Sequence record: OQ427096.1
Strand: one strand, 5' to 3'
DNA length: 64,000 bases
Shown here: piece by piece, positions 1 through 64,000 of the stretch
How the letters are laid out: each line of letters begins with the position of its first letter
Position numbering within the stretch: position 1 is the first letter of the stretch
Position numbers and translations under genes: made by a program
Notes under the pieces: model-generated
What the model saw: the letters and a program-made list of their open reading frames with translations, nothing else
The model's database searches: none
What the model was told of the DNA's origin: nothing

Positions 1-69
1 TAGTTCAATTGGCAGAACACCAGCCTCCAAAGCTGGGTGTTGAGGGTTCGAGTCCTTCACGGCGTGCCA
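1..69 (+). tRNA. tRNA-Trp(CCA), 5' end truncated by window edge
   Basis: Anticodon loop CT-CCA-AA, T-loop TTCGAGT, 3' GCCA. Confidence 0.9.
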
Positions 70-77
70 AGTTTTAT

Positions 78-153
78 GTCTGGGTAGCAAAACGGCAAAT
101 GCGCTGGCCTGCAAAGCCATGAGGTGCGAGTTCGATTCTCGCCTCAGACTCCA
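78..153 (+). tRNA. tRNA-Cys(GCA)
   Basis: Acceptor GTCTGGG/CTCAGAC, loop CT-GCA-AA, U73, CCA. Confidence 0.9.
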
Positions 154-163
154 AGTTTTATAT

Positions 164-241
164 CTGTGTGTAGCTCAGTCTGGTTAGAGTACTCGCTTTG
201 GAAGCGAGTGGTCGTTGGTTCGAATCCAACCACGCAGACCA
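164..241 (+). tRNA. tRNA-Pro(TGG)
   Basis: Full cloverleaf, CTCGC-TTTGGAA-GCGAG, CCA. Confidence 0.95.
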
Positions 242-249
242 AGTTTTAT

Positions 250-343
250 CCCGTTGTATCCCCAGACGCTACGAACGTCTACAAAGGTAACTGGAGTGGT
301 GTCAAAAGCACTGATGCAGGTTCGAATCCTGTCGACGGGTCCA
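250..343 (+). tRNA. Atypical D-armless tRNA-Arg(ACG)-like RNA with expanded variable region
   Basis: Acceptor CCCGTTG/CGACGGG+TCCA, anticodon arm AGACG-CTACGAA-CGTCT, T-arm GCAGG-TTCGAAT-CCTGT; no D-arm. Confidence 0.7.
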
Positions 344-348
344 AACAG

Positions 349-434
349 TTCTCGGACTTAAACCGAGTGGTGGAGGATAAACTGAGAAATCAGTGAATCC
401 CTTGACGAGATGGAGTCATTAACTCGATCGAGAA
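349..434 (+). ncRNA. Unidentified structured RNA
   Basis: Terminal TTCTCG/CGAGAA pairing; hairpins CTCGG/CCGAG, GGAT..CTGA-GAAA-TCAG..ATCC, TGAC/GTCA; lies between tRNAs. Confidence 0.45.
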
Positions 435-438
435 TTTT

Positions 439-513
439 GGGCTGCTCGTATAATGAGTATTACACCTGCCTTGCACGCAGGGAATCGGAGTTTGATTCTC
501 CGGCGGTCCACCA
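439..513 (+). tRNA. tRNA-Ala(TGC)
   Basis: G3.U70 pair, loop CT-TGC-AC, CCA. Confidence 0.93.
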
Positions 514-519
514 AAACTT

Positions 520-595
520 GGGGCCTTAGCTCAGATGGGAGAGCAGGTGCTTTGCAAGCATCAGGTCATCGGTTCGATCCCGATAGGCTCCACCA
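520..595 (+). tRNA. tRNA-Ala(TGC), second copy
   Basis: GGGGCCT/AGGCTCC, loop TT-TGC-AA, CCA. Confidence 0.95.
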
Positions 596-606
596 AGTTT
601 AGATAT

Positions 607-691
607 GCCCTGTTGGTGGAATTGGTAGACACGCATCCTTGAGGTGGATGTGCTGAAAGGCGTGAGGGTTCGAGTCCCTTGCAGGGTACCA
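607..691 (+). tRNA. tRNA-Leu(GAG)
   Basis: Loop TT-GAG-GT, long V arm, A73, CCA. Confidence 0.93.
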
Positions 692-705
692 AACAAGACT
701 GTTCA

Positions 706-838
706 ATCAGTCGAACGAGTTGGAAGGTCGGGTTCGAATCCCGAAGTGATGACGTCCGGATTAGGTCATCATTTGGTGTAGTGGGCAGCACGCCGATACA
801 TTAAAAGGTTGCGCAGAAGTGTGCTTCATTTAGACTGT
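706..838 (+). ncRNA. YrlA-like Y RNA (circularly permuted tRNA-like domain)
   Basis: GTCGAACG motif (710-717), T-arm TCGGG-TTCGAAT-CCCGA (728-744), loop-closed acceptor-like stem (745-753/765-773), D-arm GTGT-AGTGGGCA-GCAC (776-791), CAGTC/GACTG terminal helix. Confidence 0.7.
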
Positions 839-840
839 GA

Positions 841-1005
841 ACACAGTCAGGCAAGTCGATCAAAAGACGCGCCGACAAGCCCGAAGCGAGTTCTTCGGCT
901 AAGAAGGAAAGACATCGTTTCCTACTTGTAACGACAAGTCCTTAGAGGATGAAGTCTCCGTTAGTCGGACGCCTGAGAGTGGCGAAAAGGATTCTTCGGT
1001 ATTTC
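841..1005 (+). ncRNA. Unidentified multi-hairpin RNA
   Basis: Non-coding; hairpins AGGAAA/TTTCCT, ACTTGT/ACAAGT, GTC.CCG/CGGAC, GCC/GGC. Confidence 0.4.
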
Positions 1006-1079
1006 GGGTTGCAAGCATTAAGGTGATGCAGGAGGCTTTTAACCTTCAGAACAGGGATCGTTACCCTGGCGACCCACCA
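1006..1079 (+). tRNA. tRNA-Lys(TTT)
   Basis: Loop CT-TTT-AA, variant T-loop ATCGTTA, CCA. Confidence 0.88.
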
Positions 1080-1087
1080 AGTTTTAA

Positions 1088-1163
1088 GCCCCGTTGGCTC
1101 AATTGGCAGAGCAGCTGTTTTGTAATCAGCAGGTTGGGAGTTCGAGTCTCTCACGGGGCACCA
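1088..1163 (+). tRNA. tRNA-Thr(TGT)
   Basis: Cloverleaf, loop TT-TGT-AA, CCA. Confidence 0.93.
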
Positions 1164-1171
1164 AGTTTTAA

Positions 1172-1245
1172 GCGGGTATGGTATAGTGGTTGTGCCCTAG
1201 CCTTCCAAGCTAGAGAGACGAGTTCGATCCTCGTTACCCGCTCCA
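1172..1245 (+). tRNA. tRNA-Gly(TCC)
   Basis: GCGGGTA/TACCCGC, loop CT-TCC-AA, U73. Confidence 0.95.
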
Positions 1246-1256
1246 AGTTTTACGAT

Positions 1257-1334
1257 GCATCTGTCTGCTAATTGGAATAGGCAACGATCCTTTCAAGTTC
1301 GGGAATGCGGGTTCGAGTCCCGTCAGATGCTCCA
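1257..1334 (+). tRNA. tRNA-Glu(TTC), atypical (U73, T.T mismatch in anticodon stem)
   Basis: Loop CT-TTC-AA, GCATCTG/CAGATGC, CCA. Confidence 0.8.
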
Positions 1335-1340
1335 AGTTTT

Positions 1341-1415
1341 GCTCCACTCGTCTAGTGGCTAGGATGACACCCTTTCAAGGTGTAGAAGAGGGATCGAAAC
1401 CCTCGTGGAGTGCCA
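1341..1415 (+). tRNA. tRNA-Glu(TTC)
   Basis: ACACC-CTTTCAA-GGTGT, G73, CCA. Confidence 0.92.
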
Positions 1416-1421
1416 AATTAT

Positions 1422-1498
1422 GCGTCTGTAGCTCAACAGGATAGAGCATCCGGCTTCTACCCGGATGGCTGAGGGTTCGAGTCCTTCCAGGCGCGCCA
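1422..1498 (+). tRNA. tRNA-Arg(TCT)
   Basis: TCCGG-CTTCTAC-CCGGA, CCA. Confidence 0.95.
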
Positions 1499-1508
1499 AG
1501 TTTCAAAT

Positions 1509-1594
1509 GGATAGGTGGGCGAGTGGTTTATGCCAGCAGACTGTAAATCTGCCGCTTAATTGCATCGTTGGTTCGAATCCAACCCTATCCACCA
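1509..1594 (+). tRNA. tRNA-Tyr(GTA)
   Basis: GCAGA-CTGTAAA-TCTGC, long V arm, A73. Confidence 0.95.
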
Positions 1595-1601
1595 AGTTTA
1601 T

Positions 1602-1692
1602 GTGTCTGCTGTCGGGTTGGAGGACGGCACCGGGCTGTAACCCCGGATCCTCAAAAGGGACGTAGTAGGTTCGAATCCTACCAGGCACACCA
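1602..1692 (+). tRNA. tRNA-Tyr(GTA), divergent second copy
   Basis: CCGGG-CTGTAAC-CCCGG, long V arm, unusual D-arm, CCA. Confidence 0.85.
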
Positions 1693-1700
1693 AGTTATAT

Positions 1701-1776
1701 GGTTCCTTAGCTCAGTTGGTAGAGCAACGCTTTTACAAGGCGAAGGTCGTGGGTTCAAGTCCCTCAGGAACTACCA
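1701..1776 (+). tRNA. tRNA-Val(TAC)
   Basis: Loop TT-TAC-AA, cloverleaf, CCA. Confidence 0.9.
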
Positions 1777-1790
1777 AACGTTGAAACAGG

Positions 1791-1818
1791 TTGTGTAGAA
1801 AACAGCTTGGTATACAAT
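1791..1818 (+). promoter_or_regulatory. Putative sigma70-like promoter for the hammerhead/GOLLD unit
   Basis: TTGTGT-N16-TACAAT just upstream of the ribozyme. Confidence 0.4.
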
Positions 1819-1839
1819 AAGCAACATGAAGCAACGTCC

Positions 1840-1925
1840 AGACCACTGAAGAGTCGCCGGGACGATAAACAAAGGCACGAAACGTCGAGAGGCACAAAAC
1901 ATTAGCCTCGTGAGACGTCTGGTCT
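1840..1925 (+). ncRNA. Type I hammerhead ribozyme
   Basis: Stem I AGACCA/TGGTCT, core CTGAAGA (1846-1852), stem II GT(C)GCC/GGCAC, GAAA (1879-1882), stem III CGTC/GACG, GTC cleavage triplet (cut after 1919). Confidence 0.88.
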
Positions 1926-2760
1926 AGCAACTCAATTGTCGAAAGGCGATTGTTTAGGAATACGGTACAGTGATGTGCCTAATGGATTAAACGCCCACAA
2001 GCGGTCCGCCAGAGATGGTTCCTCTAGAACAAGTCGACATAGTGCAGCCGAAAGGTTGGCGTCTAGTATCCCTAGGCGATATGTGGAGGCTCAGTGAGAC
2101 ACGAGATTCAGGTCCAATGCCGAATGGTGAGGATTTGATCGTTTAGCGACGGTAGTGTTTCGGCTTAGCGGCAACTGACTCCAAGGACATTGAATCGGCA
2201 GGTACGTAGTTCAAGCCTTAGCGGGTAAGGGCGAGTATCAGGTCAGACGGACTAATGTTCGTACTGTATCACTCGGACGTAGGCTTAGCGGCTGAAACGA
2301 GAGGAGGTCGGGTAAGAAGCTGTCGCCCAAAAGGCTATGGACTTACGAACCTGCTCGACCTTAGTGGGCTTTCAACTTTGACGGTTAATCAAAACTACGA
2401 AAAACGCAAAGTCAGGTTCGGTCGTAAGTGAAAGTGGCTTAATCGTTGACACGAAAGTGAATCAACGCAATTTGAGGCTCGCAAGGCTGATGATTGTCTA
2501 TCAGGAAGTGCACCTAAGAGGAAGCCCCTCTGAATGGCTCGCAAGGTCAAGGGAAACGGGAAGGTAGAGTAGCTTACGATGACAGAGGAAACGCCACCTC
2601 TTTAAACTAGGCAGCCATGACGGTTAACAATGATGCATCGAAAGATGGTTGTTGTGGAAAAGTTGGGAAGGGCTCCGCAAGAGCTGATAATCCAAACGAA
2701 TGAATCGTCTCGTCAGACTGTATTCTCAGGTCGACACTTTGTTTCAAGGAGTTGTATTCC
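1920..2760 (+). ncRNA. Giant ornate RNA, GOLLD-like
   Basis: ~840 nt with no credible ORF inside a phage tRNA array; many GNRA-capped hairpins; end pairing CAACTC(1928-1933)/GAGTTG(2749-2754); motifs GAAACGAGAGGAG..CGGGTA, AACTACGAAAAA, CGCAAG, TGTATTCTCAG that I recall from GOLLD-type RNAs. Confidence 0.7.
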
Positions 2761-2800
2761 TCAAACGCTTCAATTGAAGTTTTTGCGAAATGCAATTTTT

Positions 2801-2878
2801 GGTCCCATAGTTTACGATTGGTTAGAACTCCCGCCTCTCAAGCGGAAGAATCGGGTTCGACTCCCGATGGGACTGCCA
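2801..2878 (+). tRNA. tRNA-Glu(CTC)
   Basis: Loop CT-CTC-AA, G73, CCA. Confidence 0.92.
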
Positions 2879-2886
2879 AGTTTTAT

Positions 2887-3090
2887 ACGCGTGTAGCTCA
2901 GTGGCGACGATAAGTTCAAAGACGGTAGGCATACTGTCACGCAGAGCGAGTCGAGGATTGGCGATACGACTGTGACGATACGAAGGTGGAGCTCGAGATC
3001 CTAGCTCCGACAATAACGGTACGGTCAACATTCGAGAGCGCCGGGTAGATAACCCGGAGGTCAGTGGTTCGATTCCATTTTCGCGTACCA
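2887..3090 (+). tRNA. tRNA-Ile(GAT)-like gene with ~130-nt structured insertion in the D-loop
   Basis: D-stem GCTC(2896-2899)/GAGC(3036-3039) separated by insert 2905-3034; CCGGG-TAGATAA-CCCGG; T-arm; ACCA. Confidence 0.75.
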
Positions 3091-3118
3091 TATAAGTAGA
3101 GTAGTACAAAAGTTTTAT

Positions 3119-3195
3119 CCGGGTTTAGCTCAGTCTGGCAGAGCACGCCGTTTGGGGCGGTGAGGTCGTAGGTTCGAACCCTGCAACCCGGACCA
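3119..3195 (+). tRNA. tRNA-Pro(TGG)
   Basis: CGCCG-TTTGGGG-CGGTG, CCA. Confidence 0.95.
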
Positions 3196-3209
3196 ATTAG
3201 AGAAGTGTT

Positions 3210-3449
3210 ATGGAAACTTTAGAAACGAAAGTGACACGTCTAGGCAATGGGCTTTATGGATGCAGGATCATCAGGTCAGCTGACAAGAAGCCAATTGTTG
3301 AATTAAGAGTTGAAAAGTCTCAGATTAGGAATGCTATGTTTGATATGCTCCGAACTCTAGACAAGCTGGGATATGATAGTCCTATGGCACATGCTTCGCG
3401 ACATCGCGGTAAGGCTTGTGTCACAGACTCGAAATATATCTGGCATTGA
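3210..3449 (+). CDS. hypothetical protein
   Basis: 79-aa ORF filling the gap between two tRNAs. Confidence 0.7.
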   Translation: METLETKVTRLGNGLYGCRIIRSADKKPIVELRVEKSQIRNAMFDMLRTLDKLGYDSPMAHASRHRGKACVTDSKYIWH

Positions 3450-3454
3450 TTTAT

Positions 3455-3540
3455 TCTGGACGCGCCTAATGGGGAGGCACCGGGCTGTTAACCCGGCGAT
3501 AGAAATATCCGACACGGTTCGATTCCGTGGTCCAGAGCCA
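3455..3540 (+). tRNA. tRNA-Asn(GTT) with long variable arm
   Basis: CCGGG-CTGTTAA-CCCGG, V-arm GATA-GAAA-TATC, G73, CCA. Confidence 0.8.
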
Positions 3541-3546
3541 AGATAT

Positions 3547-3622
3547 GGATTACAGGCCAACTGGTGTAGGCATGCAGCTGTTAACTGCAGATTGTTGAGT
3601 TCGATTCTCAAGTAGTCCTCCA
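3547..3622 (+). tRNA. tRNA-Asn(GTT), U73
   Basis: TGCAG-CTGTTAA-CTGCA, CCA. Confidence 0.85.
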
Positions 3623-3630
3623 AAACAAAC

Positions 3631-3705
3631 GGTCTATTAGTCTATGGGTTAAGATGCTGGCCTGTCACGCCGGCGTAACGAGTTCGAGCCTCGTATAGAC
3701 CGCCA
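3631..3705 (+). tRNA. tRNA-Asp(GTC)
   Basis: CTGGC-CTGTCAC-GCCGG, G73, CCA. Confidence 0.93.
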
Positions 3706-3712
3706 AACAAAT

Positions 3713-3792
3713 CGGGATAGGGACTGCTAGGTGTGGTCGCCGGACTGTCAATCCGGAGAGTCAGACGGATTCGAATTCCGTTATCCCGACCA
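3713..3792 (+). tRNA. tRNA-Asp(GTC), divergent second copy (A73)
   Basis: CCGGA-CTGTCAA-TCCGG, CGGGATA/TATCCCG, CCA. Confidence 0.82.
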
Positions 3793-3799
3793 AGTCAGT

Positions 3800-3872
3800 G
3801 GCGTCCTCTTCGGAGATAGTGAAGTGAGGTAAAGTACTCAATGCTCACGGAACGAATAATCAGACGCCTCCA
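3800..3872 (+). ncRNA. CCA-terminated non-tRNA hairpin RNA
   Basis: GGCGTC/GACGCC stem then TCCA; internal UUCG hairpin and GTGAG/CTCAC stem. Confidence 0.55.
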
Positions 3873-3885
3873 AAATTGAGAATGA

Positions 3886-3959
3886 TGCGCGGTCGTATAA
3901 CGGCAGTATACTGGGCTCATAACCCGGAGATGGAGGTTCGATTCCTCCCTGCGCTACCA
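3886..3959 (+). tRNA. initiator tRNA-fMet(CAT)
   Basis: 1:72 mismatch, three G-C pairs in anticodon stem, loop CT-CAT-AA. Confidence 0.9.
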
Positions 3960-3984
3960 AATGGTCAGGCTCATGACCTAACTC

Positions 3985-4042
3985 TGTGAGTATGATAAGC
4001 TTTCATGAGGCTGTCGGGACTTAACTGTTCAACTCACAACCA
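3985..4042 (+). ncRNA. CCA-terminated mini RNA
   Basis: 7-bp TGTGAGT/ACTCACA then ACCA; 58 nt. Confidence 0.5.
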
Positions 4043-4048
4043 ATCAAC

Positions 4049-4124
4049 GGGTCCGAAGCTCAAATGGCAGAGCAACTGGTTCTTACCCAGTAGGAAGTCG
4101 GTTCGATCCCGACCGGACCCACCA
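4049..4124 (+). tRNA. tRNA-Lys(CTT)
   Basis: ACTGG-TTCTTAC-CCAGT, CCA. Confidence 0.9.
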
Positions 4125-4130
4125 AACTAT

Positions 4131-4170
4131 GCGCTCGAGCAGCCGAAAGGAAGTAGCCGAGGGCGCACCA
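4131..4170 (+). ncRNA. CCA-terminated minihelix RNA
   Basis: GCGCTC/GGGCGC stem then ACCA, internal CC-GAAA-GG; 40 nt. Confidence 0.5.
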
Positions 4171-4176
4171 AACAAT

Positions 4177-4265
4177 GGACTCGTTCCCGTAGTTGGTCGA
4201 ACGGAGCGGACTCTTAATCCGACGGCGAAAGCCCATCGCAGGTTCGAATCCTGCCGGGTCCACCA
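4177..4265 (+). tRNA. tRNA with CTT (Lys) anticodon on a type II body
   Basis: CGGA-CTCTTAA-TCCG, V-arm GGC-GAAA-GCC, A73, CCA. Confidence 0.8.
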
Positions 4266-4278
4266 AAATGAGATAGAT

Positions 4279-4557
4279 ATGCCGAAGTACAATTTCAAGT
4301 GTAGCGAATGTGAGCACCGCGGTGATGTCTGGACCGGCGATACTGAAAAGGTCGACGTGGACTACAAAGACGTAGAGTGCCCTGGTTGTGGAAAAAAGAC
4401 CTACAACTATGCTCCTTGGGATTCAGGTGCTACATCTCAGTCATGGGGCCATGTGAAGCCTACAACGCTAGGAAGGCAGAAGGCTCCTCAGGATTTTAGA
4501 AACTTCCTGACACAGATTAAGAAGGCACATCCAGGTTCAACAATCCGCGATCATTGA
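4279..4557 (+). CDS. FmdB-like zinc-ribbon protein
   Basis: MPKYNFKCSECEH...CPGCG, two CxxC motifs. Confidence 0.75.
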   Translation: MPKYNFKCSECEHRGDVWTGDTEKVDVDYKDVECPGCGKKTYNYAPWDSGATSQSWGHVKPTTLGRQKAPQDFRNFLTQIKKAHPGSTIRDH

Positions 4558-4573
4558 TCAAAAAGGTGTTGCG

Positions 4574-4783
4574 ATGTACGTGTATCAAACTTATTATGAC
4601 TACACCGAAACATATTGTCATCCGAATCCTGAGCAATGGTCGGAAGAAAGGAAAGTTCTGTGTACTACTCTAGACGAGAGCTTGGCGCAAGAAGTTGCAG
4701 CCAAGCACAACGCTGAGAGCAAGGCACACAGGTGGTATAAAGAATATGCGAGAGTTGAGAAGTTTGAATTGACCTCGCGATAA
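4574..4783 (+). CDS. hypothetical protein
   Basis: ORF with AAGGTG ribosome-binding site. Confidence 0.7.
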   Translation: MYVYQTYYDYTETYCHPNPEQWSEERKVLCTTLDESLAQEVAAKHNAESKAHRWYKEYARVEKFELTSR

Positions 4784-4791
4784 AGAATCGC

Positions 4792-4865
4792 TGTTCAGTA
4801 GCTCAGTTGGTAGAGCGGCTGCCATTTAGGGCGGCAGGTCGTGGGTTCGAGACCCACTTGGACGT
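4792..4865 (+). pseudogene. tRNA-like gene with aberrant anticodon loop and no encoded CCA
   Basis: Canonical D-arm TAGCTCAGTTGGTAGAGC and T-arm; GCTGCC-ATTTAG-GGCGGC gives a 6-nt (or 8-nt) loop. Confidence 0.65.
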
Positions 4866-4944
4866 TAAGCGCTAGGGCGAATTTAAAGTACTCACATACT
4901 AGTCCGAGACAGTATCGCCCGGATCCTATAATTGTCAGCAGGTA

Positions 4945-5424
4945 ATGGTCATGCAGAAGAAAATTGACGTGAAAGCAGTCGAGGCGTTCATGCAGACGCA
5001 GAGCCCTGAGACAAAAGTTTATCTTGGAGCAGACTCCGAGAAGGTAAAAATCAATGGTAAGATGTACGCGGATTACACCGTCGTCATCGTTGTTCACATT
5101 GATGGTTGTAAGGGTTGTAAGGTATTCGCCGAGACAACTCGTGAGGAAGACTACGATAAGGACCCTTCAAAGCCGTTCACTCGGATGATGAAGGAAGCTG
5201 AAAAGGTAGCCGAGCTTCACGATCGTTTCAAGGACACCTTCTACGACTTCGAGGTTAGTATTCACCTCGACATCAACCCGAAGAAGACGGCAGGTTCAAG
5301 TATCGCAATGGAAGCGGCACGTGGTTACGTCAAGGCGATGACCATGGTTGATCCTCACTTGAAGCCTGTAGCATTTGCTGGTTCTTATGCTGCGGATCGC
5401 GCTAAAGAACTTGGTATGTGCTAA
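4945..5424 (+). CDS. RNase H-like YkuK (DUF458) family protein
   Basis: VYLGADS, IHLDIN..GSS, KP.AFAGSYAAD motifs. Confidence 0.8.
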   Translation: MVMQKKIDVKAVEAFMQTQSPETKVYLGADSEKVKINGKMYADYTVVIVVHIDGCKGCKVFAETTREEDYDKDPSKPFTRMMKEAEKVAELHDRFKDTFYDFEVSIHLDINPKKTAGSSIAMEAARGYVKAMTMVDPHLKPVAFAGSYAADRAKELGMC

Positions 5425-5431
5425 GAGATAT

Positions 5432-5517
5432 GCCCCTGTAGGCGAATTGGTATAGCTACTGGCCTTAGAAGCCAGCGCCGAAAGGCATTGACGGTTCGAG
5501 TCCGTCCAGGGGTACCA
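5432..5517 (+). tRNA. tRNA-Leu(TAG)
   Basis: CTGGC-CTTAGAA-GCCAG, long V arm. Confidence 0.95.
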
Positions 5518-5524
5518 AATATGT

Positions 5525-5600
5525 GTCGGAGTAGCTCAGTTGGTAGAGCGGTAGCTTGAAAAGTTACGCGTCGCAGGTTCGATTCCTGTCTCCGATACCA
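5525..5600 (+). tRNA. tRNA-Phe(GAA)
   Basis: GTAGC-TTGAAAA-GTTAC, CCA. Confidence 0.93.
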
Positions 5601-5663
5601 AAACACCGTCACTCAGGTCCCTCGGTGCAAAATAAGGGAATACTCAGGAGAGGAGATTGTAGT

Positions 5664-5849
5664 ATGAAGTTGCCTTCGCGTTTTCAAATCGGTGATAAGG
5701 TTCTCGCTGGTCGTCTTGATGGTGGGAGCAAAGGTGAAGTAATTGGTGTACACTTCAACCGATACAAAGTATCGTATGATGTGGTCGACGAGTTGACCCA
5801 ACGTACAAAGAAGCACCTCAGTGAACGGGTTCATCCTGTCACAGAGTAA
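5664..5849 (+). CDS. hypothetical protein (SH3/KOW-like pattern)
   Basis: AGGAG RBS; FQIGDKV..KGEVIGV. Confidence 0.65.
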   Translation: MKLPSRFQIGDKVLAGRLDGGSKGEVIGVHFNRYKVSYDVVDELTQRTKKHLSERVHPVTE

Positions 5850-5869
5850 ATACAGATATAAGACAATTT

Positions 5870-5944
5870 GCATCGTTAGCTGAGATGGATTAGCGCTTGC
5901 CTGAAGAGCTCGAGAGGTTGGTTCGATACCAACACGATGCACCA
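5870..5944 (+). tRNA. tRNA-Phe(GAA), weak anticodon stem
   Basis: Loop CT-GAA-GA, only ~2-3 stem pairs, acceptor GCATCGT/ACGATGC. Confidence 0.75.
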
Positions 5945-5959
5945 AACAAAGGAACGTGA

Positions 5960-6208
5960 ATGAGCTTTAAGCCGGTTAATACTTTCGTCATCGTAAAGCG
6001 TAGGGAAGAAGATACAACGAGTCAGGGAGGCATCATCATCTCTGGATCAGTTGATCATAACCTCTTCACTGTTGTGGCCAAGAATGATCTTGTGACATTC
6101 GTTGAGCCCGGTGATACGGTAGTAATCAACATTCGCGAAGCAGCTGAAATCGACGATGTACATTACGCAGTTGATGCAAAGCACATCTTCACCAAGGTTT
6201 CTAAGTAA
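5960..6208 (+). CDS. GroES-like co-chaperonin
   Basis: FKPVNTFVIVKRREEDTTSQGGIII..V.PGDTV, GroES mobile-loop pattern. Confidence 0.8.
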   Translation: MSFKPVNTFVIVKRREEDTTSQGGIIISGSVDHNLFTVVAKNDLVTFVEPGDTVVINIREAAEIDDVHYAVDAKHIFTKVSK

Positions 6209-6217
6209 GACAGTTTT

Positions 6218-6294
6218 GCCCAGGTGACGGAATTGGTATACGTACTGTCCTCAGAAGGCAGGTTTTGAGGGTTCGAGTCCCTCTCTGGGTACCA
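6218..6294 (+). tRNA. tRNA-Leu(CAG) with short variable loop
   Basis: CTGTC-CTCAGAA-GGCAG, V loop GTTTT, A73. Confidence 0.88.
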
Positions 6295-6304
6295 AAGTTT
6301 CAGT

Positions 6305-6382
6305 GTTCCACGTGTCGGAATTGGTAGACGAGCCAGACTGTGAATCTGGAGTTTGCGGGTTCGAGCCCCGTCGTGGTCCCCA
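6305..6382 (+). tRNA. tRNA-His(GTG)
   Basis: CCAGA-CTGTGAA-TCTGG, G-1:C73, two mismatches at top of acceptor stem. Confidence 0.85.
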
Positions 6383-6428
6383 AAGTTGATCAGGTGATTC
6401 GCCACCTTAGAGTGCGAAATTGAAATAT

Positions 6429-6503
6429 TGCCTGTTAGCTCAGTGGTAGAGCAATCGCCCGATAAGCGATAGGTCGTCAGTTCGATCCTGACACGGGCAA
6501 CCA
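6429..6503 (+). tRNA. tRNA-Ile(GAT), C33
   Basis: ATCGC-CCGATAA-GCGAT, CCA. Confidence 0.9.
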
Positions 6504-6507
6504 ATAA

Positions 6508-6581
6508 GCCTTCATAGCTCAAAGGTAGAGCACTCGCCCGATAAGCGATAGACCTAGGATCGTTACCTAGTGAAGGCACCA
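6508..6581 (+). tRNA. tRNA-Ile(GAT), C33, second copy
   Basis: TCGC-CCGATAA-GCGA, T-loop ATCGTTA. Confidence 0.88.
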
Positions 6582-6586
6582 AACCG

Positions 6587-6615
6587 TTGACGAAACAGCG
6601 TAAGGGCGCTAAAGT
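6587..6615 (+). promoter_or_regulatory. sigma70-like promoter
   Basis: TTGACG-N17-TAAAGT. Confidence 0.6.
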
Positions 6616-6619
6616 AGTA

Positions 6620-6775
6620 CGCAACAAGGTATTCTAGTTGGAGCCTTGCAAAGAGCCGGACTGTTAAAGGTTGCGGCGAGACTAGATTGGTAGCTTAATT
6701 AGCTTACGGTGCATCATATGTTGCTAGGGTATGATGACTCAGAAGCCTTCGGGAACCCTTAACTTAGCTACAAAT
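6620..6775 (+). ncRNA. Unidentified structured RNA(s)
   Basis: Non-coding downstream of promoter; stems TCTAGT/ACTAGA and TAGCT/AGCTA, CC-TTCG-GG hairpin. Confidence 0.4.
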
Positions 6776-6780
6776 TCTAT

Positions 6781-6858
6781 AGCCCAGTCGTTTAGTTGGT
6801 CCAAGACGCCGTCCTTTGAAGTCGGTCATCGTAGGTTCGAATCCTACCTGGGTTGCCA
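6781..6858 (+). tRNA. tRNA-Gln(TTG)
   Basis: Loop CT-TTG-AA, G73, CCA. Confidence 0.9.
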
Positions 6859-6865
6859 AGTTTGA

Positions 6866-6939
6866 TGCCTCTTAGTTCAATGGTAGAATGTCGCTCTCTG
6901 AAAGCGAAGACAACGGATCGATACCGTTAGAGGCTGCCA
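6866..6939 (+). tRNA. tRNA-Gln(CTG)
   Basis: TCGCT-CTCTGAA-AGCGA, G73, CCA. Confidence 0.9.
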
Positions 6940-6944
6940 AATAT

Positions 6945-7065
6945 GGGACTGTGCCGGATAGCTCCCGGACATTATGATGTGAGTAGGTTAGCCTGACTAG
7001 GGTGTTTGGTGCATCAGGCACCATCTGAAAGACTAATCCAAAGTTGATTGATGCAGGTCCCGCCA
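6945..7065 (+). ncRNA. CCA-terminated multi-hairpin RNA
   Basis: GGGACT/GGTCCC stem then GCCA; internal hairpins CCGG/CCGG, GGTGC/GCACC, TAATC/GATTG. Confidence 0.45.
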
Positions 7066-7252
7066 GATGCAAAAGTAAGACTAGCCGTTCAAGTCGGTAA
7101 GCACATGGTGTGCACCATGCCGCGTTAGGTGTGGAGGAGGCGTTCGAATCGTCGGTGGTTGCCAGGCCCCTATAGACACTGCTTGCAAGAGGGATTTAAA
7201 GTAACCAAATGAGGTCGCTCCTCGCGGAACAGTTCCCTCGGTACTATTCTAT

Positions 7253-7364
7253 GAAGGTTGTAGCTCAAAGGTAGAGCGCCGGGTGTCGGACCCGGGTCAA
7301 AGAGTATGAAGTTCGCGCGAACTGTCTGCTCAGGTGCAGGAGTCGAAGCCTGCCAGCCTTCCCA
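7253..7364 (+). tRNA. Atypical tRNA-like gene (TCG in anticodon position) with ~40-nt variable arm
   Basis: 8-bp GAAGGTTG/CAGCCTTC then CCA; canonical D-arm; CCGGG-TGTCGGA-CCCGG; V-arm with AGTTC-GCGC-GAACT; 8-nt T-loop. Confidence 0.65.
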
Positions 7365-7384
7365 CTAATTGATAATTAGAGACG

Positions 7385-7669
7385 ATGAGACAGTTTAACC
7401 TTCGAGGTAAGAAGACATATCGTCCTGGCTGTGGTTGTTGCGTTGTTGAAAACTTCAAGCCAGAAATCATTGACAAGATTCACGCATACGAAATGCGTAA
7501 TCCAGATGAATTCGCTCTCACAGCAGACGATTTCGATTGTGTAGAAGATTTTCTCATTTATATTGATGTTCCCGTTGACCAAGTTTGTTATGATAGTTCA
7601 CACTGCGCTCCCTTCGAAGGCAAGGAAGAAAGCCAAGAAGAAGGTTGTACCGACAAGGACGCCAGTTAA
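7385..7669 (+). CDS. hypothetical protein
   Basis: ORF after tRNA; CGCC motif. Confidence 0.55.
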   Translation: MRQFNLRGKKTYRPGCGCCVVENFKPEIIDKIHAYEMRNPDEFALTADDFDCVEDFLIYIDVPVDQVCYDSSHCAPFEGKEESQEEGCTDKDAS

Positions 7670-7913
7670 GAAGTTCGTTGAAAAGAAACGACAGTTCATT
7701 CCCAAGATCCCCGTTTACCGTGCAGCAGGAACCGAGCACATCCGATCCCATGGATTGGAGAAGGTGCCGCCTAAACTGGAACGTCCAATCGTGTATCATG
7801 GTGATATGGCTGAACGTGAAGCGGCTGCTCAAGATCAAATTGAGTACCGCGAGCATTTGGTTAGAAACGCTTTCCGTAACGGGAAGGTATCGGCATGCTA
7901 CATTTCAGGATGA
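7590..7913 (+). CDS. hypothetical basic protein
   Basis: Lys-rich N-terminus; abuts next gene. Confidence 0.6.
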   Translation: MIVHTALPSKARKKAKKKVVPTRTPVKKFVEKKRQFIPKIPVYRAAGTEHIRSHGLEKVPPKLERPIVYHGDMAEREAAAQDQIEYREHLVRNAFRNGKVSACYISG

Positions 7914-7916
7914 CCT

Positions 7917-8147
7917 ATGAATACTGTGATTGAAAAGACTGACAAGGGTGTGATCAAAGGCGCGGTGTTCATCGTCGCCGGCGATAGGCATTGGGTTGAG
8001 GGTAATGTCTACGGCAACCCCAACTTCAAGGATGGCACCTATATCCACACGTCCAAGATTGTTGCAGTTCGTGGACGCCGCATTGAAACCCTGAACTCGT
8101 TCTACACTTGCGAGTTCCACGTTGATGGACCTGTTCGCCTATGGTAA
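7917..8147 (+). CDS. hypothetical protein
   Basis: Tightly packed ORF; GTYIHTSKIV motif typical of small phage proteins. Confidence 0.7.
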   Translation: MNTVIEKTDKGVIKGAVFIVAGDRHWVEGNVYGNPNFKDGTYIHTSKIVAVRGRRIETLNSFYTCEFHVDGPVRLW

Positions 8148-8461
8148 CCCAAGTTCGTATTCTGATTGATGAGTGTGGTGCACCTCTGGATTCCATTGTT
8201 GAAGTGACCGAAATCTTGGATGATGGTCACATCATGTATACCTGGGAAGACATCACCTTCATGGCTTCACCGGAAGCCTGGGCATTGCATTATCCGGATT
8301 CTGCATATGGATATGATTCTCAGAGCGCTGGCACAGACATCAACTACGAGATTTTGAGAAACGCCGCTGAGCAATTCTTGGTGTTTGTTGAGGAAGAAAA
8401 ACTCGACGAAGCTGCCATTGATTACTTCTACGACGTGTTCAAGGAAACTCTCGGTAAGTAG
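8141..8461 (+). CDS. hypothetical protein
   Basis: Overlapping co-oriented ORF. Confidence 0.7.
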   Translation: MVTQVRILIDECGAPLDSIVEVTEILDDGHIMYTWEDITFMASPEAWALHYPDSAYGYDSQSAGTDINYEILRNAAEQFLVFVEEEKLDEAAIDYFYDVFKETLGK

Positions 8462-8574
8462 AAATATTGGAGCGTAACTCAGCCAGGTGGCTGACGCTGT
8501 TTGCTAAACAGTTGGGACCCTATGAACGGGTCTGGGGATCGAGACCTCTGCGCTCCGCCAATTTGGATTTGATC

Positions 8575-9093
8575 ATGAAAATCGTGCTGCTTGATCTTGA
8601 GCAAACTGTGATCGACGACTGGGAGCACATGAACCTGCTTCCAGGAAACCTCGATAAGATTCGCTGGGCAATTCAGCACACTGGCTGTAAGCTGGGATTG
8701 ATGTCCTGGGCTGTATGGAATGAGGTGGACAAAGAGACGTTCAAGAAGCGCCTGCAAGGTCCACTCGAAGAAGTGCTTGGTATGAAGTTCTCCGAAGATC
8801 TTATCTTCTCCATGCACGACTTCTCAGACATAATTCTTAAGCGACGTCGGAAATGGCTTAGCCGTGATGATATGTTCGACCTGTTTGGCAAGGAAGAGTG
8901 TCTACTCCAGCTGCTGAGGCTTGAACACTTCGGAAAGAATGCTCGCGTTACTCTGATTGATGACGTGGTTGATCACAACATGGAATTCACCAAAGGCGCT
9001 TCCAAGGTGCGTTTCATCAACGTGACCAATCCTCAGTACAAGCATTGGAATATCAATGAAACTGTCCATGACTATGGCAGTTGGAGAGAATGA
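8575..9093 (+). CDS. HAD-like hydrolase (variant)
   Basis: MKIVLLDLEQTVID (motif I-like) and TLIDD (motif IV-like). Confidence 0.55.
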   Translation: MKIVLLDLEQTVIDDWEHMNLLPGNLDKIRWAIQHTGCKLGLMSWAVWNEVDKETFKKRLQGPLEEVLGMKFSEDLIFSMHDFSDIILKRRRKWLSRDDMFDLFGKEECLLQLLRLEHFGKNARVTLIDDVVDHNMEFTKGASKVRFINVTNPQYKHWNINETVHDYGSWRE

Positions 9094-9452
9094 TGGAAGA
9101 ACTTGCTCCTCAGAAAGGCAATATGCCTGACAGCTTCATCCTCGTTCGTACATCTGCAGGCGTTCATGTGCTTGGTGGTTGGAGCGGTGGCTATCTCTAC
9201 GGCGATAGCTGGCGTCTCAGCACTGCATTGAAGCGCGTAGTTGAGTACGATGGTGATTGGGTAGTTGTTGAAACAAGATCAGGTTCGACCTATGCCCTAC
9301 CGACACAAGCAGCCATTCGCCGTTATACTTTGACTGTGACGACTTCGGGCGTGTTTAACTCGTTCGACCGTCAGGCAAAGGAACAAGGAATCCTCTTTGA
9401 AGCGATTCCGGAATCCGAATTCAACGATGTAATCAACCAACTGGAAAATTGA
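9090..9452 (+). CDS. conserved phage hypothetical protein
   Basis: VLGGWSGGYLYGDSWR motif. Confidence 0.75.
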   Translation: MMEELAPQKGNMPDSFILVRTSAGVHVLGGWSGGYLYGDSWRLSTALKRVVEYDGDWVVVETRSGSTYALPTQAAIRRYTLTVTTSGVFNSFDRQAKEQGILFEAIPESEFNDVINQLEN

Positions 9453-9679
9453 TCATGAGCAATGCTAAGCTGCAACGTCTGGAAGAAGAGCTGTATGAAA
9501 AGCTGCGCGAGATTCAGGATGTCGCTGTAGAGACGAACACCCCGTTCTCTTTCTCCATCAACTACCATACCTATGATGTGTTCCTCCCGGATCATGAAGA
9601 TGAAGACATGGTAGAATATCTCAAGGAAGAAGTTGGTGTTGAAGTTGGTGATTGGGTCAGCTCTAGCGATCGTTGCTAA
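9449..9679 (+). CDS. hypothetical protein
   Basis: Ends in W.SSS..C, a motif common in small phage proteins. Confidence 0.7.
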   Translation: MIMSNAKLQRLEEELYEKLREIQDVAVETNTPFSFSINYHTYDVFLPDHEDEDMVEYLKEEVGVEVGDWVSSSDRC

Positions 9680-10155
9680 TGAGAATTGACACTGACCTCT
9701 ATGAGTTGGTGGAAGGTAGACCAGACGCAGCTTCCATGCTCGTCTGGGCTGCATCACTGCTCGGGCTAAACGACGTTCCTGAGTCCGAGGAAGTTGAAGC
9801 TGCAATTGGTATCTTTGAGGATGCTCGAGAGCAGATCATCGAGAAACGTGCTAAGGATCGTTTGACCGATATCGTTCGCTACATTGTCCCTCCTCAGTAC
9901 GATAAAAAATGGGACAAGCGCACGTCGAAGCATCCTGACATTCCTCGTAATTGGTGGAATGGAGCATTCGTAAAATCGTTTGGCTGGACCAAAGATAGCT
10001 TCATTGTTGAAGTTAGTTCCTACGTCGGCAACAACGAGTATGATGGGACAACGATTGAGATTCCTCAACATCTCGCTGACGTAAAGAACTTCAATTGGAA
10101 CCTGCAAGATAAGATTCCTCTTATTGACGCATTCCTAAAAGCAGCCAACCGCTAA
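9673..10155 (+). CDS. hypothetical protein
   Basis: Co-oriented overlapping ORF. Confidence 0.7.
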   Translation: MLMRIDTDLYELVEGRPDAASMLVWAASLLGLNDVPESEEVEAAIGIFEDAREQIIEKRAKDRLTDIVRYIVPPQYDKKWDKRTSKHPDIPRNWWNGAFVKSFGWTKDSFIVEVSSYVGNNEYDGTTIEIPQHLADVKNFNWNLQDKIPLIDAFLKAANR

Positions 10156-10166
10156 ATATCACGTAA

Positions 10167-10255
10167 GGATTGTTAACCAACCGGGGAGTTGGCACCGCTT
10201 CGAAAGCGGTAGGTGCCCGAAAGGGCATGGGGATCGAGACCTCAGCAATCCGCCA
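10167..10255 (+). tRNA. tRNA-Ser(CGA)
   Basis: ACCGC-TTCGAAA-GCGGT, long V arm, G73. Confidence 0.9.
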
Positions 10256-10261
10256 AACAAT

Positions 10262-10348
10262 GGACAGTAAACTAGCCGGGGAGCTAGCGCCGACTTGAAA
10301 TCGGTAGGCACGTAATGGTGTGGGGATCGAAACCTCTGCTGTCCGCCA
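10262..10348 (+). tRNA. tRNA-Ser(TGA)
   Basis: GCCGA-CTTGAAA-TCGGT, long V arm, G73. Confidence 0.9.
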
Positions 10349-10362
10349 AACAAGGAAAGATT

Positions 10363-10767
10363 ATGAGTCGTAGTGGACCGATTGAAGCTGTAGAGTACAG
10401 AGGTGTCAAGCCTGGTGATCGCTGCATTGTGATGACCACGTCTACTGGACGTTCGAAGATGCACGCTGGAACCTACCTTGGTCAACGCAAGGGAAATTGT
10501 GTCGTCGAGCTTGATTATATCAAGACCATCTTTGTGAATGCCGAAGGCAAGCATTACGATTGGAATGCTGAGTATAAGCAAAATCCATATCCGAGAGCTC
10601 GTTGGAATACTCCTGAGTATCATGCGGAACAGGAACGCTACAATTTGAAGAAGAAAGAGCTTCAAGCTGGCTATGAGTACAAGAAGGTCCCGTCTACTCG
10701 CCGCTCGACTCTTCAGAACAACAATGTCTATCCTGCGGATATGGCACTGAAAGATTTCAAGCTGTAA
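10363..10767 (+). CDS. hypothetical protein
   Basis: AAGGA RBS; fills gap between tRNAs. Confidence 0.75.
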   Translation: MSRSGPIEAVEYRGVKPGDRCIVMTTSTGRSKMHAGTYLGQRKGNCVVELDYIKTIFVNAEGKHYDWNAEYKQNPYPRARWNTPEYHAEQERYNLKKKELQAGYEYKKVPSTRRSTLQNNNVYPADMALKDFKL

Positions 10768-10778
10768 ATAGAACATAT

Positions 10779-10865
10779 GGACAGTAATCTGGCTTGGTAG
10801 TCAGCACCGCTTGGAAAGCGGTTGGTACCGAAAGGTATGGGATTCGATTTCTCTGCTGTCCGCCA
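10779..10865 (+). tRNA. tRNA-Ser(GGA)
   Basis: ACCGC-TTGGAAA-GCGGT, long V arm, G73. Confidence 0.9.
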
Positions 10866-10878
10866 AATAAGGCGAACG

Positions 10879-11073
10879 ATGATTTACGTTGTATTTGATG
10901 ATACGTATCGCGGTGCACACAAACCATTTCATTCAATTGAGGCAACTCAAGAGGATGCAGATAGGGTAGTGCATGATTTGAGAGAAACAAGCACATCAAC
11001 ATGTGCAAGAACACTGATCAAATGGAAGGCATTTGAGTTTGGTCAGACGTTTGAACTACCTAAGCCCTTATAG
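10879..11073 (+). CDS. hypothetical protein
   Basis: ORF between tRNAs; 3' end overlaps tRNA-Thr. Confidence 0.6.
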   Translation: MIYVVFDDTYRGAHKPFHSIEATQEDADRVVHDLRETSTSTCARTLIKWKAFEFGQTFELPKPL

Positions 11074-11138
11074 CACAGTGGCAGTGCACCTCATTGGTAA
11101 TGAGGAGGTCGTCGGTTCGATCCCGACTAAGGGCACCA
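11064..11138 (+). tRNA. tRNA-Thr(GGT)
   Basis: CCTCA-TTGGTAA-TGAGG, CCA. Confidence 0.95.
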
Positions 11139-11202
11139 AATAAAGGAAATGGATATGACTGATACGACAAGCTTCACCGCTGTTGGCGAAGGTTAAAAAT
11201 CT

Positions 11203-11279
11203 GCGGGTATAATTCAGTCTGGTAGAATGCTTGCTTGCCATGCAAGTCGTCGCGAGTTCGAATCTCGCTACCCGCTCCA
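11203..11279 (+). tRNA. tRNA-Gly(GCC)
   Basis: CTTGC-TTGCCAT-GCAAG, U73, CCA. Confidence 0.95.
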
Positions 11280-11289
11280 GATGTCAAAA

Positions 11290-11318
11290 GCCAGGGCTTT
11301 AATCGGTCCTGGCTTTTT
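11290..11318 (+). terminator. Intrinsic terminator closing the tRNA array
   Basis: GCCAGGGC/GTCCTGGC hairpin + TTTTT. Confidence 0.8.
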
Positions 11319-11358
11319 CTTTGGTTGAATAGAAACAGTCTACCTATAGGATAAAGCA

Positions 11359-11835
11359 ATGAACAGACACGACGTGAAAGACCAGCTCGAAGACCTGTGG
11401 TTCGATGTGCGCCATTGGTTCAAGAACCTCCGCCTGGAAATCGACACTCGAATCAACCCACGTCAGAAGTGGTTGACGAAAGAAATCGGTCGCCGTTTCG
11501 TCGACAAAGACTACATCATCGAGACGACCATCTTCGAAAGCATGATCCACTTCTGGGAAGAGGACGATGGAGAAAGGTCGACCCGCTACCAGTTCGAGCA
11601 CTACGAAGGACCGTGCGGTGGTAAGGCGCTCAAGCCCGAAGACCAAGAAGCCTACGTATACCTACGTAAGCTGTACGCTGACCTGGACAAGTGCTACCGT
11701 TGGGCTAAGACGCGTAAGGGCTTCTGGGCAGACTGCTACACCAACTACAAGCCGGAAAACGAGAAAAAACTCGAAGCCGAAGACACGTACTATATGAACG
11801 AAATCATCCGTCTCCGTAAGCACATGTGGACCTAA
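11359..11835 (+). CDS. hypothetical protein
   Basis: AGGA RBS, long ORF. Confidence 0.75.
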   Translation: MNRHDVKDQLEDLWFDVRHWFKNLRLEIDTRINPRQKWLTKEIGRRFVDKDYIIETTIFESMIHFWEEDDGERSTRYQFEHYEGPCGGKALKPEDQEAYVYLRKLYADLDKCYRWAKTRKGFWADCYTNYKPENEKKLEAEDTYYMNEIIRLRKHMWT

Positions 11836-12159
11836 ATGTACGGAATCCCTGAAAACTACCGGCGGGTGGCAGAATCTTTCTATCGCCCGCATGGTTGCAC
11901 CTTAGATTTTTCTCAAAAGGCATTGCTGCAAGCTTTCGAGAAAGAAACCTACGGCGTTGACCACGACATGTCGAAGAACGGCTGGGCTTTTGGCAAGAAA
12001 GCCTTCGACATCACTGTCGCAAGTTGGCGCGAAGATCTTGCAGAAGGTCTTTTCTGCAAGTATGACTACCTCCGAGACTATGAAGAAGATTCGTTCGAGT
12101 ATGATTTCATCTGGAACGTGATCAAGAATTTTTCTTCGGCAAGGCTGTTCACTTACTGA
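11836..12159 (+). CDS. hypothetical protein
   Basis: Abuts previous gene. Confidence 0.7.
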   Translation: MYGIPENYRRVAESFYRPHGCTLDFSQKALLQAFEKETYGVDHDMSKNGWAFGKKAFDITVASWREDLAEGLFCKYDYLRDYEEDSFEYDFIWNVIKNFSSARLFTY

Positions 12160-12221
12160 TCTTGTTCTATCCAGGCATCCTGCATATCATAATTGTGTAG
12201 CACTTATACACCTTTGAGGAA

Positions 12222-12491
12222 ATGATAATGAGCAACGAAGTTTGCGTGAAGTTCCCGGCGCACCTGGTGCAGACCGTCCACGACGGCTACCTGTACGATC
12301 GTAATTCGCGCCAGCTGTTCTCGTTCAAGTCTGGCAAGTTGAAGCCGATCAAGCAGGTCGGTTGCTACCAGGCAAAGAAGTCGTACGGTGAAGATGGCTG
12401 GGCTGTCTCCGTCAGCGGTAAGAAGAAGTTCATGGCCAAGAAGGAGCTCCAGTCTCTGTATCCGACGGAGTATCAGGTTCCGTTTGCATGA
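12222..12491 (+). CDS. hypothetical protein, NUMOD4-like; paralog of 13355-13636
   Basis: DGYLYDRNSRQLFSFKSGKLKPIK...YQVPF. Confidence 0.65.
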   Translation: MIMSNEVCVKFPAHLVQTVHDGYLYDRNSRQLFSFKSGKLKPIKQVGCYQAKKSYGEDGWAVSVSGKKKFMAKKELQSLYPTEYQVPFA

Positions 12492-12778
12492 GCTTCGTTA
12501 TCCTCTACTGGGCAGGCGTCATCGTCACCGGTGGTGCCTGCATTTTCGGACTCTACCAGATTTGGAAGACGAAGACCTACACGCCAATCGGTTTCGAGCA
12601 TGATGCACCAGCGACGCTGGGTTCTTTCCTTCTCCGGATCTTCCTGGCAATGCTCGCCACCTTTGTACCAATCATCAATTCCTCACTCGCCATCATGATT
12701 GTATTCTTGGCAGCCTACATCGCGATCGCGGAAAAGTTTGGTGACAGGATTCTCAAAGTCCTCCGGAGACCTCTGTGA
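12488..12778 (+). CDS. small membrane protein (P-x-x-N family)
   Basis: Hydrophobic segments; TLGSFL...FVPIIN. Confidence 0.75.
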   Translation: MSFVILYWAGVIVTGGACIFGLYQIWKTKTYTPIGFEHDAPATLGSFLLRIFLAMLATFVPIINSSLAIMIVFLAAYIAIAEKFGDRILKVLRRPL

Positions 12779-13068
12779 TGGCAGCTTTCATCATCTTCAT
12801 GCTTTTCTATGGCGGTCCTGCCTTGATTGTTGGAATTCCTGGATTCCTCAATGTTCGAGCGATGATCAAGGACAAGGTGTTCCAGGACTGGATCGACCAT
12901 TACGAAAAACGGACAACTCGTGGCGATGTTCTGGGCAGAGCTTCCCTTCTTGTTCTTTTGACTTTCTTGCCAGTTTTCAACATTGGCTTTGCACTTTTCG
13001 TTGTAATAGGATGGCTTCACGCTGCCTGGTACAAATTCTTCGGTGAATGGTCAAGGACACCTGTATAA
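12775..13068 (+). CDS. small membrane protein (P-x-x-N family)
   Basis: TRGDVL...FLPVFN. Confidence 0.75.
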   Translation: MMAAFIIFMLFYGGPALIVGIPGFLNVRAMIKDKVFQDWIDHYEKRTTRGDVLGRASLLVLLTFLPVFNIGFALFVVIGWLHAAWYKFFGEWSRTPV

Positions 13069-13358
13069 TGGAAGCGATTATCTTTCTGATTGTCTACCTC
13101 ATCTCGATTCCGTTTCCTGCCTATATGGCTTGGAAAGAAGTTGATGAGGTCCGCACATCAAAGCGAATCAAAGGCATCCATAACTTCTTCTATCGCGATG
13201 CCACGCGGTGGGATTTGATCTGGACAGGCATATGGTGTGGCTTTGTTGCGATGCTGCCACTGGTCAACACTGCGCTCACCATTGGTGGAGCTTTGGTTTG
13301 GTTCTTTGAGAAGCTTTGGGCAACCAAATTCATTGCATGGATGAAAACTCCGCTATGA
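13068..13358 (+). CDS. small membrane protein (P-x-x-N family)
   Basis: TRWDLI...MLPLVN. Confidence 0.75.
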   Translation: MEAIIFLIVYLISIPFPAYMAWKEVDEVRTSKRIKGIHNFFYRDATRWDLIWTGIWCGFVAMLPLVNTALTIGGALVWFFEKLWATKFIAWMKTPL

Positions 13359-13636
13359 GCATGAACACAATTCCAACGGAACTGATCGCGGTTCCGAATT
13401 ACGATGGCTACTTCTGGCATCCGGGCGAAGAGCAGTTGTACTCGCTCAAGGTGACCGGAACGCTTAAGCCGATGAAGTATCATGGTGCGAGATATGTGCC
13501 AAAGCTGTATCGGCAAATTCCTGCATCGTATTCCGTATCGCGTGCTGGCAAGAAATCAATTCTGACCAAGGAAACGCTGCGGAAAATCACACAACAGAAA
13601 TACGAGGTGCCTTATGAAAGTCGGAGTCGCATCTGA
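13355..13636 (+). CDS. hypothetical protein, NUMOD4-like
   Basis: VPNYDGYFW...LYSLKVTGTLKPMK...YEVPY. Confidence 0.7.
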   Translation: MSMNTIPTELIAVPNYDGYFWHPGEEQLYSLKVTGTLKPMKYHGARYVPKLYRQIPASYSVSRAGKKSILTKETLRKITQQKYEVPYESRSRI

Positions 13637-14390
13637 TCTCCATCTAGATTTTGCGGATATGAACCCCGAGTTCTTCCAGTGGCGCGGCGACCTGCTGCTT
13701 CTCGCTGGTGACCTCGGTGAGGAAGATTATCTGCGGAAGCATGGTGCTGAGTTCTTCGATGGCGTCTCCAAGATGGCGGAGCAGGTCTTCGTCATCTCAG
13801 GCAACCACGAGTTTTACGGCTCTGAGCTGGATGTAGCGGAAGACCACCTGGACGTCTATCTGGAGCAGTGGAAGAACATCATCCCGCTCCGAAATGAGGT
13901 GAAGTCGTTTGGTCACCTTGACGTCTTTGGTGGCACTCTGTGGACTGATTATCACGGTAGTCCTATCGCGGAAATGGCTGCCTTCATGGGTTTGAATGAC
14001 TTCAAGCAAATTCGCATCAAGAAGGCAGGTTACCGAAAGATCACGCCGCGCGATATCCTGATCGAGCATATGAAGGGAAAGAACAAGCTGCTGGACTTCC
14101 TTGAGAAGCCTAGTGGTGGAATCAAGTTGGTGATGACTCATCATGCGCCTTCGATGCAGTCTGTGCCGAACCGTTTTCGTGCTGATTACGATTTGAACAA
14201 AGCGTATTGCAATCACTTTGATGCGCTGATCGAGTCTTTCCCTGATCTCAGTTATTGGGTTCACGGTCATACGCACGATTACATCAACTATACTATCGGT
14301 CAGACGGAAGTGATCTGCAATCCGCGCGGCTACCCAGCTGAGCGACCAGCACATCTTCCGCCATATCAACCAAGGGATATTTTGCTATGA
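13614..14390 (+). CDS. metallophosphoesterase (calcineurin-like)
   Basis: SDLH, AGD, GNHE, THH, HGHTH motifs. Confidence 0.92.
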   Translation: MKVGVASDLHLDFADMNPEFFQWRGDLLLLAGDLGEEDYLRKHGAEFFDGVSKMAEQVFVISGNHEFYGSELDVAEDHLDVYLEQWKNIIPLRNEVKSFGHLDVFGGTLWTDYHGSPIAEMAAFMGLNDFKQIRIKKAGYRKITPRDILIEHMKGKNKLLDFLEKPSGGIKLVMTHHAPSMQSVPNRFRADYDLNKAYCNHFDALIESFPDLSYWVHGHTHDYINYTIGQTEVICNPRGYPAERPAHLPPYQPRDILL

Positions 14391-14773
14391 ACATTTTTAT
14401 GGGGTCCTGGTCTGACCGTGAGGATATGATCGCAGATTTCTGCCACTATGATGGCGAAGGTCGCGAGCGCGTCAAAAACTATCTCGATGACGCACAGATC
14501 ATCCTTGCATACTACGAAAGCTCTGGGTACGAAGGCGATGCGTTCGTTCTCTTCCGCAAGTGGGGCAAGTACTACGAAGTAAGCGGCGGTCACTGTTCCT
14601 GCTATGGTCTTGAAGGTCAGTTCGAGCCGGAGGAAACTACGCTTGAAGCAATCGTGCACCGTTTGGAGCATGGTGATCTGGGGCGTGAGTATTCCTGGAA
14701 CAAATCTGAAAAGGGTGCGAACAAGTTCGCGGATGAACTGGAAGAAGCAATCATGAGGCTGGAGAAGATCTAA
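14387..14773 (+). CDS. hypothetical protein
   Basis: YEGDAFVLF...GGHCSCYGLEGQF motif. Confidence 0.75.
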   Translation: MNIFMGSWSDREDMIADFCHYDGEGRERVKNYLDDAQIILAYYESSGYEGDAFVLFRKWGKYYEVSGGHCSCYGLEGQFEPEETTLEAIVHRLEHGDLGREYSWNKSEKGANKFADELEEAIMRLEKI

Positions 14774-14924
14774 TGAGCATCGTCGAACAATTCGCTCACC
14801 TCTGCGTGTGGGCAGGCACGGATAACTACCGTTGGAAGATGAAGCAGGTCGGCTGGACTGGTTGGTCTGTCGACGGTCTCAAGGAAAAGCCTGCCGCTGA
14901 GGAAGGCTACGAGAAGGAGTAACT

Positions 14925-15920
14925 ATGGGCGGCAACGCTTTTGATAAGGCAGAGCGCCTTACACCGCAGTTCTACAAAGATGTCGTAGACGATATCAAGT
15001 GGCTCCTTCGGAACATCATGGGGTATGGCTCCGGCTTCTCTATTCCGCATTCTGTGCGGAACAAGGAAAGCTACGGCGACGTCGATGTTCTGGTGGCAAG
15101 CTCACAGATGCAAGCTGCACTCAAACAGATGAAGAACGGCTTCAATGTCGTTGGTGAAATCTCAAATGGTTGCGGCTACAATCTCCTCGTTCACACTGAT
15201 GGACAGTACGTTCAGATCGATTTGAACAAAACCAAGGATGAGGACATGGAATTTGCGTTCCATTACTTCTCTTGGAATGACCTGGGAAACCTGATCGGTC
15301 GTATCGCGCATCGTCAAGGTCTGAAACATGGTCACGACGGTCTGTGGTATGTGCATCGCGATGGTGACCATCAGCTGGGTGAGATTCTGCTGACCAAGGA
15401 CTACGACACTGCGCTGTGTCATCTTGGATTTGACGTCAACGATTTCCGTGCAGGCTTTGATTCCTTCGAACAGATGTTTGATTGGGTCGAGCGTTGCAAG
15501 TATTTCGAGCCGAGCGCATTCCCTCTTGAGCATCGTAACCATCAAGCTCGCGTTCGTGATGCGAAGAGGAAGGTGTACAATCTGTTCCTTGAGCGACTCG
15601 CCTTCGATGGAGACTACGTTCCTTCGGACAAGGAAAAGCACCTCGAGCGCCACAAAGACAAATGGCCCCACCTGAGAAGCGAGATCCTGTTCCTGAATTG
15701 TCAGAATGCTGTTCGCAAGGAAGTCAAGGCTAAGCTCAACGGTAACATCGTTCGCGAGCTGACAGGTCTTGACGGAAAGGAACTAGGCGAGCTAATGCAG
15801 ATTGTGAAGAGGATGCTGCCTGAGGACAAGGTATACAGCATGTTCCCAGCTGAGATTGAGGAAGGGGTCATGGATGCTTTTGAACGTTACAAGGTAGAGA
15901 AGAATGCGACTAATTCTTGA
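14925..15920 (+). CDS. Pol-beta-superfamily nucleotidyltransferase
   Basis: MGGNAF start; KESYGDVDVLV (G-D-x-D); VQIDL. Confidence 0.75.
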   Translation: MGGNAFDKAERLTPQFYKDVVDDIKWLLRNIMGYGSGFSIPHSVRNKESYGDVDVLVASSQMQAALKQMKNGFNVVGEISNGCGYNLLVHTDGQYVQIDLNKTKDEDMEFAFHYFSWNDLGNLIGRIAHRQGLKHGHDGLWYVHRDGDHQLGEILLTKDYDTALCHLGFDVNDFRAGFDSFEQMFDWVERCKYFEPSAFPLEHRNHQARVRDAKRKVYNLFLERLAFDGDYVPSDKEKHLERHKDKWPHLRSEILFLNCQNAVRKEVKAKLNGNIVRELTGLDGKELGELMQIVKRMLPEDKVYSMFPAEIEEGVMDAFERYKVEKNATNS

Positions 15921-16236
15921 TTGGACCAATGGCGAGTATGATGACACTCGCACCTGGGTTGAACCGGTAGAGTTTGAATCGAAGGAAGTCTTCTTTGAAA
16001 AGCTCGAGGCTAAGAAGATCGAGTACAAGGAAAATCGTGACAAGCAGATCTCTGTCCGTGAGAAATATGTGCGGAAAGAAATCAGCTATGACGAATACTT
16101 CGAGCAACTGGACAAGCTCGACTCTGTGAATATCGTCGATGACAAGGGGCGCGAGTTCTTCCTTGGTGATATGATTTACATGGGTCACTGGGATCCAATT
16201 ACTGTCTACACCGTTGATGAATGGTACGGAGATTGA
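15904..16236 (+). CDS. hypothetical protein
   Basis: Overlapping co-oriented ORF. Confidence 0.7.
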   Translation: MRLILDWTNGEYDDTRTWVEPVEFESKEVFFEKLEAKKIEYKENRDKQISVREKYVRKEISYDEYFEQLDKLDSVNIVDDKGREFFLGDMIYMGHWDPITVYTVDEWYGD

Positions 16237-16237
16237 T

Positions 16238-16483
16238 ATGAAAGAGAAGTCGAAGGAAAAGCTGAAATACTACGCTGTGTCTGCAAAGACGGAATCGGGG
16301 GATGACTATCTGTTCCTGCTCAAGGCAAAGAATGCTCTGGATGTAGCCAACCAGTTCTCGGTGGCTATGGATGAAGAGCTCGGCTACGTCTACTACAACG
16401 CTGTCGAAGCCGAAGACCCTGAGGATGCCAAGGCTGCTAAGAAGGCCATCAATCGTGCAATCGAAAATGCAGAGATTGACTGA
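16238..16483 (+). CDS. hypothetical protein
   Basis: Packed ORF. Confidence 0.65.
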   Translation: MKEKSKEKLKYYAVSAKTESGDDYLFLLKAKNALDVANQFSVAMDEELGYVYYNAVEAEDPEDAKAAKKAINRAIENAEID

Positions 16484-16625
16484 GGCACTCAAAGAGTTTG
16501 CCTATGATATGCTCTATGGTGTTGGCTGCATCATAGAGCTTCTAATCGACTGTGCAATTGGTATCTGGGAAGACTGCGTACGCAAAGGGTAAATACTGTG
16601 GATACATCACACAGGACATTTTCCA

Positions 16626-17276
16626 ATGCCACTAAGTTTCTTCCCCGATGCCGTTCCTACCGCGATCGGCTGGGCACATCCACTGACCGGCGAACAGCTG
16701 ACGGCAGGTGCTATTCCAGCATCTCAGCTTGATGGCGATACCCCGGTTGATTTCTACAAGCCAAATGCTAAGGCCAAGTCTTTCCTTGACCCAGCTGGTT
16801 CAACACGTAACCTGATCAACCATGTTGCTCACGGAAAGCGAGTTGAGTTTGCAGTTCACTCCCTCGACAAGATTGCCTCAGTGGCATGGACGTTCGGGGG
16901 TGCAGCTGTTGCTAGCGTGAACGTTACAGCAGGTGGTTCTGGCTATACCGGCGCGCCTACCGTAACCTTTGCAGCACCGCCTGCAGGAGGTGTGCGTGCT
17001 ACCGGTACTGCGGTTCTAACCGGAGCAGCCGTCACTGGTGTTACGATCACGAACCCAGGTTCTGGCTACACTGCTGCACCAGCAATTACGTTTGCCGGTG
17101 GTGCAGGTACAGGTGCTGCGGCTACCGCTGTTCTTGCTGCCAACGCAGCTGTTGCAGGTGGTGCTGTCCAGCAGAAGGTCTTCCCTGCAGGTACGCACAG
17201 TGTCAAGGCTGTTGTTTCGTATGTCGGTGGCACTCCAGCCAACGTCACGTTGAACACTTCGGTCACCGTAGCCTAA
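16626..17276 (+). CDS. putative virion structural protein
   Basis: TAAATA upstream (16590-16595), own terminator; two VT..GSGYT.APT/AITF repeats, G/A/T/V-rich. Confidence 0.6.
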   Translation: MPLSFFPDAVPTAIGWAHPLTGEQLTAGAIPASQLDGDTPVDFYKPNAKAKSFLDPAGSTRNLINHVAHGKRVEFAVHSLDKIASVAWTFGGAAVASVNVTAGGSGYTGAPTVTFAAPPAGGVRATGTAVLTGAAVTGVTITNPGSGYTAAPAITFAGGAGTGAAATAVLAANAAVAGGAVQQKVFPAGTHSVKAVVSYVGGTPANVTLNTSVTVA

Positions 17277-17283
17277 TAGAAAG

Positions 17284-17320
17284 AACCCGTAGCGGCGAAA
17301 GCTTCTACGGGTTTTTCTTT
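17284..17320 (+). terminator. Intrinsic terminator
   Basis: AACCCGTAG/CTACGGGTT + T run. Confidence 0.85.
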
Positions 17321-17356
17321 GGTGTTGTTTCGTCATTGATGTTATATCATATAGTC

Positions 17357-17908
17357 ATGAACACATTCTTTATTTCTGATACGCACTTCACCCACGGAAA
17401 TCTGATGAAGCATTACCCTAATGGGCGTAATCGTTTCGCAGACGTGGATGAACTCGATGAACACATGATCACCGAGTGGAATGCTCGCATTGGTCGAAAG
17501 GACCGCGTGTATCACGTTGGTGACTTCGGCGGATGGGACATTGAAAAGTCCACCAAGGTTCTTCGTCGCCTCAATGGCCAGAAGTTCTTGGTTCCGGGCA
17601 ACCACGACAAGAAGCACATCAAGGACGAGAAGTTCCGTTCTCAGTGGTCGATGATCTATCCCTATTCGTATGCTGAGATCAGCTGCGAAGGTCAGCCGAT
17701 TGTGCTGTGTCACTTCCCGATCTGGGAATGGATGCAGATCCATCGAGGCTGGTGGCATATCCATGGGCACGTCCACGGCAAGCCGACTGGTATTCCTGGC
17801 AAGATTCTCGACGTTGGAGTCGATGGCCACAACCTGTTACCATGGTCGTGGGAAGAAGTAGTTGAACACATGGCAAACCGCCCAACAAGGACACATCATG
17901 AGCACTGA
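17357..17908 (+). CDS. metallophosphoesterase (phage type)
   Basis: SDTHFTH, HVGD, GNHD, LCHFP, HGHVHG. Confidence 0.92.
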   Translation: MNTFFISDTHFTHGNLMKHYPNGRNRFADVDELDEHMITEWNARIGRKDRVYHVGDFGGWDIEKSTKVLRRLNGQKFLVPGNHDKKHIKDEKFRSQWSMIYPYSYAEISCEGQPIVLCHFPIWEWMQIHRGWWHIHGHVHGKPTGIPGKILDVGVDGHNLLPWSWEEVVEHMANRPTRTHHEH

Positions 17909-18350
17909 AATCGAACTGCTGTTTGAAAAGCTTGACCAGATGGGCATGCGCCTGGGTGGTCTCACTCTGGGTGACAATCCTGAAAATGCTGAGAAGGTAG
18001 CTCGCGAACTGCGACTAAGCCTGGAACGTCTTGAGGATGTTGGTCTCGAAGAAATTACCGACTTCGACTGCACTGGCGAACCGACTCAGGAAAAGATTGA
18101 TCGTGACCGGCGTGCTCTTGCTCGTATGCAGAAGCGAGCTGACGACATCAAGGCCAAGACCCGCGATCTCAAGCGTGAGCTGGGCGAGGACCTGATGAAA
18201 TATGCTGAAGAAAATCTTCGCCCCTATTCCTATGGCAAGGCAGGCATTGAAGATGCCGTAGACAAAATCGTCAACACTGCCAACCTCAATGATTACGATT
18301 ATGAGGACGGCTATAGTGGTTTCTGGCTTCCTTCCAACTTCGGCTGCTAA
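17898..18350 (+). CDS. hypothetical protein
   Basis: Overlapping ORF; W.PSN..C end. Confidence 0.7.
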   Translation: MSTEIELLFEKLDQMGMRLGGLTLGDNPENAEKVARELRLSLERLEDVGLEEITDFDCTGEPTQEKIDRDRRALARMQKRADDIKAKTRDLKRELGEDLMKYAEENLRPYSYGKAGIEDAVDKIVNTANLNDYDYEDGYSGFWLPSNFGC

Positions 18351-18361
18351 AGGAGAATCAA

Positions 18362-18583
18362 ATGCCTTACTCGATTCCTATGTATGAAAGTGAACGCGGC
18401 TGGGGTGGTAAGATTGATGGCTATGCTGGTCCGTTTCCAACCTACGAGGAGGCCAAGGATTTCAAGAAGGCCTACAATCGTAAGTACAATAACGAAGCCC
18501 GTGCTCCTGACTACTACATCATGGCAATGGATCCGGTAGAAACCACACCGACTATGAAGCATGACTACCGATCAACTGTCTGA
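18362..18583 (+). CDS. hypothetical protein
   Basis: AAGGAG RBS; YESERGWG motif. Confidence 0.75.
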   Translation: MPYSIPMYESERGWGGKIDGYAGPFPTYEEAKDFKKAYNRKYNNEARAPDYYIMAMDPVETTPTMKHDYRSTV

Positions 18584-18737
18584 GCATGTCGTACTAGACA
18601 AAGCTTGGTTCAATCGGTTAGTTGAGTTCATCGGTCCTGGCGCCCTCACCTACATGGCAAGAAACATGCCTGAGGGCGTCGTTACCGTCCCATTGGATAT
18701 TGATCTATCGAAAGTTAGATCATAGTCTAAGCAACTG

Positions 18738-18767
18738 TGGACACCGACTTTCTGATTCCTGTATAAT
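18738..18767 (+). promoter_or_regulatory. sigma70-like promoter of topoisomerase genes
   Basis: TGGACA-N18-TATAAT. Confidence 0.5.
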
Positions 18768-18824
18768 GCTTTGGTAGCACGATTCATTAAAAGAAACTTC
18801 AAATAGAAAGAAAAAGTAGAAGGC

Positions 18825-20687
18825 ATGAAAACAATCGAAAAGCAGTTTAGAAAACTGTCAGAGGTGGAACACGTTCTGCTTCGTCCTGGTCGGTACATCG
18901 GGAGCATTACGTCCCACACTTCTGTGGAACATTGTCCGACTTCGGGAAAGATGGAGCAGCGTGAGCTGACTTTCAATCCTGGCTTCCTCAAGCTGTTCGA
19001 TGAAGTTGTCTCTAACTCTGTCGATCATTCGAAGCGCCCGGAAGGCAAGAATCTCGATACCATCAAGGTTGATATCGATCACTCCACCGGTGAGATCTCT
19101 ATCTACGACAATGGTGGTATTCCTGTCATCAAGCACAAGGAGTACAATCAGTACGTTCCTGAGATGATCTTCGAGCTTCGTTCGGGTAGCAACTTCAATG
19201 ATGCTGACGAGTCGATGCTCACTGGTCAGAATGGTGAAGGTGCTGCACTGACGAATATCTTCTCCAAGAAGTTCACTGTTGAGACTTGTGACGGCAAGTA
19301 CAAGTTCAAGATGGAGTTCTCGGACAATTCTCAGACTCGCTCGACACCTGTGGTTCGACCAGGTTCGGGTGGCTTCACAAAGATCACCTATCAGCCTGAC
19401 TTTGAAAAGCTGGGCATGAAGGGCATTGATGAAGGGAACATTGCAGTTCTCGTCAATCGTGTCTATGAGATTGCAGCTACGAATTCTCACCTCAAGGTGT
19501 ATCTCAATGGTAGTCGCATCACGTTGAAGTCCTTCAAGGATTACATCGAGATGTTCACACCTGAGTATGCCTATGACGAAAACGAACACTGGAAGATCGG
19601 TATTGCCAGTGCTGAGGATGGGTTCGCTCATATCTCGTTCGTCAATGGCACTCGCACAAAGACTGGTGGTAGCCATATCGACTATGTGGCCAATCAGATT
19701 TGTACGGAACTTCGTGCTCATATCAAGAAGAAGCACAAGATCGACGTCAAGCCTTCGGAGTTGAAGCAGCACTTCCGACTGTTCATTGATGCTCAGATCG
19801 TCAATCCTCGCTATTCGTCTCAGACGAAGGAAGACCTGATCACTGAGGTGAAGGACTTCAAGACGAGCTGGACCATTGATCAGAAGTTCGTCAACAAGAT
19901 CATCAAGTCGACGATCATTCAGTCGGTGCTTGATTGGGCAGCTGCAAAGGCTCATCAAGAAGAGATGCGCGAGCTCCGTAAGCTCAACAAGGCAACGGAC
20001 AAGGCTAACCTCAAGCATATTGCGAAGTTCAACGATGCGACTGAAAAGAAGAATCGTCATTTGACTTCGCTGTTCCTGGCTGAGGGTGACTCGGCAGCAG
20101 GTCCTCTGCGCGGTGCTCGTAATCCGAAGCTGCATGGAATCTTTGCTCTGCGTGGTCGACCAATCAATGTGTCGGCAGCACCTCTGGCAAAGGTCAAGGA
20201 GAACGATCAGTTCGAGAATGCACGAATTGTCGTTGGGTTGAAGTACGGCGAAGCTCCGGACTTGAACAATCTAAACTTCGGACGTATCATTGTGGCATCG
20301 GACGCTGACCAGTTCGGTCACTCCATTGCTGGTCTGGTAGTAAACATGTACTACCGACTGTGGCCAGACCTTGTCAAGAAAGGCAAGATCTATCGTCTCG
20401 TCACTCCTGTAGTCACTGTTGACTACAAGAAGCAGGATCTCGAATTCTTCTCGATGGAAGAGTTTGAGGCATGGCGTCTTAAGCATCAGAACGAGAAATA
20501 CAGCTACAAGTTCTTGAAGGGACTTGGCTCGTCGTCTCCGAAGCAGTGGAAGAAGTACATGGACAATCTGGATCGTTATCTGGTGCAGTTCACGTTCGAC
20601 GACTCGGCAAAGGAAACGATGGACCTCTGCTTCTTGAAGGAAGCTGGTTTCACCGACAAACGTAAGGCATGGTTGGATCTGGAATGA
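18825..20687 (+). CDS. DNA topoisomerase II large subunit (T4 gp39+60-like, GyrB/ParE homolog)
   Basis: HVLLRPGRYIGS, EVVSNSVD, GQNGEGA, EGDSA, ALRG, DAD, KGLGS. Confidence 0.97.
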   Translation: MKTIEKQFRKLSEVEHVLLRPGRYIGSITSHTSVEHCPTSGKMEQRELTFNPGFLKLFDEVVSNSVDHSKRPEGKNLDTIKVDIDHSTGEISIYDNGGIPVIKHKEYNQYVPEMIFELRSGSNFNDADESMLTGQNGEGAALTNIFSKKFTVETCDGKYKFKMEFSDNSQTRSTPVVRPGSGGFTKITYQPDFEKLGMKGIDEGNIAVLVNRVYEIAATNSHLKVYLNGSRITLKSFKDYIEMFTPEYAYDENEHWKIGIASAEDGFAHISFVNGTRTKTGGSHIDYVANQICTELRAHIKKKHKIDVKPSELKQHFRLFIDAQIVNPRYSSQTKEDLITEVKDFKTSWTIDQKFVNKIIKSTIIQSVLDWAAAKAHQEEMRELRKLNKATDKANLKHIAKFNDATEKKNRHLTSLFLAEGDSAAGPLRGARNPKLHGIFALRGRPINVSAAPLAKVKENDQFENARIVVGLKYGEAPDLNNLNFGRIIVASDADQFGHSIAGLVVNMYYRLWPDLVKKGKIYRLVTPVVTVDYKKQDLEFFSMEEFEAWRLKHQNEKYSYKFLKGLGSSSPKQWKKYMDNLDRYLVQFTFDDSAKETMDLCFLKEAGFTDKRKAWLDLE

Positions 20688-22048
20688 GATTTTTCGAAGA
20701 CGATAGCAATTTTGAAACGACCCCGGCGAATCAGTCGGGGGTCACCAAGCTGCGAGTGAAGGACTTCCTCGATCGAGACTTCAAATCATTCTCGGAATAC
20801 GATTGTCAGATCAACATTCCGAACATGATTGATGGTTTCAAGATCAGTCAGCGCAAGGCAGCCTATGTCATCAACCGAACGAACAAACTCAACACCGTTG
20901 AGCGATATTCGGCACAGGTGGCATCAGAAACTGCATACCATCATGGTGCAGGCAATCTGGAAGGCGTCATCGTTGGTATGGCGCAGAACTTCCCGACCTC
21001 GAACAATGTCAATTGGTTCGTTCCAGATGGCACGTTCGGTAACATCCTTGACCACAAGGCTTCGTCTGGACGATACATCTCGGTTGAAGGCTCTCCCAAC
21101 TTCCGAAAGTGGTTCAGTAAGGACGACGACCTGATCCTCGAATACGAGTTTGAGGACGGTGAACAGATTGAGCCGACGTTCTTCATTCCTAAGGTTCCGA
21201 CAATTCTGTTCAATGGTTCGTCGGGCATTGGTACCGGTTACTCGAGCACGATTCTGAACTACAACCCTGACGACGTCGTGCGCAATGTGCTGCAGGTCGT
21301 CAACGGAAAGAAGCAGACCAAGCTGGTTCCTTGGTATCGTGGTTGGACTGGTGATATCTCGAAGGCTGATGGACAGACGACTTTCCGTGGCAAGTTTGAG
21401 CGTGTCAACACCACGACCATTCTGATCACTGAGCTTCCGGTTGGTGTTGAGCAGGAGAAGTATCAGTCGCACCTGTCGAAGCTTATTGATAAGGGCTGGA
21501 TCAAAGACTATGACGATGACTCGACGGAAGAGGCTGGTTGGAAGATCACTCTCTACACGACTCGCGAATGGCTCAAGGCACAAACCGACGAAGACCTGAT
21601 GGTCAAATTGGGCTTGATCTCTCGTGAGTCTGAGAACATCGTTGTCTGGGATCACAAGGGCAAGATCAAGACCTTCGACAATCCTGAGCAGTTGGTTGAG
21701 TATTTCGTTGAGGCTCGTCTGGAGTTCTACGAGAAGCGTCGTCAGAAGCTGATCGAGGCAACGTCTGAGAAAATTCGTTGGTTGAGTGAGCGCATGCGCT
21801 TCATTCTTTTCTATCTGGACAACTCAGCTACCTTCAAGAACTTGAAGAAGGATGCCTTGGTAGAACTGTTGCAGAAAAACAAGTTTGCCGACTACGATCG
21901 CCTGTTGCAGATGCCTATCTGGAACTTGACGAAAGATAAGATCGAAGAACTTTCGAAGGCAACGGACAACGAAAAGTCTACCCTGGTTGCCCTCGAAAAA
22001 GATACGGCGAAGGACATGTACGTTCGAGAGCTGAAGGAAATCAAGTAG
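20684..22048 (+). CDS. DNA topoisomerase II subunit (T4 gp52-like, GyrA/ParC homolog)
   Basis: IPNMIDGFKISQRK, YHHG, ASSGRY active-site Tyr, GIGTGYS. Confidence 0.97.
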   Translation: MRFFEDDSNFETTPANQSGVTKLRVKDFLDRDFKSFSEYDCQINIPNMIDGFKISQRKAAYVINRTNKLNTVERYSAQVASETAYHHGAGNLEGVIVGMAQNFPTSNNVNWFVPDGTFGNILDHKASSGRYISVEGSPNFRKWFSKDDDLILEYEFEDGEQIEPTFFIPKVPTILFNGSSGIGTGYSSTILNYNPDDVVRNVLQVVNGKKQTKLVPWYRGWTGDISKADGQTTFRGKFERVNTTTILITELPVGVEQEKYQSHLSKLIDKGWIKDYDDDSTEEAGWKITLYTTREWLKAQTDEDLMVKLGLISRESENIVVWDHKGKIKTFDNPEQLVEYFVEARLEFYEKRRQKLIEATSEKIRWLSERMRFILFYLDNSATFKNLKKDALVELLQKNKFADYDRLLQMPIWNLTKDKIEELSKATDNEKSTLVALEKDTAKDMYVRELKEIK

Positions 22049-22108
22049 GAACTTGTTCTTTCTACATCGAAACAATATCATAGTTTTACGGTAACCAAAC
22101 AGGACTTT

Positions 22109-22432
22109 GTGATGATGATCAGGTTGGACGGCGCGAAGGTTGCATTGATCTCCGCTGCCGTCGCTCGTGTTGCAGGTAGTGAAGCCCACAAGTTCGTCAT
22201 TGACGAGCATCTGCGGGCGATTTCCTCCGCCGTTGGCGCCGAAGGCGTCTCGGTGTATGACCTGGGCAAGCGGAACGAAAAGACTCGCTTCATTCGTTTC
22301 GACTTCCCGCAGGGTGAACAGATCGAAATCGAAGTCGGTCCGCAGCCTGAGTTCGTGAACCATGACAATCGCCCCGAAGGCGATGATGACACCCCGGGCG
22401 GCACGCCTGTTGCGATGCGGATGGCAGCATGA
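22109..22432 (+). CDS. hypothetical protein
   Basis: ORF with RBS. Confidence 0.65.
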   Translation: MMMIRLDGAKVALISAAVARVAGSEAHKFVIDEHLRAISSAVGAEGVSVYDLGKRNEKTRFIRFDFPQGEQIEIEVGPQPEFVNHDNRPEGDDDTPGGTPVAMRMAA

Positions 22433-22704
22433 TCGAGATCATCTTTGGGTGGGCGCTTCCTGCGCTCATCCTTCTCATCGTAGGTGGGTACTTCACCTGG
22501 AAGAAAGCGAAGGAAGACATTCTGTACTACGACTGTCTTACTCGCGGGACGCTGCTGAGAATCCCGTTGGTTCTTATCGCCGCTGCGTTTCCGGGCATCA
22601 ACTGGGTGGCTATCCTCTTCATCGTAGCCTGGGCACTCGCTGTGTATGAACGCCAAATATCTGACTTCTTCAGAGAGCCTGTCTGCGGAAGGAAGAAGAA
22701 ATGA
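22429..22704 (+). CDS. small membrane protein (P-x-x-N family)
   Basis: LTRGTLL...FPGIN. Confidence 0.75.
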   Translation: MIEIIFGWALPALILLIVGGYFTWKKAKEDILYYDCLTRGTLLRIPLVLIAAAFPGINWVAILFIVAWALAVYERQISDFFREPVCGRKKK

Positions 22705-23003
22705 GCATCTTTCTGTTCGCACTCTGGGCATTCGGAAGTCTCTTCTGTCTCGCCTACCTGACCAGCGTAGCTAAAGACCACATCAAGCACTACGATTTGA
22801 CGGTTGGCGACCTGGGCTTCTTCGGAGTGATGTGCTTGTTGGCGGTCATCCCGGTGTTTAACTTGCTGGCAGGATTCGTTATCTTTGCCGAGTGGGTTGA
22901 GGTCACCTTCGGACCCAAAGCAAAGCGCATCATCGATTTCATCTCCAACCACCCGATATGGGACAAGGTAATCTTTGTCTCGAAAGAATCCAACAAGAGG
23001 TAA
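22701..23003 (+). CDS. small membrane protein (P-x-x-N family)
   Basis: LTVGDLG...IPVFN. Confidence 0.75.
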   Translation: MSIFLFALWAFGSLFCLAYLTSVAKDHIKHYDLTVGDLGFFGVMCLLAVIPVFNLLAGFVIFAEWVEVTFGPKAKRIIDFISNHPIWDKVIFVSKESNKR

Positions 23004-23010
23004 TACCGAA

Positions 23011-23226
23011 ATGGCTGTGAAAGAAAAGAAGGACACCAAGACCTACGTTGGTGCACGCATCTCCACCAAGCAGTTCAAGCGCTACCTGGCCACTGCTCCG
23101 ACGCCGGAAGCGAAGCGCGCCATCAAGTCTCTGTACCTGAGCGAGCCGGTCAAGTTCTACAGCAAGGCTGACCTGGCTGCTGAGAACGAAGGTGTCGAAA
23201 CCGACCTGCCGGTCAAGGCGAAGTAA
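23011..23226 (+). CDS. hypothetical basic protein
   Basis: GAGG RBS, biased codons. Confidence 0.7.
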   Translation: MAVKEKKDTKTYVGARISTKQFKRYLATAPTPEAKRAIKSLYLSEPVKFYSKADLAAENEGVETDLPVKAK

Positions 23227-23229
23227 GAA

Positions 23230-23523
23230 ATGGCCATCTCCAAGAAGCGCATCGCTTTCTGGACTGTGGCACTGGCCTTCGGGGTAGCAATTTCGCTACC
23301 CCTGGGCGCTAACGCAGAACAGCCGACCCAGCCGAAGCCGGTTCCGTCGTATGTCCAGGCCAACGTGAATCAGTTCAAGTTCACGCAGATTCCTGATCCG
23401 TCGACCAAGGGCGAGACTTCGGTCATCCGTTTCGTCGACTACGAACTGCGCAAGGTATGCTACATCCAGAAGATGTATGTCTACCATGGTGGCGGTCCGG
23501 CAATGAGCTGCCTGCCGCTATGA
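23230..23523 (+). CDS. exported protein (Cys-pair family)
   Basis: Signal peptide; KVCY...AMSCLP. Confidence 0.7.
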   Translation: MAISKKRIAFWTVALAFGVAISLPLGANAEQPTQPKPVPSYVQANVNQFKFTQIPDPSTKGETSVIRFVDYELRKVCYIQKMYVYHGGGPAMSCLPL

Positions 23524-23876
23524 AGAAGATTCTTCTCGCAGTTGCGCTGATGATGCCTCTGTCTGCAATGGCACAGAACATCATCATGGATACGAACACT
23601 CAGATGCTGACCCAGTCGATGATGGCGTCTGCAAATGAGCCGAGCCGACCGAAGCCGACGGCGCACACCTTCTACAAAGAGCGCGTGCCAGGCAAGCCCG
23701 AAGAAGGTTTCATCCCGGTCACAAGAAATGCACCTGCTGTAAACTATGTGCAGGATAAGGTAAGGGTCGAAGGCAAGACGATCTACATGCTGGATGATAG
23801 GGCTAAGGGCATCAAGTGCTACTTCATCACCTATTTCAGCGTGCGTGAACCTGCAATCTCCTGTGTGAAGTACTAA
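23520..23876 (+). CDS. exported protein (Cys-pair family)
   Basis: MKKILLAVALMMPLSAMA signal; IKCY...AISCVK. Confidence 0.72.
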   Translation: MKKILLAVALMMPLSAMAQNIIMDTNTQMLTQSMMASANEPSRPKPTAHTFYKERVPGKPEEGFIPVTRNAPAVNYVQDKVRVEGKTIYMLDDRAKGIKCYFITYFSVREPAISCVKY

Positions 23877-23897
23877 CTCAACTCTGGAAAATATATC

Positions 23898-24344
23898 ATG
23901 AACCGTGAACGTCTGATCTACATCGCTGAGTGGCTGGAAGCTGGCGCTCCGCATAAGGGCAAAGTGAAGGGCTTCGACATTTCCGTCGGTGTGCAGGCGC
24001 TCAAGAGCGATGCACCTTCCTGTGGTACCACCTGCTGCATTGCCGGTGCGGCTACGCAGTTCTTCAACGACGAAGATGGCGAGCTGGCCAACGCCGCTTT
24101 TGGCTTCAGCGAGTGGCAGGAAGATGATGCCACCAATGAAGCCGAGTGGGATGCGGTCTTCTATGAAGCGCAGGACCTGCTGGAGCTGGATCATAAGACC
24201 GCAGTCGACCTTTTCATTCCGGTCGGTGCAACCGGTATCTACGCTGAAGGCACCAACTGGTCGGATTTCAACGACCCCTACAAGACCGCACGCGTCATCC
24301 GCAATCTGCTGGAGACCGGCAAGGTCGACTGGAGCATCGAATAA
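23898..24344 (+). CDS. hypothetical protein
   Basis: CGTTCCIAGAA motif. Confidence 0.75.
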   Translation: MNRERLIYIAEWLEAGAPHKGKVKGFDISVGVQALKSDAPSCGTTCCIAGAATQFFNDEDGELANAAFGFSEWQEDDATNEAEWDAVFYEAQDLLELDHKTAVDLFIPVGATGIYAEGTNWSDFNDPYKTARVIRNLLETGKVDWSIE

Positions 24345-25231
24345 TGAAGGCAACTCTGACCATCGGTGTGTCTGCCTCGGGTAAGACCACCTGGGCGCTG
24401 TCTCAGCCGGGCGAAGTGCTGAGCCGCGACAACTACCGTTGGTCCATCATGGAAGAGAAGGGCATCTCGCCTTCCTGGACCAACTGGAAGTGGAAGTGGG
24501 AAAATCTGGTCACTGAACGCGTCGATGCCGACCTGGCACTGTGCGCGGCTCAGGGTAAGGATATCATCATCGCCGATACGAACTTGAACGAGAACGTTCG
24601 TGGCGCGATGGCTGCCAAGCTGGAAGCTCTGGGTTACACCGTCGAATACAAGTTCTTCGATGTGACTTGGGATGAAGCTGTTCGTCGCGACAACGAGCGT
24701 GCGCATGGTGTCGGCTATTCTGTGCTGCAGAAGCAGCATCAGCAGTTCCTGGACAACCATGTTGGTCGTCTCGCCGCAGACGCTGACAAGGGGACTCGTA
24801 AGGCTGCCATCGTCGACATTGATGGAACCGTGGCTCTGATGGAAGGCGTTCGTGGACCGTTCGAGTGGCACAAGGTGCACCTGGACAAGCCGCATACTCC
24901 GATCATCGATATGGTCAAGGGTCTGATGGCAGCTGGGTACTTCATCCTGTTCACCTCTGGTCGCAGTGATGAGTGCTTCGACCTGACCGAGAACTGGCTG
25001 CAGAGCGTCTTCGCCCCCGATGGCTACTGGCACGGCGACTGTCGTTTGCTGATGCGCGAAGCTTCGGATCAGCGTAAGGACACGATCGTGAAGGAAGAGA
25101 TCTACATGCGCCATATCCACTACAACTACGACGTGCAGATCGTTCTGGATGACCGTCCGAGCGTGTGCCGTATGTGGCGTGACCTGGGTCTGAACGTCGT
25201 GCAGGTCGGCAATCCCTACATCGAGTTCTAA
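24344..25231 (+). CDS. pseT: polynucleotide 5'-kinase/3'-phosphatase
   Basis: P-loop GVSASGKTT, SRD; HAD DIDGT and DDR motifs. Confidence 0.95.
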   Translation: MKATLTIGVSASGKTTWALSQPGEVLSRDNYRWSIMEEKGISPSWTNWKWKWENLVTERVDADLALCAAQGKDIIIADTNLNENVRGAMAAKLEALGYTVEYKFFDVTWDEAVRRDNERAHGVGYSVLQKQHQQFLDNHVGRLAADADKGTRKAAIVDIDGTVALMEGVRGPFEWHKVHLDKPHTPIIDMVKGLMAAGYFILFTSGRSDECFDLTENWLQSVFAPDGYWHGDCRLLMREASDQRKDTIVKEEIYMRHIHYNYDVQIVLDDRPSVCRMWRDLGLNVVQVGNPYIEF

Positions 25232-25232
25232 G

Positions 25233-25541
25233 ATGACGGACGCCGAAATCTATAAGGCGGTAATGGCGGAGCTCAAGGCAGCTCCGTTCATTACAACCAA
25301 TCGTGCACTCACGACAACGAAATTTGCAACGTTCAAATTCAAGAAGCGTTCGAGTGGGTACTACCTCAACGTTGACTTGCATTCTTGGCCTTCGGAGCAC
25401 GAGCGAGTACGCAAAGAGTTCAACTCATGGCTTTATAAGAAGCTGAAACCCTATGGTTGGGTTCCCTACACCACTTCCGGTGGCTGTGGCGAGTGGACCT
25501 ACCGACTTGATGGAGGAATAGAATTTGACTTCGGACCTTAA
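25233..25541 (+). CDS. hypothetical protein
   Basis: Packed ORF. Confidence 0.65.
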   Translation: MTDAEIYKAVMAELKAAPFITTNRALTTTKFATFKFKKRSSGYYLNVDLHSWPSEHERVRKEFNSWLYKKLKPYGWVPYTTSGGCGEWTYRLDGGIEFDFGP

Positions 25542-25743
25542 AATCGAATCAATCAAAACCGTTTACTCTGCTCTGAACATTCCTTTCCCGGAAGGTCAGG
25601 ATACTCACCTGTATGGTGTGCTGAATGATCTCTGGGAAACGGCTACTACGACCGTTGACGTCGAAGCAGTAAGGCAGCAGTCTTGGCAGGAAGGATATGA
25701 TGACGCACGCGAAGATCATGCGTGGGACAGTTCAAGCTGTTGA
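25525..25743 (+). CDS. hypothetical protein
   Basis: Packed ORF; W.SSSC end. Confidence 0.65.
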   Translation: MTSDLKIESIKTVYSALNIPFPEGQDTHLYGVLNDLWETATTTVDVEAVRQQSWQEGYDDAREDHAWDSSSC

Positions 25744-25772
25744 TTGACCTATCCAGGTCAAAGATGTAGACT
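25744..25772 (+). promoter_or_regulatory. early-type promoter
   Basis: TTGACC-N17-TAGACT followed by GTG-rich tract. Confidence 0.65.
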
Positions 25773-25819
25773 GTGAGTGTGGTAGCGGTAACACTTTATT
25801 ATTGGAGTACGTGATTTAG

Positions 25820-26809
25820 ATGGCACACGAAATTACTGAACGTGCAGACGGCACGAGTGAAATGGCGTTTACCGGTCCTCGCAGCGCAGTTTGGCACGGA
25901 CTTGGTCAGCAGGTTGATGAAAATGCTTCCTTCGATGATTGGAAGCGCATGGCAGGTTTGGATTGGGAAGTACACGAATCCACCGTCGATTACACCGCAG
26001 TGAGTGCAAAGGGTAAGCCTGAGAAGCATTCGATTCCGGACAAGCGAGTTCTGTTCCGTTCGGACAACAAGGAAGCTCTGGGTATTGTCTCGAATGACTT
26101 CAAGATCGTGCAGCCTGATCAGGTCATTGAGTTCTTCCGAGACCTTGTTGAACTGCATGGCTTCAAACTGAGTACTGCTGGATCGCTCTTCGGTGGTCGT
26201 CGTTTCTGGGCACTTGCAGATGTTGGCAAGAGCGAGAACGTTATCGACAAGGATCAGATTGACGGACATCTACTGCTGACAACGGCTGTGGATGGAACGA
26301 TGTCGACCCAAGCGCGTTTCACCTCAACCCGAGTGGTTTGCAACAACACTCTGACGATTGCTCTGCAAGGTGCAAGCTCTCGCCCTGTAATTCGTGTGAC
26401 TCATAAGAAGGACTTTGATCCGACTCAGGTCAAGATCGATCTCAAGCTCATCGACAAGGGCTGGGCTGACTTCATGACCAATATGCGGAAGCTGGCAAAC
26501 AAGAAGATGTCTGCTCGTCAGACTCGAGAGTTCTTCGAAGAGCAGCTGTACAATCCAGAACGTCGTGCAGACGAACAGACCTGGGGCGTGAACCGCGAAG
26601 TGACGCGTTTGACCGATCTGGCTCTGGGTGGTAGTGGGTCCGGTTACTCCAAGGGCACGGCGTACGGTACGCTGTGTGCGATTACGGAGCACTTTACACA
26701 CGGTTCCGGCAAGCGTGATCCGTCTCGCCAGTTCTGGGATGCTTATGTCGGTCATGGTGACTCGAAGAAGCAAGACATGTATCGCAATCTGTTGAAGGTT
26801 GCAGCCTAA
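25820..26809 (+). CDS. DUF932 family phage/plasmid protein
   Basis: WHGLG, LGIVSN.FKIVQP, AGSLFGGRRFWALA, RVVCNNTL. Confidence 0.9.
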   Translation: MAHEITERADGTSEMAFTGPRSAVWHGLGQQVDENASFDDWKRMAGLDWEVHESTVDYTAVSAKGKPEKHSIPDKRVLFRSDNKEALGIVSNDFKIVQPDQVIEFFRDLVELHGFKLSTAGSLFGGRRFWALADVGKSENVIDKDQIDGHLLLTTAVDGTMSTQARFTSTRVVCNNTLTIALQGASSRPVIRVTHKKDFDPTQVKIDLKLIDKGWADFMTNMRKLANKKMSARQTREFFEEQLYNPERRADEQTWGVNREVTRLTDLALGGSGSGYSKGTAYGTLCAITEHFTHGSGKRDPSRQFWDAYVGHGDSKKQDMYRNLLKVAA

Positions 26810-26819
26810 GGAGAAAGTA

Positions 26820-27065
26820 GTGAGCGAAGTAAAGAATGTTTCTGTAAGGTTTGGTGTACCTTTCCTGCCTCTGTTGACACTGCTGTTCATCGGTCTTAAG
26901 CTGGGTGAGATCGGTGTCGTCGCAGGCTGGTCTTGGTGGTTGGTCTGGGCGCCGCTGTGGGTTCCTGTAGCACTCGTGCTGGGTATCTGGGGTCTGATCA
27001 TTGGCCTGGGTGCAACGGTTGTTGTTGGTTCCTATCTCTATCGTAAAGCCAAAGGAAAGAAGTAA
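26820..27065 (+). CDS. small membrane protein
   Basis: LFIGLKL..WSWWLVWAPLW. Confidence 0.75.
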   Translation: MSEVKNVSVRFGVPFLPLLTLLFIGLKLGEIGVVAGWSWWLVWAPLWVPVALVLGIWGLIIGLGATVVVGSYLYRKAKGKK

Positions 27066-27068
27066 TCC

Positions 27069-27866
27069 ATGAAGAAGTTCTTTGTAGCAATTCTGATGGC
27101 TGCTGTTCTGGCCACCACTGGTTGTTCTGTGGTTTCGCCTGATCCTGGTCAGGAAGCTGTTCTGGTCGCCAAGCCAATGATCTTCGGCACCGGTGGCGTG
27201 CTGGATGAAACCGTCAAGCCTGGACGCGAGTTTGTGGCATTGACCACAGATGCGATCTATGTGGACGTGACTCCGCAGAACATCCCTGTGAACTTCGACG
27301 ACCTGTCTAGCAAGGACAACATCCTTCTTGACTTCGAGACGAACATCCAGCTGCAGGTCAAGAACGCATCGCAGCTCTACAAGACCAAGGGTCCTGAATG
27401 GTTCAAGAACAACATCCAGGCTAACTACCGAGCCATTGTTCGCGATGCTGTCAAGACCAAGGACATGAATGAGCTGATGTCTGGCCAAAAGACGGCTCAG
27501 GAAGTCGATGCCGACGTGACTGAGAAGCTGGTTGCACTGGTCAAGGAAAAGCTGGGTGACAATGTCGTGGTGATGGATGTCTCTCTGGGACGTGCCAAGC
27601 CCAACCCGGATGTTCTGCAGCAGATGAACCTGACAGCTGCCGAGCAGCAGCGCGCCAAGACGATGGTGCAGGCAGAATTGGCTGAACAGGCTCGAAAGCA
27701 GCAACAGATTGCTAAGGCAGACGCAGACAACGCATATCGAGACAAGATGTTTCTTTCTCCAGAGCAGTACCTTCGTCTCCAGATTGCCAACATCCAAGCC
27801 GATGCCTGTAAGGCAAGCAAGAGCTGTATCGTAGCGCCGCCTGGCACTTCGGTGCTCGTGCAGTAA
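27069..27866 (+). CDS. SPFH/band-7 domain lipoprotein
   Basis: Lipobox TTGC; coiled-coil EQQRAKT..AE..R; KADADNAY. Confidence 0.88.
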   Translation: MKKFFVAILMAAVLATTGCSVVSPDPGQEAVLVAKPMIFGTGGVLDETVKPGREFVALTTDAIYVDVTPQNIPVNFDDLSSKDNILLDFETNIQLQVKNASQLYKTKGPEWFKNNIQANYRAIVRDAVKTKDMNELMSGQKTAQEVDADVTEKLVALVKEKLGDNVVVMDVSLGRAKPNPDVLQQMNLTAAEQQRAKTMVQAELAEQARKQQQIAKADADNAYRDKMFLSPEQYLRLQIANIQADACKASKSCIVAPPGTSVLVQ

Positions 27867-27887
27867 GAAAACTTTCTGCAAGTAGGA

Positions 27888-27913
27888 GAAGCCACAGAAA
27901 TGTGGCTTTTCTT
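27888..27913 (+). terminator. Intrinsic terminator
   Basis: AGAAGCCAC-AGAAAT-GTGGCTTTT. Confidence 0.7.
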
Positions 27914-27947
27914 GCGTCAATCGAGAACTTTCTGGCCTACGAAAAGG

Positions 27948-27976
27948 TTGTTCCAGAAGTGCCTGATCTGTAGACT
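27948..27976 (+). promoter_or_regulatory. early-type promoter
   Basis: TTGTTC-N17-TAGACT followed by GTG-rich tract. Confidence 0.6.
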
Positions 27977-28028
27977 GTGTGAGTGGTAAACAGTTCCGAA
28001 AAAACAAATCACTCCAAGAGGTTCCGAA

Positions 28029-28268
28029 ATGTCTGAGTATGTCGTCGTTCCGCAGGTCAAGGGTCTTTCGAAGGTGCCGGCTTATGTTGGCAACCGTGTC
28101 GATGGCTACCAGACTGTCTACCTGACCGTCGGAACCAAGGTGACCAACGTCTCGAAGTTCCCCTATGAACTGAAGAAGTTCTACGGCACGATCGACGGCG
28201 TGGTCCACGTCCTCTGGAAGGACTCGATCAAGCGCGCCCCGCGTGTCAAGAAGGGAGAAGAAGAATGA
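28029..28268 (+). CDS. hypothetical protein
   Basis: GAGG RBS after promoter. Confidence 0.7.
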   Translation: MSEYVVVPQVKGLSKVPAYVGNRVDGYQTVYLTVGTKVTNVSKFPYELKKFYGTIDGVVHVLWKDSIKRAPRVKKGEEE

Positions 28269-28558
28269 ACCGCTGGTGCAGGTTCTTCGCCACCCTCGGT
28301 CTCGGTCTGGCCATTGCAGGCGGGTTGACTGGATGCTTCGAGCATTCACCTCCACAAGAAGCCAGCTATACCCAGAACGGCATCCAGGTCGAGAAGCTTT
28401 TTGTCAAGGACGGATGCACGGTTTACCGATTCCTTGACGGCAACATTCGCTACGTCTACTACGCAGACTGCTCGAAGTCTGCGACGGTGAGTTACTCCGA
28501 GAACTGCGGTAAGAGCTGCGAGCGTCCCGTCGTGAATACTTCTTCCAAGGAACAGTGA
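28265..28558 (+). CDS. putative lipoprotein
   Basis: Lipobox LTGC; VEKLFVKDGCTVYRF. Confidence 0.75.
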   Translation: MNRWCRFFATLGLGLAIAGGLTGCFEHSPPQEASYTQNGIQVEKLFVKDGCTVYRFLDGNIRYVYYADCSKSATVSYSENCGKSCERPVVNTSSKEQ

Positions 28559-28956
28559 TGCGAACCTACCATAAAGACGGCACCCAGGCAGCACCGGACG
28601 AGATTTTCGTCTTCGGCAGTAACCTCGCCGGTCGGCATGGTGCAGGTGCAGCAAAAGCCGCCCTACATCACTACGGTGCGAAGTACGGCGAAGGCATCGG
28701 CGAGCAAGGTCGGTCGTACGCAATTCCGACCAAGGATGAACACATCCAGACCCTGCCGATCGAACTGATCAAGCCGCACATCGACGAATTCATTCGTCAG
28801 GCTGGTCATCTCTTCAACACCCGAAAGTATTTCGTTACTCGAATCGGTTGTGGCCTCGCAGGCTATACCGACGAGCAGATCGCTCCTCTGTTCCGCGAAG
28901 CGCCGTACAGCAATATGAGCTTCCCGGAAGAGTGGAAACCCTATCTCGAGGACTGA
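28555..28956 (+). CDS. conserved phage protein (A1S_2505-like)
   Basis: IFVFGSNLAGRHGAGAA, YAIPTK, VTRIGCGLAG. Confidence 0.85.
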   Translation: MMRTYHKDGTQAAPDEIFVFGSNLAGRHGAGAAKAALHHYGAKYGEGIGEQGRSYAIPTKDEHIQTLPIELIKPHIDEFIRQAGHLFNTRKYFVTRIGCGLAGYTDEQIAPLFREAPYSNMSFPEEWKPYLED

Positions 28957-28964
28957 GAACTGTT

Positions 28965-29219
28965 ATGCAGAAGTTGATGCGCGAAGGAATCATCATTGAC
29001 ACCAAGCGTCGGCAGGAGGGCAATCTCTCCATCCAGGTTCCGCCTGTACCGTCAGCTGAAGAACGTTACGGTGACTACTGCGCCAAACTGGCAGCACGTG
29101 GTTTGACCCCGAAGGTAAACAGCTTCCCCTGGGCGTGGAAGGGCAAGAAGAAGCCCAAGACGTTCCTCAGCAAGAAGCCTAAGATGCGCAAGCGTCGCAT
29201 GGAGACGGTACCGGTATGA
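28965..29219 (+). CDS. hypothetical protein
   Basis: Packed ORF. Confidence 0.55.
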   Translation: MQKLMREGIIIDTKRRQEGNLSIQVPPVPSAEERYGDYCAKLAARGLTPKVNSFPWAWKGKKKPKTFLSKKPKMRKRRMETVPV

Positions 29220-29388
29220 CCAAAGAAGAAATCATTCAAAAGTTGGGACGTGCGGCTGCAATCGATATCATCCTGCAGCGCGAACTAACCGAAGAGCAAC
29301 TCCAGCTCGTTCTCGAGGTTATCGAAATCTCGATGGACCTGGCAGAGGCGAACACCCTCAAGGCAATTGAACTCCGGAACGCAGCGCA

Positions 29389-29667
29389 ATGATCGAGCAC
29401 AAGAAAGATATCTTCTTCAAAGGCATCATGATCTTTGCGGTCATGGTGTGTCATTCTGACCAAGAGACATATACTGAAGGCATGGTGTACCGCGATGGTT
29501 ATATGGCTGCGGCTCGGAAGTTCTACGAGAACTTCGGCTACATGACCGCCAAGGAAACCCGTGACCTGTTCAGCACTGACACTCCGGTCTGGCCTGAATG
29601 GATGACGGAAGTTTTCATGGAAGTGGAGCGCCGAGTTTTCGACACCACCATCTGGGACAAGCAATGA
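29389..29667 (+). CDS. hypothetical protein
   Basis: Packed ORF. Confidence 0.65.
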   Translation: MIEHKKDIFFKGIMIFAVMVCHSDQETYTEGMVYRDGYMAAARKFYENFGYMTAKETRDLFSTDTPVWPEWMTEVFMEVERRVFDTTIWDKQ

Positions 29668-29903
29668 AAAAGATTCTCTCAATCGCTCTTCTGGCTCTGA
29701 GCCTCACAGCATGTTCGCGCCAGGAACTTCCGAGCCCGCCAGAAGCTGCAACGGCAGCAGCAGGCGAAACCGTCACCTCGCCTTGGACGAACAAATCGTT
29801 CGAGCATCGTGTCGAAGCCTTCTCGAAGCCAGACAAGTACGGCGTGGTTTGTTACCACTATCTGTACGGTGACCAATCCCTCTCTTGCATCAAGGTGCAG
29901 TGA
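29664..29903 (+). CDS. lipoprotein (Cys-pair family)
   Basis: Lipobox LTAC; VVCY...SLSCIKV. Confidence 0.72.
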   Translation: MKKILSIALLALSLTACSRQELPSPPEAATAAAGETVTSPWTNKSFEHRVEAFSKPDKYGVVCYHYLYGDQSLSCIKVQ

Positions 29904-30295
29904 TGAACCAGCAAGAAGCTCTTGAGAAATTGATCGAAGCCGCCGACCATGCCTACAAGGTCTTTCTGAGTCTGGCAGAACGCGGTGAATATCCGCAGGA
30001 GCTTCTTCCCTGGGACGGCGAAGGCAAAGACAGTCCGTTGTTCATGGGCCACCAAGGTCTGATGTTCTTGATCAACGCGATCAAGGATGCTAAGGCTGTA
30101 AAGCAGCCTCAGGCTTTCGTTGCAGACATGAAAACTTCCGGCGGCATGGAATACTACGTCATGTTGGGCACGCCAGAGCGGAATGATTCGCTCTTCATGT
30201 TCAAGAGCCGTAGCCGAGCAGAGTTCACTGCCGCCGAAGTCAACTATTCATTGGGCATTGGCCCGCAGCCCGACGTACTGGATTACGAAGAATGA
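29903..30295 (+). CDS. hypothetical protein
   Basis: Packed ORF. Confidence 0.65.
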   Translation: MNQQEALEKLIEAADHAYKVFLSLAERGEYPQELLPWDGEGKDSPLFMGHQGLMFLINAIKDAKAVKQPQAFVADMKTSGGMEYYVMLGTPERNDSLFMFKSRSRAEFTAAEVNYSLGIGPQPDVLDYEE

Positions 30296-30504
30296 GATTC
30301 GATATCACCACTCGCCAGCCCTACAGCTACCGAACCCGAAAGGTAGGTTTCTTCTGGGATACCTACGACATCGTCTACGATGAAACCGTGATCCGCGAAG
30401 TGAAAGACGAGAGTCTTGCGCGAGAAGTAGTCGTGCTTCTCAACTGCGCCTATCGCGAGGGTCACATCCAAGCTCAGATGGAGGCGATGGTCGATGCATA
30501 TTGA
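30292..30504 (+). CDS. hypothetical protein
   Basis: ATGA overlap. Confidence 0.65.
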   Translation: MRFDITTRQPYSYRTRKVGFFWDTYDIVYDETVIREVKDESLAREVVVLLNCAYREGHIQAQMEAMVDAY

Positions 30505-30661
30505 TCTTGACAAGCCGATGACTGAGCTCACCGTACGAGAATACGCCTGGCTGTTAGCATGGCAGGCTAAGCAAGTGACGGGAATGCCTACAGGTGAAAG
30601 GGTGCGGTGGATGGCAGATGTGGCCATCGCAGACCTGGAAGATTCTATCGAAAAGAGATGA
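30494..30661 (+). CDS. hypothetical protein (55 aa, not in ORF track)
   Basis: Read manually; fills gap, GGAGG upstream. Confidence 0.5.
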   Translation: MHIDLDKPMTELTVREYAWLLAWQAKQVTGMPTGERVRWMADVAIADLEDSIEKR

Positions 30662-30665
30662 AATA

Positions 30666-30851
30666 ATGGACACGACCTTCTATCAAGAAGCTATCGACGC
30701 ACTTGGCAACACCGAGCCGGAAGGCTTCGATGGTTGCTCAGGCGTTGGTTTCATCGACGGTTGTAAGCGGATGGGCTGCCACAACGAAGCTGACGAGGCC
30801 AAGTTGGTTGCCTTCCGAAAGGCAGCAATCGAGCAAAAATTCGTAGGCTGA
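30666..30851 (+). CDS. hypothetical protein
   Basis: Packed ORF. Confidence 0.6.
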   Translation: MDTTFYQEAIDALGNTEPEGFDGCSGVGFIDGCKRMGCHNEADEAKLVAFRKAAIEQKFVG

Positions 30852-30906
30852 GAAAGCCAAACACCGCTGTATAATGCTTCGACACACTTTGAAAAGGTAA
30901 TTGATC

Positions 30907-31317
30907 ATGACCTACGCCGCACAAGCTGCTACCGAACTGCTGGACGCTCTGCATCACGCCCACCTGCTGGAAACTCGTCAGCGAGTTTACGAATCGATTG
31001 CGGATCTGCGCTATGCAGCACGCCACGAAGTCGAAGTGATGCTGCCGACTCTGAAGGCTGAGATCAAGCGCATCGGCAAGGCGCTGGAAGATGCTCGCGA
31101 GCGCGGTCTGAACCATGGCGACGTGATCTACGATGAGCTGGTTCGTACCATCCGTGAAGTGAACCACGCTCGTGCTCACAACCGTCAGCGCATCAAGGAC
31201 CTGGCACTGGATCAGGCAATCAACAAGGCTGCTCTGGCAGAACTCAATCGTGAGATTTCCTACTTCGAGGCTGAGGGTCTCGAACTGGAAGTCGAGCAGA
31301 TCATCAACTACCACTGA
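30907..31317 (+). CDS. hypothetical helical protein
   Basis: AAGG RBS; TATAAT upstream. Confidence 0.7.
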   Translation: MTYAAQAATELLDALHHAHLLETRQRVYESIADLRYAARHEVEVMLPTLKAEIKRIGKALEDARERGLNHGDVIYDELVRTIREVNHARAHNRQRIKDLALDQAINKAALAELNREISYFEAEGLELEVEQIINYH

Positions 31318-31327
31318 GGAACAAGAC

Positions 31328-31507
31328 ATGTTCGGATCTCTTCTCAAGGCAGCCGTAGGCGTTGCCGTTTCACCCATCAAGGTAGCAGCAGACGTCGTCA
31401 CCCTGGGTGGCGCGATCACCGACCGTCGTGAGCCGTACACCGTCACTGCTGTTCGTGAAGTCATGGAGAACCTGGAAAACGCTACCAAGCCGGATCCGCT
31501 GCGGTGA
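31328..31507 (+). CDS. conserved small phage protein
   Basis: MFGSLLKAAVGVAVSPIKVAADVVTLGG. Confidence 0.75.
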   Translation: MFGSLLKAAVGVAVSPIKVAADVVTLGGAITDRREPYTVTAVREVMENLENATKPDPLR

Positions 31508-31866
31508 CCGCCTCTATCTGGGCTAGCAAGCCGCATCGCGAAGACCTCTACGCTGACTGTCTCGACCACTGGGGTGCACCTGCCCAGACCGATATGCTCG
31601 TCGAGGAACTTGCTGAGCTAATCGTCGCGGTACAGAAGTACACCAAGCGGAAGGCCACCTACGACAACTTCGATCACATGGCTGAGGAAATGGCTGATGT
31701 GATTTTGATGATCGAAGAGATGGCATTCCATTTCAATCAGGAAGGTCACGCAGAAGCGAACAAGCCGTTTACCGAAATGGTCGCGGGTTGGATGGCTTTC
31801 AAGTGCAACCGAACTGAGCAGCGTCTGGCAGAATCCATCGCACGTCGGTATCCGGAAATCGAATGA
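31504..31866 (+). CDS. MazG-like nucleotide pyrophosphohydrolase
   Basis: EELAEL...EEMADV motifs. Confidence 0.75.
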   Translation: MTASIWASKPHREDLYADCLDHWGAPAQTDMLVEELAELIVAVQKYTKRKATYDNFDHMAEEMADVILMIEEMAFHFNQEGHAEANKPFTEMVAGWMAFKCNRTEQRLAESIARRYPEIE

Positions 31867-32057
31867 ACGCACTCATGGTGACATATTTCGTCGAGAACGG
31901 TATGGGCTACCTCTTTGAGCAGCCCTCCGAGATCGCTCGTCCTTTGGCTTGCTCAATGACAGGCAAGCCGATGGCATGGCCTTTCAGGGTGGACAAGAGC
32001 TTTGTCCGAGAAGACGGATATGTCCCTGTGCTTCTGCAAGAGGCAGCAAACGCATGA
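31863..32057 (+). CDS. hypothetical protein
   Basis: ATGA overlap. Confidence 0.55.
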   Translation: MNALMVTYFVENGMGYLFEQPSEIARPLACSMTGKPMAWPFRVDKSFVREDGYVPVLLQEAANA

Positions 32058-32596
32058 TCAATCGATATAAGCTCGACGTCCTGTTGACGGATGAAGAGGA
32101 AGACAAGCTCTGGGAAATGAAGAAGAACAACGACCCGCTGTATGGTCGTCGTATCAGCGAATATTTCCATGTGGTTGAACACAATCGCGGAATGCAGTTT
32201 GCCATTGATCGTCTCAACGAAGCCTACGCCAACGACTTTGTTGATGAGTTTGGCATTGACTTCCTGGATGGCAGCGAGTACGCGTTCGTCACCGACAACC
32301 ATGACCTGGCATCGGAACTGATTCGCATCCTCGAGCTGGACTTCATCTACGACTTCAAGGCTGACGTCTTCATCTTTGATATCTGGGCTTGCCACGAAGC
32401 ATGGCTGTCCTATCTGTACGAGCGATTCAAGGGTCGTGTTCGCGGAAACATGCGAGCGGGTGATGTGGCAGAACGGTATGTACGAGAAGGCTATGGCATC
32501 TATCAATCGAGCCAGTCTTATCGTATCATGATCGGCGAGAATGTTGCTATTCCGTCGTTCCTGAGCCAATTCAAGAGCCGCTTCCTGAGAATCTAA
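32054..32596 (+). CDS. hypothetical protein
   Basis: Packed ORF. Confidence 0.7.
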   Translation: MINRYKLDVLLTDEEEDKLWEMKKNNDPLYGRRISEYFHVVEHNRGMQFAIDRLNEAYANDFVDEFGIDFLDGSEYAFVTDNHDLASELIRILELDFIYDFKADVFIFDIWACHEAWLSYLYERFKGRVRGNMRAGDVAERYVREGYGIYQSSQSYRIMIGENVAIPSFLSQFKSRFLRI

Positions 32597-32597
32597 A

Positions 32598-32888
32598 ATG
32601 AACCTTATCCACTGGGCTGACCAACACCTCGACTATCGTTGTTCCTTCATGCCAACGATGCTCAACATCAATGGCGAAACTGAGACTGCTACCATTCGGC
32701 TTAAGAGTCGGCAGCTGTGTCAGGGATCGAGAATGGTAACCATTGTGCGAGAGTCCGGTGAGGTTATTGAAGTGTACCTGGATGACCTTGAGCCGATGAC
32801 CGAAAGCCTGTATTATTTTGATACGCCTGACGGTGTGTCGGGTTCGTTGCTCATTCCATTCCCTCAAGAGACCGATGACGGATGCTAA
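32598..32888 (+). CDS. hypothetical protein
   Basis: Packed ORF. Confidence 0.65.
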   Translation: MNLIHWADQHLDYRCSFMPTMLNINGETETATIRLKSRQLCQGSRMVTIVRESGEVIEVYLDDLEPMTESLYYFDTPDGVSGSLLIPFPQETDDGC

Positions 32889-33205
32889 CTGCAGAAAAAG
32901 CAAGGCTAGTTCTCACTGTCCATCTGGCACTTGAAAAGCTGGACAAAGAAGTTCGTAAGGCTGCGGTCGAGGGTAAGAATTCTCTGATCGTTTGGGAAGG
33001 CCAAGTTACGCATATGGAGCACAGTCTTAAGCCTGTAGCAACACCTTTTCATACTATGATGATCGAAGAACTCGTCAGCCTTGGATATAAGGCTGTCTGG
33101 GGACAAGTCTCAGAATATGATAACGCAAAAGGCTTTGGTTCCTGGGGAGACGATGAGCATACGGCACCTAAGTCAGCAGCGTTTTCAATCAAGATTAGCT
33201 GGTAA
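32882..33205 (+). CDS. hypothetical protein
   Basis: KAAVEG...LGY...ISW pattern. Confidence 0.7.
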   Translation: MLTAEKARLVLTVHLALEKLDKEVRKAAVEGKNSLIVWEGQVTHMEHSLKPVATPFHTMMIEELVSLGYKAVWGQVSEYDNAKGFGSWGDDEHTAPKSAAFSIKISW

Positions 33206-33217
33206 CCGGAGAACACT

Positions 33218-34189
33218 TTGACAATTTCTGCAAAAATCATTGCCGACTCGATCGACCCGAACGGTCGTCGAATCACAACCTACGAACTGGAATACCCACG
33301 CTTCATCCATTCGGAGTTCATGACCCATCGTCTGTTCTCTCGCAATGCTGCATCGAGCCGTGCAATTCCGATCGACAAGGCAATTCGCCTGATCCTGGAA
33401 GATACTGCTGCACCGAGCCATTGGGGCAAGAATCAGCCAGGCATGTCTGCAAAGGAAGAGCAAGATGAGCCTATCCAGCTGACCAAGGGAACGCGCTATT
33501 CGATTAGCCGCCTGGGTGCATGGAATTGGGCACGTGACCGCGCTGTTGAAGCTGCGACTGCCTTCGCTGATGCCAAGTATCACAAGCAGATCATCAACCG
33601 TTTGCTCGAACCGTTCTCTCATATCAAGGTCGTTGTGACCGCAACTGAGTACGACAATTTCTTCTGGCTGCGAAACCATGCTGATGCTCAGCCCGAGATC
33701 AAGATTCTCGCTGAGAAGATGCTCGAGGCTCGCTCAAAATCCTTCCCGAAGCTGCTGCGCCCAGGAGACTGGCACGTTCCTTACTACAAAGGCGGTCATT
33801 GGTTTGCAAGTGGATATGCTCGTGGCAAGGAACTCGAGGAAGTCGATGACAAGCGCGGCGGAAGCACTCTGAAGGAAGCACTGGCTATCTCTTCGTCTTG
33901 CTGTGCTCAGGTGTCGTATCGTGTGCTGGATGACTCGCTTGAAAAGGCTCAGGACATCTTCCGTCGTCTGATTGATGCAAAGCCGGTTCACGCTTCGCCG
34001 TTTGAGCATCAGGCAACCCCGATGAAAACTCTGTACGATGAGACTGAAGGTCCTGTCTACAACTGGGATGAAGGCGTAACTCACATTGACCGCTACAACA
34101 ATGGTTGGTCAGGAAATTTCCGTGGCTGGATTCAGCATCGCCAGCTGATCGAAGACAACGTCTGTTGGGACTATCATGAGCATCAGTAG
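33218..34189 (+). CDS. thyX: FAD-dependent thymidylate synthase-like protein
   Basis: YPRFIHSEFMTHRLFSRNAASSRAIP, HASPFEHQA; probable TTG start. Confidence 0.8.
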   Translation: MTISAKIIADSIDPNGRRITTYELEYPRFIHSEFMTHRLFSRNAASSRAIPIDKAIRLILEDTAAPSHWGKNQPGMSAKEEQDEPIQLTKGTRYSISRLGAWNWARDRAVEAATAFADAKYHKQIINRLLEPFSHIKVVVTATEYDNFFWLRNHADAQPEIKILAEKMLEARSKSFPKLLRPGDWHVPYYKGGHWFASGYARGKELEEVDDKRGGSTLKEALAISSSCCAQVSYRVLDDSLEKAQDIFRRLIDAKPVHASPFEHQATPMKTLYDETEGPVYNWDEGVTHIDRYNNGWSGNFRGWIQHRQLIEDNVCWDYHEHQ

Positions 34190-34457
34190 TGGAACTATCG
34201 TCGTAGAAACACCTGAGTCTATCCGTTGGGACCGAACCATCCGCAATTGGCGTTGGTGGTCGGTCCTTCCGATGGTGGTGCCTGCAGCATTGATCATGTT
34301 TGTCCTCTATCCGCTGCACTATGTTCTGTGGCCAATCGGACAATGGATCTGTACCCTGTCCAACAAGCTATACTACTTCAAGCCTCCGAAGTGGGTCAAG
34401 CGATTAATGGATTGGGCGATGAAGAAATATCCGGAGGAAACAGATGAAGAGCATTGA
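34176..34457 (+). CDS. hypothetical membrane protein
   Basis: One hydrophobic segment. Confidence 0.65.
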   Translation: MSISSGTIVVETPESIRWDRTIRNWRWWSVLPMVVPAALIMFVLYPLHYVLWPIGQWICTLSNKLYYFKPPKWVKRLMDWAMKKYPEETDEEH

Positions 34458-34659
34458 AGGCAAGTACACTCTACCTAACGGCGAAGTTCTTGATGTGCAT
34501 CTGAACATCAGCGTTGGAGTCAACACCTGGGTCGATGGCGCATGGTGTGGCTTCAACGAAGTGTCTCCCGAAGACTTCGCATTCTGCATGGAAGAGATGG
34601 CGAAGGAAGGAAAGATCATTTTTGAGCCCAAGCATAATGGAAATCCAGACAGTAATTGA
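34444..34659 (+). CDS. hypothetical protein
   Basis: Packed ORF. Confidence 0.6.
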   Translation: MKSIEGKYTLPNGEVLDVHLNISVGVNTWVDGAWCGFNEVSPEDFAFCMEEMAKEGKIIFEPKHNGNPDSN

Positions 34660-34978
34660 CGACATGAAAGCCATGGCATCTAAGTGGGATGCCATTGGTG
34701 CAGGCTTCCAGGCAATTCCGATTCATACGTGGATCGGAATGCTTGAGCAGTATCAGAAGGAACAGAATCCGCCTGAACCTATCACTGAGCAAAAGATTGA
34801 TGATTGGCATCTGCCTATCGTAGGTTCGGACACCTGCCTGACTATCAAAGGTCAGAGTCGTTGGTTCCGTTGCACAGCTGACGATTGCGGTGCGAACGTC
34901 TTCTCTAAGACGCGCGATCCGAATTACTATGTCTGCAATGGTTGCAACGCTGGATACGAGACGAGCAAAGGACTATGA
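34637..34978 (+). CDS. hypothetical protein with zinc-ribbon motif
   Basis: FRC..DDCGANVF...YVCNGC. Confidence 0.65.
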   Translation: MEIQTVIDDMKAMASKWDAIGAGFQAIPIHTWIGMLEQYQKEQNPPEPITEQKIDDWHLPIVGSDTCLTIKGQSRWFRCTADDCGANVFSKTRDPNYYVCNGCNAGYETSKGL

Positions 34979-35352
34979 AGAAGATTACTTCGCACAAGGA
35001 AGTCAGGTGTAAGACTCCTCAGGAACTGTCTGACCTGATTGCTAGCCTTGCTGGCTCCGAATGGTCACTAGCAGCATTCCCTTCTACCTTTCTTGATGGC
35101 ACTGCTCAAGTTTCACTCGTGAAGATCGATCTTGTTGAATACAAGTTCACAGACACAGAGATGCTCGACTGGATGGAACGGAACGAGGCGATCTTTAGCA
35201 GCACCCACGACAACACCTTCATGGTTTCTATGAGGATGCGCAAAAGCAAGAAGTATGGTGCTTTGGCGTGTGGTTTAACTGCTCGTGCAGCTTTGGAGAA
35301 GGCCATGATCAACATCAAAGGCCATCAACACATTTTCGAGGATGAGAGATGA
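34975..35352 (+). CDS. hypothetical protein
   Basis: Packed ORF. Confidence 0.6.
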   Translation: MKKITSHKEVRCKTPQELSDLIASLAGSEWSLAAFPSTFLDGTAQVSLVKIDLVEYKFTDTEMLDWMERNEAIFSSTHDNTFMVSMRMRKSKKYGALACGLTARAALEKAMINIKGHQHIFEDER

Positions 35353-35624
35353 CAGTCTATGTCGATAGCATGAGAGCGCAATATGGAAGAATGATCATGT
35401 GTCACATGCTAGCCGACACCGATGAAGAGTTGCATGCCATGGCAGACGCGATTGGCGTGCAACGAAAGTGGCATCAGAAAGCTGGCACCGTCCATAGCCA
35501 CTACGACATTGCTCTTTCGAAGAGAGCATTGGCGGTCCAGCACGGCGCTGTCGAGGTAGATCTTCGTCAGGTTGCCTATATAATACGTGGTAAACGCCAA
35601 CGCCTAAAAGGTGACACACCATGA
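35349..35624 (+). CDS. DUF4031 family protein
   Basis: MTVYVD..MCHMLADTDEELHAMA..IGV...W.Q...HYDI. Confidence 0.9.
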   Translation: MTVYVDSMRAQYGRMIMCHMLADTDEELHAMADAIGVQRKWHQKAGTVHSHYDIALSKRALAVQHGAVEVDLRQVAYIIRGKRQRLKGDTP

Positions 35625-35893
35625 AGAAGTTTCTGATCGCACTGATGCTGGTTCTTTCGTTGGGTGGCTGTGTGAGCCGCGAAGAGTACATCGCAGAACA
35701 AGAAAGCAAAACCACGAACGACCAGTGCCTGAGAAATCAGATTTTCCAGCAGTGTCTGGCGACCATTCCTCCGGGACCGCAGAAGACTGTCTACAACGAC
35801 TGGAACGAAGTTGTCTCGGAGTGCTCATCTGTTGCCTACTATCAGTCGCTCCGTGTTCGTAGCCAGGTGAAGCCAGAATGTCGAGCACAATGA
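35621..35893 (+). CDS. putative lipoprotein
   Basis: Lipobox LGGC; DQCLRNQIFQQCL. Confidence 0.75.
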   Translation: MKKFLIALMLVLSLGGCVSREEYIAEQESKTTNDQCLRNQIFQQCLATIPPGPQKTVYNDWNEVVSECSSVAYYQSLRVRSQVKPECRAQ

Positions 35894-36108
35894 GAGACAT
35901 CCAATCCGAAGGGCGCATCGAGAAGGCAGCACGATACAAGTGCGAACTTCTCGGTCTTGATCCAGATGAAGCGCTCTGGCTCGAAGATGGTCGGAGCAAG
36001 AAGGAAAAGCGTTGGATGCGAGTTGCGCGTGAGATCGAAAACTTCCGTCTCAACCTTCAAATTGTATCAATGTTCCTTGGCGACGAAGTGACCGATCCTG
36101 TATCATAA
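35890..36108 (+). CDS. hypothetical protein
   Basis: Packed ORF. Confidence 0.6.
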   Translation: MRDIQSEGRIEKAARYKCELLGLDPDEALWLEDGRSKKEKRWMRVAREIENFRLNLQIVSMFLGDEVTDPVS

Positions 36109-36138
36109 GTAATGTAGATTCACATCGAGGCATGTTCA

Positions 36139-36645
36139 ATGAGTAAGCGTTTCGTTTCAACAAAAGAATACAAGGAGCTCGCTCCGGTTGCATATCGCCA
36201 GTGGCGCGACCAAGGCAACTGTAATCTGATCCACGGCTACGCGCTGTCGTTCTATTTCGAGTTCGAGTCGGACAATCTGGACTCTCGTAACTGGGTGGTT
36301 GACTACGGCGGTCTGCGTCCGCTGAAGGACTTCCTGGAAGAGTACTTCGACCACTGCTATCTCCTGGCACAAGATGAGCCGCACTATGATGCGATCAAGA
36401 AGCTGGGTGACCTGGGTCTGATGAAGATCACCGAAGTCGAAGCAACTGGCTGCGAAGCGATTGCAGATTTCCTCTACAAGTACATCAACACTGGCTTCCT
36501 TCGCGAGATCGGTGCACCTGCAGACGTTTGGTGTCGTTGTGTTCAAGTCCGCGAGACGGAAAAGAACATGGCGATGCGACTTGGCCATCAAGAGGACAAC
36601 GAAGACCTGACCGTCGACCTGTCTAAATATCGCAGAGACGGCTGA
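36139..36645 (+). CDS. queD: 6-carboxytetrahydropterin synthase (PTPS/QueD family)
   Basis: CNLIHGY, WVVDYG.L, FDH, TGCE, VRET. Confidence 0.88.
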   Translation: MSKRFVSTKEYKELAPVAYRQWRDQGNCNLIHGYALSFYFEFESDNLDSRNWVVDYGGLRPLKDFLEEYFDHCYLLAQDEPHYDAIKKLGDLGLMKITEVEATGCEAIADFLYKYINTGFLREIGAPADVWCRCVQVRETEKNMAMRLGHQEDNEDLTVDLSKYRRDG

Positions 36646-36659
36646 TCACGGTGTAGGCA

Positions 36660-37376
36660 ATGGCATCACAACCCGCGCATCCAGAGCAACGTAAGATCCT
36701 TACGAAGTTCTGTGAACAAGAACTTGTACGTCAGCGGGACTATCTGATCAAGAAGTATAAGCTGAGAGACTACAATCCTCAGCTTTTCTTCAATTGGAAA
36801 AGGAATGCAGTCCACAGTTGGGGCGGATCACTCGAGGATGATATACCATTCCTCATGCTGATGCCTCATGAGATTTGGCAGCACGTCGGCAAGACAGGAA
36901 AGTACATCTTCAATGAGTACGAGTTCCTGCATGACAAGCCTGGCATCGGAATGGGCAGGGCGAACTGGAAGCAGCACATCTCATGGACCATGGCTCACGA
37001 ATTGGCTCACACCATTTGTGAGATTGAGCGCTTCGCAAAGAAAGCTAAGAAAGTCTTCCCGGGACAGACTGCAACTGAGCATGATGGTCATGGACCCTTG
37101 TGGCAGTCTGTCTACTATGATCTCCGTGTACATCACTGCCGCGAGGAATTCTATCCTGTTGAGGAGATTGACTTCTCAAACGAGGTCCACTACTCGCATC
37201 ACAGGGAAAAGGGTGAGCACCGCTTTGTCTTCTACAAGGGGAACAAGCCATTCGCATGGTTTGTCCGCACTGAAGGGGTCTTCTGGCAGACCACGTCCCG
37301 CTGGCGGAAAGCGGGCAGGGCCAGAAACGGGGCCAGAACCCCTCGAGAACTGACCAGAAATCTCCAGAATTCGTGA
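36660..37376 (+). CDS. SprT-like zinc metalloprotease-domain protein
   Basis: HELAH (HExxH) and downstream HGPLWQ. Confidence 0.65.
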   Translation: MASQPAHPEQRKILTKFCEQELVRQRDYLIKKYKLRDYNPQLFFNWKRNAVHSWGGSLEDDIPFLMLMPHEIWQHVGKTGKYIFNEYEFLHDKPGIGMGRANWKQHISWTMAHELAHTICEIERFAKKAKKVFPGQTATEHDGHGPLWQSVYYDLRVHHCREEFYPVEEIDFSNEVHYSHHREKGEHRFVFYKGNKPFAWFVRTEGVFWQTTSRWRKAGRARNGARTPRELTRNLQNS

Positions 37377-37395
37377 CTTTTTGTCCTGAGAGTTG

Positions 37396-37444
37396 TAAGT
37401 GTCTGATTCGTAAGGTTGTCCTCAGGACAGAAAGAACTTAATAT
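37396..37444 (+). promoter_or_regulatory. IHF-like site plus early promoter
   Basis: TAAGTGTCTGATT (37396-37408); TTGTCC-N17-TAATAT. Confidence 0.7.
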
Positions 37445-37490
37445 GTGGTTGTGGGACAAACACTCCTCAACAAACACAAAGGACACGAAG

Positions 37491-37937
37491 ATGAGCAAGT
37501 TGACCAAGACCCAGAATGAAGCCGTCGCCGGTGCCGTGAAGGCAGTCACTGGCTTCAAGATGGGAGCGGAGACTTCCGGGGTGCAGCATGTGGAAGCCGG
37601 CAACATCACCAGCCGTAGCGGTCGTAAGTGGAAGACCAGCATCGCCTTCACCAACGACGGCGGCAAGCTCAAGGCGGACCTGACCTTCTCCGAAGTCGGC
37701 GCCAAGACCGAGACCACCTACTCCAGCGAGAACGCTGCCGGAGAGAAGCTGCGCGAATTCATCAAGTACCGTGGTCGCCGCCTCTGCCTGAAGGGCGCGG
37801 ACATCCAGCGCATCCTTCGCTTCTTCAACTCCATCGTCCCGACCGGCGAAGCCGCGAAGCCGGCGACCAAGAAGACGACCAAGGCTACCAAGCCGAAGGC
37901 TACCACCGAAGCTGTCGCCGAAACCGCCGAAGCCTGA
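37491..37937 (+). CDS. hypothetical early protein
   Basis: First gene after promoter; strong codon bias; K/A/T-rich tail. Confidence 0.8.
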   Translation: MSKLTKTQNEAVAGAVKAVTGFKMGAETSGVQHVEAGNITSRSGRKWKTSIAFTNDGGKLKADLTFSEVGAKTETTYSSENAAGEKLREFIKYRGRRLCLKGADIQRILRFFNSIVPTGEAAKPATKKTTKATKPKATTEAVAETAEA

Positions 37938-37983
37938 GCCCTACGGGGCGGCGCAAGTCGCCCCACCTTTCGGAGAACGAACA

Positions 37984-38199
37984 ATGCCCCGTCGTATCAG
38001 TCTACTCCCGCAGCAGGCACTGGATTTCGCTCAGCTCCCGATGATCGTCTCAGGCGATGACGAGCTGGTCGAGAAGGCTCTCCTGGTAAAGAAGAGCGAT
38101 CTACCTGGCGCCTACGCATACGTCACAGTCACCATGGTGACGCGTGTTGCGGGGAAGACCGAGGACATCCGGGTCTGCGTTCGTAAGGAAGTCGAATAA
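37984..38199 (+). CDS. hypothetical protein
   Basis: GGAG RBS. Confidence 0.6.
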   Translation: MPRRISLLPQQALDFAQLPMIVSGDDELVEKALLVKKSDLPGAYAYVTVTMVTRVAGKTEDIRVCVRKEVE

Positions 38200-38546
38200 T
38201 GAAGATCGTGATCCAAGTCCTCGATGGTGGCTGGCAGGACCAGTCCGAACACGACACTGTCGAGGACGCAGAGAAGATGATGGACGTGGTACAGGGAGGC
38301 GATCCCGATGCCTACGTCCGCATGGTGCAGTTCGTTCCGCGCTTCTTCGCCGAGTACCAGAAGCCGATCGAATGTTCGGGAGGAACCCGAACCTACACGC
38401 ACATTCTCTACGTAGCCGAGTACCCTGCGGACAGGAGCATCAAGTCCTGCAAGGCGCACTTCCGGTCTCAGGTCCGCAAGTTGCCTGAGTTCAATGATCC
38501 GACGTTCAAAATCCGTCACGAGTACGTCAACCCTCTGTCGTATTGA
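38199..38546 (+). CDS. hypothetical protein
   Basis: TAATG coupling. Confidence 0.7.
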   Translation: MKIVIQVLDGGWQDQSEHDTVEDAEKMMDVVQGGDPDAYVRMVQFVPRFFAEYQKPIECSGGTRTYTHILYVAEYPADRSIKSCKAHFRSQVRKLPEFNDPTFKIRHEYVNPLSY

Positions 38547-38564
38547 GGTAACCTGGAGATCGTC

Positions 38565-39044
38565 ATGAACATCTTCGTCACGCACCTGAGTCCGGTTCTA
38601 GCTGCACGGAACTTGGACAACCTGCGTCTGAACAAGATGGTGGTCGAAACCGCGCAGTTACTCTGCACCGCGCATCACATGAAACAAGGCAGCCGGGCTA
38701 AGGTTCTCTACAAGCCCACGCACAAGAATCACCCCTGCGCCATCTGGGTTCGCCAGAGCAACGGCAACTACAATTGGGCTTATCGACACTTCGCCGCTCT
38801 GGCTGCAGAATTTGAAAGCCGCAACGGCAAAGTCCACAAGACCTGGGCAGATTTGAAGGACGTGCTCGAGAACGCCCCGAAGGGCATCAAGGATGTCGTC
38901 CGCACTCCGTTTCCGAACTGCACGCCGCACAAGGACATGGAGCTGATCGAAGCCTACCGCCTGACCATGACCGAGAAGTGGCAAGCGGATGTCGAAGCTG
39001 GTCGTACGCCAAAGTGGGGTGAGAGATTGACACCACCGTTCTGA
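38565..39044 (+). CDS. pyrimidine-dimer DNA glycosylase/endonuclease V-like protein
   Basis: MNIF...KMVVETAQLLCTAH, YKPTHKNHPCAIW. Confidence 0.82.
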   Translation: MNIFVTHLSPVLAARNLDNLRLNKMVVETAQLLCTAHHMKQGSRAKVLYKPTHKNHPCAIWVRQSNGNYNWAYRHFAALAAEFESRNGKVHKTWADLKDVLENAPKGIKDVVRTPFPNCTPHKDMELIEAYRLTMTEKWQADVEAGRTPKWGERLTPPF

Positions 39045-39130
39045 TCGAACGCCAACTAGAAACTTTCTAAAAGCGCCAGAGCGAAAGCCTGGCGCTTGAC
39101 CTATCTATGGTGCCCGCATATCATAACGGC

Positions 39131-39376
39131 ATGGAGACATTATTTTGGTTGGCAGTTACATTCTTGGGGCCACTTGTACTGGCCTTCCCGCCAGCATTGA
39201 AGAGGCTGGTGAACTACTACCGTTGGTCGAAAACTGTCTATGTTGAGGACCTGATTGGATATCTCTTCCGAACCCTTTGGCCAACTCTGATCCCGGCTAT
39301 TGGATGGTTCGTTATGCCAGGACTCTACTTCGAAGAGTTCGTTGAACCGATTCTCAAAATCAAACTCAAGGGTTGA
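39131..39376 (+). CDS. small membrane protein (divergent P-x-x-N family)
   Basis: YVEDLI...LIPAIG. Confidence 0.65.
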   Translation: METLFWLAVTFLGPLVLAFPPALKRLVNYYRWSKTVYVEDLIGYLFRTLWPTLIPAIGWFVMPGLYFEEFVEPILKIKLKG

Positions 39377-39378
39377 TC

Positions 39379-39750
39379 ATGTGGCCATTCAGTAGTCGCA
39401 AGGATGCGCAAATTCGTTCTCTTCATCTGGACCTGGCAAAGAAAGAAGGTGAGTTGTCCAAAGCACTGAAATCACATCTCGAAACTCTCGACAAGTACGA
39501 GAAGGGACTCAACTCCCAGATCGCGCTGCTTGAAGTGGTGAGTCGGTGGTCCAGACAACTAGACCGAGATAAGAGCATGAGTGAGACTGATCAAGGCTTG
39601 TTGAAAGTTGTACTGGAAGATTTCTCCAAGGCAATATCTGAGCATTGTCAGCACAAGAAATGGGTCAAGACTGATCGACCCGATCCAATGTTCCCAGGCG
39701 ACTGGTATCACCAGTGTGAAGTCTGTGGCAAATTCGACTATGAGGTCTAA
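39379..39750 (+). CDS. hypothetical protein
   Basis: Coiled coil + C-H/C-x-x-C end. Confidence 0.65.
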   Translation: MWPFSSRKDAQIRSLHLDLAKKEGELSKALKSHLETLDKYEKGLNSQIALLEVVSRWSRQLDRDKSMSETDQGLLKVVLEDFSKAISEHCQHKKWVKTDRPDPMFPGDWYHQCEVCGKFDYEV

Positions 39751-39759
39751 GGAAGAAAT

Positions 39760-40926
39760 ATGCGTAAGCTCGTAACCCTGCGTACTGTCGCAGAAATTGT
39801 TCCCATCGAAGGCGCGGATGCCATTGAAGTGGCGGTCGTCGACGGCTGGAGCTGTGTGGTCAAGAAGGGTGAATTCAAGGAAGGCGATAAGGCCATCTAT
39901 TTCGAGATCGATTCGATCCTGCCATACGGTGACGAACGTTTTGCCTTCTTGATGGCCCGTGGCTGCAAGATGCAGCCGACTGAGGATGGTGGTCTGCTCG
40001 AAGGTCATCGCCTGCGCACTATCAAGCTGCGCGGTCAGGTGTCTCAGGGTCTGCTGATCAAGCCAGATGTTGCTTTCTCTGACCCGACTCTCTACCTTCG
40101 TGGTATCAATGTCGCCGAAGGTCCGTTCCTTGACTACCGGCATTCGGTTGAAGGCGAACTGAAGCGCATCTACTTCAACGACGAAGAGAACAATGACCTG
40201 TCGGATGTCTTCGGCGTCAAGAAGTATGAGAAGCCTATCCCGGCACAGCTCGCAGGAATGATTGCAGGCAACTACCCTGTGTGGCTGCCGAAAACGGATC
40301 AGGATCGAATTCAGAACTGCTTCGGTCGTGCACCTGAGGGCAAGTACCACGCCGAAGAGAAGTTCGAAGGCTCCTCAATGACCATCTACCATGATGGTGA
40401 GAAGCTTGGTGTGACCAGCCGAAACCTGGACCTCAAGCTGGAACAGGAAGGCAACACCTTCATCGACGTCGCCAAGGCAAGTGGCATCTTTGATGCACTC
40501 ACTGCGTGGATTGCTCGCTTCAATCAGGATGACTTCATTCCTCGCATTGCTATTCGTGGCGAGCTGATCGGTCCTGGCGTTCAGGGCAACATCTATGGAC
40601 TGACGGCACATCGTTTCATGATCTACGATGTCTTTGCTCATGACCATTACCTGACGCCTCTGGGTCGACATGTCTTCCTGGAAGAGTTCATCAAGCCGTT
40701 CGCAGGAAAGAATGTAGGCTATGTCCATACTCTGTTCACGATGACTCGAGGCGAATACGCTACGAAGGAATCGTACAAGGAGTTCCTGGGCAAGGCAACA
40801 GGCAAGAGCATTCTTGCGGACACGCTGCGCGAGGGAATCGTCTACAAGTCAGACATCCAGCACCGCGGTGACGTGTTCTCGTTCAAGGCGATCAGCCCTG
40901 AATACCTGCTGGGCGAAAAGGAATGA
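39760..40926 (+). CDS. RNA ligase, Rnl2-type (DRB0094-like)
   Basis: N-terminal IVPIEGADAIEVA.VDGW..VVKKGEF; motif I EKFEGSS; GELIGPG.QGN; EGIV; FKAIS..YL. Confidence 0.92.
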   Translation: MRKLVTLRTVAEIVPIEGADAIEVAVVDGWSCVVKKGEFKEGDKAIYFEIDSILPYGDERFAFLMARGCKMQPTEDGGLLEGHRLRTIKLRGQVSQGLLIKPDVAFSDPTLYLRGINVAEGPFLDYRHSVEGELKRIYFNDEENNDLSDVFGVKKYEKPIPAQLAGMIAGNYPVWLPKTDQDRIQNCFGRAPEGKYHAEEKFEGSSMTIYHDGEKLGVTSRNLDLKLEQEGNTFIDVAKASGIFDALTAWIARFNQDDFIPRIAIRGELIGPGVQGNIYGLTAHRFMIYDVFAHDHYLTPLGRHVFLEEFIKPFAGKNVGYVHTLFTMTRGEYATKESYKEFLGKATGKSILADTLREGIVYKSDIQHRGDVFSFKAISPEYLLGEKE

Positions 40927-41091
40927 ACGAGCTTGTCGCATCTCTTATCCTCGGTGTCATCGGCTTTGTAGTCGGTGGCATCATTGGCACTATCTGGTTC
41001 ACAGGATTCTTTCCTGCTGCACTGATTGGTCTAATCGTCGGGTTCTGTATCCTGTGGTGCCCGTGTATCTTAATGCATCTGGACTGAAACC

Positions 41092-41544
41092 ATGGCTGAT
41101 ATCTTTCAAAGGGAAGTGATCGATTCGTTCCGCGGCGACCACGAATTCCTCTCTAACTTCTATCGTGAGATGATGGAATACGATGGACATGTTTGGGCGA
41201 CTGCGGAACACGCCTACCAAGCATCGAAATGTGCCAAACAGGATGAGTATGATCTGTTCCTGAATCCTATGCTCACTGCAGGTCAAGCAAAGCGCATGGG
41301 TAGGCATGTGGACATCTGGAAGAACTGGGACTCAATCAAGGTGTCGGTGATGGTCAAAGTCATCGACGCCAAGTTCGAGGAAGGTACGCCGTTGGCAAAG
41401 AAGTTGCTTGACACGGGCGATGCAATCCTCATCGAAGGCAATACCTGGGGCGACAAGTTCTGGGGACAGTGCGACGGCGAAGGCCTCAACTACCTCGGAA
41501 ACATTCTGATGCGGCGACGCGACAATCTGAGACTAAAACGATGA
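41092..41544 (+). CDS. NADAR (YbiA-like) family protein
   Basis: FLSNFY, TAEHAYQASK, AKRMGR, LLDTG..ILIEGNTWGDKFWG, GLNYLG.ILM. Confidence 0.92.
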   Translation: MADIFQREVIDSFRGDHEFLSNFYREMMEYDGHVWATAEHAYQASKCAKQDEYDLFLNPMLTAGQAKRMGRHVDIWKNWDSIKVSVMVKVIDAKFEEGTPLAKKLLDTGDAILIEGNTWGDKFWGQCDGEGLNYLGNILMRRRDNLRLKR

Positions 41545-41732
41545 CCACAACGATCCATCACAATTTCGTCACCCACAAAGATGTGTGGCGCAAGGCAATT
41601 GAACTGGCGATTGAGAATTCGCCACCAAGGGATTATGATCAAGATGACGCTGGGTTCTGGCGCCATGAGCTCAAGGCGTTTGATGAAGCTTATGCTCAGC
41701 TCGAAACTCAGGACCTGATCCTGCTTCCGTAA
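41541..41732 (+). CDS. hypothetical protein
   Basis: ATGA overlap. Confidence 0.6.
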   Translation: MTTTIHHNFVTHKDVWRKAIELAIENSPPRDYDQDDAGFWRHELKAFDEAYAQLETQDLILLP

Positions 41733-41760
41733 TACCACACGCCAACTCAAGGAGTTTGAA

Positions 41761-41955
41761 ATGGCAATTGAAGTGATCGGCAAAGACCCAGCGCAGTATC
41801 GTGAGACGACCTGTAGGAATTGTGCTTCGATTCTTCGTTTCGTTCTTGCTGACGTACAGAAGAAGCAGGTGAGCGATTACACCGGCGATACAGACACGGT
41901 CTATTACGTTCCTTGCCCTTGCTGTAGCAACCAAGTTAGCACCCGAGGCTACTAA
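41761..41955 (+). CDS. small zinc-ribbon protein
   Basis: TCRNC...CPCC. Confidence 0.7.
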   Translation: MAIEVIGKDPAQYRETTCRNCASILRFVLADVQKKQVSDYTGDTDTVYYVPCPCCSNQVSTRGY

Positions 41956-42179
41956 TGAGACTACTCTGCCGTCTAGGCATTCACAAATGGGGACAGTGGT
42001 CCAACCGTTGGTACAAGAAGTACATCATGCTTGACCCGTGGGACTTTGAATGGACTGAATATCGAGTTCACAGAAGTCTGAAATGTTCAGAGTGTAATCA
42101 TCAGAAAGATAAGTTTGTCGAGACCCTGACAGAAGTAGGGTCTGCGCTTAAAGGAACGAATCAGCCTACTTGGGACTGA
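41955..42179 (+). CDS. hypothetical protein
   Basis: LLCRLGIHKW...CSEC pattern. Confidence 0.65.
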   Translation: MRLLCRLGIHKWGQWSNRWYKKYIMLDPWDFEWTEYRVHRSLKCSECNHQKDKFVETLTEVGSALKGTNQPTWD

Positions 42180-42544
42180 TTCGCTGTTCCTAGTGCGGCA
42201 GCAAGTTCTGCCTTTGATGAGTCCAATGCGGTTGCGAGCTTCTCGAGCAGCTGTGTCAGCATCGTGTTTTGAATTCGGAGTTGCTGTTCTTTGGACAGCA
42301 GCTCTTTCACCTTTTCCAAACACTGGTCTGCCTCAGCGCCGATCTTCATAAGCTCAGCTTCCATGTCCGCTTTCTCCTTGCGGGCATCGTCTCTTTGCTT
42401 GATCAGGTCCTCGATCAAGTTTCCTTCTGCACGGTCACGGACCAGCTCTAGCTTATCGCGGGCGAGGCGACGCAAGAACATCGTCGCTCCACCTAGCGCG
42501 GCTACGACTGATCCGCCAATGATTGCAGGGGTGATTGGTTCCAT
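42161..42544 (-). CDS. N-terminal TM plus coiled-coil protein (late; possibly lysis-related)
   Basis: MEPITPAIIGGSVVAALGGATMFL then coiled coil; downstream of minus-strand late promoter. Confidence 0.65.
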   Translation of the reverse strand: MEPITPAIIGGSVVAALGGATMFLRRLARDKLELVRDRAEGNLIEDLIKQRDDARKEKADMEAELMKIGAEADQCLEKVKELLSKEQQLRIQNTMLTQLLEKLATALDSSKAELAAALGTANQSQVG

Positions 42545-42795
42545 TACTTTAGGATCAGGTTGAGGACAATTCTCTTCCAGGCAGGAAGGTCTTTTTCTTC
42601 GTGCCACTGTCTATGGCTAACGAGGTCGCCTTTTGGAAATCCTGTTTCGATCACCGTATCAATGCGTCGGTTGATGGCTTCAATTGAGTTTCTTGCGTCA
42701 TCAAGACGCTTCTCGAAGCTTTCGATCGACACCTGGACTTCTTGCACGATGATAAGGATCTGAGCCAGTAGGCTTTCGGATGCAGCTTGGTCCAT
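42544..42795 (-). CDS. hypothetical late protein
   Basis: First gene after minus-strand TATAAATA. Confidence 0.7.
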   Translation of the reverse strand: MDQAASESLLAQILIIVQEVQVSIESFEKRLDDARNSIEAINRRIDTVIETGFPKGDLVSHRQWHEEKDLPAWKRIVLNLILK

Positions 42796-42825
42796 GGTAG
42801 TCTTTAAGGGCGGATGGGTATCGCG

Positions 42826-42833
42826 ATATTTAT
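42826..42833 (-). promoter_or_regulatory. T4-type late promoter
   Basis: TATTTATA on + = TATAAATA on -. Confidence 0.8.
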
Positions 42834-42880
42834 AGAGAAACTTTACTGAACCGTTATATGCAGAGGTCGTGAAGGAAGTC

Positions 42881-42888
42881 TATAAATA
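42881..42888 (+). promoter_or_regulatory. T4-type late promoter
   Basis: Perfect TATAAATA. Confidence 0.8.
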
Positions 42889-42919
42889 TCGAGGATATCG
42901 AATTGATAAGGATCGAGCC

Positions 42920-43456
42920 TTGATTAACCTAGACCAACTCTATGCTCGCACCCCGGTCACTACTTTCACCGGCGCCGAGATTATCGCGGTCCAGAAGGAT
43001 GGCGTGACGGGTGCATCTGTTCTGTCGACATTGAAGAACTTTCTGAAAAGCGGATTTGTTGCCAACGATGTGAGTGATGCAACGACTGTAGGCAAGCAGT
43101 TGATGAAGGTTGCATCCGTTTCGGCGGCAAAGACTCTCCTTGAAGTGCCTGAGCCAACTCCGGAGCCTTTGGCTCCTGTTTCACTGACTGCAAGCACTAC
43201 CCTTGCAAAGACACACGCCAATCGCCGTGTCTTTGTGAAAGCAGCTGCAACCCTCACCACCAATGCAGCTGTAATCGCTGATACTGACACGTTCACCATC
43301 TACAATCTTCATACGGCTGCGGTAACGCTGACTCCGAAGAGTGGTGAAACTTTCCGCGTCAAAGGCACAGGATCAGCATCGACCTTTAGCATTCCTGCGA
43401 ACACGAGTGTGCGAGTTTTCCTAATCGACGCCACCACTTGGTTCATCGAGAATTGA
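42920..43456 (+). CDS. putative virion protein
   Basis: TTG start after AAGGA; beta-rich C-terminal domain. Confidence 0.65.
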   Translation: MINLDQLYARTPVTTFTGAEIIAVQKDGVTGASVLSTLKNFLKSGFVANDVSDATTVGKQLMKVASVSAAKTLLEVPEPTPEPLAPVSLTASTTLAKTHANRRVFVKAAATLTTNAAVIADTDTFTIYNLHTAAVTLTPKSGETFRVKGTGSASTFSIPANTSVRVFLIDATTWFIEN

Positions 43457-43459
43457 TAG

Positions 43460-44098
43460 ATGGATGACCTAATTTCTCTTCCCGTAGTAACAGATGACTT
43501 CGACGGACAGACAGCTGCCCTCGACCAAGCCATCCGTGAGGCTGCGGTTGCATTCAATTTCAGCTATTTGGCAGACGCTCCTACATTTGAGCAGCTCTAC
43601 CATGTTCCTGATCTTGTCTACAAACTTGTCGAACACTACACGATGCGAGGCTTCATCTGCACCTACGATGGTGAGGCAGGTAAGCTAAAGATCGCATGGG
43701 ATCACCCAAATATGTCCTGGCTCGAGGCGAGGGAAATTACTCGTGCGATCCCGGAAATGATCCCAAACCTCGGCATTGCCTTCCGTGCTGGTCTGCTCTA
43801 TCTCTGCATGACCAACGGTACCGACCTGCGCGCCGAATCCGACTTCACCCTGCAGACTAAGCTCGGAAAGGAAATCAAGGCTGCTGCTACTCTGGGCAAC
43901 CTACAGCTTTCCTTCGGCTTCCCATCTGTGCCAGCTCCAGCTGTTCAGAACCTCTTTGCTCCTACCTTCCAGGTATTGGAAGACCAAGGCTTTGAGATCA
44001 CCTACAGCGCAAATGCTAACATCTTCCTTTTGAAGTGGGGCACAAGCATGGCATTGAACTTTGTATCTGGGCAAACACTCGAGGTTGTGCTGTCTTGA
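43460..44098 (+). CDS. hypothetical late protein with internal duplication
   Basis: Two copies of I..AA...F....GF..TY......I.W pattern. Confidence 0.7.
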   Translation: MDDLISLPVVTDDFDGQTAALDQAIREAAVAFNFSYLADAPTFEQLYHVPDLVYKLVEHYTMRGFICTYDGEAGKLKIAWDHPNMSWLEAREITRAIPEMIPNLGIAFRAGLLYLCMTNGTDLRAESDFTLQTKLGKEIKAAATLGNLQLSFGFPSVPAPAVQNLFAPTFQVLEDQGFEITYSANANIFLLKWGTSMALNFVSGQTLEVVLS

Positions 44099-44763
44099 AA
44101 GGTCTCGTAATCGGCAAGCCACACTCTGGCAACGTCTGCATTAGGTACCGTGAGGATGCGTCTTCGACGGACTTCCTGCCACTACAACCAAACCCGTCTG
44201 AGCCACCTATCGTCATTCCTATCGAAGGAACTGGCGATATGTTCCGTGCGATCTACGACAAGGATGCTAACGGTGTAGTTGACACAGCCGATGAAGTTCC
44301 TGTCTCGCACATTCCTGGCCTTCAGGATACCATCAACGACATCTACAACCAAATTGGTTCAGGTGGCGGTGGTGGAGGAAACTCACAGGTCATCTTCGTA
44401 ACCAACACAGGTGGCGAGACGTTCCTACCTGGCATGCCTGTCTGTAAGGTCGGTAGTTCCTACCTGCGTGCTCGCTCCACTGGTCCAAGACAGACATGCC
44501 TTGGCCTTGCTGTTGATGCGTCAAACCCAGGTGAACAGCTAAAGATTCAGCAGGCAGGTCTATTCACTCTGTCTCCTGAAAATTGGGACTTGGTTACCAA
44601 TCAGGTTGGTGGCCTTGGCACGACGATGTTCTATTACGTGAACATGGATTCGCAATTGACCATGACTCCGCCTACCGACTTCCCTGAGTACCTTGTAAAG
44701 GTCGGATACGCCTTAAATAATACTGACTTCCTGATTGACCTTGACTTGTCAATCAAACTATAA
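44095..44763 (+). CDS. putative tail/fibre accessory protein
   Basis: Gly linker then C-terminal domain similar to that of 44773-46509. Confidence 0.65.
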   Translation: MKGLVIGKPHSGNVCIRYREDASSTDFLPLQPNPSEPPIVIPIEGTGDMFRAIYDKDANGVVDTADEVPVSHIPGLQDTINDIYNQIGSGGGGGGNSQVIFVTNTGGETFLPGMPVCKVGSSYLRARSTGPRQTCLGLAVDASNPGEQLKIQQAGLFTLSPENWDLVTNQVGGLGTTMFYYVNMDSQLTMTPPTDFPEYLVKVGYALNNTDFLIDLDLSIKL

Positions 44764-44772
44764 GAGACGGAC

Positions 44773-46509
44773 ATGGCAGACTTCAAACCCCTTAAGCTAG
44801 GCTCTAACAACGAGCTGACTCGCTTCCAGACCGGAGACAGCGTCGGCATTGACGCCGGTGGTACCGGTTCTACTACTGCGGCTGGCGCCCGTACAGCCCT
44901 TGGCCTTGCCATCGGTACGGATATCCAGGAACACAGTGACAAACTTGACACGCTCGCAGCACTAGCTGGCACCGGATTCCTGGTTCAGGACGGCGCGAAT
45001 GGTTGGCTTGCGCGTACCGTAGCGACGGCCTCTACAACTCGACTGACTGTTACCAATGCGAACGGCGTTGCAGGCAATCCAACGTTCGACCTCGCCACAG
45101 TCACCGACAGTGGTACAGGTACTTTCAAGAAGGTAACGGTTGACGGATACGGACGCGTAACTGGCACTTCTAACGTAACGACAGCAGACATCACAGCGCT
45201 CGTTGACTCGACCTATCTGAAGCTGTCAGGAGGATCGCTCACAGGTTTCCTGACGCTGCATGCTGATCCTACGAATGCGATGCACGCGGTCACCAAGCAG
45301 TACGTTGATACTGTGATGGCGTCTGGTGGTATTCCTCCGTTCGCTCCTGCAAAGGTTCGTACCACAGCTAACATCACCCTAAGCGGTGCACAGACAATCG
45401 ACGGCGTTTCGGTTGTCGCAGGTGATCGTGTTCTTGTTGCACAACAGACTACTGCTTCCCAGAACGGTGTCTATGTCGTTGCGGCAGGTGCATGGACACG
45501 CGCAACAGACGCGGATCAGACTGCTGAGTTCTCTCCTGCACGTCAGGTATTTGTCCAGCAGGGTACACTCTATGGCTTCACCACATGGGGCGTTGGTAAC
45601 ACGACTGCTCCTGTCATCGGCACTGATGCAATCACATTCGTGCAGGTTGGTGGTGCTGCTCAATACACTGCAGGTAACGGTCTCAGTCTCACAGGTACAC
45701 AGTTCTCTGCGGTGGGCGTTTCAGGACAGATCACTGTCACTGGTAGCGGCATTGGCCTTGCAACTTCGGGTGCAACGGCTGGTACCTACACCAAGGTAAC
45801 GGTTGATACCTACGGTCGTGTCACTGCAGGCGCGACAGCTACTCCAGCTGACATTGGCGCTCAGGCTTCTTCGACTAACCTCACCGCGCTGTCTGCCTAC
45901 AACACAAACGGCTTCCTTGTACAGTCTGCGGCTGGCACATTCGTTGGTCGCTCAATTGCTGTGGCTTCGACTACCCGTCTGACCATCACCAATGGTAACG
46001 GAGTATCTGGTAACCCAACACTTGATCTGGCTACCACAGGCGTTACAGCAGGTACCTACAACAGCGTGACCGTTGACGTCTATGGTCGTGTCACTGCAGG
46101 TACTTCGACTGCTTCGGATCAGGTTGTAACCTCGCTGACAAACGGCAACGCAGGTGCGATCGTCATTGGTCGTGCAGTCTACATCTCCGGCGCCAACACA
46201 TGTGATGTGGCAAACGCCAACAACTATGGCACGGCAAGCGTCATTGGTATCGCAACCTCGGTGACAACCGCATCAGGTGCAGCAGTGAACGTTGCTGTTT
46301 CCGGTGTCGTCACTGCAACAACTGCTCAGTGGGATGTGGTAACAGGTCAGTCTGGTGGTTTGACCACAGGTGCCAAGTACTACCTCTCCAACACAACCTC
46401 AGGTGCATTGACCACAACTGCTCCAGTTACAGGCATCCTGGCTCCGGTTGGTATCGCTGTGAGCACAACCAAGCTGGCTCTGCGCCTCGAGCGAGTTGTT
46501 GTTCTCTGA
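44773..46509 (+). CDS. tail fibre-like structural protein
   Basis: T/G/A-rich; repeated KVTVD.YGRVT; ANITLSGAQTIDGV, DRVLV..QT.ASQNGVYV. Confidence 0.8.
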   Translation: MADFKPLKLGSNNELTRFQTGDSVGIDAGGTGSTTAAGARTALGLAIGTDIQEHSDKLDTLAALAGTGFLVQDGANGWLARTVATASTTRLTVTNANGVAGNPTFDLATVTDSGTGTFKKVTVDGYGRVTGTSNVTTADITALVDSTYLKLSGGSLTGFLTLHADPTNAMHAVTKQYVDTVMASGGIPPFAPAKVRTTANITLSGAQTIDGVSVVAGDRVLVAQQTTASQNGVYVVAAGAWTRATDADQTAEFSPARQVFVQQGTLYGFTTWGVGNTTAPVIGTDAITFVQVGGAAQYTAGNGLSLTGTQFSAVGVSGQITVTGSGIGLATSGATAGTYTKVTVDTYGRVTAGATATPADIGAQASSTNLTALSAYNTNGFLVQSAAGTFVGRSIAVASTTRLTITNGNGVSGNPTLDLATTGVTAGTYNSVTVDVYGRVTAGTSTASDQVVTSLTNGNAGAIVIGRAVYISGANTCDVANANNYGTASVIGIATSVTTASGAAVNVAVSGVVTATTAQWDVVTGQSGGLTTGAKYYLSNTTSGALTTTAPVTGILAPVGIAVSTTKLALRLERVVVL

Positions 46510-46536
46510 TACACAATCAAACATCGGTTGATAAGG

Positions 46537-46561
46537 AAAAGGAGCCTAGTGCTCCTTTTCC
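46537..46561. terminator. Hairpin, likely bidirectional terminator
   Basis: AAAAGGAGC-CTAGT-GCTCCTTTT. Confidence 0.7.
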
Positions 46562-46565
46562 TTTG

Positions 46566-46573
46566 AATAAATA
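46566..46573 (+). promoter_or_regulatory. late promoter (variant)
   Basis: AATAAATA upstream of long fibre gene. Confidence 0.6.
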
Positions 46574-46596
46574 TCGCTGTATTACAGGACAGAATA

Positions 46597-49500
46597 ATGG
46601 CCTCCATCAAGCCTCTTTATATCAATGCAGCAGGACTCGAGGCTCAGGCAGCTTCGGGCGACACAGTACCGGTTGATTACGGCGGCACCGGTCTTTCCTC
46701 TCTGACTGCAAACAGCTATCTTCGTGCGGTGTCAAGCTCAGCCTTTGAGCTCCGCACACCTGCTCAGGTTCTTGCTGACATTGGTGCGCTGTCTACCACA
46801 GGCACTGCTGCTTCGGCGACTATCCTTGCGACTGCGCGCACCATCAACGGAACGAGCTTCAACGGCTCAGCCAACATCACAACCTCAACTTGGGGTACCG
46901 CTCGTACCTTGACGATTGGCTCGACGGGAAAGTCGGTAAACGGTTCTGCCAACGTGGCATGGAGCCTGACTGAAATTGGTGCTGCGCCCACTGTTCATAC
47001 GCATGTATCTGCAGACATTACTGACCTGCAGACACAGCTAAGTGGTCGAGTTCAGCGCGGCACTCTTCAGTTGAATCCGGATGGTACAGCACCTGCCACA
47101 TTCTTCAACGAAGTCTCTGACACTCTCGCACTCAAATATTCTAACAACTCTACAGGTTCCACAGGATACCCAACCGAGTTTGGTGCAACCCTGTCTGTGA
47201 TCATGGAAAAGCAGTCAACACGTTCGTTTGACCTGCATATGCCAACCAACTCGGCTAATAACCTCTACTTCCGAGGCTATTCGTCGGCAGGTACACCAAC
47301 TGATTGGAAGACCATTGGTGCCCTGCAGAATACCAACACCTGGACTGCAAAGCAGACTTTCGCCGGTGGTGTGAATATGGCCAACGACGTACTCCTTGAG
47401 TACGGTTCGGGCGGCGCAACAATCCGCGGCTCGTCCACAGGATCAATTATCCTGGCATCAGGTGCCGCTGCAGGTGCAGGTATTCGCCTCCGCCCAAACG
47501 GTGACACCAGCCTCACTGGTCAGGTTGCCATTGACACTGATGGTATCGTAGTCGCAACTGGATTCAGCGGTCCTTTGACTGGCAATGCTACAACGGCTAC
47601 CACGCTTGCTACTGCGCGCACAATCAACGGCACATCCTTTAACGGATCAGCTAACATCACTACCGCTAACTGGGGTACCGCTCGTACTCTAACCATCGGT
47701 GGCACAGGAAAGAGTGTCAATGGCTCAGCCAACGTAGCTTGGACCCTTGCTGAGATTGGTGCGGCGTCTGCTGACGACATGCTTTTGATCGGTGGCGACA
47801 ACCAAATCGGTAACGGTAACTTCTACACAGGCACGGCTGCAGGTTGGTCGGGTGGCAGTGGTAGCATCGGAAGCGGAACTGCTGTTCGTTCTATCGTTGA
47901 TAGCACTCTTGCGAGTACGGGTAAGGCATATCGAATGGATATTGCCAATTTCCCTACCACAGGTTACATTGAAATCATCTCCAACACCAACGTCAAGATT
48001 GCTCGTGTTCAGGGCGGCGAAAGAGCTGTCGTCGCAGCATACGCTCGTGGATCGGCAGGCGTTCGTGTCTTCCTACAAATCCGTTGGAATGATGAAACAG
48101 GCGCAGCTATCTCCTACACGGGTACACCTAACAATTCATCTTACCTAACGTCCGAGACCTGGACAAAGTACACCTACAGTGCTACGGCACCTGCCAATGC
48201 TGTATCTGCAAACCTTTATGTCCGAGTCTATGGCAACACGGCAGCTGATCAATGGTTCGAGACGAGCCATATCTCAATGCAGGTTGGCAATGTAAGCACA
48301 GGCTATGCACCGTCCATTGATGAGCTGAGAAACGATTTCAACAACCTGATTACCACTCCAAATGTCTGGAATCAATTGCAGACATTCAACGGAGGTTGGA
48401 CTCTACCAAACAACAAATTCGGATTGATCGGTACCGGTGGCGGATCGATCCGAGGAACTGACACAGGTAGCGTTGTACTGTCTTCGGGCACAGGTGGCAG
48501 CGGTTTCATCTACGTTCGTCCTAACGGTGATACCAGCACCTCATTCCAGACAGTGTTCTATGCCACAGGCAATGTGGACATGCCAACCGTTCGTGCAGGT
48601 GCATCTACTCCTAATGCCGCTGGCGCTGTAATGCTTGAACTTGTGTCTGAGCGCTCATGGCAGTTCCGTCAGCGCAACACAGGTGCGACAACTCAGCTAG
48701 AACTGTTTGATTTGACAGGAGCTAAGGACTTTGTCCTGTCCAACACATCAAACACGAACGTCATTGTGATGAACCCGACCAACAGTTCGATCAGTGCAAC
48801 GACGTTCACTGGAGCGTTGACTGGTAACGCAACAACTGCAACAACTCTTGCAACTGCTCGTACAATCAATGGTACATCGTTCAATGGTTCGGCGAACATC
48901 ACTACATCTTTGTGGGGTACTGCTCGCAACATCACAATCGGTTCGACAACTAAGAGCGTCAACGGTTCGGCTAACGTGTCTTGGACCCTGGCTGAGATTG
49001 GTGCGGTAGACGCATCAGGCTTTGTCAAGAAGGTCGGCGACACTATGAGCGGTGACCTCACCGTTTCTGCGAATGTCAGTGGCCAGATGGTTCGTGCAGG
49101 TTTCTCTGCCGACCTTGCATTTGCTCAGGTCAGAACCCTTGGTGACGGTTCGAGTATCGTTTGGTGGGAATCTATCCTGAAGAGCTCAGGCGGACCGGGC
49201 GGCGAGTCTTGGTACCGTGCAAAGTCTCACGTATGGACGAACGATCAGGGTAACATCAGTGCTACTCTGGACACATCAGGCACCTTTACCGCATACAATG
49301 TTCTTGCCGCAAAAAGTTTCTCTGTCACAGATGCAACCGCAACAAGCTCGATCCAAGGCAACCTGTCTATCAACGATAGCCTAAACGCCAAGGGTGTGAT
49401 GTATTTCGGTGGTAAGGTTGCTAACACCGGCAACAAGATCCGTATCCTAAACCCTGACACATCTACCTCTGTGAGAATTGACGCTGTAACTGCAGACGCA

Positions 49501-50712
49501 TCTGCATTTGCACAGATGAACTTCTATGCATCACAGTTCACATTCATCACCGGACGCGTTGGATTCAACGCTCACCTCAACTCTACAGCCACTGCAGCTG
49601 TTATTTCTGCTCAGAATGGCGGCACAGTATACCTGAGACCGAATGGTGCCGATAACTCAAACCAAGAAGTCACCGTAGGCACCGACGGTACACTGAATGT
49701 CTCTGGTAGTATCCGCCTTGGGGGTAACGGTCGTAACATTCGTTTGTATGATAACAACGTAGACACTGCGTGCGTTGACATTGGTTCGGGTATTGGTACA
49801 GGTACTGACCGAGGTGGCTATGTCATCAACCGAAACGCTGGCGGTGAACTATCTCTTTGGGCTCGTAACGGTGGTGTCCAGCTGCGCCTCGGTCTTAGAG
49901 ACGGTGTCGCAGGTGCTGTAGCACAGCTCAACGTTCCTATGCTCTTCTCTGCACCAGCTATGGATCCTGGAAACGCTGCAACCTGGTCGATCCTAACCAC
50001 CGGTTCCTACGGTGGTGGCGTTGGTATGCGCGACAATGCGGGTAGCGGAAACTACTTCGGTGGCATGTATCTCGGCTCTGGGCAGATGTACATCGGTTGT
50101 GGTGCACCAAATGAGGCAGGTATTCGTGCTTCGGTTGTGATCAAGAACGATTACCAATGGTACTTCACAGGTAACACTATCAACATCGAAGGTTCCTCGC
50201 CTACTATCCGTGTCTACGATAACGATCAAGGCTACACCAGCTGGATCCACCACAACGACGGTAACCACGGATTCCTGGCACACAATAGCTTCTCTTGGGC
50301 ATGTTTCCGTAACTCAGGAAATGATTGGCAGTGCCAGAACAACATCATCGCCTACGCATCTGATAGGCGCCTTAAGAAGAACATCGTTGATGCACCGAAC
50401 GATATCATCGAGCACTTCTTCGAGAATGTCCGCATCCGACAGTTCGATTGGGATGAAGAGAAGATTGCTCACTATAAGGTAGGCATCAAGGCACGAGTTG
50501 GTGAGGTGGGTGCTGTGGCTCAGGAAATGCAGGCGGTCTATTCTGACGCTGTTGCAGTCAATGAGGCGCACAACCAGATCAAGACCAAAGACAACCCTAA
50601 TCCTTTGAAGCCAGACTTCTTGACCATTGACTGGACAAAGACTGTTCCGCTTCTAATCGCCGAAGTACAGAACCTGCGCCGCAGAGTTGCACAATTGGAG
50701 AACCGAGCATGA
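46597..50712 (+). CDS. long tail fibre with C-terminal peptidase S74 intramolecular chaperone
   Basis: Three ARTINGTSFNGSANIT repeats; CBM-like central domain; SDRRLKKNI...GAVAQE...PLLIAEVQNL coiled-coil end. Confidence 0.9.
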   Translation: MASIKPLYINAAGLEAQAASGDTVPVDYGGTGLSSLTANSYLRAVSSSAFELRTPAQVLADIGALSTTGTAASATILATARTINGTSFNGSANITTSTWGTARTLTIGSTGKSVNGSANVAWSLTEIGAAPTVHTHVSADITDLQTQLSGRVQRGTLQLNPDGTAPATFFNEVSDTLALKYSNNSTGSTGYPTEFGATLSVIMEKQSTRSFDLHMPTNSANNLYFRGYSSAGTPTDWKTIGALQNTNTWTAKQTFAGGVNMANDVLLEYGSGGATIRGSSTGSIILASGAAAGAGIRLRPNGDTSLTGQVAIDTDGIVVATGFSGPLTGNATTATTLATARTINGTSFNGSANITTANWGTARTLTIGGTGKSVNGSANVAWTLAEIGAASADDMLLIGGDNQIGNGNFYTGTAAGWSGGSGSIGSGTAVRSIVDSTLASTGKAYRMDIANFPTTGYIEIISNTNVKIARVQGGERAVVAAYARGSAGVRVFLQIRWNDETGAAISYTGTPNNSSYLTSETWTKYTYSATAPANAVSANLYVRVYGNTAADQWFETSHISMQVGNVSTGYAPSIDELRNDFNNLITTPNVWNQLQTFNGGWTLPNNKFGLIGTGGGSIRGTDTGSVVLSSGTGGSGFIYVRPNGDTSTSFQTVFYATGNVDMPTVRAGASTPNAAGAVMLELVSERSWQFRQRNTGATTQLELFDLTGAKDFVLSNTSNTNVIVMNPTNSSISATTFTGALTGNATTATTLATARTINGTSFNGSANITTSLWGTARNITIGSTTKSVNGSANVSWTLAEIGAVDASGFVKKVGDTMSGDLTVSANVSGQMVRAGFSADLAFAQVRTLGDGSSIVWWESILKSSGGPGGESWYRAKSHVWTNDQGNISATLDTSGTFTAYNVLAAKSFSVTDATATSSIQGNLSINDSLNAKGVMYFGGKVANTGNKIRILNPDTSTSVRIDAVTADASAFAQMNFYASQFTFITGRVGFNAHLNSTATAAVISAQNGGTVYLRPNGADNSNQEVTVGTDGTLNVSGSIRLGGNGRNIRLYDNNVDTACVDIGSGIGTGTDRGGYVINRNAGGELSLWARNGGVQLRLGLRDGVAGAVAQLNVPMLFSAPAMDPGNAATWSILTTGSYGGGVGMRDNAGSGNYFGGMYLGSGQMYIGCGAPNEAGIRASVVIKNDYQWYFTGNTINIEGSSPTIRVYDNDQGYTSWIHHNDGNHGFLAHNSFSWACFRNSGNDWQCQNNIIAYASDRRLKKNIVDAPNDIIEHFFENVRIRQFDWDEEKIAHYKVGIKARVGEVGAVAQEMQAVYSDAVAVNEAHNQIKTKDNPNPLKPDFLTIDWTKTVPLLIAEVQNLRRRVAQLENRA
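46825..49008 (+). repeat. Three ~160-bp diverged direct repeats in the fibre gene (~46825-46986, ~47605-47766, ~48847-49008)
   Basis: LATARTINGTSFNGSANITT..WGTAR..TIG.T.KSVNGSANV.W.L.EIGA x3. Confidence 0.9.
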
Positions 50713-51110
50713 GCTCACGAGTAATCACAGAAGAAAGCATCACCCGTATTCGCGAGACTGTCGCACCTAATATCACTATCCAATGGGATCCAGTAACCAA
50801 TGGAGGACAGGTAACGTTCTTCATGCAGGATCAGATCACAGAGAATGGTGTCTACAAAGGCATGCAACCTCATCAAGGACTGCGCCCTAAGGAGAACTCT
50901 CTTGATATGAAGGGTGTGCTCATTGTGCCTATGGAAGAGATCATGAACTCGACCATTGTGACATCCTCAGGTGAAACGCCTGGTTATGTGCTGATGGTTC
51001 TTATCAAGGCATACTTTGAGCAGGTATTCACGGATCGTCTCAACAATCAGGACGCTGCGGACGCACTCAAGGGCGGTACAATTCCTGTCGAAGAGAAGGC
51101 GAGCCTCTAA
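50709..51110 (+). CDS. hypothetical tail-associated protein
   Basis: ATGA overlap with fibre gene. Confidence 0.7.
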   Translation: MSSRVITEESITRIRETVAPNITIQWDPVTNGGQVTFFMQDQITENGVYKGMQPHQGLRPKENSLDMKGVLIVPMEEIMNSTIVTSSGETPGYVLMVLIKAYFEQVFTDRLNNQDAADALKGGTIPVEEKASL

Positions 51111-51586
51111 TGCCAATTCCAGGTTCGGGTGCAATCTCATTTGCAGATCTAAGAAACGAGTTTGGCGGTGGTAACCCTGTAAGAATCTCAGACTACTTCC
51201 GCGGCGGTCCGCGAGTTCCAAACACAGGAACAAACGCAGGCGTACCAACAAGTGGAATCGTCTATCTGTCGCAGTATCGAAATGCGAGTGCATCTACACC
51301 ACTGACTGCATCGGTTCCGGATATCAACGCATCGCGTCTCCCAAACGGTTCGGCTACACGTTCAACAACAGTGACTGCATCTGGTGGTACAGGTTCCTAC
51401 AGCCTCACCAATGCTGTTCTTTTGTCAGGTAGTGCAACAGTTTCCCGAAGTGGCATGTCTGTCAACGTGACAGCATCTGCTACCAACGCTGAGAGAAACG
51501 GTTCGGTTCGCGTAACCATCTCAGATGGTGCAACCACTATCACTCGCGACTTCAACTTCTACATGCAATTCGGTACGCCGCTCTAA
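51110..51586 (+). CDS. putative tail-tip/adhesin-like protein
   Basis: MPIPGSGAISFADLRNEFGGGNPVRISDYFRGG, N-terminus typical of fibre-tip proteins. Confidence 0.7.
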   Translation: MPIPGSGAISFADLRNEFGGGNPVRISDYFRGGPRVPNTGTNAGVPTSGIVYLSQYRNASASTPLTASVPDINASRLPNGSATRSTTVTASGGTGSYSLTNAVLLSGSATVSRSGMSVNVTASATNAERNGSVRVTISDGATTITRDFNFYMQFGTPL

Positions 51587-51635
51587 GCCTGTAAATAATG
51601 GACAACGTAATGATACATTGCCCGGAGTTTACCCA

Positions 51636-52019
51636 ATGAAGTTTGCCGCATTCCAAAACCCAGCTGTTTTTGATCTTCTGAACCGCCTATTCGTGGCTCA
51701 GGTGCCTGTCAAGGTCGCCTACAAGCTCAGCAAGATCCAGAAGGCTGTGACCGTTGAGTCGGAACGTTACCAAGACCTGCGCATGAAGATCGTGTCCAAG
51801 TTTGGTACCAAGGACGAGAACGGTGAGCTCATCGTCGACGAGGCAGGCAATGCCAAGATCGAGGATGCAGCCCTGAATGACCTCATCGAAGAGATGAAGG
51901 AACTACACGACATTGACGTTACGCTAGAGAACAAGATCAAGCTCGATGACCTCGAGAAGGTTGACCTCTCCGCAACGGATCTGTCTATCCTAGAAATGTT
52001 GGACATCCTAGAAGAGTAA
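51636..52019 (+). CDS. putative tail-fibre assembly chaperone-like protein
   Basis: PVKVAYKLSKIQK...KFGTKDENGE; TAAATA upstream (51592-51597). Confidence 0.6.
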   Translation: MKFAAFQNPAVFDLLNRLFVAQVPVKVAYKLSKIQKAVTVESERYQDLRMKIVSKFGTKDENGELIVDEAGNAKIEDAALNDLIEEMKELHDIDVTLENKIKLDDLEKVDLSATDLSILEMLDILEE

Positions 52020-52021
52020 AG

Positions 52022-52267
52022 ATGCAAAAGACAAAAGTTGGTCGTTATGTCTGGAATATGCTGATCGCCATTGATCAGTTTTTCAACACAGTGTTTGGTG
52101 GTGACCCGGATGAAACGATCAGCAGCCGAATTGGCAAGATCACAGCTAACCGCCCGAAGTCTTGCCAATTCTGTGTCTTCCTTTGCAAGGTATTGAACAG
52201 GATCGATCGTGACCACTGTAACAAGGTCATTGAACTCGACCGAGGTTGGAGAGAGGTAATCAAGTGA
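52022..52267 (+). CDS. conserved phage protein next to endolysin
   Basis: NMLIAIDQFFNTVFGGDPDETISSR. Confidence 0.75.
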   Translation: MQKTKVGRYVWNMLIAIDQFFNTVFGGDPDETISSRIGKITANRPKSCQFCVFLCKVLNRIDRDHCNKVIELDRGWREVIK

Positions 52268-52269
52268 CC

Positions 52270-52911
52270 ATGAGCACTGAAACTGTAGCAATCAAGATGG
52301 GTGCACCTGCGGATGTCGCACGAGCACTCGAGAATGCCTGCATCAAGTTTGGCATCACAACCCAGAATCAGAAGTCGCACTTCCTCGGACAGATCTTTGT
52401 TGAGTCGGGTAGCTTCAAGACACTACGCGAGTCGCTGAATTACTCTGTCGAAGGAGTGATGAAGACCTTTAGCCGTGCTCGTATCTCTGAGGCTGACGCT
52501 AAGAAGTACGGACGCACCGCAACCCAAAAGGCAAACCAACAGGCACTTGCCAACATCCTTTACGGTGGCATGTGGGGACTCAACAACCTCGGCAATTCCA
52601 AGGAAGGTGATGGTTGGGCTTTCATTGGTCGTGGACTCAAGCAGCTCACAGGTCGCTCCAACTACACAGCTTGCTCGCTTGCTCTGTATGGTGATGATCG
52701 TCTTGTAAAGAATCCTGCCCTACTTGAACAGCTTCCTGATGCAGCACTGTCTGCAGGTTGGTTCTGGTCTTCCCGTGGACTCAACTCTCTGGCTGAGTCT
52801 AACTCGTATGAACAGGTCACTCGCAAGATCAATGGTGGCCTTAACGGATACGATGCACGCGTTGCAGCAACAAAGAAGGCATACGCGCTCTTCGAATCCC
52901 TAAAGGGCTAA
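52270..52911 (+). CDS. endolysin, glycoside hydrolase family 19
   Basis: HFLGQIFVESGSF, GDGW.F.GRGLKQLTGRSNY, INGGLNGYDAR. Confidence 0.93.
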   Translation: MSTETVAIKMGAPADVARALENACIKFGITTQNQKSHFLGQIFVESGSFKTLRESLNYSVEGVMKTFSRARISEADAKKYGRTATQKANQQALANILYGGMWGLNNLGNSKEGDGWAFIGRGLKQLTGRSNYTACSLALYGDDRLVKNPALLEQLPDAALSAGWFWSSRGLNSLAESNSYEQVTRKINGGLNGYDARVAATKKAYALFESLKG

Positions 52912-52914
52912 GCT

Positions 52915-53229
52915 ATGTCTCAAGCAACACTTCAAGCCGCAACTCTAGCTATCCTCGCAGGTGGCGCATCCTGGACACAGGGCGCCCTTGCACGAAAGGC
53001 TGATGGTCTACCATGTTCCCCGTTCAATGAAGATGCAGTTACATGGGACATGATGGGCGCTCTGATCAAGGCTCAACTCGAATCCGACGAGCCTAACTGG
53101 ACCAGCTATCATCTGGTCTACAACGCACTTCGAGATGCTCTGCCTGCCGACTACAAGAGCAGAGACATCGAAGCTTATAATGATGACGCAGATGTCGTAT
53201 GGGGCGACATTTCCGCTTTGTTCGCCTGA
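52915..53229 (+). CDS. hypothetical protein
   Basis: WTQGALAR...WDMMGAL..YND motif. Confidence 0.72.
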   Translation: MSQATLQAATLAILAGGASWTQGALARKADGLPCSPFNEDAVTWDMMGALIKAQLESDEPNWTSYHLVYNALRDALPADYKSRDIEAYNDDADVVWGDISALFA

Positions 53230-53357
53230 TTCAATCGAATCAACTCAATCCAACCCAGACTCAAAATTGAATATTTTAGAAATATTCTGAGCACAATACA
53301 AGGTTGTTTGGCGTAACATTTCTGTTACCCTAAACGGCACTGTAAAGGAGACAGATT

Positions 53358-53954
53358 ATGAAGAAATTTGTAATTTTGTTTCTGCTGCTGATCACTTCAA
53401 CTTTTTCAACATTCAATACACACGCAGCCGAAACGATCATCATGCCCGAAGTAATCCTGGCACCTGCGCCAGAGATTGTCGTGGATACATCCATCAAGGT
53501 ACACACTTTCGTACCTGACCTCTCAGAGCCAGACATCCTTGTCGCAGCTCTACCCAGTGAAGCAGAGCTTCGTTGCCTGCAGAAAAATATCTATTACGAA
53601 GCCCGAGGTCAGGGCACCAGCGGAATGACAGCGGTCGCCAATGTGACCATGCACCGCACTCAAGACAGTCGCTATCCCAGCACAGCCTGCGGCGTCGTCA
53701 AACAGAAAAGTAGAGGCACCTGCCAATTCTCTTGGTTCTGTGATGGAAAGAAGAGTGGTGGCCCTAGCCTTCGACAGGCAGCAGACGTTCGAGCATGGGA
53801 GCTCGCCGGTGAGATTGCACTAAAAGCACTCACAGGCACCCTGCGTGATATCGTCAACGGTGCAACTCACTTCCACAACACGTCAACCAATCCAGGCTGG
53901 GCTCGAAAGCTCAACCGAACGGCACGAATCGGAAATCACATTTTCTATCGTTGA
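53358..53954 (+). CDS. cell-wall hydrolase, SleB family
   Basis: CL..NIYYEARGQ, AVANV, QFSW, GATHFH, IGNHIFY. Confidence 0.92.
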   Translation: MKKFVILFLLLITSTFSTFNTHAAETIIMPEVILAPAPEIVVDTSIKVHTFVPDLSEPDILVAALPSEAELRCLQKNIYYEARGQGTSGMTAVANVTMHRTQDSRYPSTACGVVKQKSRGTCQFSWFCDGKKSGGPSLRQAADVRAWELAGEIALKALTGTLRDIVNGATHFHNTSTNPGWARKLNRTARIGNHIFYR

Positions 53955-53994
53955 CCTGTTAGTCTAATTTGGTAACCATTCTTCGGAGCGAAAG

Positions 53995-54195
53995 ATGCAC
54001 TACCACCCGCAGCCTGATACCGCAGTGTTCGTAGTTGGAGCCCATACTCTTTCGACGACACTGCGGTGGCTCGGAAAAGAGGCAACCGTTGACATCACAG
54101 GTGAGAAACTTCAAGACGTGATGCGACGAGTTGACCGCGCAACTTTCTACAACAACGGTGAAGAGACCGATTGTTCTTTCTACTCCTCCCTGTAG
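53995..54195 (+). CDS. hypothetical protein
   Basis: GGAG RBS. Confidence 0.5.
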   Translation: MHYHPQPDTAVFVVGAHTLSTTLRWLGKEATVDITGEKLQDVMRRVDRATFYNNGEETDCSFYSSL

Positions 54196-54224
54196 ACTAC
54201 GATCATCCAAACAGGAATTTGACC

Positions 54225-55340
54225 ATGTATCTGCAGTTGTCAGACTTTGACCACCTCCGCGAAAACCCGAACGTGCGTTTCCGCGAAGAGAACGTCGCCG
54301 GTAAAGATGTCGTCATCATCTCTTACATGCTTTCCAGCGACGAGCTGTGGAAGCTGCCGCTCGGTGTGGAATGCCGTGGCATCACCTTCGATGCCCAAAC
54401 GGGTAAGCTGATCTCGCTGCCGTTCGAGAAGTTCTTCAATGTCAACGAGAAGGCGCACACCCAGGCTCACATCATCCGTGACTACAAGGTGCAGGCTGTC
54501 CTGGACAAGCGCGACGGTTCGATGATCACGCCGATCTGGGCTGATGGTCGTATCTATCTCAAGACCAAGAAGACCTTCACCTCCGACGTCGCAGTGGCAG
54601 CTCAGCGCCCCCTTTCTGTCGAGCTGGAACGCTTCTGTGAAGCCATGCTCGAACTGAACTTCACTCCGATCTTCGAGTTCACCGATCCTGACTGCAAGAT
54701 CGTCCTCGACTACGGTCATGACTCTCAGCTTGTGCTGCTGGCGATGCGCGATATGATCGACGGCTCCTATGTCTCGTACAAGGACCTGGACCAGATTTCC
54801 AAGGCTTGGGGTGTGCAACTGGTTGGCGGCTATAACCATGACTATACCGTTGATGGCTACCTCGAGCTCGCAAAGACTGCTGAGGGCATCGAAGGCTGGG
54901 TCATCTACACCGATGAAGGTCGCTACAAGGTCAAGACAAAGTGGTACTGTGATCGCCATCACCTGATCGATATTCGTGAGCGCGATATCGCTGCCCTGGT
55001 ACTCGAAGAGAAGCTGGACGACCTGATCCCGAACCTGCTCGCAGGTGATGCGGATATGGAAGCCATCCGCGAGATCGAGCGCCGTGTGACCGATGGCATT
55101 TCGCACATCATGGAAACCGTTGCCTTCCTTGGTGTCCATGCAAGTGGTATCGACCTGGGTAAGGATCGTGCCGATTGGGTCAACGCCAACTGTGGCAAGC
55201 TGTCGAAGTTTGTCCATCGTGCAGCTCGTGGTGTGGAGAACTCTGACGAGTCCTTCAAGGAGTTCTATCGTCAGCACTATCTCAGCACCTTCTCACTCCG
55301 GTCAATCGGCAACCCCAATTTCCGCGACGAGGAAGAATAA
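54225..55340 (+). CDS. rnlA: RNA ligase 1 (T4 RnlA-like)
   Basis: ECRGITF, PFEKFFN, motif I KRDGSMI, FEF, EGWV, KVKTKWY. Confidence 0.93.
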   Translation: MYLQLSDFDHLRENPNVRFREENVAGKDVVIISYMLSSDELWKLPLGVECRGITFDAQTGKLISLPFEKFFNVNEKAHTQAHIIRDYKVQAVLDKRDGSMITPIWADGRIYLKTKKTFTSDVAVAAQRPLSVELERFCEAMLELNFTPIFEFTDPDCKIVLDYGHDSQLVLLAMRDMIDGSYVSYKDLDQISKAWGVQLVGGYNHDYTVDGYLELAKTAEGIEGWVIYTDEGRYKVKTKWYCDRHHLIDIRERDIAALVLEEKLDDLIPNLLAGDADMEAIREIERRVTDGISHIMETVAFLGVHASGIDLGKDRADWVNANCGKLSKFVHRAARGVENSDESFKEFYRQHYLSTFSLRSIGNPNFRDEEE

Positions 55341-55531
55341 TGAAGTACACCGTTACCATTCTGTTCAAAGGCAATCCGCAGCCCATCATCCTCAATGAGG
55401 TTGAAGAGTTCACTGTGAGGTATGAAGGTGATACCATCACTAACCTCCAATGGAAGCTGGCGCCAGGACAGAATATGCTCTACATTGACCTGAGTCAGAT
55501 CGCATTCGTGTTCGCAGTCGAGGACAAGTAA
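55340..55531 (+). CDS. hypothetical protein
   Basis: TAATG coupling. Confidence 0.65.
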   Translation: MKYTVTILFKGNPQPIILNEVEEFTVRYEGDTITNLQWKLAPGQNMLYIDLSQIAFVFAVEDK

Positions 55532-55614
55532 GACCAAAGTTCCTGCAACCACTTCGTACCAAAACCCCTGAGACCCAGAGACCTTGTAATCCAAGGTTCT
55601 CTGGGTTTCCTACG

Positions 55615-55696
55615 TAAGTGTCTGATTCTTGGCTCCAAACAGATTAGCAAGTGTCTGATCTATAAGATTGTCCTGTCCTACGAAAGTCTTTAATAT
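55615..55696 (+). promoter_or_regulatory. Two IHF-like sites plus early promoter
   Basis: TAAGTGTCTGATT (55615), CAAGTGTCTGATC (55648); TTGTCC-N17-TAATAT (55668-55696). Confidence 0.7.
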
Positions 55697-55748
55697 GTGG
55701 TTGTGGGGCAAACATAGCCCGAAACGAAAAAGACAAAGGAACGCAGAC

Positions 55749-55964
55749 ATGGCCAAGCACGTAGAACTGACTCCGACCAAGACCTACAAGACTCCGGAAA
55801 ACGCTCATAAGGCGGTGGAGAAGTTGAACTTGCCGGACTTCGTTTGTGACCGCCAGCTGCGATACGTCATCATGACGCACACCGACGGTCGATTCTATCC
55901 GGTGTTCCTGGGTGAACCGGCAGTGCAGGCAGGCGTTCACTTCCACTTCTGCGTCCTGGGTTAA
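55749..55964 (+). CDS. hypothetical early protein
   Basis: AAGGA RBS after promoter. Confidence 0.75.
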   Translation: MAKHVELTPTKTYKTPENAHKAVEKLNLPDFVCDRQLRYVIMTHTDGRFYPVFLGEPAVQAGVHFHFCVLG

Positions 55965-55974
55965 GGAGAAGATC

Positions 55975-56283
55975 ATGAGCAAGATGCGCATCCTGAGCGG
56001 CAAGACCTTCTACATCGACCGATACCATGACGAGCAGGTCGAGCGGCACATCCTGGTCAGCCTCAACGCACGTGAGCGCAAGGCCATCCTGAAGAACAGG
56101 AAGACCCGCTACAACTTCATCCGCAAGCTGCAGGATGCCGGCATCGTAGAGCGCAGTGGGTGCCAGTGCGGTCACTGCATGAACGGTTGGGACTGCTGCG
56201 GCAGGTGGTTCATGTCCCGGGCGAAGATCATTCCTGCGCCGACGGGCGTCTACATCGTCAAGACTTACGAGAGGAACATCTGA
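55975..56283 (+). CDS. hypothetical protein
   Basis: AAGGAG RBS; CQCGHC..DCCG. Confidence 0.72.
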   Translation: MSKMRILSGKTFYIDRYHDEQVERHILVSLNARERKAILKNRKTRYNFIRKLQDAGIVERSGCQCGHCMNGWDCCGRWFMSRAKIIPAPTGVYIVKTYERNI

Positions 56284-56408
56284 TGAAGACCAAGACCAGG
56301 AACATTCTGATTGGCTTCGTAGTAGCACTGACCATCGGTGCACTGTGGATGACGACCCCGACCGAATGCACGCACAGCGGTTCGGTCCCCAAATATTGCG
56401 TGGACTAA
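56283..56408 (+). CDS. small membrane peptide
   Basis: Hydrophobic segment; coupled start. Confidence 0.5.
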   Translation: MKTKTRNILIGFVVALTIGALWMTTPTECTHSGSVPKYCVD

Positions 56409-56552
56409 GATCATGGAACACAACGCCTGGCTGTATACCAAAGACCGTAGCGAGCTCGAGGACTTCGCCATCGGCATGGGCATTGACCCGGAGCAGTACT
56501 CCCTCGACGAATCCCTGATTGATGCAATCATCCAGAAGCTGGAGGAACAGAA

Positions 56553-56810
56553 ATGAGCAGGCAGTTTGTAATCCTCACCAAGGGCGGCGACCAGGTCGCT
56601 GAGATCGACACCAACACCTTCGCCAAGATCATGGCTGGGAACCGCGGCGAGATGCAGCTGGTTACGACGCCCGCAGGTCGTGGTGTCAGCGCCTTTGTGG
56701 TCAATCAGCCGCACAGCTTCCAAATTGGCGGCACGGGGCTGACCACGTTGGATATTTCGATCGCGCTGGATGCGGGTTATCGCATCTACCGTTCCGAGGA
56801 TATCTTCTAA
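56553..56810 (+). CDS. hypothetical protein
   Basis: GGAGG RBS. Confidence 0.7.
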   Translation: MSRQFVILTKGGDQVAEIDTNTFAKIMAGNRGEMQLVTTPAGRGVSAFVVNQPHSFQIGGTGLTTLDISIALDAGYRIYRSEDIF

Positions 56811-57049
56811 TGAAGGTCGAGAACATCCTCCTGCAGGAATACAGCGGCGAGGCTGTCAAGGACATGCCGAAGATCCTCAAGGCCCATCACTTCATCATGG
56901 ACGCGAAAAACAACATGACGGAACGCGCCATGGTGTATCGTGATGTGGCTCGCCGAGCTCTGGGACACGACGTCCCGATGGACGTTTCCGATATCGAACT
57001 GATCGGAACCTACTACCAGGAGATGTGCAATGTCTTCCTCCGTCAATAA
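56810..57049 (+). CDS. hypothetical protein
   Basis: TAATG coupling. Confidence 0.7.
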   Translation: MKVENILLQEYSGEAVKDMPKILKAHHFIMDAKNNMTERAMVYRDVARRALGHDVPMDVSDIELIGTYYQEMCNVFLRQ

Positions 57050-57416
57050 GGTACGCCTGACCAAGTGGCAGCGCGGTGAGATGTCCTTCCTGGTCTCCGT
57101 GATGGAGGAGGGCTTCGACGACAACGGCGACGTGATGGAAGGTTACATCGCGCAGGGCTACGGCTTTGACCGTGCTGAGGAACTGACCGACCTGGACAAG
57201 AAGCTCCGCTTCAAGCGTCAGGCAGGCTCCTTGGAAGTCGAACTGAACATCCGCGAAGCCAGGACCATCTGGCATGAATTCGACAACCGCCTCGATATCG
57301 AGCTGAGCAACTCGTGCAGCTCGAATGATGAACACGGTCGCGCCTACCGCAAGCTCAAGGATGGTATGGCGCGTTTGGAAGCAGTTTTCGGCAGTGACGT
57401 GAGGAAGAAGCAATGA
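57030..57416 (+). CDS. hypothetical protein
   Basis: Packed ORF. Confidence 0.7.
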   Translation: MSSSVNKVRLTKWQRGEMSFLVSVMEEGFDDNGDVMEGYIAQGYGFDRAEELTDLDKKLRFKRQAGSLEVELNIREARTIWHEFDNRLDIELSNSCSSNDEHGRAYRKLKDGMARLEAVFGSDVRKKQ

Positions 57417-57733
57417 TTGGTCGTCTCTTCAATCGACAGAAGCCTGTCATCTTCGAGGCTCCTCCGCCGCAGGGTGATATGTATGAGCTCTGGCTCAAGG
57501 TCGGCAAGGTGCATATCAAGTCCGCATCCTTCTGTCATCGAGTTGCGGTGCAGTTGATGAACCTGCGCGGTGGGAAGTGGGTGGCCCAGCCCGACTACCA
57601 CGGCGACTTGGTGGGAGTCTACACCTTCACCCAGGACTTCATCTTCATCCGCGTTCGTGATGATGGGTATGGTAACGAGTTGCAGCGGATTGAGATCAGC
57701 ATCACTGAAGGCTCCTACCTCCGGATTCCCTGA
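57413..57733 (+). CDS. hypothetical protein
   Basis: ATGA overlap. Confidence 0.65.
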   Translation: MIGRLFNRQKPVIFEAPPPQGDMYELWLKVGKVHIKSASFCHRVAVQLMNLRGGKWVAQPDYHGDLVGVYTFTQDFIFIRVRDDGYGNELQRIEISITEGSYLRIP

Positions 57734-57827
57734 AAACTGGCCTACACATCGTCTTAACGAGTGGTCTATATAATGCAGATGCCGGCAGAAACTTTCTAGT
57801 CCGGCACTAACCAAAAGGATCATCGTC

Positions 57828-58139
57828 ATGTCTACGCTCAACTCCCCCGCTCACACCTACGCCAGGCCCTCCGGTGCTGTCAACTCTGTCCGAAAGATGC
57901 ATGTGGAGCGCGGCGGTGAGGAAGTCCGCTTCGTCATCGGTAAGGACCCTGCAACAGGTCGCTACTTTCCGGTCTTCATCGACCGCATCAAGCAGGTGAG
58001 TGATCAGGAGATCATGGCCAACCCGAGCGCCAACCAAACGGGTCGCGCAAAGAAGCGAGCCAGCGCTCGAAAGGCTCCTGCGAAGAAGGCAGCCAAGAAG
58101 GCGACCAAGCGGACAACGCGCAAGAACACGTTGCACTGA
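57828..58139 (+). CDS. hypothetical protein with histone-like K/A-rich tail
   Basis: KKRASARKAPAKKAAKKATKR. Confidence 0.7.
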   Translation: MSTLNSPAHTYARPSGAVNSVRKMHVERGGEEVRFVIGKDPATGRYFPVFIDRIKQVSDQEIMANPSANQTGRAKKRASARKAPAKKAAKKATKRTTRKNTLH

Positions 58140-58153
58140 AACGAAAGTTTCTG

Positions 58154-58188
58154 AGAGAAGCTGCCCGTAAGAAGGCAGCTTTTCTTTT
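58154..58188 (+). terminator. Intrinsic terminator
   Basis: AAGCTGCC-CGTAAGAA-GGCAGCTT + T run. Confidence 0.8.
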
Positions 58189-58199
58189 GGCTGTTTTTC

Positions 58200-58640
58200 G
58201 TGACCACACAAGAAAGGAATTATCTATACAATTTGTATATCGACAAACGGAGCACCAATGTGAAGTTGTTCAAGACCGCCATCGCCAAGCTCAACGCCAT
58301 CCCGAGAAAGAACATCGAACGTGTCGCGGCAGTTGTCGTGTTCACTGCGGTGACCGGCGGGCTGGCACATTCCTTCATCAATGATGGTGGGATGGAATTC
58401 TTCAAGCCGAAGACCGTCGCGGTGGCTCAGGCTGATACCTATGCCAAGCCGATCGTCGAAGAGGGTTTCTTCCTGACCAAGACGACCTGGCCTGATTACA
58501 AGGACACGGTGTCGGCTGAGCAGTATGCGAACCAAACGCAGTTCGACCGCACCCACCTGGGTCCGTGCAGCAAGGACAAGCCGTGCGAGAAGCCGAAGAG
58601 CTATCTCGACTATAACCTCCCGGACTACCTGACCAAGTAA
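58200..58640 (+). CDS. hypothetical membrane-anchored protein
   Basis: One TM segment; true start may be ~58257. Confidence 0.6.
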   Translation: MTTQERNYLYNLYIDKRSTNVKLFKTAIAKLNAIPRKNIERVAAVVVFTAVTGGLAHSFINDGGMEFFKPKTVAVAQADTYAKPIVEEGFFLTKTTWPDYKDTVSAEQYANQTQFDRTHLGPCSKDKPCEKPKSYLDYNLPDYLTK

Positions 58641-58650
58641 GGAAACGAGC

Positions 58651-59043
58651 ATGAACCCGATCGTTGAAAACGCATACACCTATCGCATCCAGAACGATTC
58701 TGAGACTGTTGTCTGGAAGTCCCAAGCTCGTGATGACCGAAAGGTAGAAGCCATCAAGTCTTTCCGTGCCGCCACCGGCGCAGGTCTCCTGGAAGCCAAG
58801 CAGGTAGTAGAGCACTACAAATCTCTCTACGATCAGAAGATGCGCGAGGTTGGTTCAAAGCCTGCCAGTGGCAATCGTATCGTCAACCTGCGCCTTGGCA
58901 CCCGTCTCGTGGTCGCCGAAGATGTGCCTGGGTTCTTCAAGGTAAAGGAGATCACCGAGCGCGACCTCGGCATTGTGGACGAGTATGATCTCCTTCAGTT
59001 CATTGCCGATACGGCAGCGCGCCTGGGCGGACCGGTGGCGTAA
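58651..59043 (+). CDS. protein with ribosomal L7/L12 C-terminal-like domain
   Basis: KVEAIKSFRAATGAGLLEAKQVVE. Confidence 0.75.
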   Translation: MNPIVENAYTYRIQNDSETVVWKSQARDDRKVEAIKSFRAATGAGLLEAKQVVEHYKSLYDQKMREVGSKPASGNRIVNLRLGTRLVVAEDVPGFFKVKEITERDLGIVDEYDLLQFIADTAARLGGPVA

Positions 59044-59240
59044 TGCCTTTCGTACTTCAACACCGCCGACAGGCCAGCCCTCTACCCATGGTAAAAGAAT
59101 GGTCTGAGGTCGCCGGCTCCTATTCCGAAACCATGGAAGGTGTCAAGGCTGAGATGGAATGGTGGGACCGTTATAATGAGCAATACCGACTGACGGATTG
59201 GGAATTCAAAGTGGTGCAGGTGAAGGCGAGGAAGGGATGA
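59043..59240 (+). CDS. hypothetical protein
   Basis: TAATG coupling. Confidence 0.55.
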   Translation: MPFVLQHRRQASPLPMVKEWSEVAGSYSETMEGVKAEMEWWDRYNEQYRLTDWEFKVVQVKARKG

Positions 59241-59521
59241 TGGAAAACGATTTCGGCATTGACTATCACCTCAACATCATGAACAACGGGCGCCCAACGC
59301 CTTCGGACTATCTCCCTCCTCGCCCAGAGAAATGCCTCTGGAAGATCATCTCGTTCGATGGCTACTATGCCACCTACCGCACCGAATGCGGACAGCTGGA
59401 AGATATCCGTGCTGAGGAATGCGTTGGCATGCCGATGATCCCCGAGCCTCAAGGCAAGTACTGCCATCATTGCGGTGGCAGGCTGCATGTGAACTCGTCG
59501 TTCAAAAGGAAGACACACTGA
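59237..59521 (+). CDS. hypothetical protein, Cys-rich
   Basis: C.W...Y.TECG...YC.HCGG. Confidence 0.65.
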   Translation: MMENDFGIDYHLNIMNNGRPTPSDYLPPRPEKCLWKIISFDGYYATYRTECGQLEDIRAEECVGMPMIPEPQGKYCHHCGGRLHVNSSFKRKTH

Positions 59522-60594
59522 TGAAGTTCTACATCGTGGGTGGCGCAGTTCGCGATCATCTGATGGGCAAGGTCCCGAAAGACATTGACTACGTTGTGGT
59601 TGGTGCCACTCCTGAAGACATGCTGGACATGGGACTGAAACAGGTCGGCGCCGACTTCCCTGTCTTCATCGACGAGGCTGGCACGGAGTTCGCTCTGGCT
59701 CGTACCGAACGAAAGACAGGCGTTGGTTACAATGGTTTCACCACTGACCACAGCACATCGGTGACGTTGGAAGAGGATCTGTCTCGCCGTGACCTGACCA
59801 TCAACGCTATGGCAATGGTGAAAGACAGCCAGGCAATCATCGACCCGTTCAACGGCGTTGCGGACATCGAAGACAAGATCCTGCGCCATGTCTCTCTGGC
59901 CTTTGTGGAGGATCCTGTGCGTGTGCTTCGCATCGCTCGTTTCCGTGCAAGGCTGGGCGAGGACTGGACCATCGCACCTGATACCATGGTACTGCTGAAA
60001 GAGATGGTGCGCCGAGGCGACTTGGCTCATCTGACGCGTGAGCGTGTGCTGTTGGAAATGGAAAAGGCATTCGGTGAGCCGTACCCCGATATCTTCTTCT
60101 CGACTTTGAAAGAGATCGGAGCCCTAGACGTGGTCTTCCCTCACTTGTTCATGATCGACAAGCTGGACTATCAAGAGATAAGAAAGGCTGCCGGCACATC
60201 GCCGGCGTTTGTCTACTCCGTTGTCTCTCTGATCATGCCTGAGACGAGTGCTGATTACTTCGGCGAACGGCTGCGCGTCTCCAACGAGTGGCGACAGATG
60301 GCTGTCATGTATCGCGCCATGATGAATAGCCGAATGGATTCCAATCAGGTAGACATCCTGTACAAGATGGATGCCTACAGGAAACATCATGTGTGGGATG
60401 CTCTGCTGAGAGAACTGGTCAAGACTGGAAGGAGTCGTGAGAGGTTCTACAACGATCTGTTCGTTGTCTGGTGTTCAACCAGTCGAATGAGCTTCACCGA
60501 ATTGACCGAATGGCAGCGTGATAACCTCAAGGGTCCGGAGATTGCTGAGGCCATCAAACAGCTGCGCAAGAAGGTGATCAATGAAACTCGGTGA
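59521..60594 (+). CDS. cca: tRNA nucleotidyltransferase (CCA-adding, class II)
   Basis: VGGAVRD.L....KDID, VGADFPVF, EFALARTERK, EDLSRRDLTINAMA, EDPVRVLR.ARF. Confidence 0.95.
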   Translation: MKFYIVGGAVRDHLMGKVPKDIDYVVVGATPEDMLDMGLKQVGADFPVFIDEAGTEFALARTERKTGVGYNGFTTDHSTSVTLEEDLSRRDLTINAMAMVKDSQAIIDPFNGVADIEDKILRHVSLAFVEDPVRVLRIARFRARLGEDWTIAPDTMVLLKEMVRRGDLAHLTRERVLLEMEKAFGEPYPDIFFSTLKEIGALDVVFPHLFMIDKLDYQEIRKAAGTSPAFVYSVVSLIMPETSADYFGERLRVSNEWRQMAVMYRAMMNSRMDSNQVDILYKMDAYRKHHVWDALLRELVKTGRSRERFYNDLFVVWCSTSRMSFTELTEWQRDNLKGPEIAEAIKQLRKKVINETR

Positions 60595-60734
60595 CCTGCT
60601 CAACGACAATCAGCTATTGGATCTCGTACGGCACATCCGCGTCGTGCATGATGAAACCAATGTACCTAAGAATAAGCTTGCGCGCGAACTAAAGCAAGTG
60701 CTGTCCGAATTCGAGTTCGAACCGAAGGTGATCA

Positions 60735-61109
60735 ATGGGTAAGGTGGTCGTCGATCAAGGCGCACTCCGAATGGCACTCAATGTGCTGATTCGGGCAGGC
60801 AAAACGGAAGTGGCTGAGGAGTTGGAAGCCTCAGCCACTGACTATCCTGAGCTGCCTTCAGACGGATGCTATATCGTCCGATTTGATGATGCCGAAAAGG
60901 CAGACGTAGACTTCAACGGCTATGGCGCCCGCGATGCAGCATTGAAGTACTACGATCACATAGCTTGGAATTGGAACGGGCATCTCTATGTCAAGATCGA
61001 TTCCAACACTCGTGATGCGGAGAAGCAGTTCCCGTCACTCAAAGTGGTAGACATACATCGCTTCGGTCGCGCCAACCCATCACAAGGTGAGGCCAGTACT
61101 TTCCGCTGA
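60735..61109 (+). CDS. hypothetical protein
   Basis: Packed ORF. Confidence 0.6.
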   Translation: MGKVVVDQGALRMALNVLIRAGKTEVAEELEASATDYPELPSDGCYIVRFDDAEKADVDFNGYGARDAALKYYDHIAWNWNGHLYVKIDSNTRDAEKQFPSLKVVDIHRFGRANPSQGEASTFR

Positions 61110-61509
61110 TCTGATCATTCAACCAGACACGCTCGCCGTTGGCATCTTTCTCTTCCAAGACGTTGTATTGGAATTGATACAGGACTTCGCAGAAGTTCAC
61201 ATCACGCTTAAGAGTATGGAGGGACAAGATGTCTCTCCTGATTCCTTTTGTGCCATTCTCTTTCACATAGTTGTTGATGAACTCTGAGGAAGAGAAGTAG
61301 GTCATCCAATTGGACGATACCTTTGAGCGGCGCTTCTTTCCTTTCTGCTTTCGCATGCCGTTGAAGAACTTCTTGCCAATGTACTTCTTGCCGTTCGGCA
61401 TTGTGATCAGGTAGACGAAACCTTCGTAGCCGTCAGCGCCTTCCTCAGGAAAAGGCTGACCACGGAAGTACCAGGGATCACACTCAATCACTTTCTTTGC
61501 ACGAGCCAT
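61039..61509 (-). CDS. GIY-YIG-like nuclease domain protein
   Basis: YEGFVYLIT..NGKKYIGKK, W..Y.SSS; TAAATA on - strand (61539-61544). Confidence 0.75.
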   Translation of the reverse strand: MARAKKVIECDPWYFRGQPFPEEGADGYEGFVYLITMPNGKKYIGKKFFNGMRKQKGKKRRSKVSSNWMTYFSSSEFINNYVKENGTKGIRRDILSLHTLKRDVNFCEVLYQFQYNVLEEKDANGERVWLNDQISGKYWPHLVMGWRDRSDVCLPL

Positions 61510-61646
61510 ATCACAGTCATCTGTTAGGTAGGATGAGATATTTAACCTCGGTCCCTGCACAGTCCTCCAGATGTTAAAAAGATGTTAAGCGGACCACCAC
61601 AGTCCAATGACTCTACGGGATGCCCAGCTTTTAAGCGCTGATCCAG

Positions 61647-61705
61647 TAACCCCTTGATATTACTAGCATTCTGGTCAGGAAGGGCAGGCACGTAAGTGTC
61701 TGATT
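61647..61705 (+). promoter_or_regulatory. Two IHF-like sites in a ~300-bp non-coding gap
   Basis: TAACCCCTTGATA (perfect YAANNNNTTGATW) and TAAGTGTCTGATT. Confidence 0.55.
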
Positions 61706-61863
61706 CTATTGGGCTCCAGCACTCAGGGGCTGTACAGATGACGGGTCAGCGACTGGCAGCAATGTGGTTGCGGGCTCCTTAACGGATTCTATACACTCAG
61801 GGTGCCTGACGTCTGAGTCAGGAAATCGGGGGACAAACCAGTTTAGATTGTGAGGAGAGTGTC

Positions 61864-62076
61864 ATGCCGCAGCCGAGGTATCCGATGATCGGGATAGTGG
61901 TAGCCGTAGCCACTGATTGGGAGTTGGTGAAGGAAGTGAACAAGGAGCTTGTCCTACATGGAGTGAGTCCTGAGGCAAGGCGAGCATTTTGGTTTGAGGT
62001 CCTCAAGGTAGACAACGCGTTGAGGATGGGTGAGATAGCGCGAGAGTGGGTCACGGTACATCCAACCATCCAATAA
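61864..62076 (+). CDS. hypothetical protein
   Basis: GAGGAG RBS. Confidence 0.55.
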   Translation: MPQPRYPMIGIVVAVATDWELVKEVNKELVLHGVSPEARRAFWFEVLKVDNALRMGEIAREWVTVHPTIQ

Positions 62077-62077
62077 A

Positions 62078-62110
62078 AGGAAAGCCCGGACCATTGAGCC
62101 CGGGCTTTAT
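62078..62110. terminator. Bidirectional terminator between convergent genes
   Basis: AAAGCCCGG..CCGGGCTTT. Confidence 0.75.
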
Positions 62111-62118
62111 TGCAACTA

Positions 62119-62757
62119 TCAACCGCCGAGGTTGGTCCCGGCATTCTGTGCTCTCTGATTGTCGGCACTCGATCCGATCTGTACCCAACGTCGGTATTGA
62201 AGTGTTGTGGTGACAGTCTGATAGGTACCTGAGTTACCGTAGGCAATGTCCATGGCGCCAACGGCAATCGGATAAGCCTCCTCGAGTCGAACACCATAGG
62301 TCGGCTGGTCCATCTCATTCAAGTTCCACATCTCCACATTGGCTGTGAACTCGTTGTAGAAATTGAGCGTGTTGGAACGCACATTGATGACGGTGTTCTG
62401 CCATAGGTCGAAGTATCTACGGGTGTCTGCATCAGCATCAGCGTAGAAGGAGAACGTCACAGGATCGTATGCCTGAGTATAAGGAACACGGAACGATGAG
62501 CTGTTCTGTGCGCGCTCACTCGTCACCAGATTGCGCTGCGGGAAGTTAGCCGTATGGCACTTGATGTTGATCGAACCGATGCCATTGAAACGTGCTTCCT
62601 CCAACTGAAGGCGTCCGCGGCGTACTCGTGCATCAATGAAATCAGCACTGCCACTCACACCCTCAGGCAGCACAAATCGGATAAGGTACTTGTTCGGTCT
62701 CATCACTCCGCGTTGGAAGTGAGAGAGGAACTTCATATAAAGGGTCTCGTTACTCAT
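62119..62757 (-). CDS. baseplate/tail-tube initiator (T4 gp54-like)
   Basis: G..RPNKY.I.F, C.TANFP, PY...YDPVTFSFY.D, F..WQ..V, AYPIAVG. Confidence 0.75.
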   Translation of the reverse strand: MSNETLYMKFLSHFQRGVMRPNKYLIRFVLPEGVSGSADFIDARVRRGRLQLEEARFNGIGSINIKCHTANFPQRNLVTSERAQNSSSFRVPYTQAYDPVTFSFYADADADTRRYFDLWQNTVINVRSNTLNFYNEFTANVEMWNLNEMDQPTYGVRLEEAYPIAVGAMDIAYGNSGTYQTVTTTLQYRRWVQIGSSADNQRAQNAGTNLGG

Positions 62758-63359
62758 GCCAGTCCTGTCTTACGCCATACCTGGCGGGCTGTCTGTTTCT
62801 CAAATTGCTGTAGTGGAAGCATCGCTACCTCTTCCCAGTACTCGTCCGATACCTGTACCAAACGTGATGTGACGTGTGATGCAAGATAGCGATGAACACA
62901 TGGTGCGAAGTATTTCGATTTCACGACGTTCTTAAGGAGCTTATAGGACACAGCCATATAAGCCTTGTCGGTTCCGGCACGCTTACGATACTCGATGAGC
63001 TTATCCATCAGCTTCGCACGCATCACGGGTGGTAGGTAATGAAGGTTGAGCCCAAGCCATCCGTCGGAATACATCTCGACAGGAATCACACAGGGCACAG
63101 TATCATACCAAGGCAGTACATCTTTGTACTTCGGGTCATAGGTATAGATGAACATGCCACCAATGAAGGTAGATGAATTGCGCTTGGCACCAAAGGCCTC
63201 TTCAGGAACTTTCGCACGCTTGAGCTTGGACTTTGCCATGGTATAGAACCATTCGATTGCCTTCGCCGTACGCTTACGATCATGAAGGATCAGCTTTTGC
63301 TCGATGGTCTTTTTAGGCTGGGCGCCCGTTCTATTTGCAGTCTTCTTTACAGTAGCCAT
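62754..63359 (-). CDS. DNA end protector (T4 gp2-like)
   Basis: YDPKYKDVLPWYD..P, GWLGLNLHYLPP..R, PC.HRYL.SHV. Confidence 0.92.
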   Translation of the reverse strand: MATVKKTANRTGAQPKKTIEQKLILHDRKRTAKAIEWFYTMAKSKLKRAKVPEEAFGAKRNSSTFIGGMFIYTYDPKYKDVLPWYDTVPCVIPVEMYSDGWLGLNLHYLPPVMRAKLMDKLIEYRKRAGTDKAYMAVSYKLLKNVVKSKYFAPCVHRYLASHVTSRLVQVSDEYWEEVAMLPLQQFEKQTARQVWRKTGLA

Positions 63360-63362
63360 ATG

Positions 63363-63818
63363 TTACTTCCTTTTGGCAATGCCTAAATCGTATTCGGTCA
63401 TCACCTTGAATTCCATGCCATGCTTCTCTGCATAGGCCCTCGCGGCAGTCCACTTATCCTGATTTACTTGATAGGTAACGCACTCCTCAAGATAACGCTC
63501 AGGCTTCTTCCTTCCCTTTGTAGGAGCGATAGTCTGGGACTCAGGTTTGATCTCAATCAGCATAGTCTTTAAGGAACCATCAGACATCTTCAATTGAATG
63601 ATATAGTCAACGAAATAGCGACGGTTCTTACACTCAGCCGAGGAATAATAGGGAATGACGATCTCCTCACTGTTCCACTTTACTACGGAAGGATTGAGGT
63701 CACACCATCTATTGAAGCGAAGTTCCCAGGAAGAACGATACACCACATCATTAGCATTGCCTACGTACTTTTCAGGATGAAGTAGGCGATAGCGACCCTG
63801 TTGATACTTGCGTGCCAT
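63363..63818 (-). CDS. head completion nuclease (T4 gp4-like)
   Basis: KYVG....VYRSSWE, W.SEE..IPY, RYFVD, IEIKP..Q, NQDKW.AA. Confidence 0.95.
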   Translation of the reverse strand: MARKYQQGRYRLLHPEKYVGNANDVVYRSSWELRFNRWCDLNPSVVKWNSEEIVIPYYSSAECKNRRYFVDYIIQLKMSDGSLKTMLIEIKPESQTIAPTKGRKKPERYLEECVTYQVNQDKWTAARAYAEKHGMEFKVMTEYDLGIAKRK

Positions 63819-64000
63819 TGTTAAATCACTCGTTTAGGAAGCTGCATAGGGATTCAGCTATAAGTTGATAATCTCGGTTGAAAACAGGCTAAGAATTGTG
63901 TGAAAGAAACACCATAGCCGAAGGCACCTGCCTTTTCACCTGGATTAAATATCTGTAGACTTCTATATTTAGGCATACGATTGTGGCACGCCAACGATCA

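Follow-up and report, generated by a model that had tools for sequence, protein, structure and literature searches.

Organization of the tRNA array

The window analyzed here, a 64,000-nucleotide stretch of DNA corresponding to bases 136059-200058 of OQ427096.1, belongs to Xanthomonas phage X1, a T4-like phage with a published genome of 200 kb. It opens within a tRNA array that starts just upstream and is closed by a strong terminator at 11286-11317. The features assigned in the array are listed below, with the evidence in parentheses.

1-11317, + strand: tRNA array of ~40 tRNA-type genes, GOLLD, tRNA-like RNAs and small ORFs (ARAGORN, Rfam)
250-343, + strand: non-canonical tRNA-Arg(ACG), long form with an extra hairpin (family alignment, RNAalifold, covariance model)
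1841-1924, + strand: candidate type I hammerhead, predicted cleavage 1919/1920 (descriptor, Rfam)
1920-2732, + strand: GOLLD RNA with a putative variable 5' domain (1920-2302) and a conserved 3' domain (2303-2732) (Rfam RF02032)
2887-3090, + strand: tRNA-Ile(GAU)-like RNA with a ~130-nt D-loop insert, anticodon loop UAGAUAA (A33) and A73-CCA end (sequence reading)
3800-4170, + strand: three NCCA-ended hairpins, 3800-3872, 3985-4042 and 4131-4170 (folds)
4792-4865, + strand: tRNA-like RNA with a 6-nt anticodon loop, CCA not encoded (ARAGORN "tRNA-???", Rfam tRNA 41.5 bits, fold)
4951-5424, + strand: RNase H-like protein (PF04308/DUF458) inside the array (Pfam 3.4e-13)
7254-7364, + strand: tRNA-like RNA, ~37-nt variable arm, C73-CCA end (Rfam tRNA 31.7 bits, fold)
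10167-10255, + strand: tRNA-Ser(CGA), T loop with A54, missed by ARAGORN (acceptor-plus-NCCA scan, fold)
10779-10865, + strand: tRNA-Ser(GGA), missed by ARAGORN (acceptor-plus-NCCA scan, fold)

The total of ~40 tRNA-type genes agrees with the ~38 conventional tRNAs counted in the preliminary description. ARAGORN detected 36 of them, and the others are a cut tRNA-Trp (1-69), the two tRNA-Ser genes and the tRNA-Arg at 250-343. An encoded N73-CCA end, earlier ascribed to all conventional tRNAs, was found in 35 of the 36 ARAGORN genes, the exception being the tRNA-like RNA at 4792-4865. Together, the array tRNAs cover all 20 amino acids, and the annotated X1 tRNAs outside the window are Val, Leu, and Met only. 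Small ORFs are interspersed among the tRNAs, and internal promoters and terminators are no more frequent in the array than expected by chance. Of 42 loci with a non-canonical tRNA-Arg of the ACG or UCG type, 19 have homologs of the RNase H-like protein within their tRNA arrays.

Twin genes with one aberrant copy were identified for Ala, Glu, Tyr, Asn, Asp, Lys, Phe, and Ile. The twins share an anticodon and have different bodies, with anticodon-loop differences at positions 32, 37, and 38; these aberrant copies, together with the large tRNA-like RNAs at 2887-3090 and 7254-7364, bear out the earlier mention of rebuilt tRNAs. X1-like Lys(CUU) and Asn(GUU) tRNAs with long variable arms recur in other arrays, and the arm stems covary. 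The tRNAs for Lys, Asn, Thr, and Tyr are known nuclease targets. In its large array and variant Lys, Asn, Thr, and Tyr copies, X1 resembles T5 facing PARIS and retrons as well as the mycobacteriophage arrays (PMC10264068, PMC11555353, PMC12409363), but its differences are body-wide, including the long Lys/Asn variable arms, A54 T loops, and the rebuilt D arm of the tRNA-Arg.

A non-canonical tRNA-Arg

The RNA at 250-343 is unannotated and was missed by both ARAGORN and the Rfam tRNA model. Its elements are an acceptor stem of 7 bp, an anticodon arm with the loop CUACGAA, a T arm and a U73-CCA end. The normal D arm is missing, and a D-like stem of 3 bp surrounds both the anticodon hairpin and a AAAGGUAA loop. 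The GG motif of the D loop is retained in the family, shifted to a position 3' of the anticodon hairpin.

Among the fetched loci, 49 copies of this family were identified, none of which is detected by ARAGORN in bacterial mode. The family model (R1) scored these copies at 83-105 bits, compared to at most 41 bits for ordinary tRNAs, and the covariance-model score of the X1 RNA was 90.5 bits. In the family alignment (A2), 98.2% of cells are paired and 15 of 24 pairs show double changes, with a covariation of 0.603 versus 0.161 in shuffled and ≤0.082 in slid alignments. RNAalifold independently recovered the acceptor, anticodon, and T stems, 12 of 17 pairs being compensatory; of the three pairs in the D-like stem, only one covaries. 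A search pattern with the anticodon loop left free returned ACG or UCG exclusively, and weaker model matches built on the same plan have GCG or UCU, so that the anticodon is an arginine anticodon in every family member. The discriminator base may be U, A, or G; if ArgRS reads it, such variability is unusual.

CGN accounts for 86% of the arginine codons in the window, and the RNA at 250-343 is the sole X1 tRNA for these codons. Copy-bearing arrays spanning 18 amino-acid types contain no tRNA-Arg besides the non-canonical form, and a canonical Arg-ACG is also present in just two of the 49 copy-bearing loci. Phage DLP_6 has both, and the non-canonical form is therefore not always the sole decoder. 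On the alignment evidence, 250-343 is assigned to a class of arginine tRNAs that is widespread, has gone unannotated, and is characterized by a rebuilt D arm, and, judged from its sequence, it behaves as a working tRNA-Arg and not as a decoy. The class resembles mitochondrial tRNAs lacking the D arm (PMC7609411) and allo-tRNAs (PMC5389517) in retaining acceptor, anticodon, and T arms around a D arm that departs from the cloverleaf, but differs from them in being viral, arginine-specific, and in having the GG motif moved 3' of the anticodon hairpin. No mention of such an arginine class was found in the reviews covered by a limited look at the literature.

GOLLD and a candidate hammerhead

The preliminary report of a GOLLD-like RNA was confirmed by a match of 2303-2732 to the full RF02032 model (179.2 bits, gathering score 150). 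The length of ~820 nt agrees with the published GOLLD size of >800 nt (10.1101/2024.12.08.627333). GOLLD is known from phage and mycobacterial tRNA islands (10.1101/2024.12.08.627333; PMC6582537), and the X1 copy likewise has array tRNAs on both sides; however, it is without a nested tRNA, such as occurs in two related arrays. In BUDD, a sister phage ~92-97% identical to X1, GOLLD is 97-98% identical to that of X1.

A further difference from known GOLLD RNAs is the candidate hammerhead located just 5' of it, at the predicted 5' end. It contains a full catalytic core (CUGAAGA..GAAA..GUC), a stem I of 6 bp, and 5 or more base pairs of stem III; stem II, however, is bulged, and the Rfam Hammerhead_1 score of 18.6 bits is below the gathering score of 34. 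The descriptor gave 0 matches in 1000 shuffles, after having been loosened to fit 1841-1924. The core is the same in BUDD, and a candidate at the 5' side of GOLLD was seen only in these two phages. In core nucleotides, three-stem layout, and intergenic position, with a cleavage that would process a long transcript, the candidate is similar to type I hammerheads of phage transcripts (PMC3088659), from which it differs by the bulged stem II, long loops and sub-threshold score. A limited look at the literature, in which this link was not searched for directly, gave no report of a hammerhead at the 5' end of GOLLD.

Other tRNA-like RNAs and NCCA hairpins

Comparison with BUDD showed that the tRNA-like RNAs at 4792-4865 and 7254-7364 are 100% and 99% identical, respectively; the former is placed between two ORFs, and the flanking CDS are only 75-84% identical. 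The anticodon stem of 2887-3090 shows a compensatory change from G:C to A:U. The three NCCA hairpins, previously described as minihelices, do exist between the tRNA-Asp, Met, and Lys genes, but all three are absent or replaced in BUDD, and a scan for 7-bp stems followed by NCCA found the array no richer than the remaining window (3.75 vs. 3.06 per kb). Most likely, they are remains of tRNAs or spacer sequences that evolve fast. A tRNA 3'-half remnant (692-804) is present in X1 and not in BUDD, which in turn has inserts not present in X1. The Y-like RNA of the preliminary description was not recovered, the top YrlA score being 25 bits, with 69 needed, over ordinary tRNAs. Some of the elements at 347-438, 805-1005, 6582-6780, and 6940-7253, as well as the tRNA-like RNA with the 6-nt loop, may have non-tRNA roles. 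As tRNA-like RNAs encoded among the tRNA genes of a T4-type phage, the X1 elements recall the stable species 1 and 2 RNAs of T4 (rnaC and rnaD), of which rnaC has termini that pair and a canonical T arm; unlike these, with which they share no sequence similarity, the X1 elements are mostly NCCA-ended, and 250-343 has a clear decoding anticodon.

RNA-repair enzymes

Seven proteins with possible functions in RNA repair were considered downstream of the array.

13614-14390, + strand: metallophosphoesterase (Pfam PF00149, 1e-14)
14925-15920, + strand: Pol-beta-superfamily (family-X fold) nucleotidyltransferase (PHROG 24943, 6.6e-55)
17405-17908, + strand: second metallophosphoesterase (PHROG 547, 1e-40; Pfam weak, 0.0024)
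24344-25231, + strand: Pnkp, 5'-kinase and HAD-type 3'-phosphatase (Pfam AAA_33 and HAD_PNKP, 5e-42; DxDGT motif)
39760-40926, + strand: Rnl5/DraRnl-type RNA ligase, N-terminal OB and nucleotidyltransferase domains (Pfam PF21189 and PF09414)
54225-55340, + strand: Rnl1, T4 RnlA/gp63-type (Pfam PF09511, 6e-28; TIGR02308, 2e-40; Moby synteny)
59521-60594, + strand: class II tRNA nucleotidyltransferase, CCA-adding type (Pfam PolyA_pol head and RNA-binding domain; PHROG 2244, 7e-105)

Pnkp, Rnl1, the CCA-adding enzyme, the second nucleotidyltransferase, and the two metallophosphoesterases had all been named from the sequence, and these assignments stand. The protein encoded at 14925-15920 contains a GS...DxD motif, and its AlphaFold2 model (mean pLDDT 95) gave Pol lambda and Pol beta as top Foldseek matches (E 1e-6, TM 0.40). 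The second metallophosphoesterase is 51% identical to a metallophosphatase of Stenotrophomonas phage Moby. In the CCA-adding enzyme the HD domain was not detected, and NCBIfam matches (E. coli-type) were limited to residues 1-210. A separate HAD-like protein, also proposed earlier, was not found, the DxDGT motif occurring only in the phosphatase domain of Pnkp. The ligase at 39760-40926 is an RNA ligase as described, but of the Rnl5/DraRnl type, since it has an N-terminal OB domain, matches the Naegleria ligase NgrRnl in the PDB (1e-54), and scores above the cut-off for TIGR02306 (158.9 bits, cut-off 151.15); identity with T4 Rnl2 was rejected on the same domain layout and matches.

According to Amitsur et al. 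(1987), as cited in PMC10264068, T4 Pnkp and Rnl1 repair tRNA-Lys cut by PrrC. X1 is similar in having a bifunctional Pnkp and an RnlA-type ligase at separate places in a T4-like genome, as in T4. It differs in that Rnl1 adjoins tail-fibre and lysis genes, its relatives being annotated as tail-fibre attachment catalysts, and in that the second ligase is Rnl5-type. Homologs in phage records numbered 452 for the CCA enzyme, 2222 for Pnkp, and 1621 for Rnl1.

In Moby, Pnkp, the phosphoesterase, the 14925-type nucleotidyltransferase, DUF932, NADAR, QueD, and Rnl1 are found in X1 gene order, and the array is plain, with 23 tRNAs and without non-canonical RNAs. DLP_6 has the non-canonical tRNA-Arg, a hammerhead, and the RNase H-like and GroES genes of the array; of Pnkp, both ligases (Rnl1 and Rnl5-like), the CCA enzyme, and the 14925 nucleotidyltransferase, no homolog was found in it. 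The expected co-occurrence of non-canonical RNAs and repair genes thus fails, because DLP_6 has these RNAs without the enzymes and Moby the enzymes without these RNAs.

Interpretation of the locus

The preliminary description took the region for an integrated counter-defence locus, with non-canonical RNAs as decoys titrating tRNA nucleases and with Pnkp, the ligases, and the CCA enzyme for the repair of cut tRNAs. The tRNAs for Lys, Asn, Tyr, Asp, Glu, and Gln are favourite nuclease targets, and all six are among the duplicated tRNAs. Every enzyme class is present, the RNAs at 3800-4170, 4792-4865, and 2887-3090 have no obvious decoding role, and defences cutting anticodon loops or CCA tails exist (PMC12851939, PMC12409363, PMC11541572). 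Replacement and repair are plausible by homology, but a coherent system with decoys is unsupported: co-occurrence fails in both Moby and DLP_6, the enzyme genes are dispersed over 45 kb amid unrelated genes, and the minihelices are not conserved in BUDD. In addition, arginine anticodons of four isoacceptor types, in an RNA that fills the only Arg-CGN slot, fit decoding better than titration. We consider such a decoy system quite improbable.

Much of the turnover between X1 and BUDD (the 692-804 remnant, the BUDD-only inserts and the minihelices) would also be expected if the non-canonical elements were for the most part tRNA duplicates in decay and leftover spacer, some of them retained solely as RNase P/RNase Z "punctuation" that releases small mRNAs and GOLLD from one long transcript. 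The interleaving of small ORFs with tRNAs, internal promoters and terminators at chance level, and the CCA-less 4792-4865 between two ORFs are consistent with this explanation, which is nevertheless unlikely, as it leaves unexplained the covariation, arginine-only anticodons, and many lineages of the tRNA-Arg family, the compensatory changes at 2887-3090, and the complete conservation of 4792-4865 beside diverged CDS. That the array merely tunes tRNA supply to phage codon usage and host shut-off, its oddities being neutral drift with no link to defence, is very improbable. All 20 amino acids are covered and such arrays are common in large phages (PMC13384950, PMC6409571), but same-anticodon twins with different bodies add no codon coverage, and the recurrence of the same unusual designs with covariation in distant arrays argues for selection on design.

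The interpretation that we favor, and regard as probable on balance, is a T4-like phage tRNA array with working divergent tRNAs followed by backbone genes of the lineage, and not a decoy system. Most of the region is ordinary for a T4-like phage. The long, probably polycistronic array would supply tRNAs for all 20 amino acids, several as a standard and a structurally divergent copy. The divergent copies would be working tRNAs of recurrent phage-specific designs, the clearest case being 250-343 as the putative only decoder of the main arginine codons of the phage. GOLLD would be transcribed together with the tRNAs; a hammerhead cut at 1919/1920 would probably release its 5' end, and RNase P acting on the following tRNA would probably release its 3' side. 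The T4-like backbone would have brought with it Pnkp, Rnl1, both phosphoesterases, and the nucleotidyltransferase of Pol-beta fold, and the Rnl5-type ligase and the CCA enzyme would be additions common in large phages; jointly, these enzymes could mend broken RNA ends by healing and sealing and could restore CCA tails. Phage tRNAs bypass tRNA nucleases (PMC10264068, PMC11555353, PMC12409363). The analysis shows identities, covarying structures, distribution, synteny, and codon need; an escape of the divergent tRNAs from the tRNA nucleases of the host, a repair of tRNAs by these enzymes in infected cells, and cleavage by the hammerhead are inferred. By analogy with T4 and T5, replacement of host tRNAs combined with healing, sealing, and CCA repair is plausible in X1.

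The tRNA array of phage X1

Over its first 12 kb the window matches Xanthomonas phage X1 (OQ427096.1, 136059-148058), a T4-like phage of X. campestris 8004 with a genome of 200 kb, at 100% identity, and the entire window corresponds to 136059-200058. The nearest relative is the sister phage BUDD (91.8% identity across 87% of this stretch). The description of X1 from 2026 reports 34 tRNAs for 18 amino acids and mentions neither GOLLD, Pnkp, the CCA enzyme, ribozymes nor counter-defence (PMC13384950). With ARAGORN, we identified 36 tRNA genes between 78 and 11279, most of them also found by Rfam. Additional tRNAs were sought by scanning for 7-bp acceptor stems followed by NCCA, combined with folding, which recovered tRNA-like RNAs at 250-343 and 7254-7364 as well as the two serine tRNAs listed here together with the end of the array:

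10167-10255, tRNA-Ser(CGA), from the acceptor/NCCA scan and folding
10779-10865, tRNA-Ser(GGA), from the acceptor/NCCA scan and folding
11286-11317, 13-bp terminator at the array end

The tRNA set of X1 covers all 20 amino acids, compared with the published 18, and real tRNA genes in phage arrays are overlooked by standard tRNA finders. N73-CCA is encoded in 35 of the 36 ARAGORN genes (the exception being 4792-4865), usually followed by an AGTTT-type spacer, which bears out the proposal in the preliminary description that CCA addition is unnecessary for tRNA maturation. Promoter-like and terminator-like sites within the array are no commoner than in shuffled sequence, which fits long precursor transcripts. 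Identity to BUDD is 95-98% in the non-coding stretches and 75-96% in the interleaved ORFs, and several small elements occur in X1 or BUDD, not in both. A search of 1-12000 with Rfam at permissive thresholds gave no named family besides tRNA and GOLLD; plastid and snoRNA matches were rejected as antisense tRNA or noise. Related viral arrays contain GOLLD with a nested tRNA, the manA RNA motif and permuted tmRNAs (L017 10818-11280 and L008 1177-1643; L013, L015, L030, L034 and L036; L004, L006 and L042, all fetched viral loci), and several structured RNAs gather in phage tRNA islands.

A tRNA-Arg with a rebuilt D arm

Neither ARAGORN nor Rfam detected the unannotated element at 250-343. Its acceptor stem is perfect, its T arm is canonical and it carries U73-CCA; one hairpin bears the loop CUACGAA, which is the anticodon loop of tRNA-Arg(ACG). 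As in canonical tRNAs, the acceptor stem is 7 bp with N73-CCA, the T stem is 5 bp with a TTCRANY-type loop, and the anticodon stem is 5 bp with a 7-nt loop. A D arm in cloverleaf order (positions 9-26) was not found. Just 5 nt lead from U8-A9 to the anticodon stem, and the loop that contains GG comes after the anticodon hairpin, on its 3' side. In place of the usual D arm, N10-C-C is paired with a G-G-(A)-N' segment located 3' of that hairpin, and the N10:N' pair covaries (UG 7, AU 6, UA 5). Between the two D-like strands lies a conserved AAAGGUAA loop, which presumably provides the contact that G18-G19 make with the T loop.

The alignment of 21 distinct sequences has 98.2% of cells paired and 15 of the 24 pairs changed on both sides; in the acceptor, T and anticodon helices all cells (100%) are paired and 12 pairs show double changes. 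The covariation score was 0.603, against 0.161 for shuffled alignments and at most 0.082 for slid partners, and RNAalifold independently found the acceptor, anticodon and T stems. None of 22 members was called by ARAGORN in bacterial mode, mitochondrial mode gave one partial call, and the Rfam tRNA model did not match.

Distribution and probable decoding role of the non-canonical tRNA-Arg

Counterparts of 250-343 in BUDD and in the Stenotrophomonas phage DLP_6 carry compensatory changes. Scanning IMG/VR with the exact pattern gave 39 loci, two of them false, and a second pattern with the anticodon loop left free gave 34 loci, in which the new members were ACG or UCG. When the 739 kb of fetched sequence was searched with R1, the covariance model of the family built from the alignment, 49 matches scored 83-105 bits and ordinary tRNAs reached at most 41 bits; intermediate matches (42-69 bits) share the layout and carry GCG or UCU anticodons, also arginine. 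Among 185,579 species genomes the pattern occurred only six times, always in alphaproteobacterial MAGs. No description of the class was found in the reviews consulted.

In X1, 250-343 is the sole tRNA for CGN codons, the only canonical tRNA-Arg being UCU; the annotated X1 tRNAs outside the window are three (Val, Leu and Met). CGN codons make up 86% of the arginine codons in the window genes. A canonical Arg-ACG is also present in just two of the 49 loci bearing the non-canonical form, and arrays covering 18 amino-acid types have no other tRNA-Arg. The arginine-only anticodons and the position of 250-343 as sole CGN decoder in X1 lend indirect support to its use in decoding. Based on these sequence patterns we conclude that 250-343 probably represents a working, arginine-specific class of non-canonical tRNA and not a decoy.

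A PF04308/DUF458 (YkuK-type) RNase H-like protein, encoded at 4951-5424 in the window, is recurrent within phage tRNA arrays. The gene, seen besides the window in L004, L005, L009, L013-L015, L017, L024, L026, L030, L031, L033, L034, L036, L042, L045, L046 and L051, is present in 19 of 42 loci having an ACG- or UCG-type non-canonical tRNA-Arg. It lies 250-750 nt downstream of the tRNA on the same strand in 12 of these, all from one related lineage, and a constant adjacency of the two was rejected since it holds for that lineage only. Very small zinc-ribbon ORFs also lie among the tRNAs, namely a 92-aa Zn_ribbon_8 protein in X1 (4279-4557) and, in BUDD only, a 27-codon CxxC...CxxC ORF (L003 1690-1775) inserted between tRNA-Pro and the non-canonical tRNA-Arg.

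Other divergent tRNAs

Same-anticodon twins were observed in X1 for Ala, Glu, Tyr, Asn, Asp, Lys-CUU, Phe and Ile. In each pair a standard copy is accompanied by one with a long variable arm, an A54 T loop or changes in the D or T loop, and further differences between the two fall at loop positions 32, 37 and 38. Long variable arms recur, in distant phage arrays, on tRNAs that ordinarily have short ones: the Lys-CUU form is present in X1, BUDD, L004, L044 and L049, and the Asn-GUU form in X1, DLP_6 and L032. Their long variable arms have covarying stems capped by GNRA-type loops. The divergent tRNAs were located as follows:

Window 3455-3540 and 4177-4265; L004 927-1018; L044 2744-2833; L049 1114-1200; L005 (DLP_6) 3375-3460; L032 1610-1692: class-II-like Lys(CUU)/Asn(GUU) tRNAs
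Window 2887-3090: Ile(GAU)-like tRNA with a D-loop insert of ~130 nt and A33 in the anticodon loop

Long arms were also noted on Thr, Ile(UAU), Met and Cys tRNAs of phage arrays, and the long-armed copy in DLP_6 carries a pseudo-tRNA annotation. The PARIS nuclease targets Lys, Asn and Thr, and T5 tRNAs bypass PARIS (PMC12409363); the overlap between these targets and the identities of the long-armed tRNAs is suggestive, nothing more. The anticodon stem of 2887-3090 shows a compensatory change from G:C to A:U in BUDD, and a search of the fetched arrays gave no relatives beyond X1 and BUDD for either this RNA or 7254-7364.

In six tRNAs (1006-1079, 1341-1415, 6508-6581, 6866-6939, 10167-10255 and 10262-10348) the T loop opens with A where T is usual (ATCGNNA); two of the six have ATCGTTA with T at position 58, as if T54:A58 had been swapped to A54:T58. 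The tRNA-His at 6305-6382, 100% identical in BUDD, keeps G-1 and C73 and has acceptor mismatches at 1:72 (U-C) and 2:71 (U-U). The tRNA-like RNA at 4792-4865 has an anticodon loop of six nucleotides (AUUUAG) and three G-U acceptor pairs, and lacks CCA. It is 100% conserved in BUDD between ORFs that are 75-84% identical, and may be a processing signal.

GOLLD and hammerhead candidates

The GOLLD-like RNA proposed in the preliminary description was recovered by RF02032, through its conserved 3' domain, at 2303-2732 over model positions 1-416 of 416 (179.2 bits against a threshold of 150). According to the literature, GOLLD sits in phage tRNA islands, exceeds 800 nt and has a variable 5' half. 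A hammerhead-like element lies 5' of it:

1841-1924, candidate type I hammerhead with full core; stem I is 6 bp and stem III at least 5 bp

The core comprises C3-U4-G5-A6-N7-G8-A9, G12-A13-A14, A15.1:U16.1 and H17, and is identical in BUDD, a phage too close to X1 for covariation testing. Core and stems I and III agree with a hammerhead, whereas stem II is irregular (2 bp, bulge, 3 bp) and the end-to-end alignment to Rfam Hammerhead_1 scored 18.6 bits, below the gathering score of 34. A first descriptor with contiguous stem II missed the site; the bulge-tolerant version, tuned after the fact, gave no match in 1000 array shuffles and two in the 480 kb of arrays, where 0.3 were expected. Based on its sequence, 1841-1924 is a credible hammerhead candidate with predicted self-cleavage, and the GOLLD RNA released by a cut at 1919/1920 would be ~820 nt long.

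In DLP_6, we observed an unannotated textbook type I hammerhead directly upstream of tRNA-His (L005 8357-8490; KU682439.2 112512-112645), which scored 19.6 bits with Rfam HH9, below threshold. Its stem I uses the 5' end of the tRNA-His itself, and the predicted cut after C8417 would leave tRNA-His preceded by exactly G-1; the ribozyme, and not RNase P, may thus define the unusual 5' terminus of tRNA-His.

Spacers, minihelices and the Y-like RNA

The remaining non-canonical RNAs of the preliminary description fared less well. A Y-like RNA was not supported, since the best YrlA match (25 bits; the gathering score is 69) overlaps ordinary tRNAs; TROVE, the domain of the Ro/Rsr partner, had no match in the subset of proteins scanned, which included the only unassigned large protein. 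The NCCA-ended minihelices are real as hairpins (3800-3872, 3985-4042 and 4131-4170), but they are neither enriched nor conserved in BUDD, which lacks two of the three and has a different hairpin in place of the third. A generic scan for 7-bp stems with NCCA gave no enrichment over background, and stem-plus-NCCA frequency was dropped as evidence for minihelices. A tRNA 3'-half remnant at 692-804 is present in X1 and absent from BUDD; like the hairpins, it looks like a turnover product.

Non-coding stretches of 90-310 nt separate tRNAs at 347-438, 805-1005, 6582-6780 and 6940-7253, the last with a T-arm-like hairpin at ~7137-7156. They are 95-98% identical in BUDD, except 6582-6780 (68%), and none matched Rfam. 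Thermodynamic folding told little about the large gaps (z-scores of -2.1 for 805-1005, +0.5 for 6582-6780 and 0.0 for 6940-7253). A distant blastn search with all odd spacers against 50,697 phage records returned only X1, BUDD, a piece of GOLLD in XacN1 and the 250-343 element in DLP_6, and local blastn against the 480 kb of fetched arrays gave no relatives of 347-438, 805-1005, 2887-3090, 6582-6780 or 6940-7253.

RNA repair enzymes

Most of the proposed enzymes were confirmed. The Pnk (24344-25231) is a T4-type Pnkp, in which an N-terminal P-loop kinase (AAA_33, residues 5-135) is combined with a C-terminal HAD phosphatase (HAD_PNKP, 153-289, IVDIDGT at 154), and the Rnl1 of RnlA type (54225-55340) matches PF09511 with 98.7 bits against 28.3 and TIGR02308 with 2e-40, under the equivalog cut-off. 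The protein encoded by 39760-40926, described as an Rnl2-type ligase, is an RNA ligase, but of the Rnl5/DraRnl type (TIGR02306, 158.9 against a cut-off of 151.15; NgrRnl 5cot, 1e-54). Rnl2 (T4 RnlB) was ruled out by the domain order, where an N-terminal OB domain (PF21189) precedes the nucleotidyltransferase domain, whereas in Rnl2 the nucleotidyltransferase domain is followed by a specific C-terminal domain. The class II CCA-type enzyme (59521-60594) has a PolyA_pol head (PF01743) and a PF12627 neck/RNA-binding region, both above cut-offs; no C-terminal HD phosphohydrolase domain like that of the E. coli multifunctional enzyme was detectable, the NCBIfam matches end at ~residue 210 and all equivalog scores are under cut-offs. 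For the second nucleotidyltransferase (14925-15920), no Pfam match was found and PDB sequence searches returned noise, so that the assignment needed a fold search, which identified a Pol-beta/family-X catalytic core in the predicted fold (pLDDT 95). Both metallophosphoesterases were verified, and a search for the separate HAD-like protein found none.

Further genes in this region include 41092-41544 and 36139-36645, encoding NADAR-domain and QueD-like proteins syntenic with the YbiA-like and QueD-like genes of the Stenotrophomonas phage Moby; they may relate to 7-deazaguanine chemistry. A QueD gene (71% identity) lies near the array in L004 too. The 238-aa protein encoded by 36660-37376 has no family match and carries a HELAH zinc-metalloprotease-type motif.

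One system or several

The preliminary description joined replacement tRNAs, decoy RNAs and repair enzymes into one counter-defence locus, and expected the odd RNAs to co-occur with pnk, rnl and cca. This expectation failed, as DLP_6 has the RNAs without the enzymes and Moby the enzymes without the RNAs; both are found together only in X1 and BUDD, and the X1 enzyme genes are scattered across 45 kb. X1 and Moby share the order tRNA array, 14925-type nucleotidyltransferase, phosphoesterase, Pnkp, DUF932, thymidylate synthase, NADAR, QueD, cell-wall hydrolase and Rnl1, and the closest relatives of the X1 Pnkp and Rnl1 are in phages of the Moby group. The array of Moby is plain, with 23 tRNAs and no match to the tRNA-Arg model. 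Conversely, the complete genome of the T4-like DLP_6 encodes the non-canonical tRNA-Arg, RNase H-like and GroES genes within the array and a hammerhead; at E <=1e-3 it lacks homologs of Pnkp and Rnl1, and likewise of the Rnl5-type ligase, the CCA enzyme and the 14925 protein. The CCA enzyme has homologs in 452 phage records, most of them from large phages. Together, these contrasts and the spread of the CCA enzyme indicate that the repair genes track the phage backbone or are common add-ons, and that the array contents move independently of them.

By analogy with known phages, tRNA replacement and RNA repair by the X1 locus are plausible, but the decoys are unsupported and no single module is apparent. 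As a whole, the locus is mostly known T4-like equipment in a published genome and not a new defence-evasion module. The parts worth pursuing are the arginine tRNA class and, less so, the candidate hammerhead at the 5' end of GOLLD. The main arginine decoder of X1 appears to belong to a tRNA architecture that is specific to arginine, lacks annotation and recurs in dozens of viral contigs. It is a speculative and rather unlikely extension that this D-arm-rebuilt tRNA, with its anticodon hairpin enclosed by a short D-like stem, is charged and works normally in decoding while being invisible to a host factor recognizing standard tRNA-Arg, such as a nuclease of the colicin D kind or a modification enzyme, and that the X1 hammerhead also frees GOLLD with a 5'-OH that Pnkp could phosphorylate. 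The non-canonical tRNA-Arg bears on how far working tRNA bodies can leave the cloverleaf, and on whether phages reshape tRNA bodies beyond the anticodon loops and so escape tRNA-targeting immunity.

Follow-up and report, generated by a model that had tools for sequence, protein, structure and literature searches.

A permuted, anticodon-less tRNA-like element with YrlA-like architecture in the tRNA array of Xanthomonas phage X1

In the permuted tRNA genes of Cyanidioschyzon merolae the 3′ half lies upstream of the 5′ half, and a short linker joins the acceptor strands. These genes keep the anticodon loop, and their transcripts mature into normal tRNAs via a circular intermediate. Ro60 is found in a minority of bacteria. 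To our knowledge, all YrlA and other Y RNAs described so far are tied to a Ro60 gene, and no partner that binds their tRNA-like module is known to us. The topology that has been published for YrlA is the same as that of the phage element described in this study (PMC4201824; bioRxiv 10.1101/312249). Phage-encoded copies of YrlA are known in mycobacteriophages, and the YrlA of Mycobacterium smegmatis has been shown to be cut by RNase P RNA and to receive CCA (PMC4201824). It has been cautioned by Chen et al. that tRNA-tRNA junctions mimic YrlA (PMC4201824).

In this study, a stretch of 64,000 nucleotides (the window) was analyzed, which is the last 64 kb of the genome of Xanthomonas phage X1 (OQ427096.1, 200,058 bp); window coordinates equal record coordinates minus 136,058. 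X1, a lytic T4-like myovirus, infects X. campestris pv. campestris 8004; its published description lists 34 tRNAs and no other RNA, leaving the permuted element unmentioned (PMC13384950). A large tRNA array was observed, with 36 tRNAs called in the window by ARAGORN, and a GOLLD RNA (2303-2732, 179 bits) was identified inside it with Rfam. Neighboring tRNAs of the same type are abundant in the array (Ala, Glu, Tyr, Asn, Asp, Lys, Ile, and Gln). An encoded CCA is present in 35 of the 36 called tRNAs, the sole exception being an odd call at 4792-4865. The RNA-repair genes of X1 encode a polynucleotide kinase (Pnk), two RNA ligases, and a CCA-adding enzyme. One ligase is annotated as such; the second is annotated as hypothetical and has a match to the Pfam RNA_ligase family. 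Aberrant-bodied tRNA-derived RNAs, with acceptor stem, T arm, and CCA, were observed in gaps of the array at ~250-345 and ~2887-3101. Both are conserved in phage BUDD, the closest relative of X1, whose array is collinear with that of X1 and 96-100% identical. A tRNA-Lys-like gene with an odd T loop shows compensatory changes between the two phages. Taken with rnaC and rnaD of T4, the gap RNAs and the tRNA-Lys-like gene indicate that tRNA-derived RNAs other than tRNAs are a recurring and apparently maintained feature of such arrays.

The tRNA-like element adjoins the 3′ end of tRNA-Leu(GAG) (607-691) and lies on the same strand as all tRNAs of the array (+, as for every part given below). A first, sequence-only reading of this DNA had proposed tRNA elements in permuted order, and inspection of the sequence found every listed part in its place. 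From 719 to 797 the order of parts is anticodon-stem 3′ strand, T arm, closed acceptor-like hairpin, D arm, and anticodon-stem 5′ strand. The equivalent of the anticodon-stem 3′ strand (GTTGG, 719-723) pairs with 793-797 and is followed by a 4-nt variable loop (AAGG, 724-727) with a purine at the Y48 position. The T arm (TCGGG/TTCGAAT/CCCGA, 728-744) has a 5-bp stem and a canonical loop. It is continued by an acceptor-like stem of 9 bp (745-753/765-773; the whole hairpin spans 745-773), closed by the 11-nt loop GTCCGGATTAG, with no CCA and no G3.U70. A U8-G9 linker (TG, 774-775) leads to the D arm (GTGT/AGTGGGCA/GCAC, 776-791), which has a 4-bp stem and carries A14, G18G19, and A21. G26 and the equivalent of the anticodon-stem 5′ strand (CCGAT) follow at 792-797, where the core of an X1-specific cassette ends. 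The bases of the tRNA core are present: U8 (774), A14, G18G19, A21, G26, G53-C61, and T54-Psi55-C56-A58. The sole departure is G727, which lies opposite G15 and is a purine where the Levitt partner Y48 normally sits.

When 767-797, a dummy anticodon loop, and 719-752 were joined in normal tRNA order, the product was called as a 75-nt tRNA by ARAGORN with any dummy loop used, against 0 of 1000 dinucleotide shuffles of the re-joined halves. In the native order no tRNA was called by ARAGORN or by the Rfam tRNA model (RF00005), including a search of 650-1010 at E<=10. The element departs from a canonical tRNA in lacking the anticodon loop and in having a closed acceptor stem. Neither the 26 nt upstream nor the downstream sequence can supply the missing halves, so the element does not represent two overlooked tRNAs. 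Both truncations exactly flank the anticodon loop, and the halves of the anticodon stem are still complementary. No array tRNA resembling the element was found, which rules out a recent duplicate. It is among the few tRNA-like RNAs of the array that have no encoded CCA and, since there is also no similar array tRNA, it is not the fresh scar of two neighboring array tRNAs. The segment 719-797 is a genuine 3′-half-then-5′-half arrangement, an anticodon-less tRNA mimic.

The terminal helix of the sequence-only reading was also detected, but it is longer than had been described, with 14 interrupted pairs between 697-712 (5′ arm, GACTGTTCAATCAGTC) and 833-848 (3′ arm, GACTGTGAACACAGTC). The two segments are near-inverted copies of each other, their pairing is interrupted by two 2-nt bulges, and in a fold of 692-852 the probability of the pair 710-835 was 0.93. 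The 5′ arm has an alternative local hairpin, and the 3′ arm can fold on itself. In folds constrained to keep the cloverleaf, the long stem is isoenergetic with the two local hairpins (-45.2 vs -45.3 kcal/mol), and in a 315-nt context the local hairpins are preferred over the long stem. A small hairpin (GCGCA-GAAG-TGTGC, 811-824), followed by a T-rich tract, lies on the 3′ side of a three-way junction and is common to X1 and BUDD. Further long-range complementarity was observed between 842-852 and 971-981.

A match to the YrlA/Ro60 motif GNCGAAN(0-1)G, GTCGAACG, is located at 710-717, at the inner end of the terminal stem. As had been proposed from the sequence, it lies in the 5′ strand, beside the stem formed by the two ends. 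The motif is the sole YrlA-specific feature that the element has. GNCGAANG is frequent in this DNA (56 matches in the window, both strands), so that its occurrence in the 26-nt leader has a chance probability of ~2%. The Rfam YrlA consensus carries GGCGAAUG, which is of the proteobacterial GNCGAANG type, whereas eight aligned actinobacterial-type YrlAs carry GUCGGUUAC instead. The motif-containing 10-mer CAGTCGAACG agrees at 8 of 10 positions with CAATCGAAAG of the X1 tmRNA, in the identical register 20 nt upstream of the T stem; among 259 control comparisons, the next highest agreement was 6/10. Because of this agreement, the motif counts for less as evidence of Ro60 binding, and a distant relationship with tmRNA is conceivable.

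Comparison with BUDD revealed an indel at 693-804, directly after the CCA of tRNA-Leu(GAG), where X1 has a cassette of ~110 nt and BUDD ~9 nt. BUDD has no 5′ arm, no motif, and no part of the tRNA-like module, but it keeps the 811-824 hairpin and the complete 3′ arm at 833-848. BUDD has kept the region 805-1005, where ~200 nt contain 4 mismatches, and the X1-BUDD conservation of 838-1005 is unexceptional for the array. Since the flanks are near-identical and 693-804 is missing, either X1 has recently gained the stretch or BUDD has recently lost it. The spacer after the CCA (AACAA vs AGTTT) does not polarize the indel, because both variants are common in the array. Several further cassette-sized indels separate the two arrays.

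Searches of wider databases for homologues gave negative results. When 600-1100 and 693-850 were compared by blastn with 50,697 phage records (INPHARED), the sole matches were X1 itself and, in BUDD, the 3′ part common to both phages. A scan of IMG/VR for GTCGAA..T-loop..AGTGG gave 68 loci, which were class II tRNAs, tandem tRNAs, or noise, with no homologue; a second IMG/VR scan (T-loop..GTGTAGTGGNNAGCAC) gave 6 loci and a tightened pattern in JGI metagenomes 14 loci, all of them likewise class II tRNAs, tandem tRNAs, or noise. Relatives were also sought in IMG/VR via neighboring proteins: none was found for one protein, and two distant contigs were found for another. A model hit in these two contigs was rejected, being the junction of two insert-bearing tRNA-like RNAs. 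The element is a singleton and therefore offers no covariation or conservation evidence. A match to an HDV-like ribozyme at 855-911 (12.6 bits vs a gathering threshold of 44) was dropped, since the 14 nt between its P1 strands are too few for P2 and P3.

Our preferred reading, to which we assign a probability of roughly 40%, is that 697-848 (+) encodes a functional tRNA-derived scaffold or decoy RNA with YrlA architecture, which is processed and modified like a tRNA. Such an RNA would be co-transcribed with the array tRNAs and released by the tRNA-processing machinery. It could adopt an L-shaped fold, the elbow of which might be recognized by RNase P, TruB/Dus, and the phage CCA-adding enzyme. 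It has no anticodon loop and no free CCA end, so that its role would be to bind proteins, as a scaffold or decoy, and not to decode. Several observations were counted in favor of this reading: the permuted order, the canonical core, and the tRNA call after re-joining (against 0/1000 shuffles); the truncations exactly at the anticodon loop, the lack of CCA, and the 14-bp stem with the motif at its inner end; the full-length alignment with a covariance model of true YrlAs (R1, see below), together with the published topology, RNase P cleavage, and CCA addition of YrlA; and the investment of the phage in tRNAs and RNA repair, the conserved tRNA-derived RNAs in BUDD, and the stable RNAs of T4. Against a functional mimic we counted that the element is a singleton absent from BUDD, that it has a purine at Y48, and that Ro60 is missing from the phage. 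Two local hairpins compete with the terminal stem, the 3′ arm of which stands partnerless in BUDD; there is no match to the Rfam YrlA model, and tRNA junctions score higher in R1.

The absence of the element from BUDD and from the databases searched makes one rival serious, namely that the element is a non-functional rearrangement by-product of a fast-changing tRNA array. It would join the 3′ half of one member of a former tandem tRNA pair to the 5′ half of the following member, or it would be a cassette acquired by recombination, in either case still undecayed. We consider this origin possible, though on balance doubtful. That the element is a singleton and is missing from BUDD between 96-100% identical flanks speaks for it, and the several cassette-like indels between the arrays agree with it, as do the many same-type tRNA pairs, junctions of which mimic YrlA in a covariance model. 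However, each truncation coincides exactly with an edge of the anticodon loop and the halves of the stem remain complementary, every base of the tertiary core is intact, the acceptor-like stem is lengthened to 9 bp, and a flanking inverted repeat produces the 14-bp closing stem. No CCA was found between the halves, in contrast to 35/36 called tRNAs of the window, and no similar tRNA was found in X1, BUDD, or any phage record.

The sequence-only reading had assigned the element to the YrlA type. This assignment survives in part: the topology, the motif, and the long stem agree with it, but the Rfam score, the signature bases, the absence of the element from BUDD, and the lack of linkage to Ro60 do not. 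Nor does the 3′ strand of the helix proposed to bind Ro, as it belongs to a hairpin that is conserved in BUDD without the tRNA-like part. A search with the Rfam YrlA model had been named by that reading as its own check, the lack of a match speaking against it, and the Rfam 15 model RF02553 had no match in 650-1010 at E<=10. More generally, neither at the gathering threshold nor at E<=10 did Rfam return a YrlA, Y_RNA, tmRNA, or tRNA match on the element. The published YrlA of mycobacteriophage Bxz1 was detected by RF02553 (32.5 bits, 190 nt upstream of its Ro60 gene). YrlAs were also found in 6/6 fetched bacterial loci, upstream of Ro60 on the same strand (34-48 bits), so that the positive control comprised 7/7 actinobacterial-type loci at 32-48 bits. 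In a covariance model built from an alignment of 8 true YrlAs (R1), the X1 element scored 19.9 bits (E 2e-5 locally), with T arm, closed stem, and D arm aligned over the full length. Ordinary tRNA-tRNA junctions from the same array, BUDD, and T4 scored 22-33 bits in R1 and thus outscore the element, so its score shows likeness to tRNA and not YrlA membership.

Invariant features of the eight true YrlAs are GUCGGUUAC including YUAY, GGU before the T stem, U8-A9, and the D stem GCUC/GAGC; general tRNA features aside, the X1 element is without them. No TA occurs between 717 and 728 and the linker is TG (774-775), in contrast to TTAC and TA in 8/8 YrlAs. The D stem is GTGT/GCAC and the T stem TCGGG/CCCGA, compared with GCUC/GAGC and GCGGG/CCCGC in YrlA. 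[quoted passage not shown] As three defining features (model score, signature nucleotides, and linkage to Ro60) are missing, filing the element under YrlA is unwarranted; judged by its sequence, it is not demonstrably a YrlA homologue.

The earlier observation that the window has no Ro60 gene was borne out, and a look-up for TROVE/Ro60 in the rest of the phage, which had been called for, found none in the whole 200-kb X1 genome. When Ro60 from Bxz1 and Ro60 from Agrobacterium phage Atu_ph07 were used as tblastn queries against phage records, matches were obtained in 356 and 382 records, respectively. The hosts of Ro60 phages include Mycobacterium, Streptomyces, Gordonia, Microbacterium, Rhodococcus, Agrobacterium, Sinorhizobium, and Vibrio; X1 and BUDD were not among the organisms listed for the matches. 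A local tblastn of Ro60 against the complete X1 genome gave a best E of 1.4, and no TROVE domain was detected by Pfam in ten large unassigned X1 ORFs or is present in the annotation. As tblastn, Pfam, and annotation are all negative, we conclude that X1 has no Ro60. Nothing linking Ro60 or TROVE to Xanthomonas was found in the literature searched. Tethering of Ro60 would be possible only via a host Ro60. In two Ro60-encoding rhizobiophages no YrlA was detected within 4.5 kb of Ro60 with RF02553 or R1. Adjacency of the two genes is therefore not universal in phages of Proteobacteria, and these loci provide no proteobacterial phage comparator.

In light of these results we regard it as unlikely that the element is a true, divergent YrlA that binds host Ro60 (Rsr) via GUCGAACG and the terminal stem, while its module tethers or sequesters an effector (e.g., PNPase) or feeds the phage RNA-repair enzymes. 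The architecture and modular layout do match those of YrlA (PMC4201824), the motif is of the proteobacterial GNCGAANG type, and the 5′ and 3′ ends form a long stem. Ro60 and YrlA have a functional connection to RNA repair (rsr-yrlBA-rtcBA), X1 encodes Pnk, two ligases, and a CCA-adding enzyme, and the two rhizobiophages show that Ro60-YrlA adjacency is not absolute. However, a divergent YrlA has to be squared with the silence of RF02553 at E<=10 (vs 32-48 bits in 7/7 actinobacterial-type YrlAs), with the missing YUAY, U8-A9, and conserved D stem, and with absence from BUDD. The phage has no TROVE/Ro60, the minority distribution of Ro60 in bacteria and the lack of a Xanthomonas link in the literature searched also count against this reading, and the motif, with its ~2% chance probability, is also explained by the 8/10 similarity to tmRNA.

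A bolder proposal, which we hold to be distinctly unlikely, is an orphan Y RNA of YrlA architecture with no Ro60 gene of the phage coupled to it. During infection it would capture the Ro60/PNPase machinery of the host or, after RNase P cleavage and CCA addition, would work with the phage set of Pnk, ligase, and CCA-adding enzyme. If true, it would be the first Y-RNA-like effector deployed by a virus without the protein partner, and the first inside the tRNA array of a phage of a Gram-negative host.

Permuted tmRNAs required separate consideration. In Stenotrophomonas phage Yut3, of the sister genus Menderavirus, the corresponding slot between tRNA-Leu and tRNA-Thr is occupied by a genuine permuted two-piece tmRNA (119 bits with tmRNA_permuted; G3.U70, ACCA end, and tag AANDDSYTVRIAA). 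A permuted tmRNA that had escaped annotation lies 15 kb upstream in X1 itself (record 121,009-121,337; 76.6 bits; tag AANDADYSVARYA). On 650-1010 no tmRNA model had a match at E<=10, and ARAGORN called no tmRNA in the window. The element has no G3.U70, ACCA, or tag ORF; its lone acceptor wobble, G746.T772, has the G on the wrong strand, and ACG follows the 7th acceptor pair. The overall similarity to the Yut3 or the X1 tmRNA is not significant beyond the T arm. A decayed tmRNA was ruled out on these grounds: the X1 permuted tmRNA is intact elsewhere, so the element in this slot is not the remnant of a lost one.

[quoted passage not shown] As in the tmRNA precursor, RNase P would open the acceptor loop, and the phage enzyme would add CCA, and the product would be a two-piece, anticodon-less tRNA-like RNA. 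Its parts succeed one another as in a permuted tmRNA gene (P2 strand, T arm, acceptor 3′ strand, loop, acceptor 5′ strand, D region, P2 strand), a Menderavirus tmRNA occupies the same slot, and X1 has a permuted tmRNA of its own. The 10-mer agrees at 8/10 in identical register, compared with 6/10 for the next best of 259. The phage has a CCA-adding enzyme although 35/36 called tRNAs encode CCA, and M. smegmatis YrlA provides a precedent for RNase P cleavage and CCA addition (PMC4201824). Such a derivative, however, would have to lack any tmRNA model match in 650-1010 at E<=10 as well as G3.U70, ACCA, and a tag frame, and would have to possess a true 4-bp D arm, which tmRNAs lack; its similarity is not significant beyond the T arm, and the X1 tmRNA is intact elsewhere.

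Equally improbable is a larger ncRNA of ~310 nt that would fill 693-1005, from tRNA-Leu to the tRNA-Lys-like gene, with the element as its 5′ domain and a BUDD version without the tRNA-like domain. In its favor, RNase P is not expected to cut anywhere from 692 to 1006, BUDD keeps 805-1005 (4 mismatches in ~200 nt), the 3′ arm of the stem and the 811-824 hairpin lie in the shared part, and 842-852 is complementary to 971-981. Against it, conservation of the shared part does not exceed that of the array in general, folding of 806-1006 gave a z-score of only -1.7, the Rfam matches are at noise level, and the downstream part exists in BUDD without the module.

Should the element be a functional scaffold or decoy, either phages can exploit host Ro60 by RNA alone or the scaffold has a use that is independent of Ro60, as a decoy for elbow-binding factors or as a substrate of repair and CCA-adding enzymes. 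A functional element would also bear on the old problem of non-tRNA stable RNAs in T4-type tRNA clusters. As a by-product, it would still give a snapshot of how a topology like that of YrlA or permuted tmRNA arises from tandem tRNA genes.

Among the known systems, the likeness to YrlA (RF02553; PMC4201824; bioRxiv 10.1101/312249) extends to the permuted module without anticodon loop or free CCA and to the GNCGAAN(0-1)G motif in the 5′ strand beside a stem formed by both ends. The X1 element differs from YrlA in its closed stem of 9 bp with an 11-nt loop (vs ~6-7 bp and a short loop), in an extra hairpin on the 3′ side of the junction, in having no Ro60 gene within 4 kb or genome-wide, and in its location in the tRNA array of a T4-like phage of a gammaproteobacterium. 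Deinococcus radiodurans Yrn1 and metazoan Y RNAs have the same modular design, in which the Ro60 site is carried by a long end-to-end stem and the effector-binding module is apical; Yrn1 also has a T-arm-like loop. In Yrn1, however, the T and D elements are oriented differently and there is no full D arm (PMC4201824). Yrn1 and the metazoan Y RNAs are all genetically or physically tied to Ro60, whereas X1 is without Ro60. Permuted tmRNA (RF04321; beta_tmRNA RF01850) resembles the element in the order of parts in the DNA, the acceptor stem that is closed in the precursor, the syntenic slot of the Menderavirus gene, and the short same-register match upstream of the T arm. The element differs from it in having a true D arm and no G3.U70, ACCA, tag ORF, or pseudoknots. 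Unlike the permuted tRNA genes of C. merolae, it has no anticodon loop. Species 1 and 2 of T4 (rnaC and rnaD) are not permuted, have a free acceptor end, and share no sequence similarity with it. Like the element, however, they are short, are not tRNAs although partly built from tRNA elements, and are encoded within the tRNA cluster of a phage of the T4 type; the 3′ end of rnaC has a canonical T arm and acceptor-like pairing. Counterparts of the rnaC/rnaD type are present in the X1 array itself, at ~250-345 and ~2887-3101.

The tRNA 3' ends in the arrays of X1 and its closest relative, Xanthomonas phage BUDD, seem to be common sites of cassette-like indels. BUDD carries an 80-nt insert, specific to BUDD, between tRNA-Thr and tRNA-Gly (L002:3458-3537, in the BUDD sequence), and this insert starts with AACAA directly after the CCA, as does the X1 element. 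The X1 element is separated from the next tRNA-like gene by about 160 nt of non-coding sequence (window 849-1005, plus strand), which BUDD has in near-identical form. No Rfam family was found for this spacer, the only match being a noise-level HDV-like one at 855-911; a long-range pairing of 842-852 with 971-981 is possible.

The gene that follows (1006-1079, plus strand) was called as tRNA-Lys(UUU) by ARAGORN and was not called by the Rfam tRNA model. Its T loop, ATCGTTA, is non-canonical. Both its anticodon stem and its T stem show compensatory changes between X1 and BUDD, suggesting that the gene is functional. Another unusual gene, at 4792-4865 (plus strand), was reported by ARAGORN as "tRNA-???" with a 2-nt anticodon and is given as tRNA-OTHER in GenBank; among the ARAGORN-called tRNAs in the window, it is the only one with no encoded CCA.

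X1 possesses a full tRNA-repair set, consisting of two RNA ligases, a polynucleotide kinase, and a CCA-adding enzyme. One ligase is annotated as such; the second (WEM34490.1, 39760-40926, plus strand) is annotated as hypothetical, and was recognized by its domain content (Pfam RNA_ligase and a PHA02142 OB fold). The other coordinates given for this set are 54225-55340, 24344-25231, and 59521-60594. Despite the presence of a CCA-adding enzyme, CCA is already encoded in 35 of the 36 ARAGORN-called X1 tRNAs.

A GOLLD RNA (Rfam RF02032, 179 bits against a gathering score of 150) was detected within the tRNA array at 2303-2732 (plus strand); it is absent from the annotation of the GenBank record. 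Also unannotated is a permuted two-piece tmRNA (tmRNA_permuted, 76.6 bits), located outside the window at 121,009-121,337 of OQ427096.1 (L005:21009-21337). Its acceptor stem is GGGCCTG/CAGGTCC, with G3.U70, and the tag given by ARAGORN is AANDADYSVARYA. In contrast, the permuted tmRNA of the related Menderavirus phage Yut3 (L163:2596-2847, 119 bits) is placed in the slot between tRNA-Leu and tRNA-Thr.

A homolog of Ro60/TROVE, labeled "Clp protease-like protein" in GenBank, was identified in Agrobacterium phage Atu_ph07 (L076:4980-6635, MF403008.1); it shares 39% identity with Bxz1 Ro60 over the full length. No YrlA-like RNA was detectable within 4.5 kb of the Ro60 gene in Atu_ph07 or Sinorhizobium phage Phosso.

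An uncultivated phage, the distant relative UViG_3300033143_001408 (IMG/VR), encodes two adjacent tRNA-like RNAs (L180:12567-12733 and L180:12758-12939), detected by neither ARAGORN nor the Rfam tRNA model. In each of them the 7-bp acceptor stem is perfect, CCA and a D arm are present, and an insert of about 110 nt precedes the T arm; a tRNA(CUA) of the suppressor type is located 2 kb upstream. Gaps in the X1 array hold two more tRNA-like RNAs (about 250-345 and about 2887-3101, plus strand), both conserved in BUDD. CCA is encoded in both, and both possess a T arm and an acceptor stem of 7 bp, but their bodies are aberrant or greatly enlarged (the second RNA contains an insert of about 170 nt); they recall rnaC, a stable non-tRNA RNA of the T4 tRNA cluster.

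Follow-up and report, generated by a model that had tools for sequence, protein, structure and literature searches.

In Xanthomonas phage X1 a promoter, a hammerhead ribozyme and a giant GOLLD RNA probably form one cassette, in which the ribozyme defines where the mature GOLLD RNA begins. Catalysis in vivo is inferred, and there are no cleavage or end-mapping data. A role in 5'-end maturation is supported because the promoter-ribozyme-GOLLD layout recurs in distant relatives, because the hammerhead ends at the first base of the GOLLD 5' domain in seven lineages, and because the stems and a pseudoknot show compensatory changes. The analysed DNA, called the window in the following, is the right-hand 64 kb of the phage X1 genome (OQ427096.1, 136059-200058). 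Its first part (1-12000) contains 36 tRNA genes, which are found on both sides of the GOLLD RNA, and the ribozyme-GOLLD stretch itself is located between a tRNA-Val (1701-1776) and a tRNA-Glu (2801-2878). The GenBank record OQ427096.1 does not contain any annotation between these two tRNAs.

Read directly, the sequence at 1835-1925 contains a type I hammerhead that is complete in its canonical core, its three stems and its GUC triplet. Its elements are the following:

1835-1839, plus strand: 5' strand of the pseudoknot (CGUCC), pairing with GGACG in loop II (1860-1864) as tertiary clamp between stem I and stem II
1840-1845, plus strand: 5' strand of stem I (AGACCA), pairing with UGGUCU at 1920-1925; seen in sequence, descriptor and fold
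1846-1852, plus strand: core C3 U4 G5 A6 A7 G8 A9 (CUGAAGA), all but N7 invariant in nine of nine sequences
1853-1878, plus strand: stem II (GU[C]GCC/GGCAC) closed by loop II (1859-1873); the 3' strand of the pseudoknot (1860-1864) is part of this loop; seen in sequence and fold
1879-1882, plus strand: core G12 A13 A14 A15.1 (GAAA), invariant in nine of nine sequences
1883-1917, plus strand: stem III (CGUC 1883-1886/GACG 1914-1917) with a distal hairpin (GAGGC 1889-1893/GCCUC 1905-1909); seen in sequence and fold
1918-1919, plus strand: U16.1 and C17, with predicted self-cleavage between C1919 and U1920; the triplet is G1917 U1918 C1919

The three stems comprise six, five, and four base pairs, respectively, the A15.1-U16.1 pair corresponds to A1882-U1918, and H17 is C1919. 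In stem II, G1853, U1854, G1856, C1857, and C1858 pair with G1874, G1875, C1876, A1877, and C1878, leaving C1855 bulged. This bulged C and a 23-nt insertion in stem III are the irregularities of the X1 ribozyme. The first-pass annotation had proposed the same type I hammerhead with its stems, core, GAAA, and GTC cut site, and this parse held exactly by direct reading, by descriptor, and by folding.

For the descriptor search we combined CUGANGA, GAAA, and UH with three stems and considered all three topologies. The X1 site is the only match on both strands of the window (128 kb). An equally good match was obtained in none of 150 dinucleotide shuffles and in one of 600 block shuffles, while relaxed matches appeared in dinucleotide shuffles at 0.26 per window, and about 1.9 Mb of unrelated loci yielded roughly ten scattered matches. 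Folded on its own, 1840-1925 has exactly the hammerhead three-way junction as its minimum-energy structure. None of the Rfam hammerhead models reaches its threshold: Hammerhead_1 (RF00163) aligns end-to-end and in the same register to 1840-1925, yet with a 111-nt stretch as input its score is 13.1 bits, where 34 would be needed. This score is low because loops II and III bear insertions of 22 and 31 nt. Over 1 kb of X1 sequence none of the Rfam hammerhead models (RF00163, RF00008, RF02276, RF03152, and others) gave a match at E <= 10, and sub-threshold matches only appeared when very short stretches were used as input. The ribozyme of the X1-like metagenome contig L231 is also sub-threshold (RF00008, 19.4 versus 48.5 bits; RF03152, 14 versus 56.3 bits), and at gathering threshold no Rfam ribozyme family was found in the whole window or in 16 GOLLD-bearing loci. 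Judged together with the comparative data below, the hammerhead is genuine and conserved, with its catalysis inferred in the absence of cleavage data.

The remaining parts of the cassette surround the ribozyme:

1785-1835, plus strand: promoter-like element with a -35 box TTGTGT (1791-1796), a 16-nt spacer, and a -10 box TACAAT (1813-1818)
1920-2302, plus strand: GOLLD 5' domain (383 nt), matched by a profile built from the relatives from the first base after the cut onwards
2303-2732, plus strand: conserved GOLLD 3' domain (Rfam RF02032, 179.2 bits, threshold 150, E = 1e-48)
2733-2800, plus strand: 3' tail read from the sequence, with two small hairpins (2767-2784 and 2783-2800) each followed by five U, adjoining tRNA-Glu at 2801

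The RF02032 model spans only the universally conserved 3' domain of GOLLD RNAs. In total, the X1 GOLLD RNA has about 840 nt and consists of a variable 5' domain of about 383 nt and a 3' domain of about 430 nt. Its first six nucleotides (UGGUCU, 1920-1925) are at the same time the 3' strand of stem I, and they are followed within the 5' domain by a P1 hairpin with a GAAA loop at about 1933-1952. We searched for an alternative partner of the freed 5' UGGUCU inside GOLLD and did not find a consistent site. The earlier claims of an ORF-free, GOLLD-like RNA of about 840 nt and of its location in a phage tRNA cluster thus both held for X1, given the RF02032 match above threshold, the absence of any ORF of more than 88 amino acids overlapping 1777-2800, and the many tRNA genes nearby. 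As foreseen there, Rfam could be used as a check, and it placed the GOLLD model above and all hammerhead models below threshold. The hairpins of the 3' tail were not called in a terminator scan, and the hairpin loop differs among X1, phage BUDD, and L231. The 3' end is inferred to derive, in all likelihood, from either weak termination or an RNase P cut at 2800/2801.

The putative promoter of the first-pass annotation is present, but it matches only eight of the 12 consensus positions and stays below the cut-off of a sigma-70 scan. The weakness of the X1 promoter by consensus is an argument against our proposal. A copy of the 51-nt element with 84% identity precedes the array's first tRNA (6108-6158 of the X1 locus sequence L001, outside the window), and the element is kept in the X1-like metagenome contigs L231 and L233. 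In Stenotrophomonas phage RAS14, a promoter with a perfect 12/12 match (TTGACA-16-TATAAT) ends at position 2538 of its locus (L228), and the pseudoknot strand starts at 2546, leaving 7 nt between them. In phage XacN1, the promoter (TTGACA-16-TAATAT, 10/12, with an upstream TG) ends at 2422 and the pseudoknot strand starts at 2435 (13 nt). Because these promoters are found 7-13 nt before the ribozyme, the primary transcripts of RAS14 and XacN1 begin almost directly with the ribozyme, which can therefore remove only itself and the 5'-triphosphate leader.

Homologous hammerheads are found at the same place in seven lineages, namely X1/BUDD, L231/L233, XacN1, the XacN1-like contig L230, RAS14/CM1, and the environmental contigs L168 and L234. 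Phage BUDD is 98% identical to X1 and uninformative, its sole change within the three stems and loops being located in loop III. The XacN1 locus was reached via a weak nhmmer match, and the Stenotrophomonas phages RAS14 and CM1 were found by BLAST with the XacN1 locus. X1, XacN1, RAS14, and CM1 have the motif GUAYAGUGAURUGC in common, exactly 45 nt after the predicted cut. The sequence collections were scanned with the pattern TGGTNTNNCAAC-N29-37-GTANAGTGATNTGC, in which the 3' strand of stem I is represented but the catalytic core is not. In IMG/VR the scan matched a single contig (L168) and in the metagenomes five (L230, L231, L233, L234, and L232), of which L232 lacks GOLLD and was rejected as a chance match. 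Bacterial genomes did not contain any match to the pattern. Every true match has a type I hammerhead that ends exactly at the TGGT with which GOLLD starts. Because the pattern contained the stem I 3' strand, ribozyme-free members of the subfamily may have escaped detection. Two other patterns were of no use: the scan of IMG/VR with GGAATANNGTACAGTGATGTGC did not give any match, and GTACAGTGATGTGC alone resulted in about 109 loci, which were mostly random.

In the relatives, the GOLLD 3' domain follows downstream with scores of 171-232 bits, except for L168, which is truncated by the contig end. The distance from the cut to the 3' domain is 381-403 nt in all eight complete loci, and the 5'-domain profile matches the family members from the first position, including L168, which had been kept out of the profile. 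The cleavage triplet is GUC in X1, XacN1, L230, and RAS14 and GUA in L231, L233, L168, and L234, so that H17 is either C or A. The distal hairpin of stem III is missing in L231, which has a GUGA loop instead, and is longer in XacN1 and RAS14. Departures next to the core are found in RAS14 and XacN1, where A9 is followed by one or two additional U, and in L168 and L234, which have a U.U at 10.1/11.1. It could be possible that these departures, or the irregularities of X1, slow catalysis. In XacN1 and L230 a permuted tmRNA is encoded upstream of the cassette. The XacN1 paper does not mention GOLLD, the tmRNA, or ribozymes.

The covariation analysis is based on nine ribozymes that were parsed by hand and checked letter by letter against the genomes. 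MAFFT placed the variable loops wrongly, so the alignment, also made by hand, was limited to the paired and core columns. Such an alignment is biased towards the structure, but the raw sequences show the same changes. Among the nine sequences 96.1% of the cells are paired and 15 of the 20 pairs show double changes, while the pairing drops to 27-41% if the partners are slid by one to three columns as a control. None of 500 shuffles reached the observed values on four of five measures; on the fifth, the count of further pair types, 27 of the 500 did. Stem II is present as GU-GCC/GGCAC, GUUCA/UGAAC, GGCCC/GGGCC, and GCCCA/UGGGC, with all five pairs compensatory, and stem III as CGUC/GACG, CAG/CUG, CAUUC/GAAUG, and ACCGU/ACGGU, with four of its five pairs double-changed. 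Within stem I, position 1.5-2.5 varies between C-G (G-C), U-A, and A-U.

The comparison also revealed a pseudoknot, missed in the earlier reading, between the bases just 5' of stem I and the start of loop II. Its strands are CGUCC/GGACG in X1 and L231, CGGU/ACCG in XacN1 and L230, and AUCGG/CCGAU in RAS14 and L234, and all five pairs are double-changed. The pseudoknot is absent in L168 and thus covaries in six of the seven lineages. Pseudoknots between stem I and stem II stabilise about 40% of the natural hammerheads, and they are required for fast cleavage at low (physiological) Mg2+ (PMC3088659).

The ribozyme is not a general feature of GOLLD RNAs but is confined to one subfamily, encoded by Xanthomonas/Stenotrophomonas jumbo phages and environmental relatives. 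A first scan with a generic GOLLD 3' pattern gave mostly random matches; about 14 of the 115 were true GOLLDs, none with a hammerhead. Within 2 kb upstream of the 14 other GOLLD loci from IMG/VR no hammerhead was found, not even with the relaxed descriptor, nor did any of these loci contain an Rfam ribozyme at threshold. Co-occurrence of hammerhead and GOLLD, which had been suggested as a check of the first reading, therefore holds for the one subfamily only (0/14 elsewhere). In several other GOLLD loci (L063 and L022) the 5' domain is immediately preceded by a tRNA, at a distance of about 420-490 nt from the 3' domain. The contig L129 has a related 5' domain and the motif but no hammerhead, and two tRNAs are found just upstream. 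Because other GOLLDs are located directly behind a tRNA, one might hypothesise that tRNA processing and the ribozyme are interchangeable ways to set the GOLLD 5' end.

Based on these data we propose the following maturation scheme. Transcription would start about 10 nt upstream of 1835, near 1825 as inferred from the promoter-like element, and the first 95 nt or so of the transcript would fold as type I hammerhead, with the 5-bp pseudoknot (1835-1839 with 1860-1864) holding stems I and II side by side. As soon as the 3' strand of stem I (1920-1925) has been transcribed, the RNA is predicted to cleave itself after C1919. Hammerhead cleavage leaves a 2',3'-cyclic phosphate on the upstream and a 5'-OH on the downstream product, and the end chemistry given in the first-pass annotation follows, by inference, from this established chemistry. 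A leader of about 90-95 nt, carrying the 5'-triphosphate and the 2',3'-cyclic phosphate, would be discarded together with nearly the whole ribozyme. GOLLD would keep a fixed 5'-OH end at U1920 regardless of the start site or of read-through from the tRNA array, while its 3' end would probably arise in a separate step, through weak termination or through RNase P acting at tRNA-Glu (2801). A type I topology is well suited to the making of such a 5' end because the ribozyme lies almost wholly upstream and only 5-6 nt stay on the product. That the ribozyme matures the GOLLD 5' end had already been suggested, and the comparative evidence supports it in the absence of cleavage data. Why GOLLD should need such an end can only be guessed. 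A precise terminus might be important for folding or cage assembly, or the RNA might escape decay that depends on the 5' end; both ideas are inferred and no more than possible.

Among the alternatives, insulation or dosage control as the main job of a real ribozyme, instead of precise end-making, survives best. The ribozyme would then uncouple GOLLD from transcripts that read through from tRNA or tmRNA genes upstream, or determine the half-life of the RNA via its 5'-OH. In favour of this view, tRNA-Val ends only 63 nt upstream in X1, the permuted tmRNA is found upstream in XacN1 and L230, and the cut is expected at the same site in any read-through transcript. However, the strong promoter directly on the ribozyme in RAS14 and XacN1 means that the cassette works without upstream transcripts, and in all lineages the register between the cut and the 5' domain is fixed. 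We therefore regard this explanation as unlikely for the main job, but it overlaps with the cassette model and does not exclude it.

Another possibility is that the 5'-OH is made for healing and sealing, with Pnk phosphorylating the end and an RNA ligase circularising or joining GOLLD. The window indeed encodes the enzymes named in the first-pass annotation, and they are listed for context only:

24344-25231, plus strand: T4-type polynucleotide kinase/3'-phosphatase, Pnk (PF25109, 5e-42; AAA_33; annotated as polynucleotide kinase)
39760-40926, plus strand: RNA ligase (PF09414 with an OB-fold domain)
54225-55340, plus strand: Rnl1-type RNA ligase (PF09511, 6e-28; annotated as RNA ligase)

The ends produced by hammerheads are known to fit Pnk and RNA ligases. 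However, each locus contains a single ribozyme and no 3' ribozyme, and linear GOLLD made in vitro already forms the 14-mer cage (PMC12286853). Homologues of Pnk are found in 2935 phage records, are typical of tRNA repair, and are not specific to the ribozyme-GOLLD arrangement, so that a particular link between the ribozyme and Pnk is not supported. In addition, the earlier reading had the ends of the giant RNA pair with each other. The complementarity is present (CAACUC/GAGUUG, 1928-1933 with 2749-2754), but six or more pairs were found in 42% of the shuffles. This closing helix shows no covariation, is unchanged where it is present, and does not have a counterpart in XacN1, L230, RAS14, and L234. 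It is crossed by a second complementarity nearby (1957-1963 with 2754-2760), which is disrupted in L231. Because it is at chance level and not conserved and the candidate pairings cross, we rejected the closing helix as a supported structure. Healing or circularisation, as suggested in the first reading, is thus not supported; because the closing helix is at chance level, Pnk is widespread, and a 3' ribozyme is missing, circularisation remains speculation, and healing and sealing as the purpose of the 5'-OH is very unlikely. It is equally hard to believe that the motif arose by chance or is a relic that has lost its activity and has no present function, for which speak the sub-threshold Rfam scores and the hammerhead-like RNAs listed by Perreault et al. 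(PMC3088659) that showed no activity in tests, including one of a Xanthomonas phage, but against which stand a core that is invariant across seven lineages while stems and pseudoknot change compensatorily, the fixed position relative to GOLLD and promoter, and the near-absence of equal matches in shuffled sequences.

The cassette model can also be taken further, such that the ribozyme-made end is obligatory for GOLLD biogenesis, either because the 5' domains require a precise 5'-OH terminus for closure of the nanocage cap or because Pnk phosphorylates the end and a phage RNA ligase seals it, yielding a circular or ligated GOLLD. We consider this bolder reading unlikely. If true, it would tie a self-cleaving ribozyme, RNA repair, and an RNA-only compartment into one pathway.

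With respect to its building plan, the X1 ribozyme resembles the type I pseudoknotted hammerheads (PMC3088659; RF00163) in CUGANGA, GAAA, the A15.1-U16.1 pair, H17, and the open stem I. It also shares with the pseudoknotted hammerheads (PMC3088659) a pseudoknot of 4-6 bp from the stem I flank to loop II, and the same products are predicted. It differs from the RF00163 members by scoring below threshold and by the long insertions in loop II and stem III, and some members of the cassette family, unlike canonical hammerheads, have the extra U after A9 or the U.U at 10.1/11.1. The context is different as well. Known hammerheads are found in repeats, in viroid-like circles, or as pairs flanking prophage genes, whereas the cassette hammerhead is a single copy close to the promoter and in fixed register to a giant non-coding RNA. 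To our knowledge, no biological role has been established for most of the bacterial and phage hammerheads.

A GOLLD for comparison is env-38, which has 833 nt divided into residues 1-420 and 421-833 and forms a homo-14-meric nanocage as determined by cryo-EM (PMC12286853); such an assembly is known for env-38 only. X1 GOLLD has the same two-domain plan and a comparable size, and is located in a phage tRNA island. In contrast to env-38, X1 GOLLD has a 5' domain of a separate subfamily, which is marked by the motif GUACAGUGAUGUGC 45 nt after the start. Members of this subfamily come with a promoter and a ribozyme of their own, while env-38 and several of the IMG/VR GOLLDs are found directly behind a tRNA. 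Neither a function nor a maturation pathway of GOLLD is known to us.

Self-cleaving ribozymes next to functional RNAs have precedents. HDV-like ribozymes head the transcripts of the R2 and L1Tc retrotransposons, and theta ribozymes adjoin phage tRNAs (PMC10879173). Like these, the X1 hammerhead is small and self-cleaving, and would serve the functional RNA next to it as a processing signal that is built in and needs no protein. However, an HDV-like ribozyme cleaves at its 5' edge and remains part of the downstream RNA, whereas the X1 hammerhead is predicted to cut near its own 3' edge and to be discarded. Engineered cassettes, in which a guide RNA is placed between a hammerhead and an HDV ribozyme, release exact RNA ends. 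The X1 cassette has the same order of promoter, type I hammerhead, and cargo, with the 3' strand of stem I being the first bases of the cargo. Unlike the engineered cassettes it is natural, conserved, and stabilised by a pseudoknot, and it does not contain a 3' ribozyme. We did not find any report of a link between GOLLD and a hammerhead in the literature searched, which did not include the original GOLLD paper and one thesis on GOLLD expression. While the ribozyme class itself is known, the use of a hammerhead close to the promoter to make the 5' end of a giant RNA of the cage-forming kind would be new, with the reservation that there are no cleavage data.

For the biology of these phages, the conserved cassette would give the hammerhead a concrete role, namely the protein-free definition of a 5' end, as far as can be inferred. 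The model predicts the exact 5' nucleotide of the mature GOLLD RNA (U1920) together with its chemistry. Because X1 is a culturable phage of a laboratory strain of Xanthomonas campestris, a point mutation in the ribozyme core would offer a simple genetic handle on the question of whether RNA accumulation, cage formation, and phage yield depend on correct GOLLD ends.

The first 12 nucleotides of the mature GOLLD RNA (window 1920-1931 and its homologues) follow the pattern UGGU-N-U-R-R-CAAC with an invariant UGGU, and their conservation well exceeds what the pairing of hammerhead stem I requires. Once freed from the ribozyme, these bases may serve the mature RNA in some additional way. A pairing partner for the first bases was sought, and no consistent one was found. 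In the 5' domain of the X1 GOLLD, the motif (C/U)UUAGCG(G/A) also occurs four times at intervals and might represent a repeated structural module:

window 2142-2149, first copy
window 2164-2171, second copy
window 2217-2224, third copy
window 2284-2291, fourth copy

In the Stenotrophomonas phage RAS14 the same CUUAGCGG motif is found downstream of the GOLLD 3' domain (L228, the RAS14 sequence, ~3578-3587). The GAAUAGCGUACAGUGAUGUGCGUAAAGG motif of the 5' domain is common to XacN1 and a related GOLLD in L129 (842-1240, minus strand; IMG/VR contig 3300045988_170940, 238 kb), which differs from XacN1 in its 5' start and lacks a hammerhead. In L129, some 140 nt separate this motif from the ends of two tRNAs upstream of it.

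In the X1-like metagenome contigs L231 and L233 and in the IMG/VR contig L168, the GOLLD 3' domain has a tRNA gene lodged in its variable linker, whereas the X1 linker has none; PMC12286853 mentions tRNAs inside the GOLLD linker.

L231 2680-2753, minus strand, linker-nested tRNA
L233 649-722, minus strand, linker-nested tRNA
L168 10562-10628, plus strand, linker-nested tRNA

Downstream of the X1 GOLLD, at window 2886-3101, a tRNA-like gene is apparently split by about 135 nt inserted in the D-loop region:

~2888-2904, 5' piece, acceptor 5' strand and GCUCAGUGG
~3037-3098, 3' piece, D-stem 3' strand, anticodon arm, T arm and CCA

Neither ARAGORN nor Rfam at threshold called this gene; Rfam gave only a partial tRNA of 21.2 bits, below threshold. 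Either an intron or a disruption of the tRNA could explain this arrangement. Elsewhere in the array, a normal-length and an oversized tRNA are paired for several isotypes (window 1602-1692, 3455-3540, 3713-3792, 4177-4265, 4792-4865):

tRNA-Tyr, 86 and 91 nt
tRNA-Asn, 76 and 86 nt
tRNA-Asp, 75 and 80 nt
tRNA-Lys, 76 and 89 nt

In one tRNA of this set the anticodon loop is abnormal, and its annotation reads tRNA-OTHER. Insertions, introns or decoys are conceivable readings of these oversized and odd tRNAs.

In XacN1 and the metagenome contig L230, the promoter-hammerhead-GOLLD cassette is preceded, at a distance of a few hundred bases, by a gene for a permuted tmRNA of the two-piece type:

L002 (XacN1) 1511-1930, tmRNA_permuted, Rfam, 123 bits
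L230 783-1168, tmRNA_permuted, Rfam, 97 bits

The XacN1 record carries no annotation for this gene. At the equivalent position RAS14 has an unannotated T-arm-like stretch.

The 51-nt promoter-like element in front of the X1 cassette (window 1785-1835) has a second copy of 84% identity just upstream of the window, at 6108-6158 of the extended X1 sequence L001 (OQ427096.1 ~135945-135995), with the array's first tRNA following about 60 nt later. No further copies were found in the window at up to 3 mismatches to the 17-nt core. The duplication of the element before GOLLD and before the first tRNA suggests that the X1 tRNA array and GOLLD are driven by a single promoter type.
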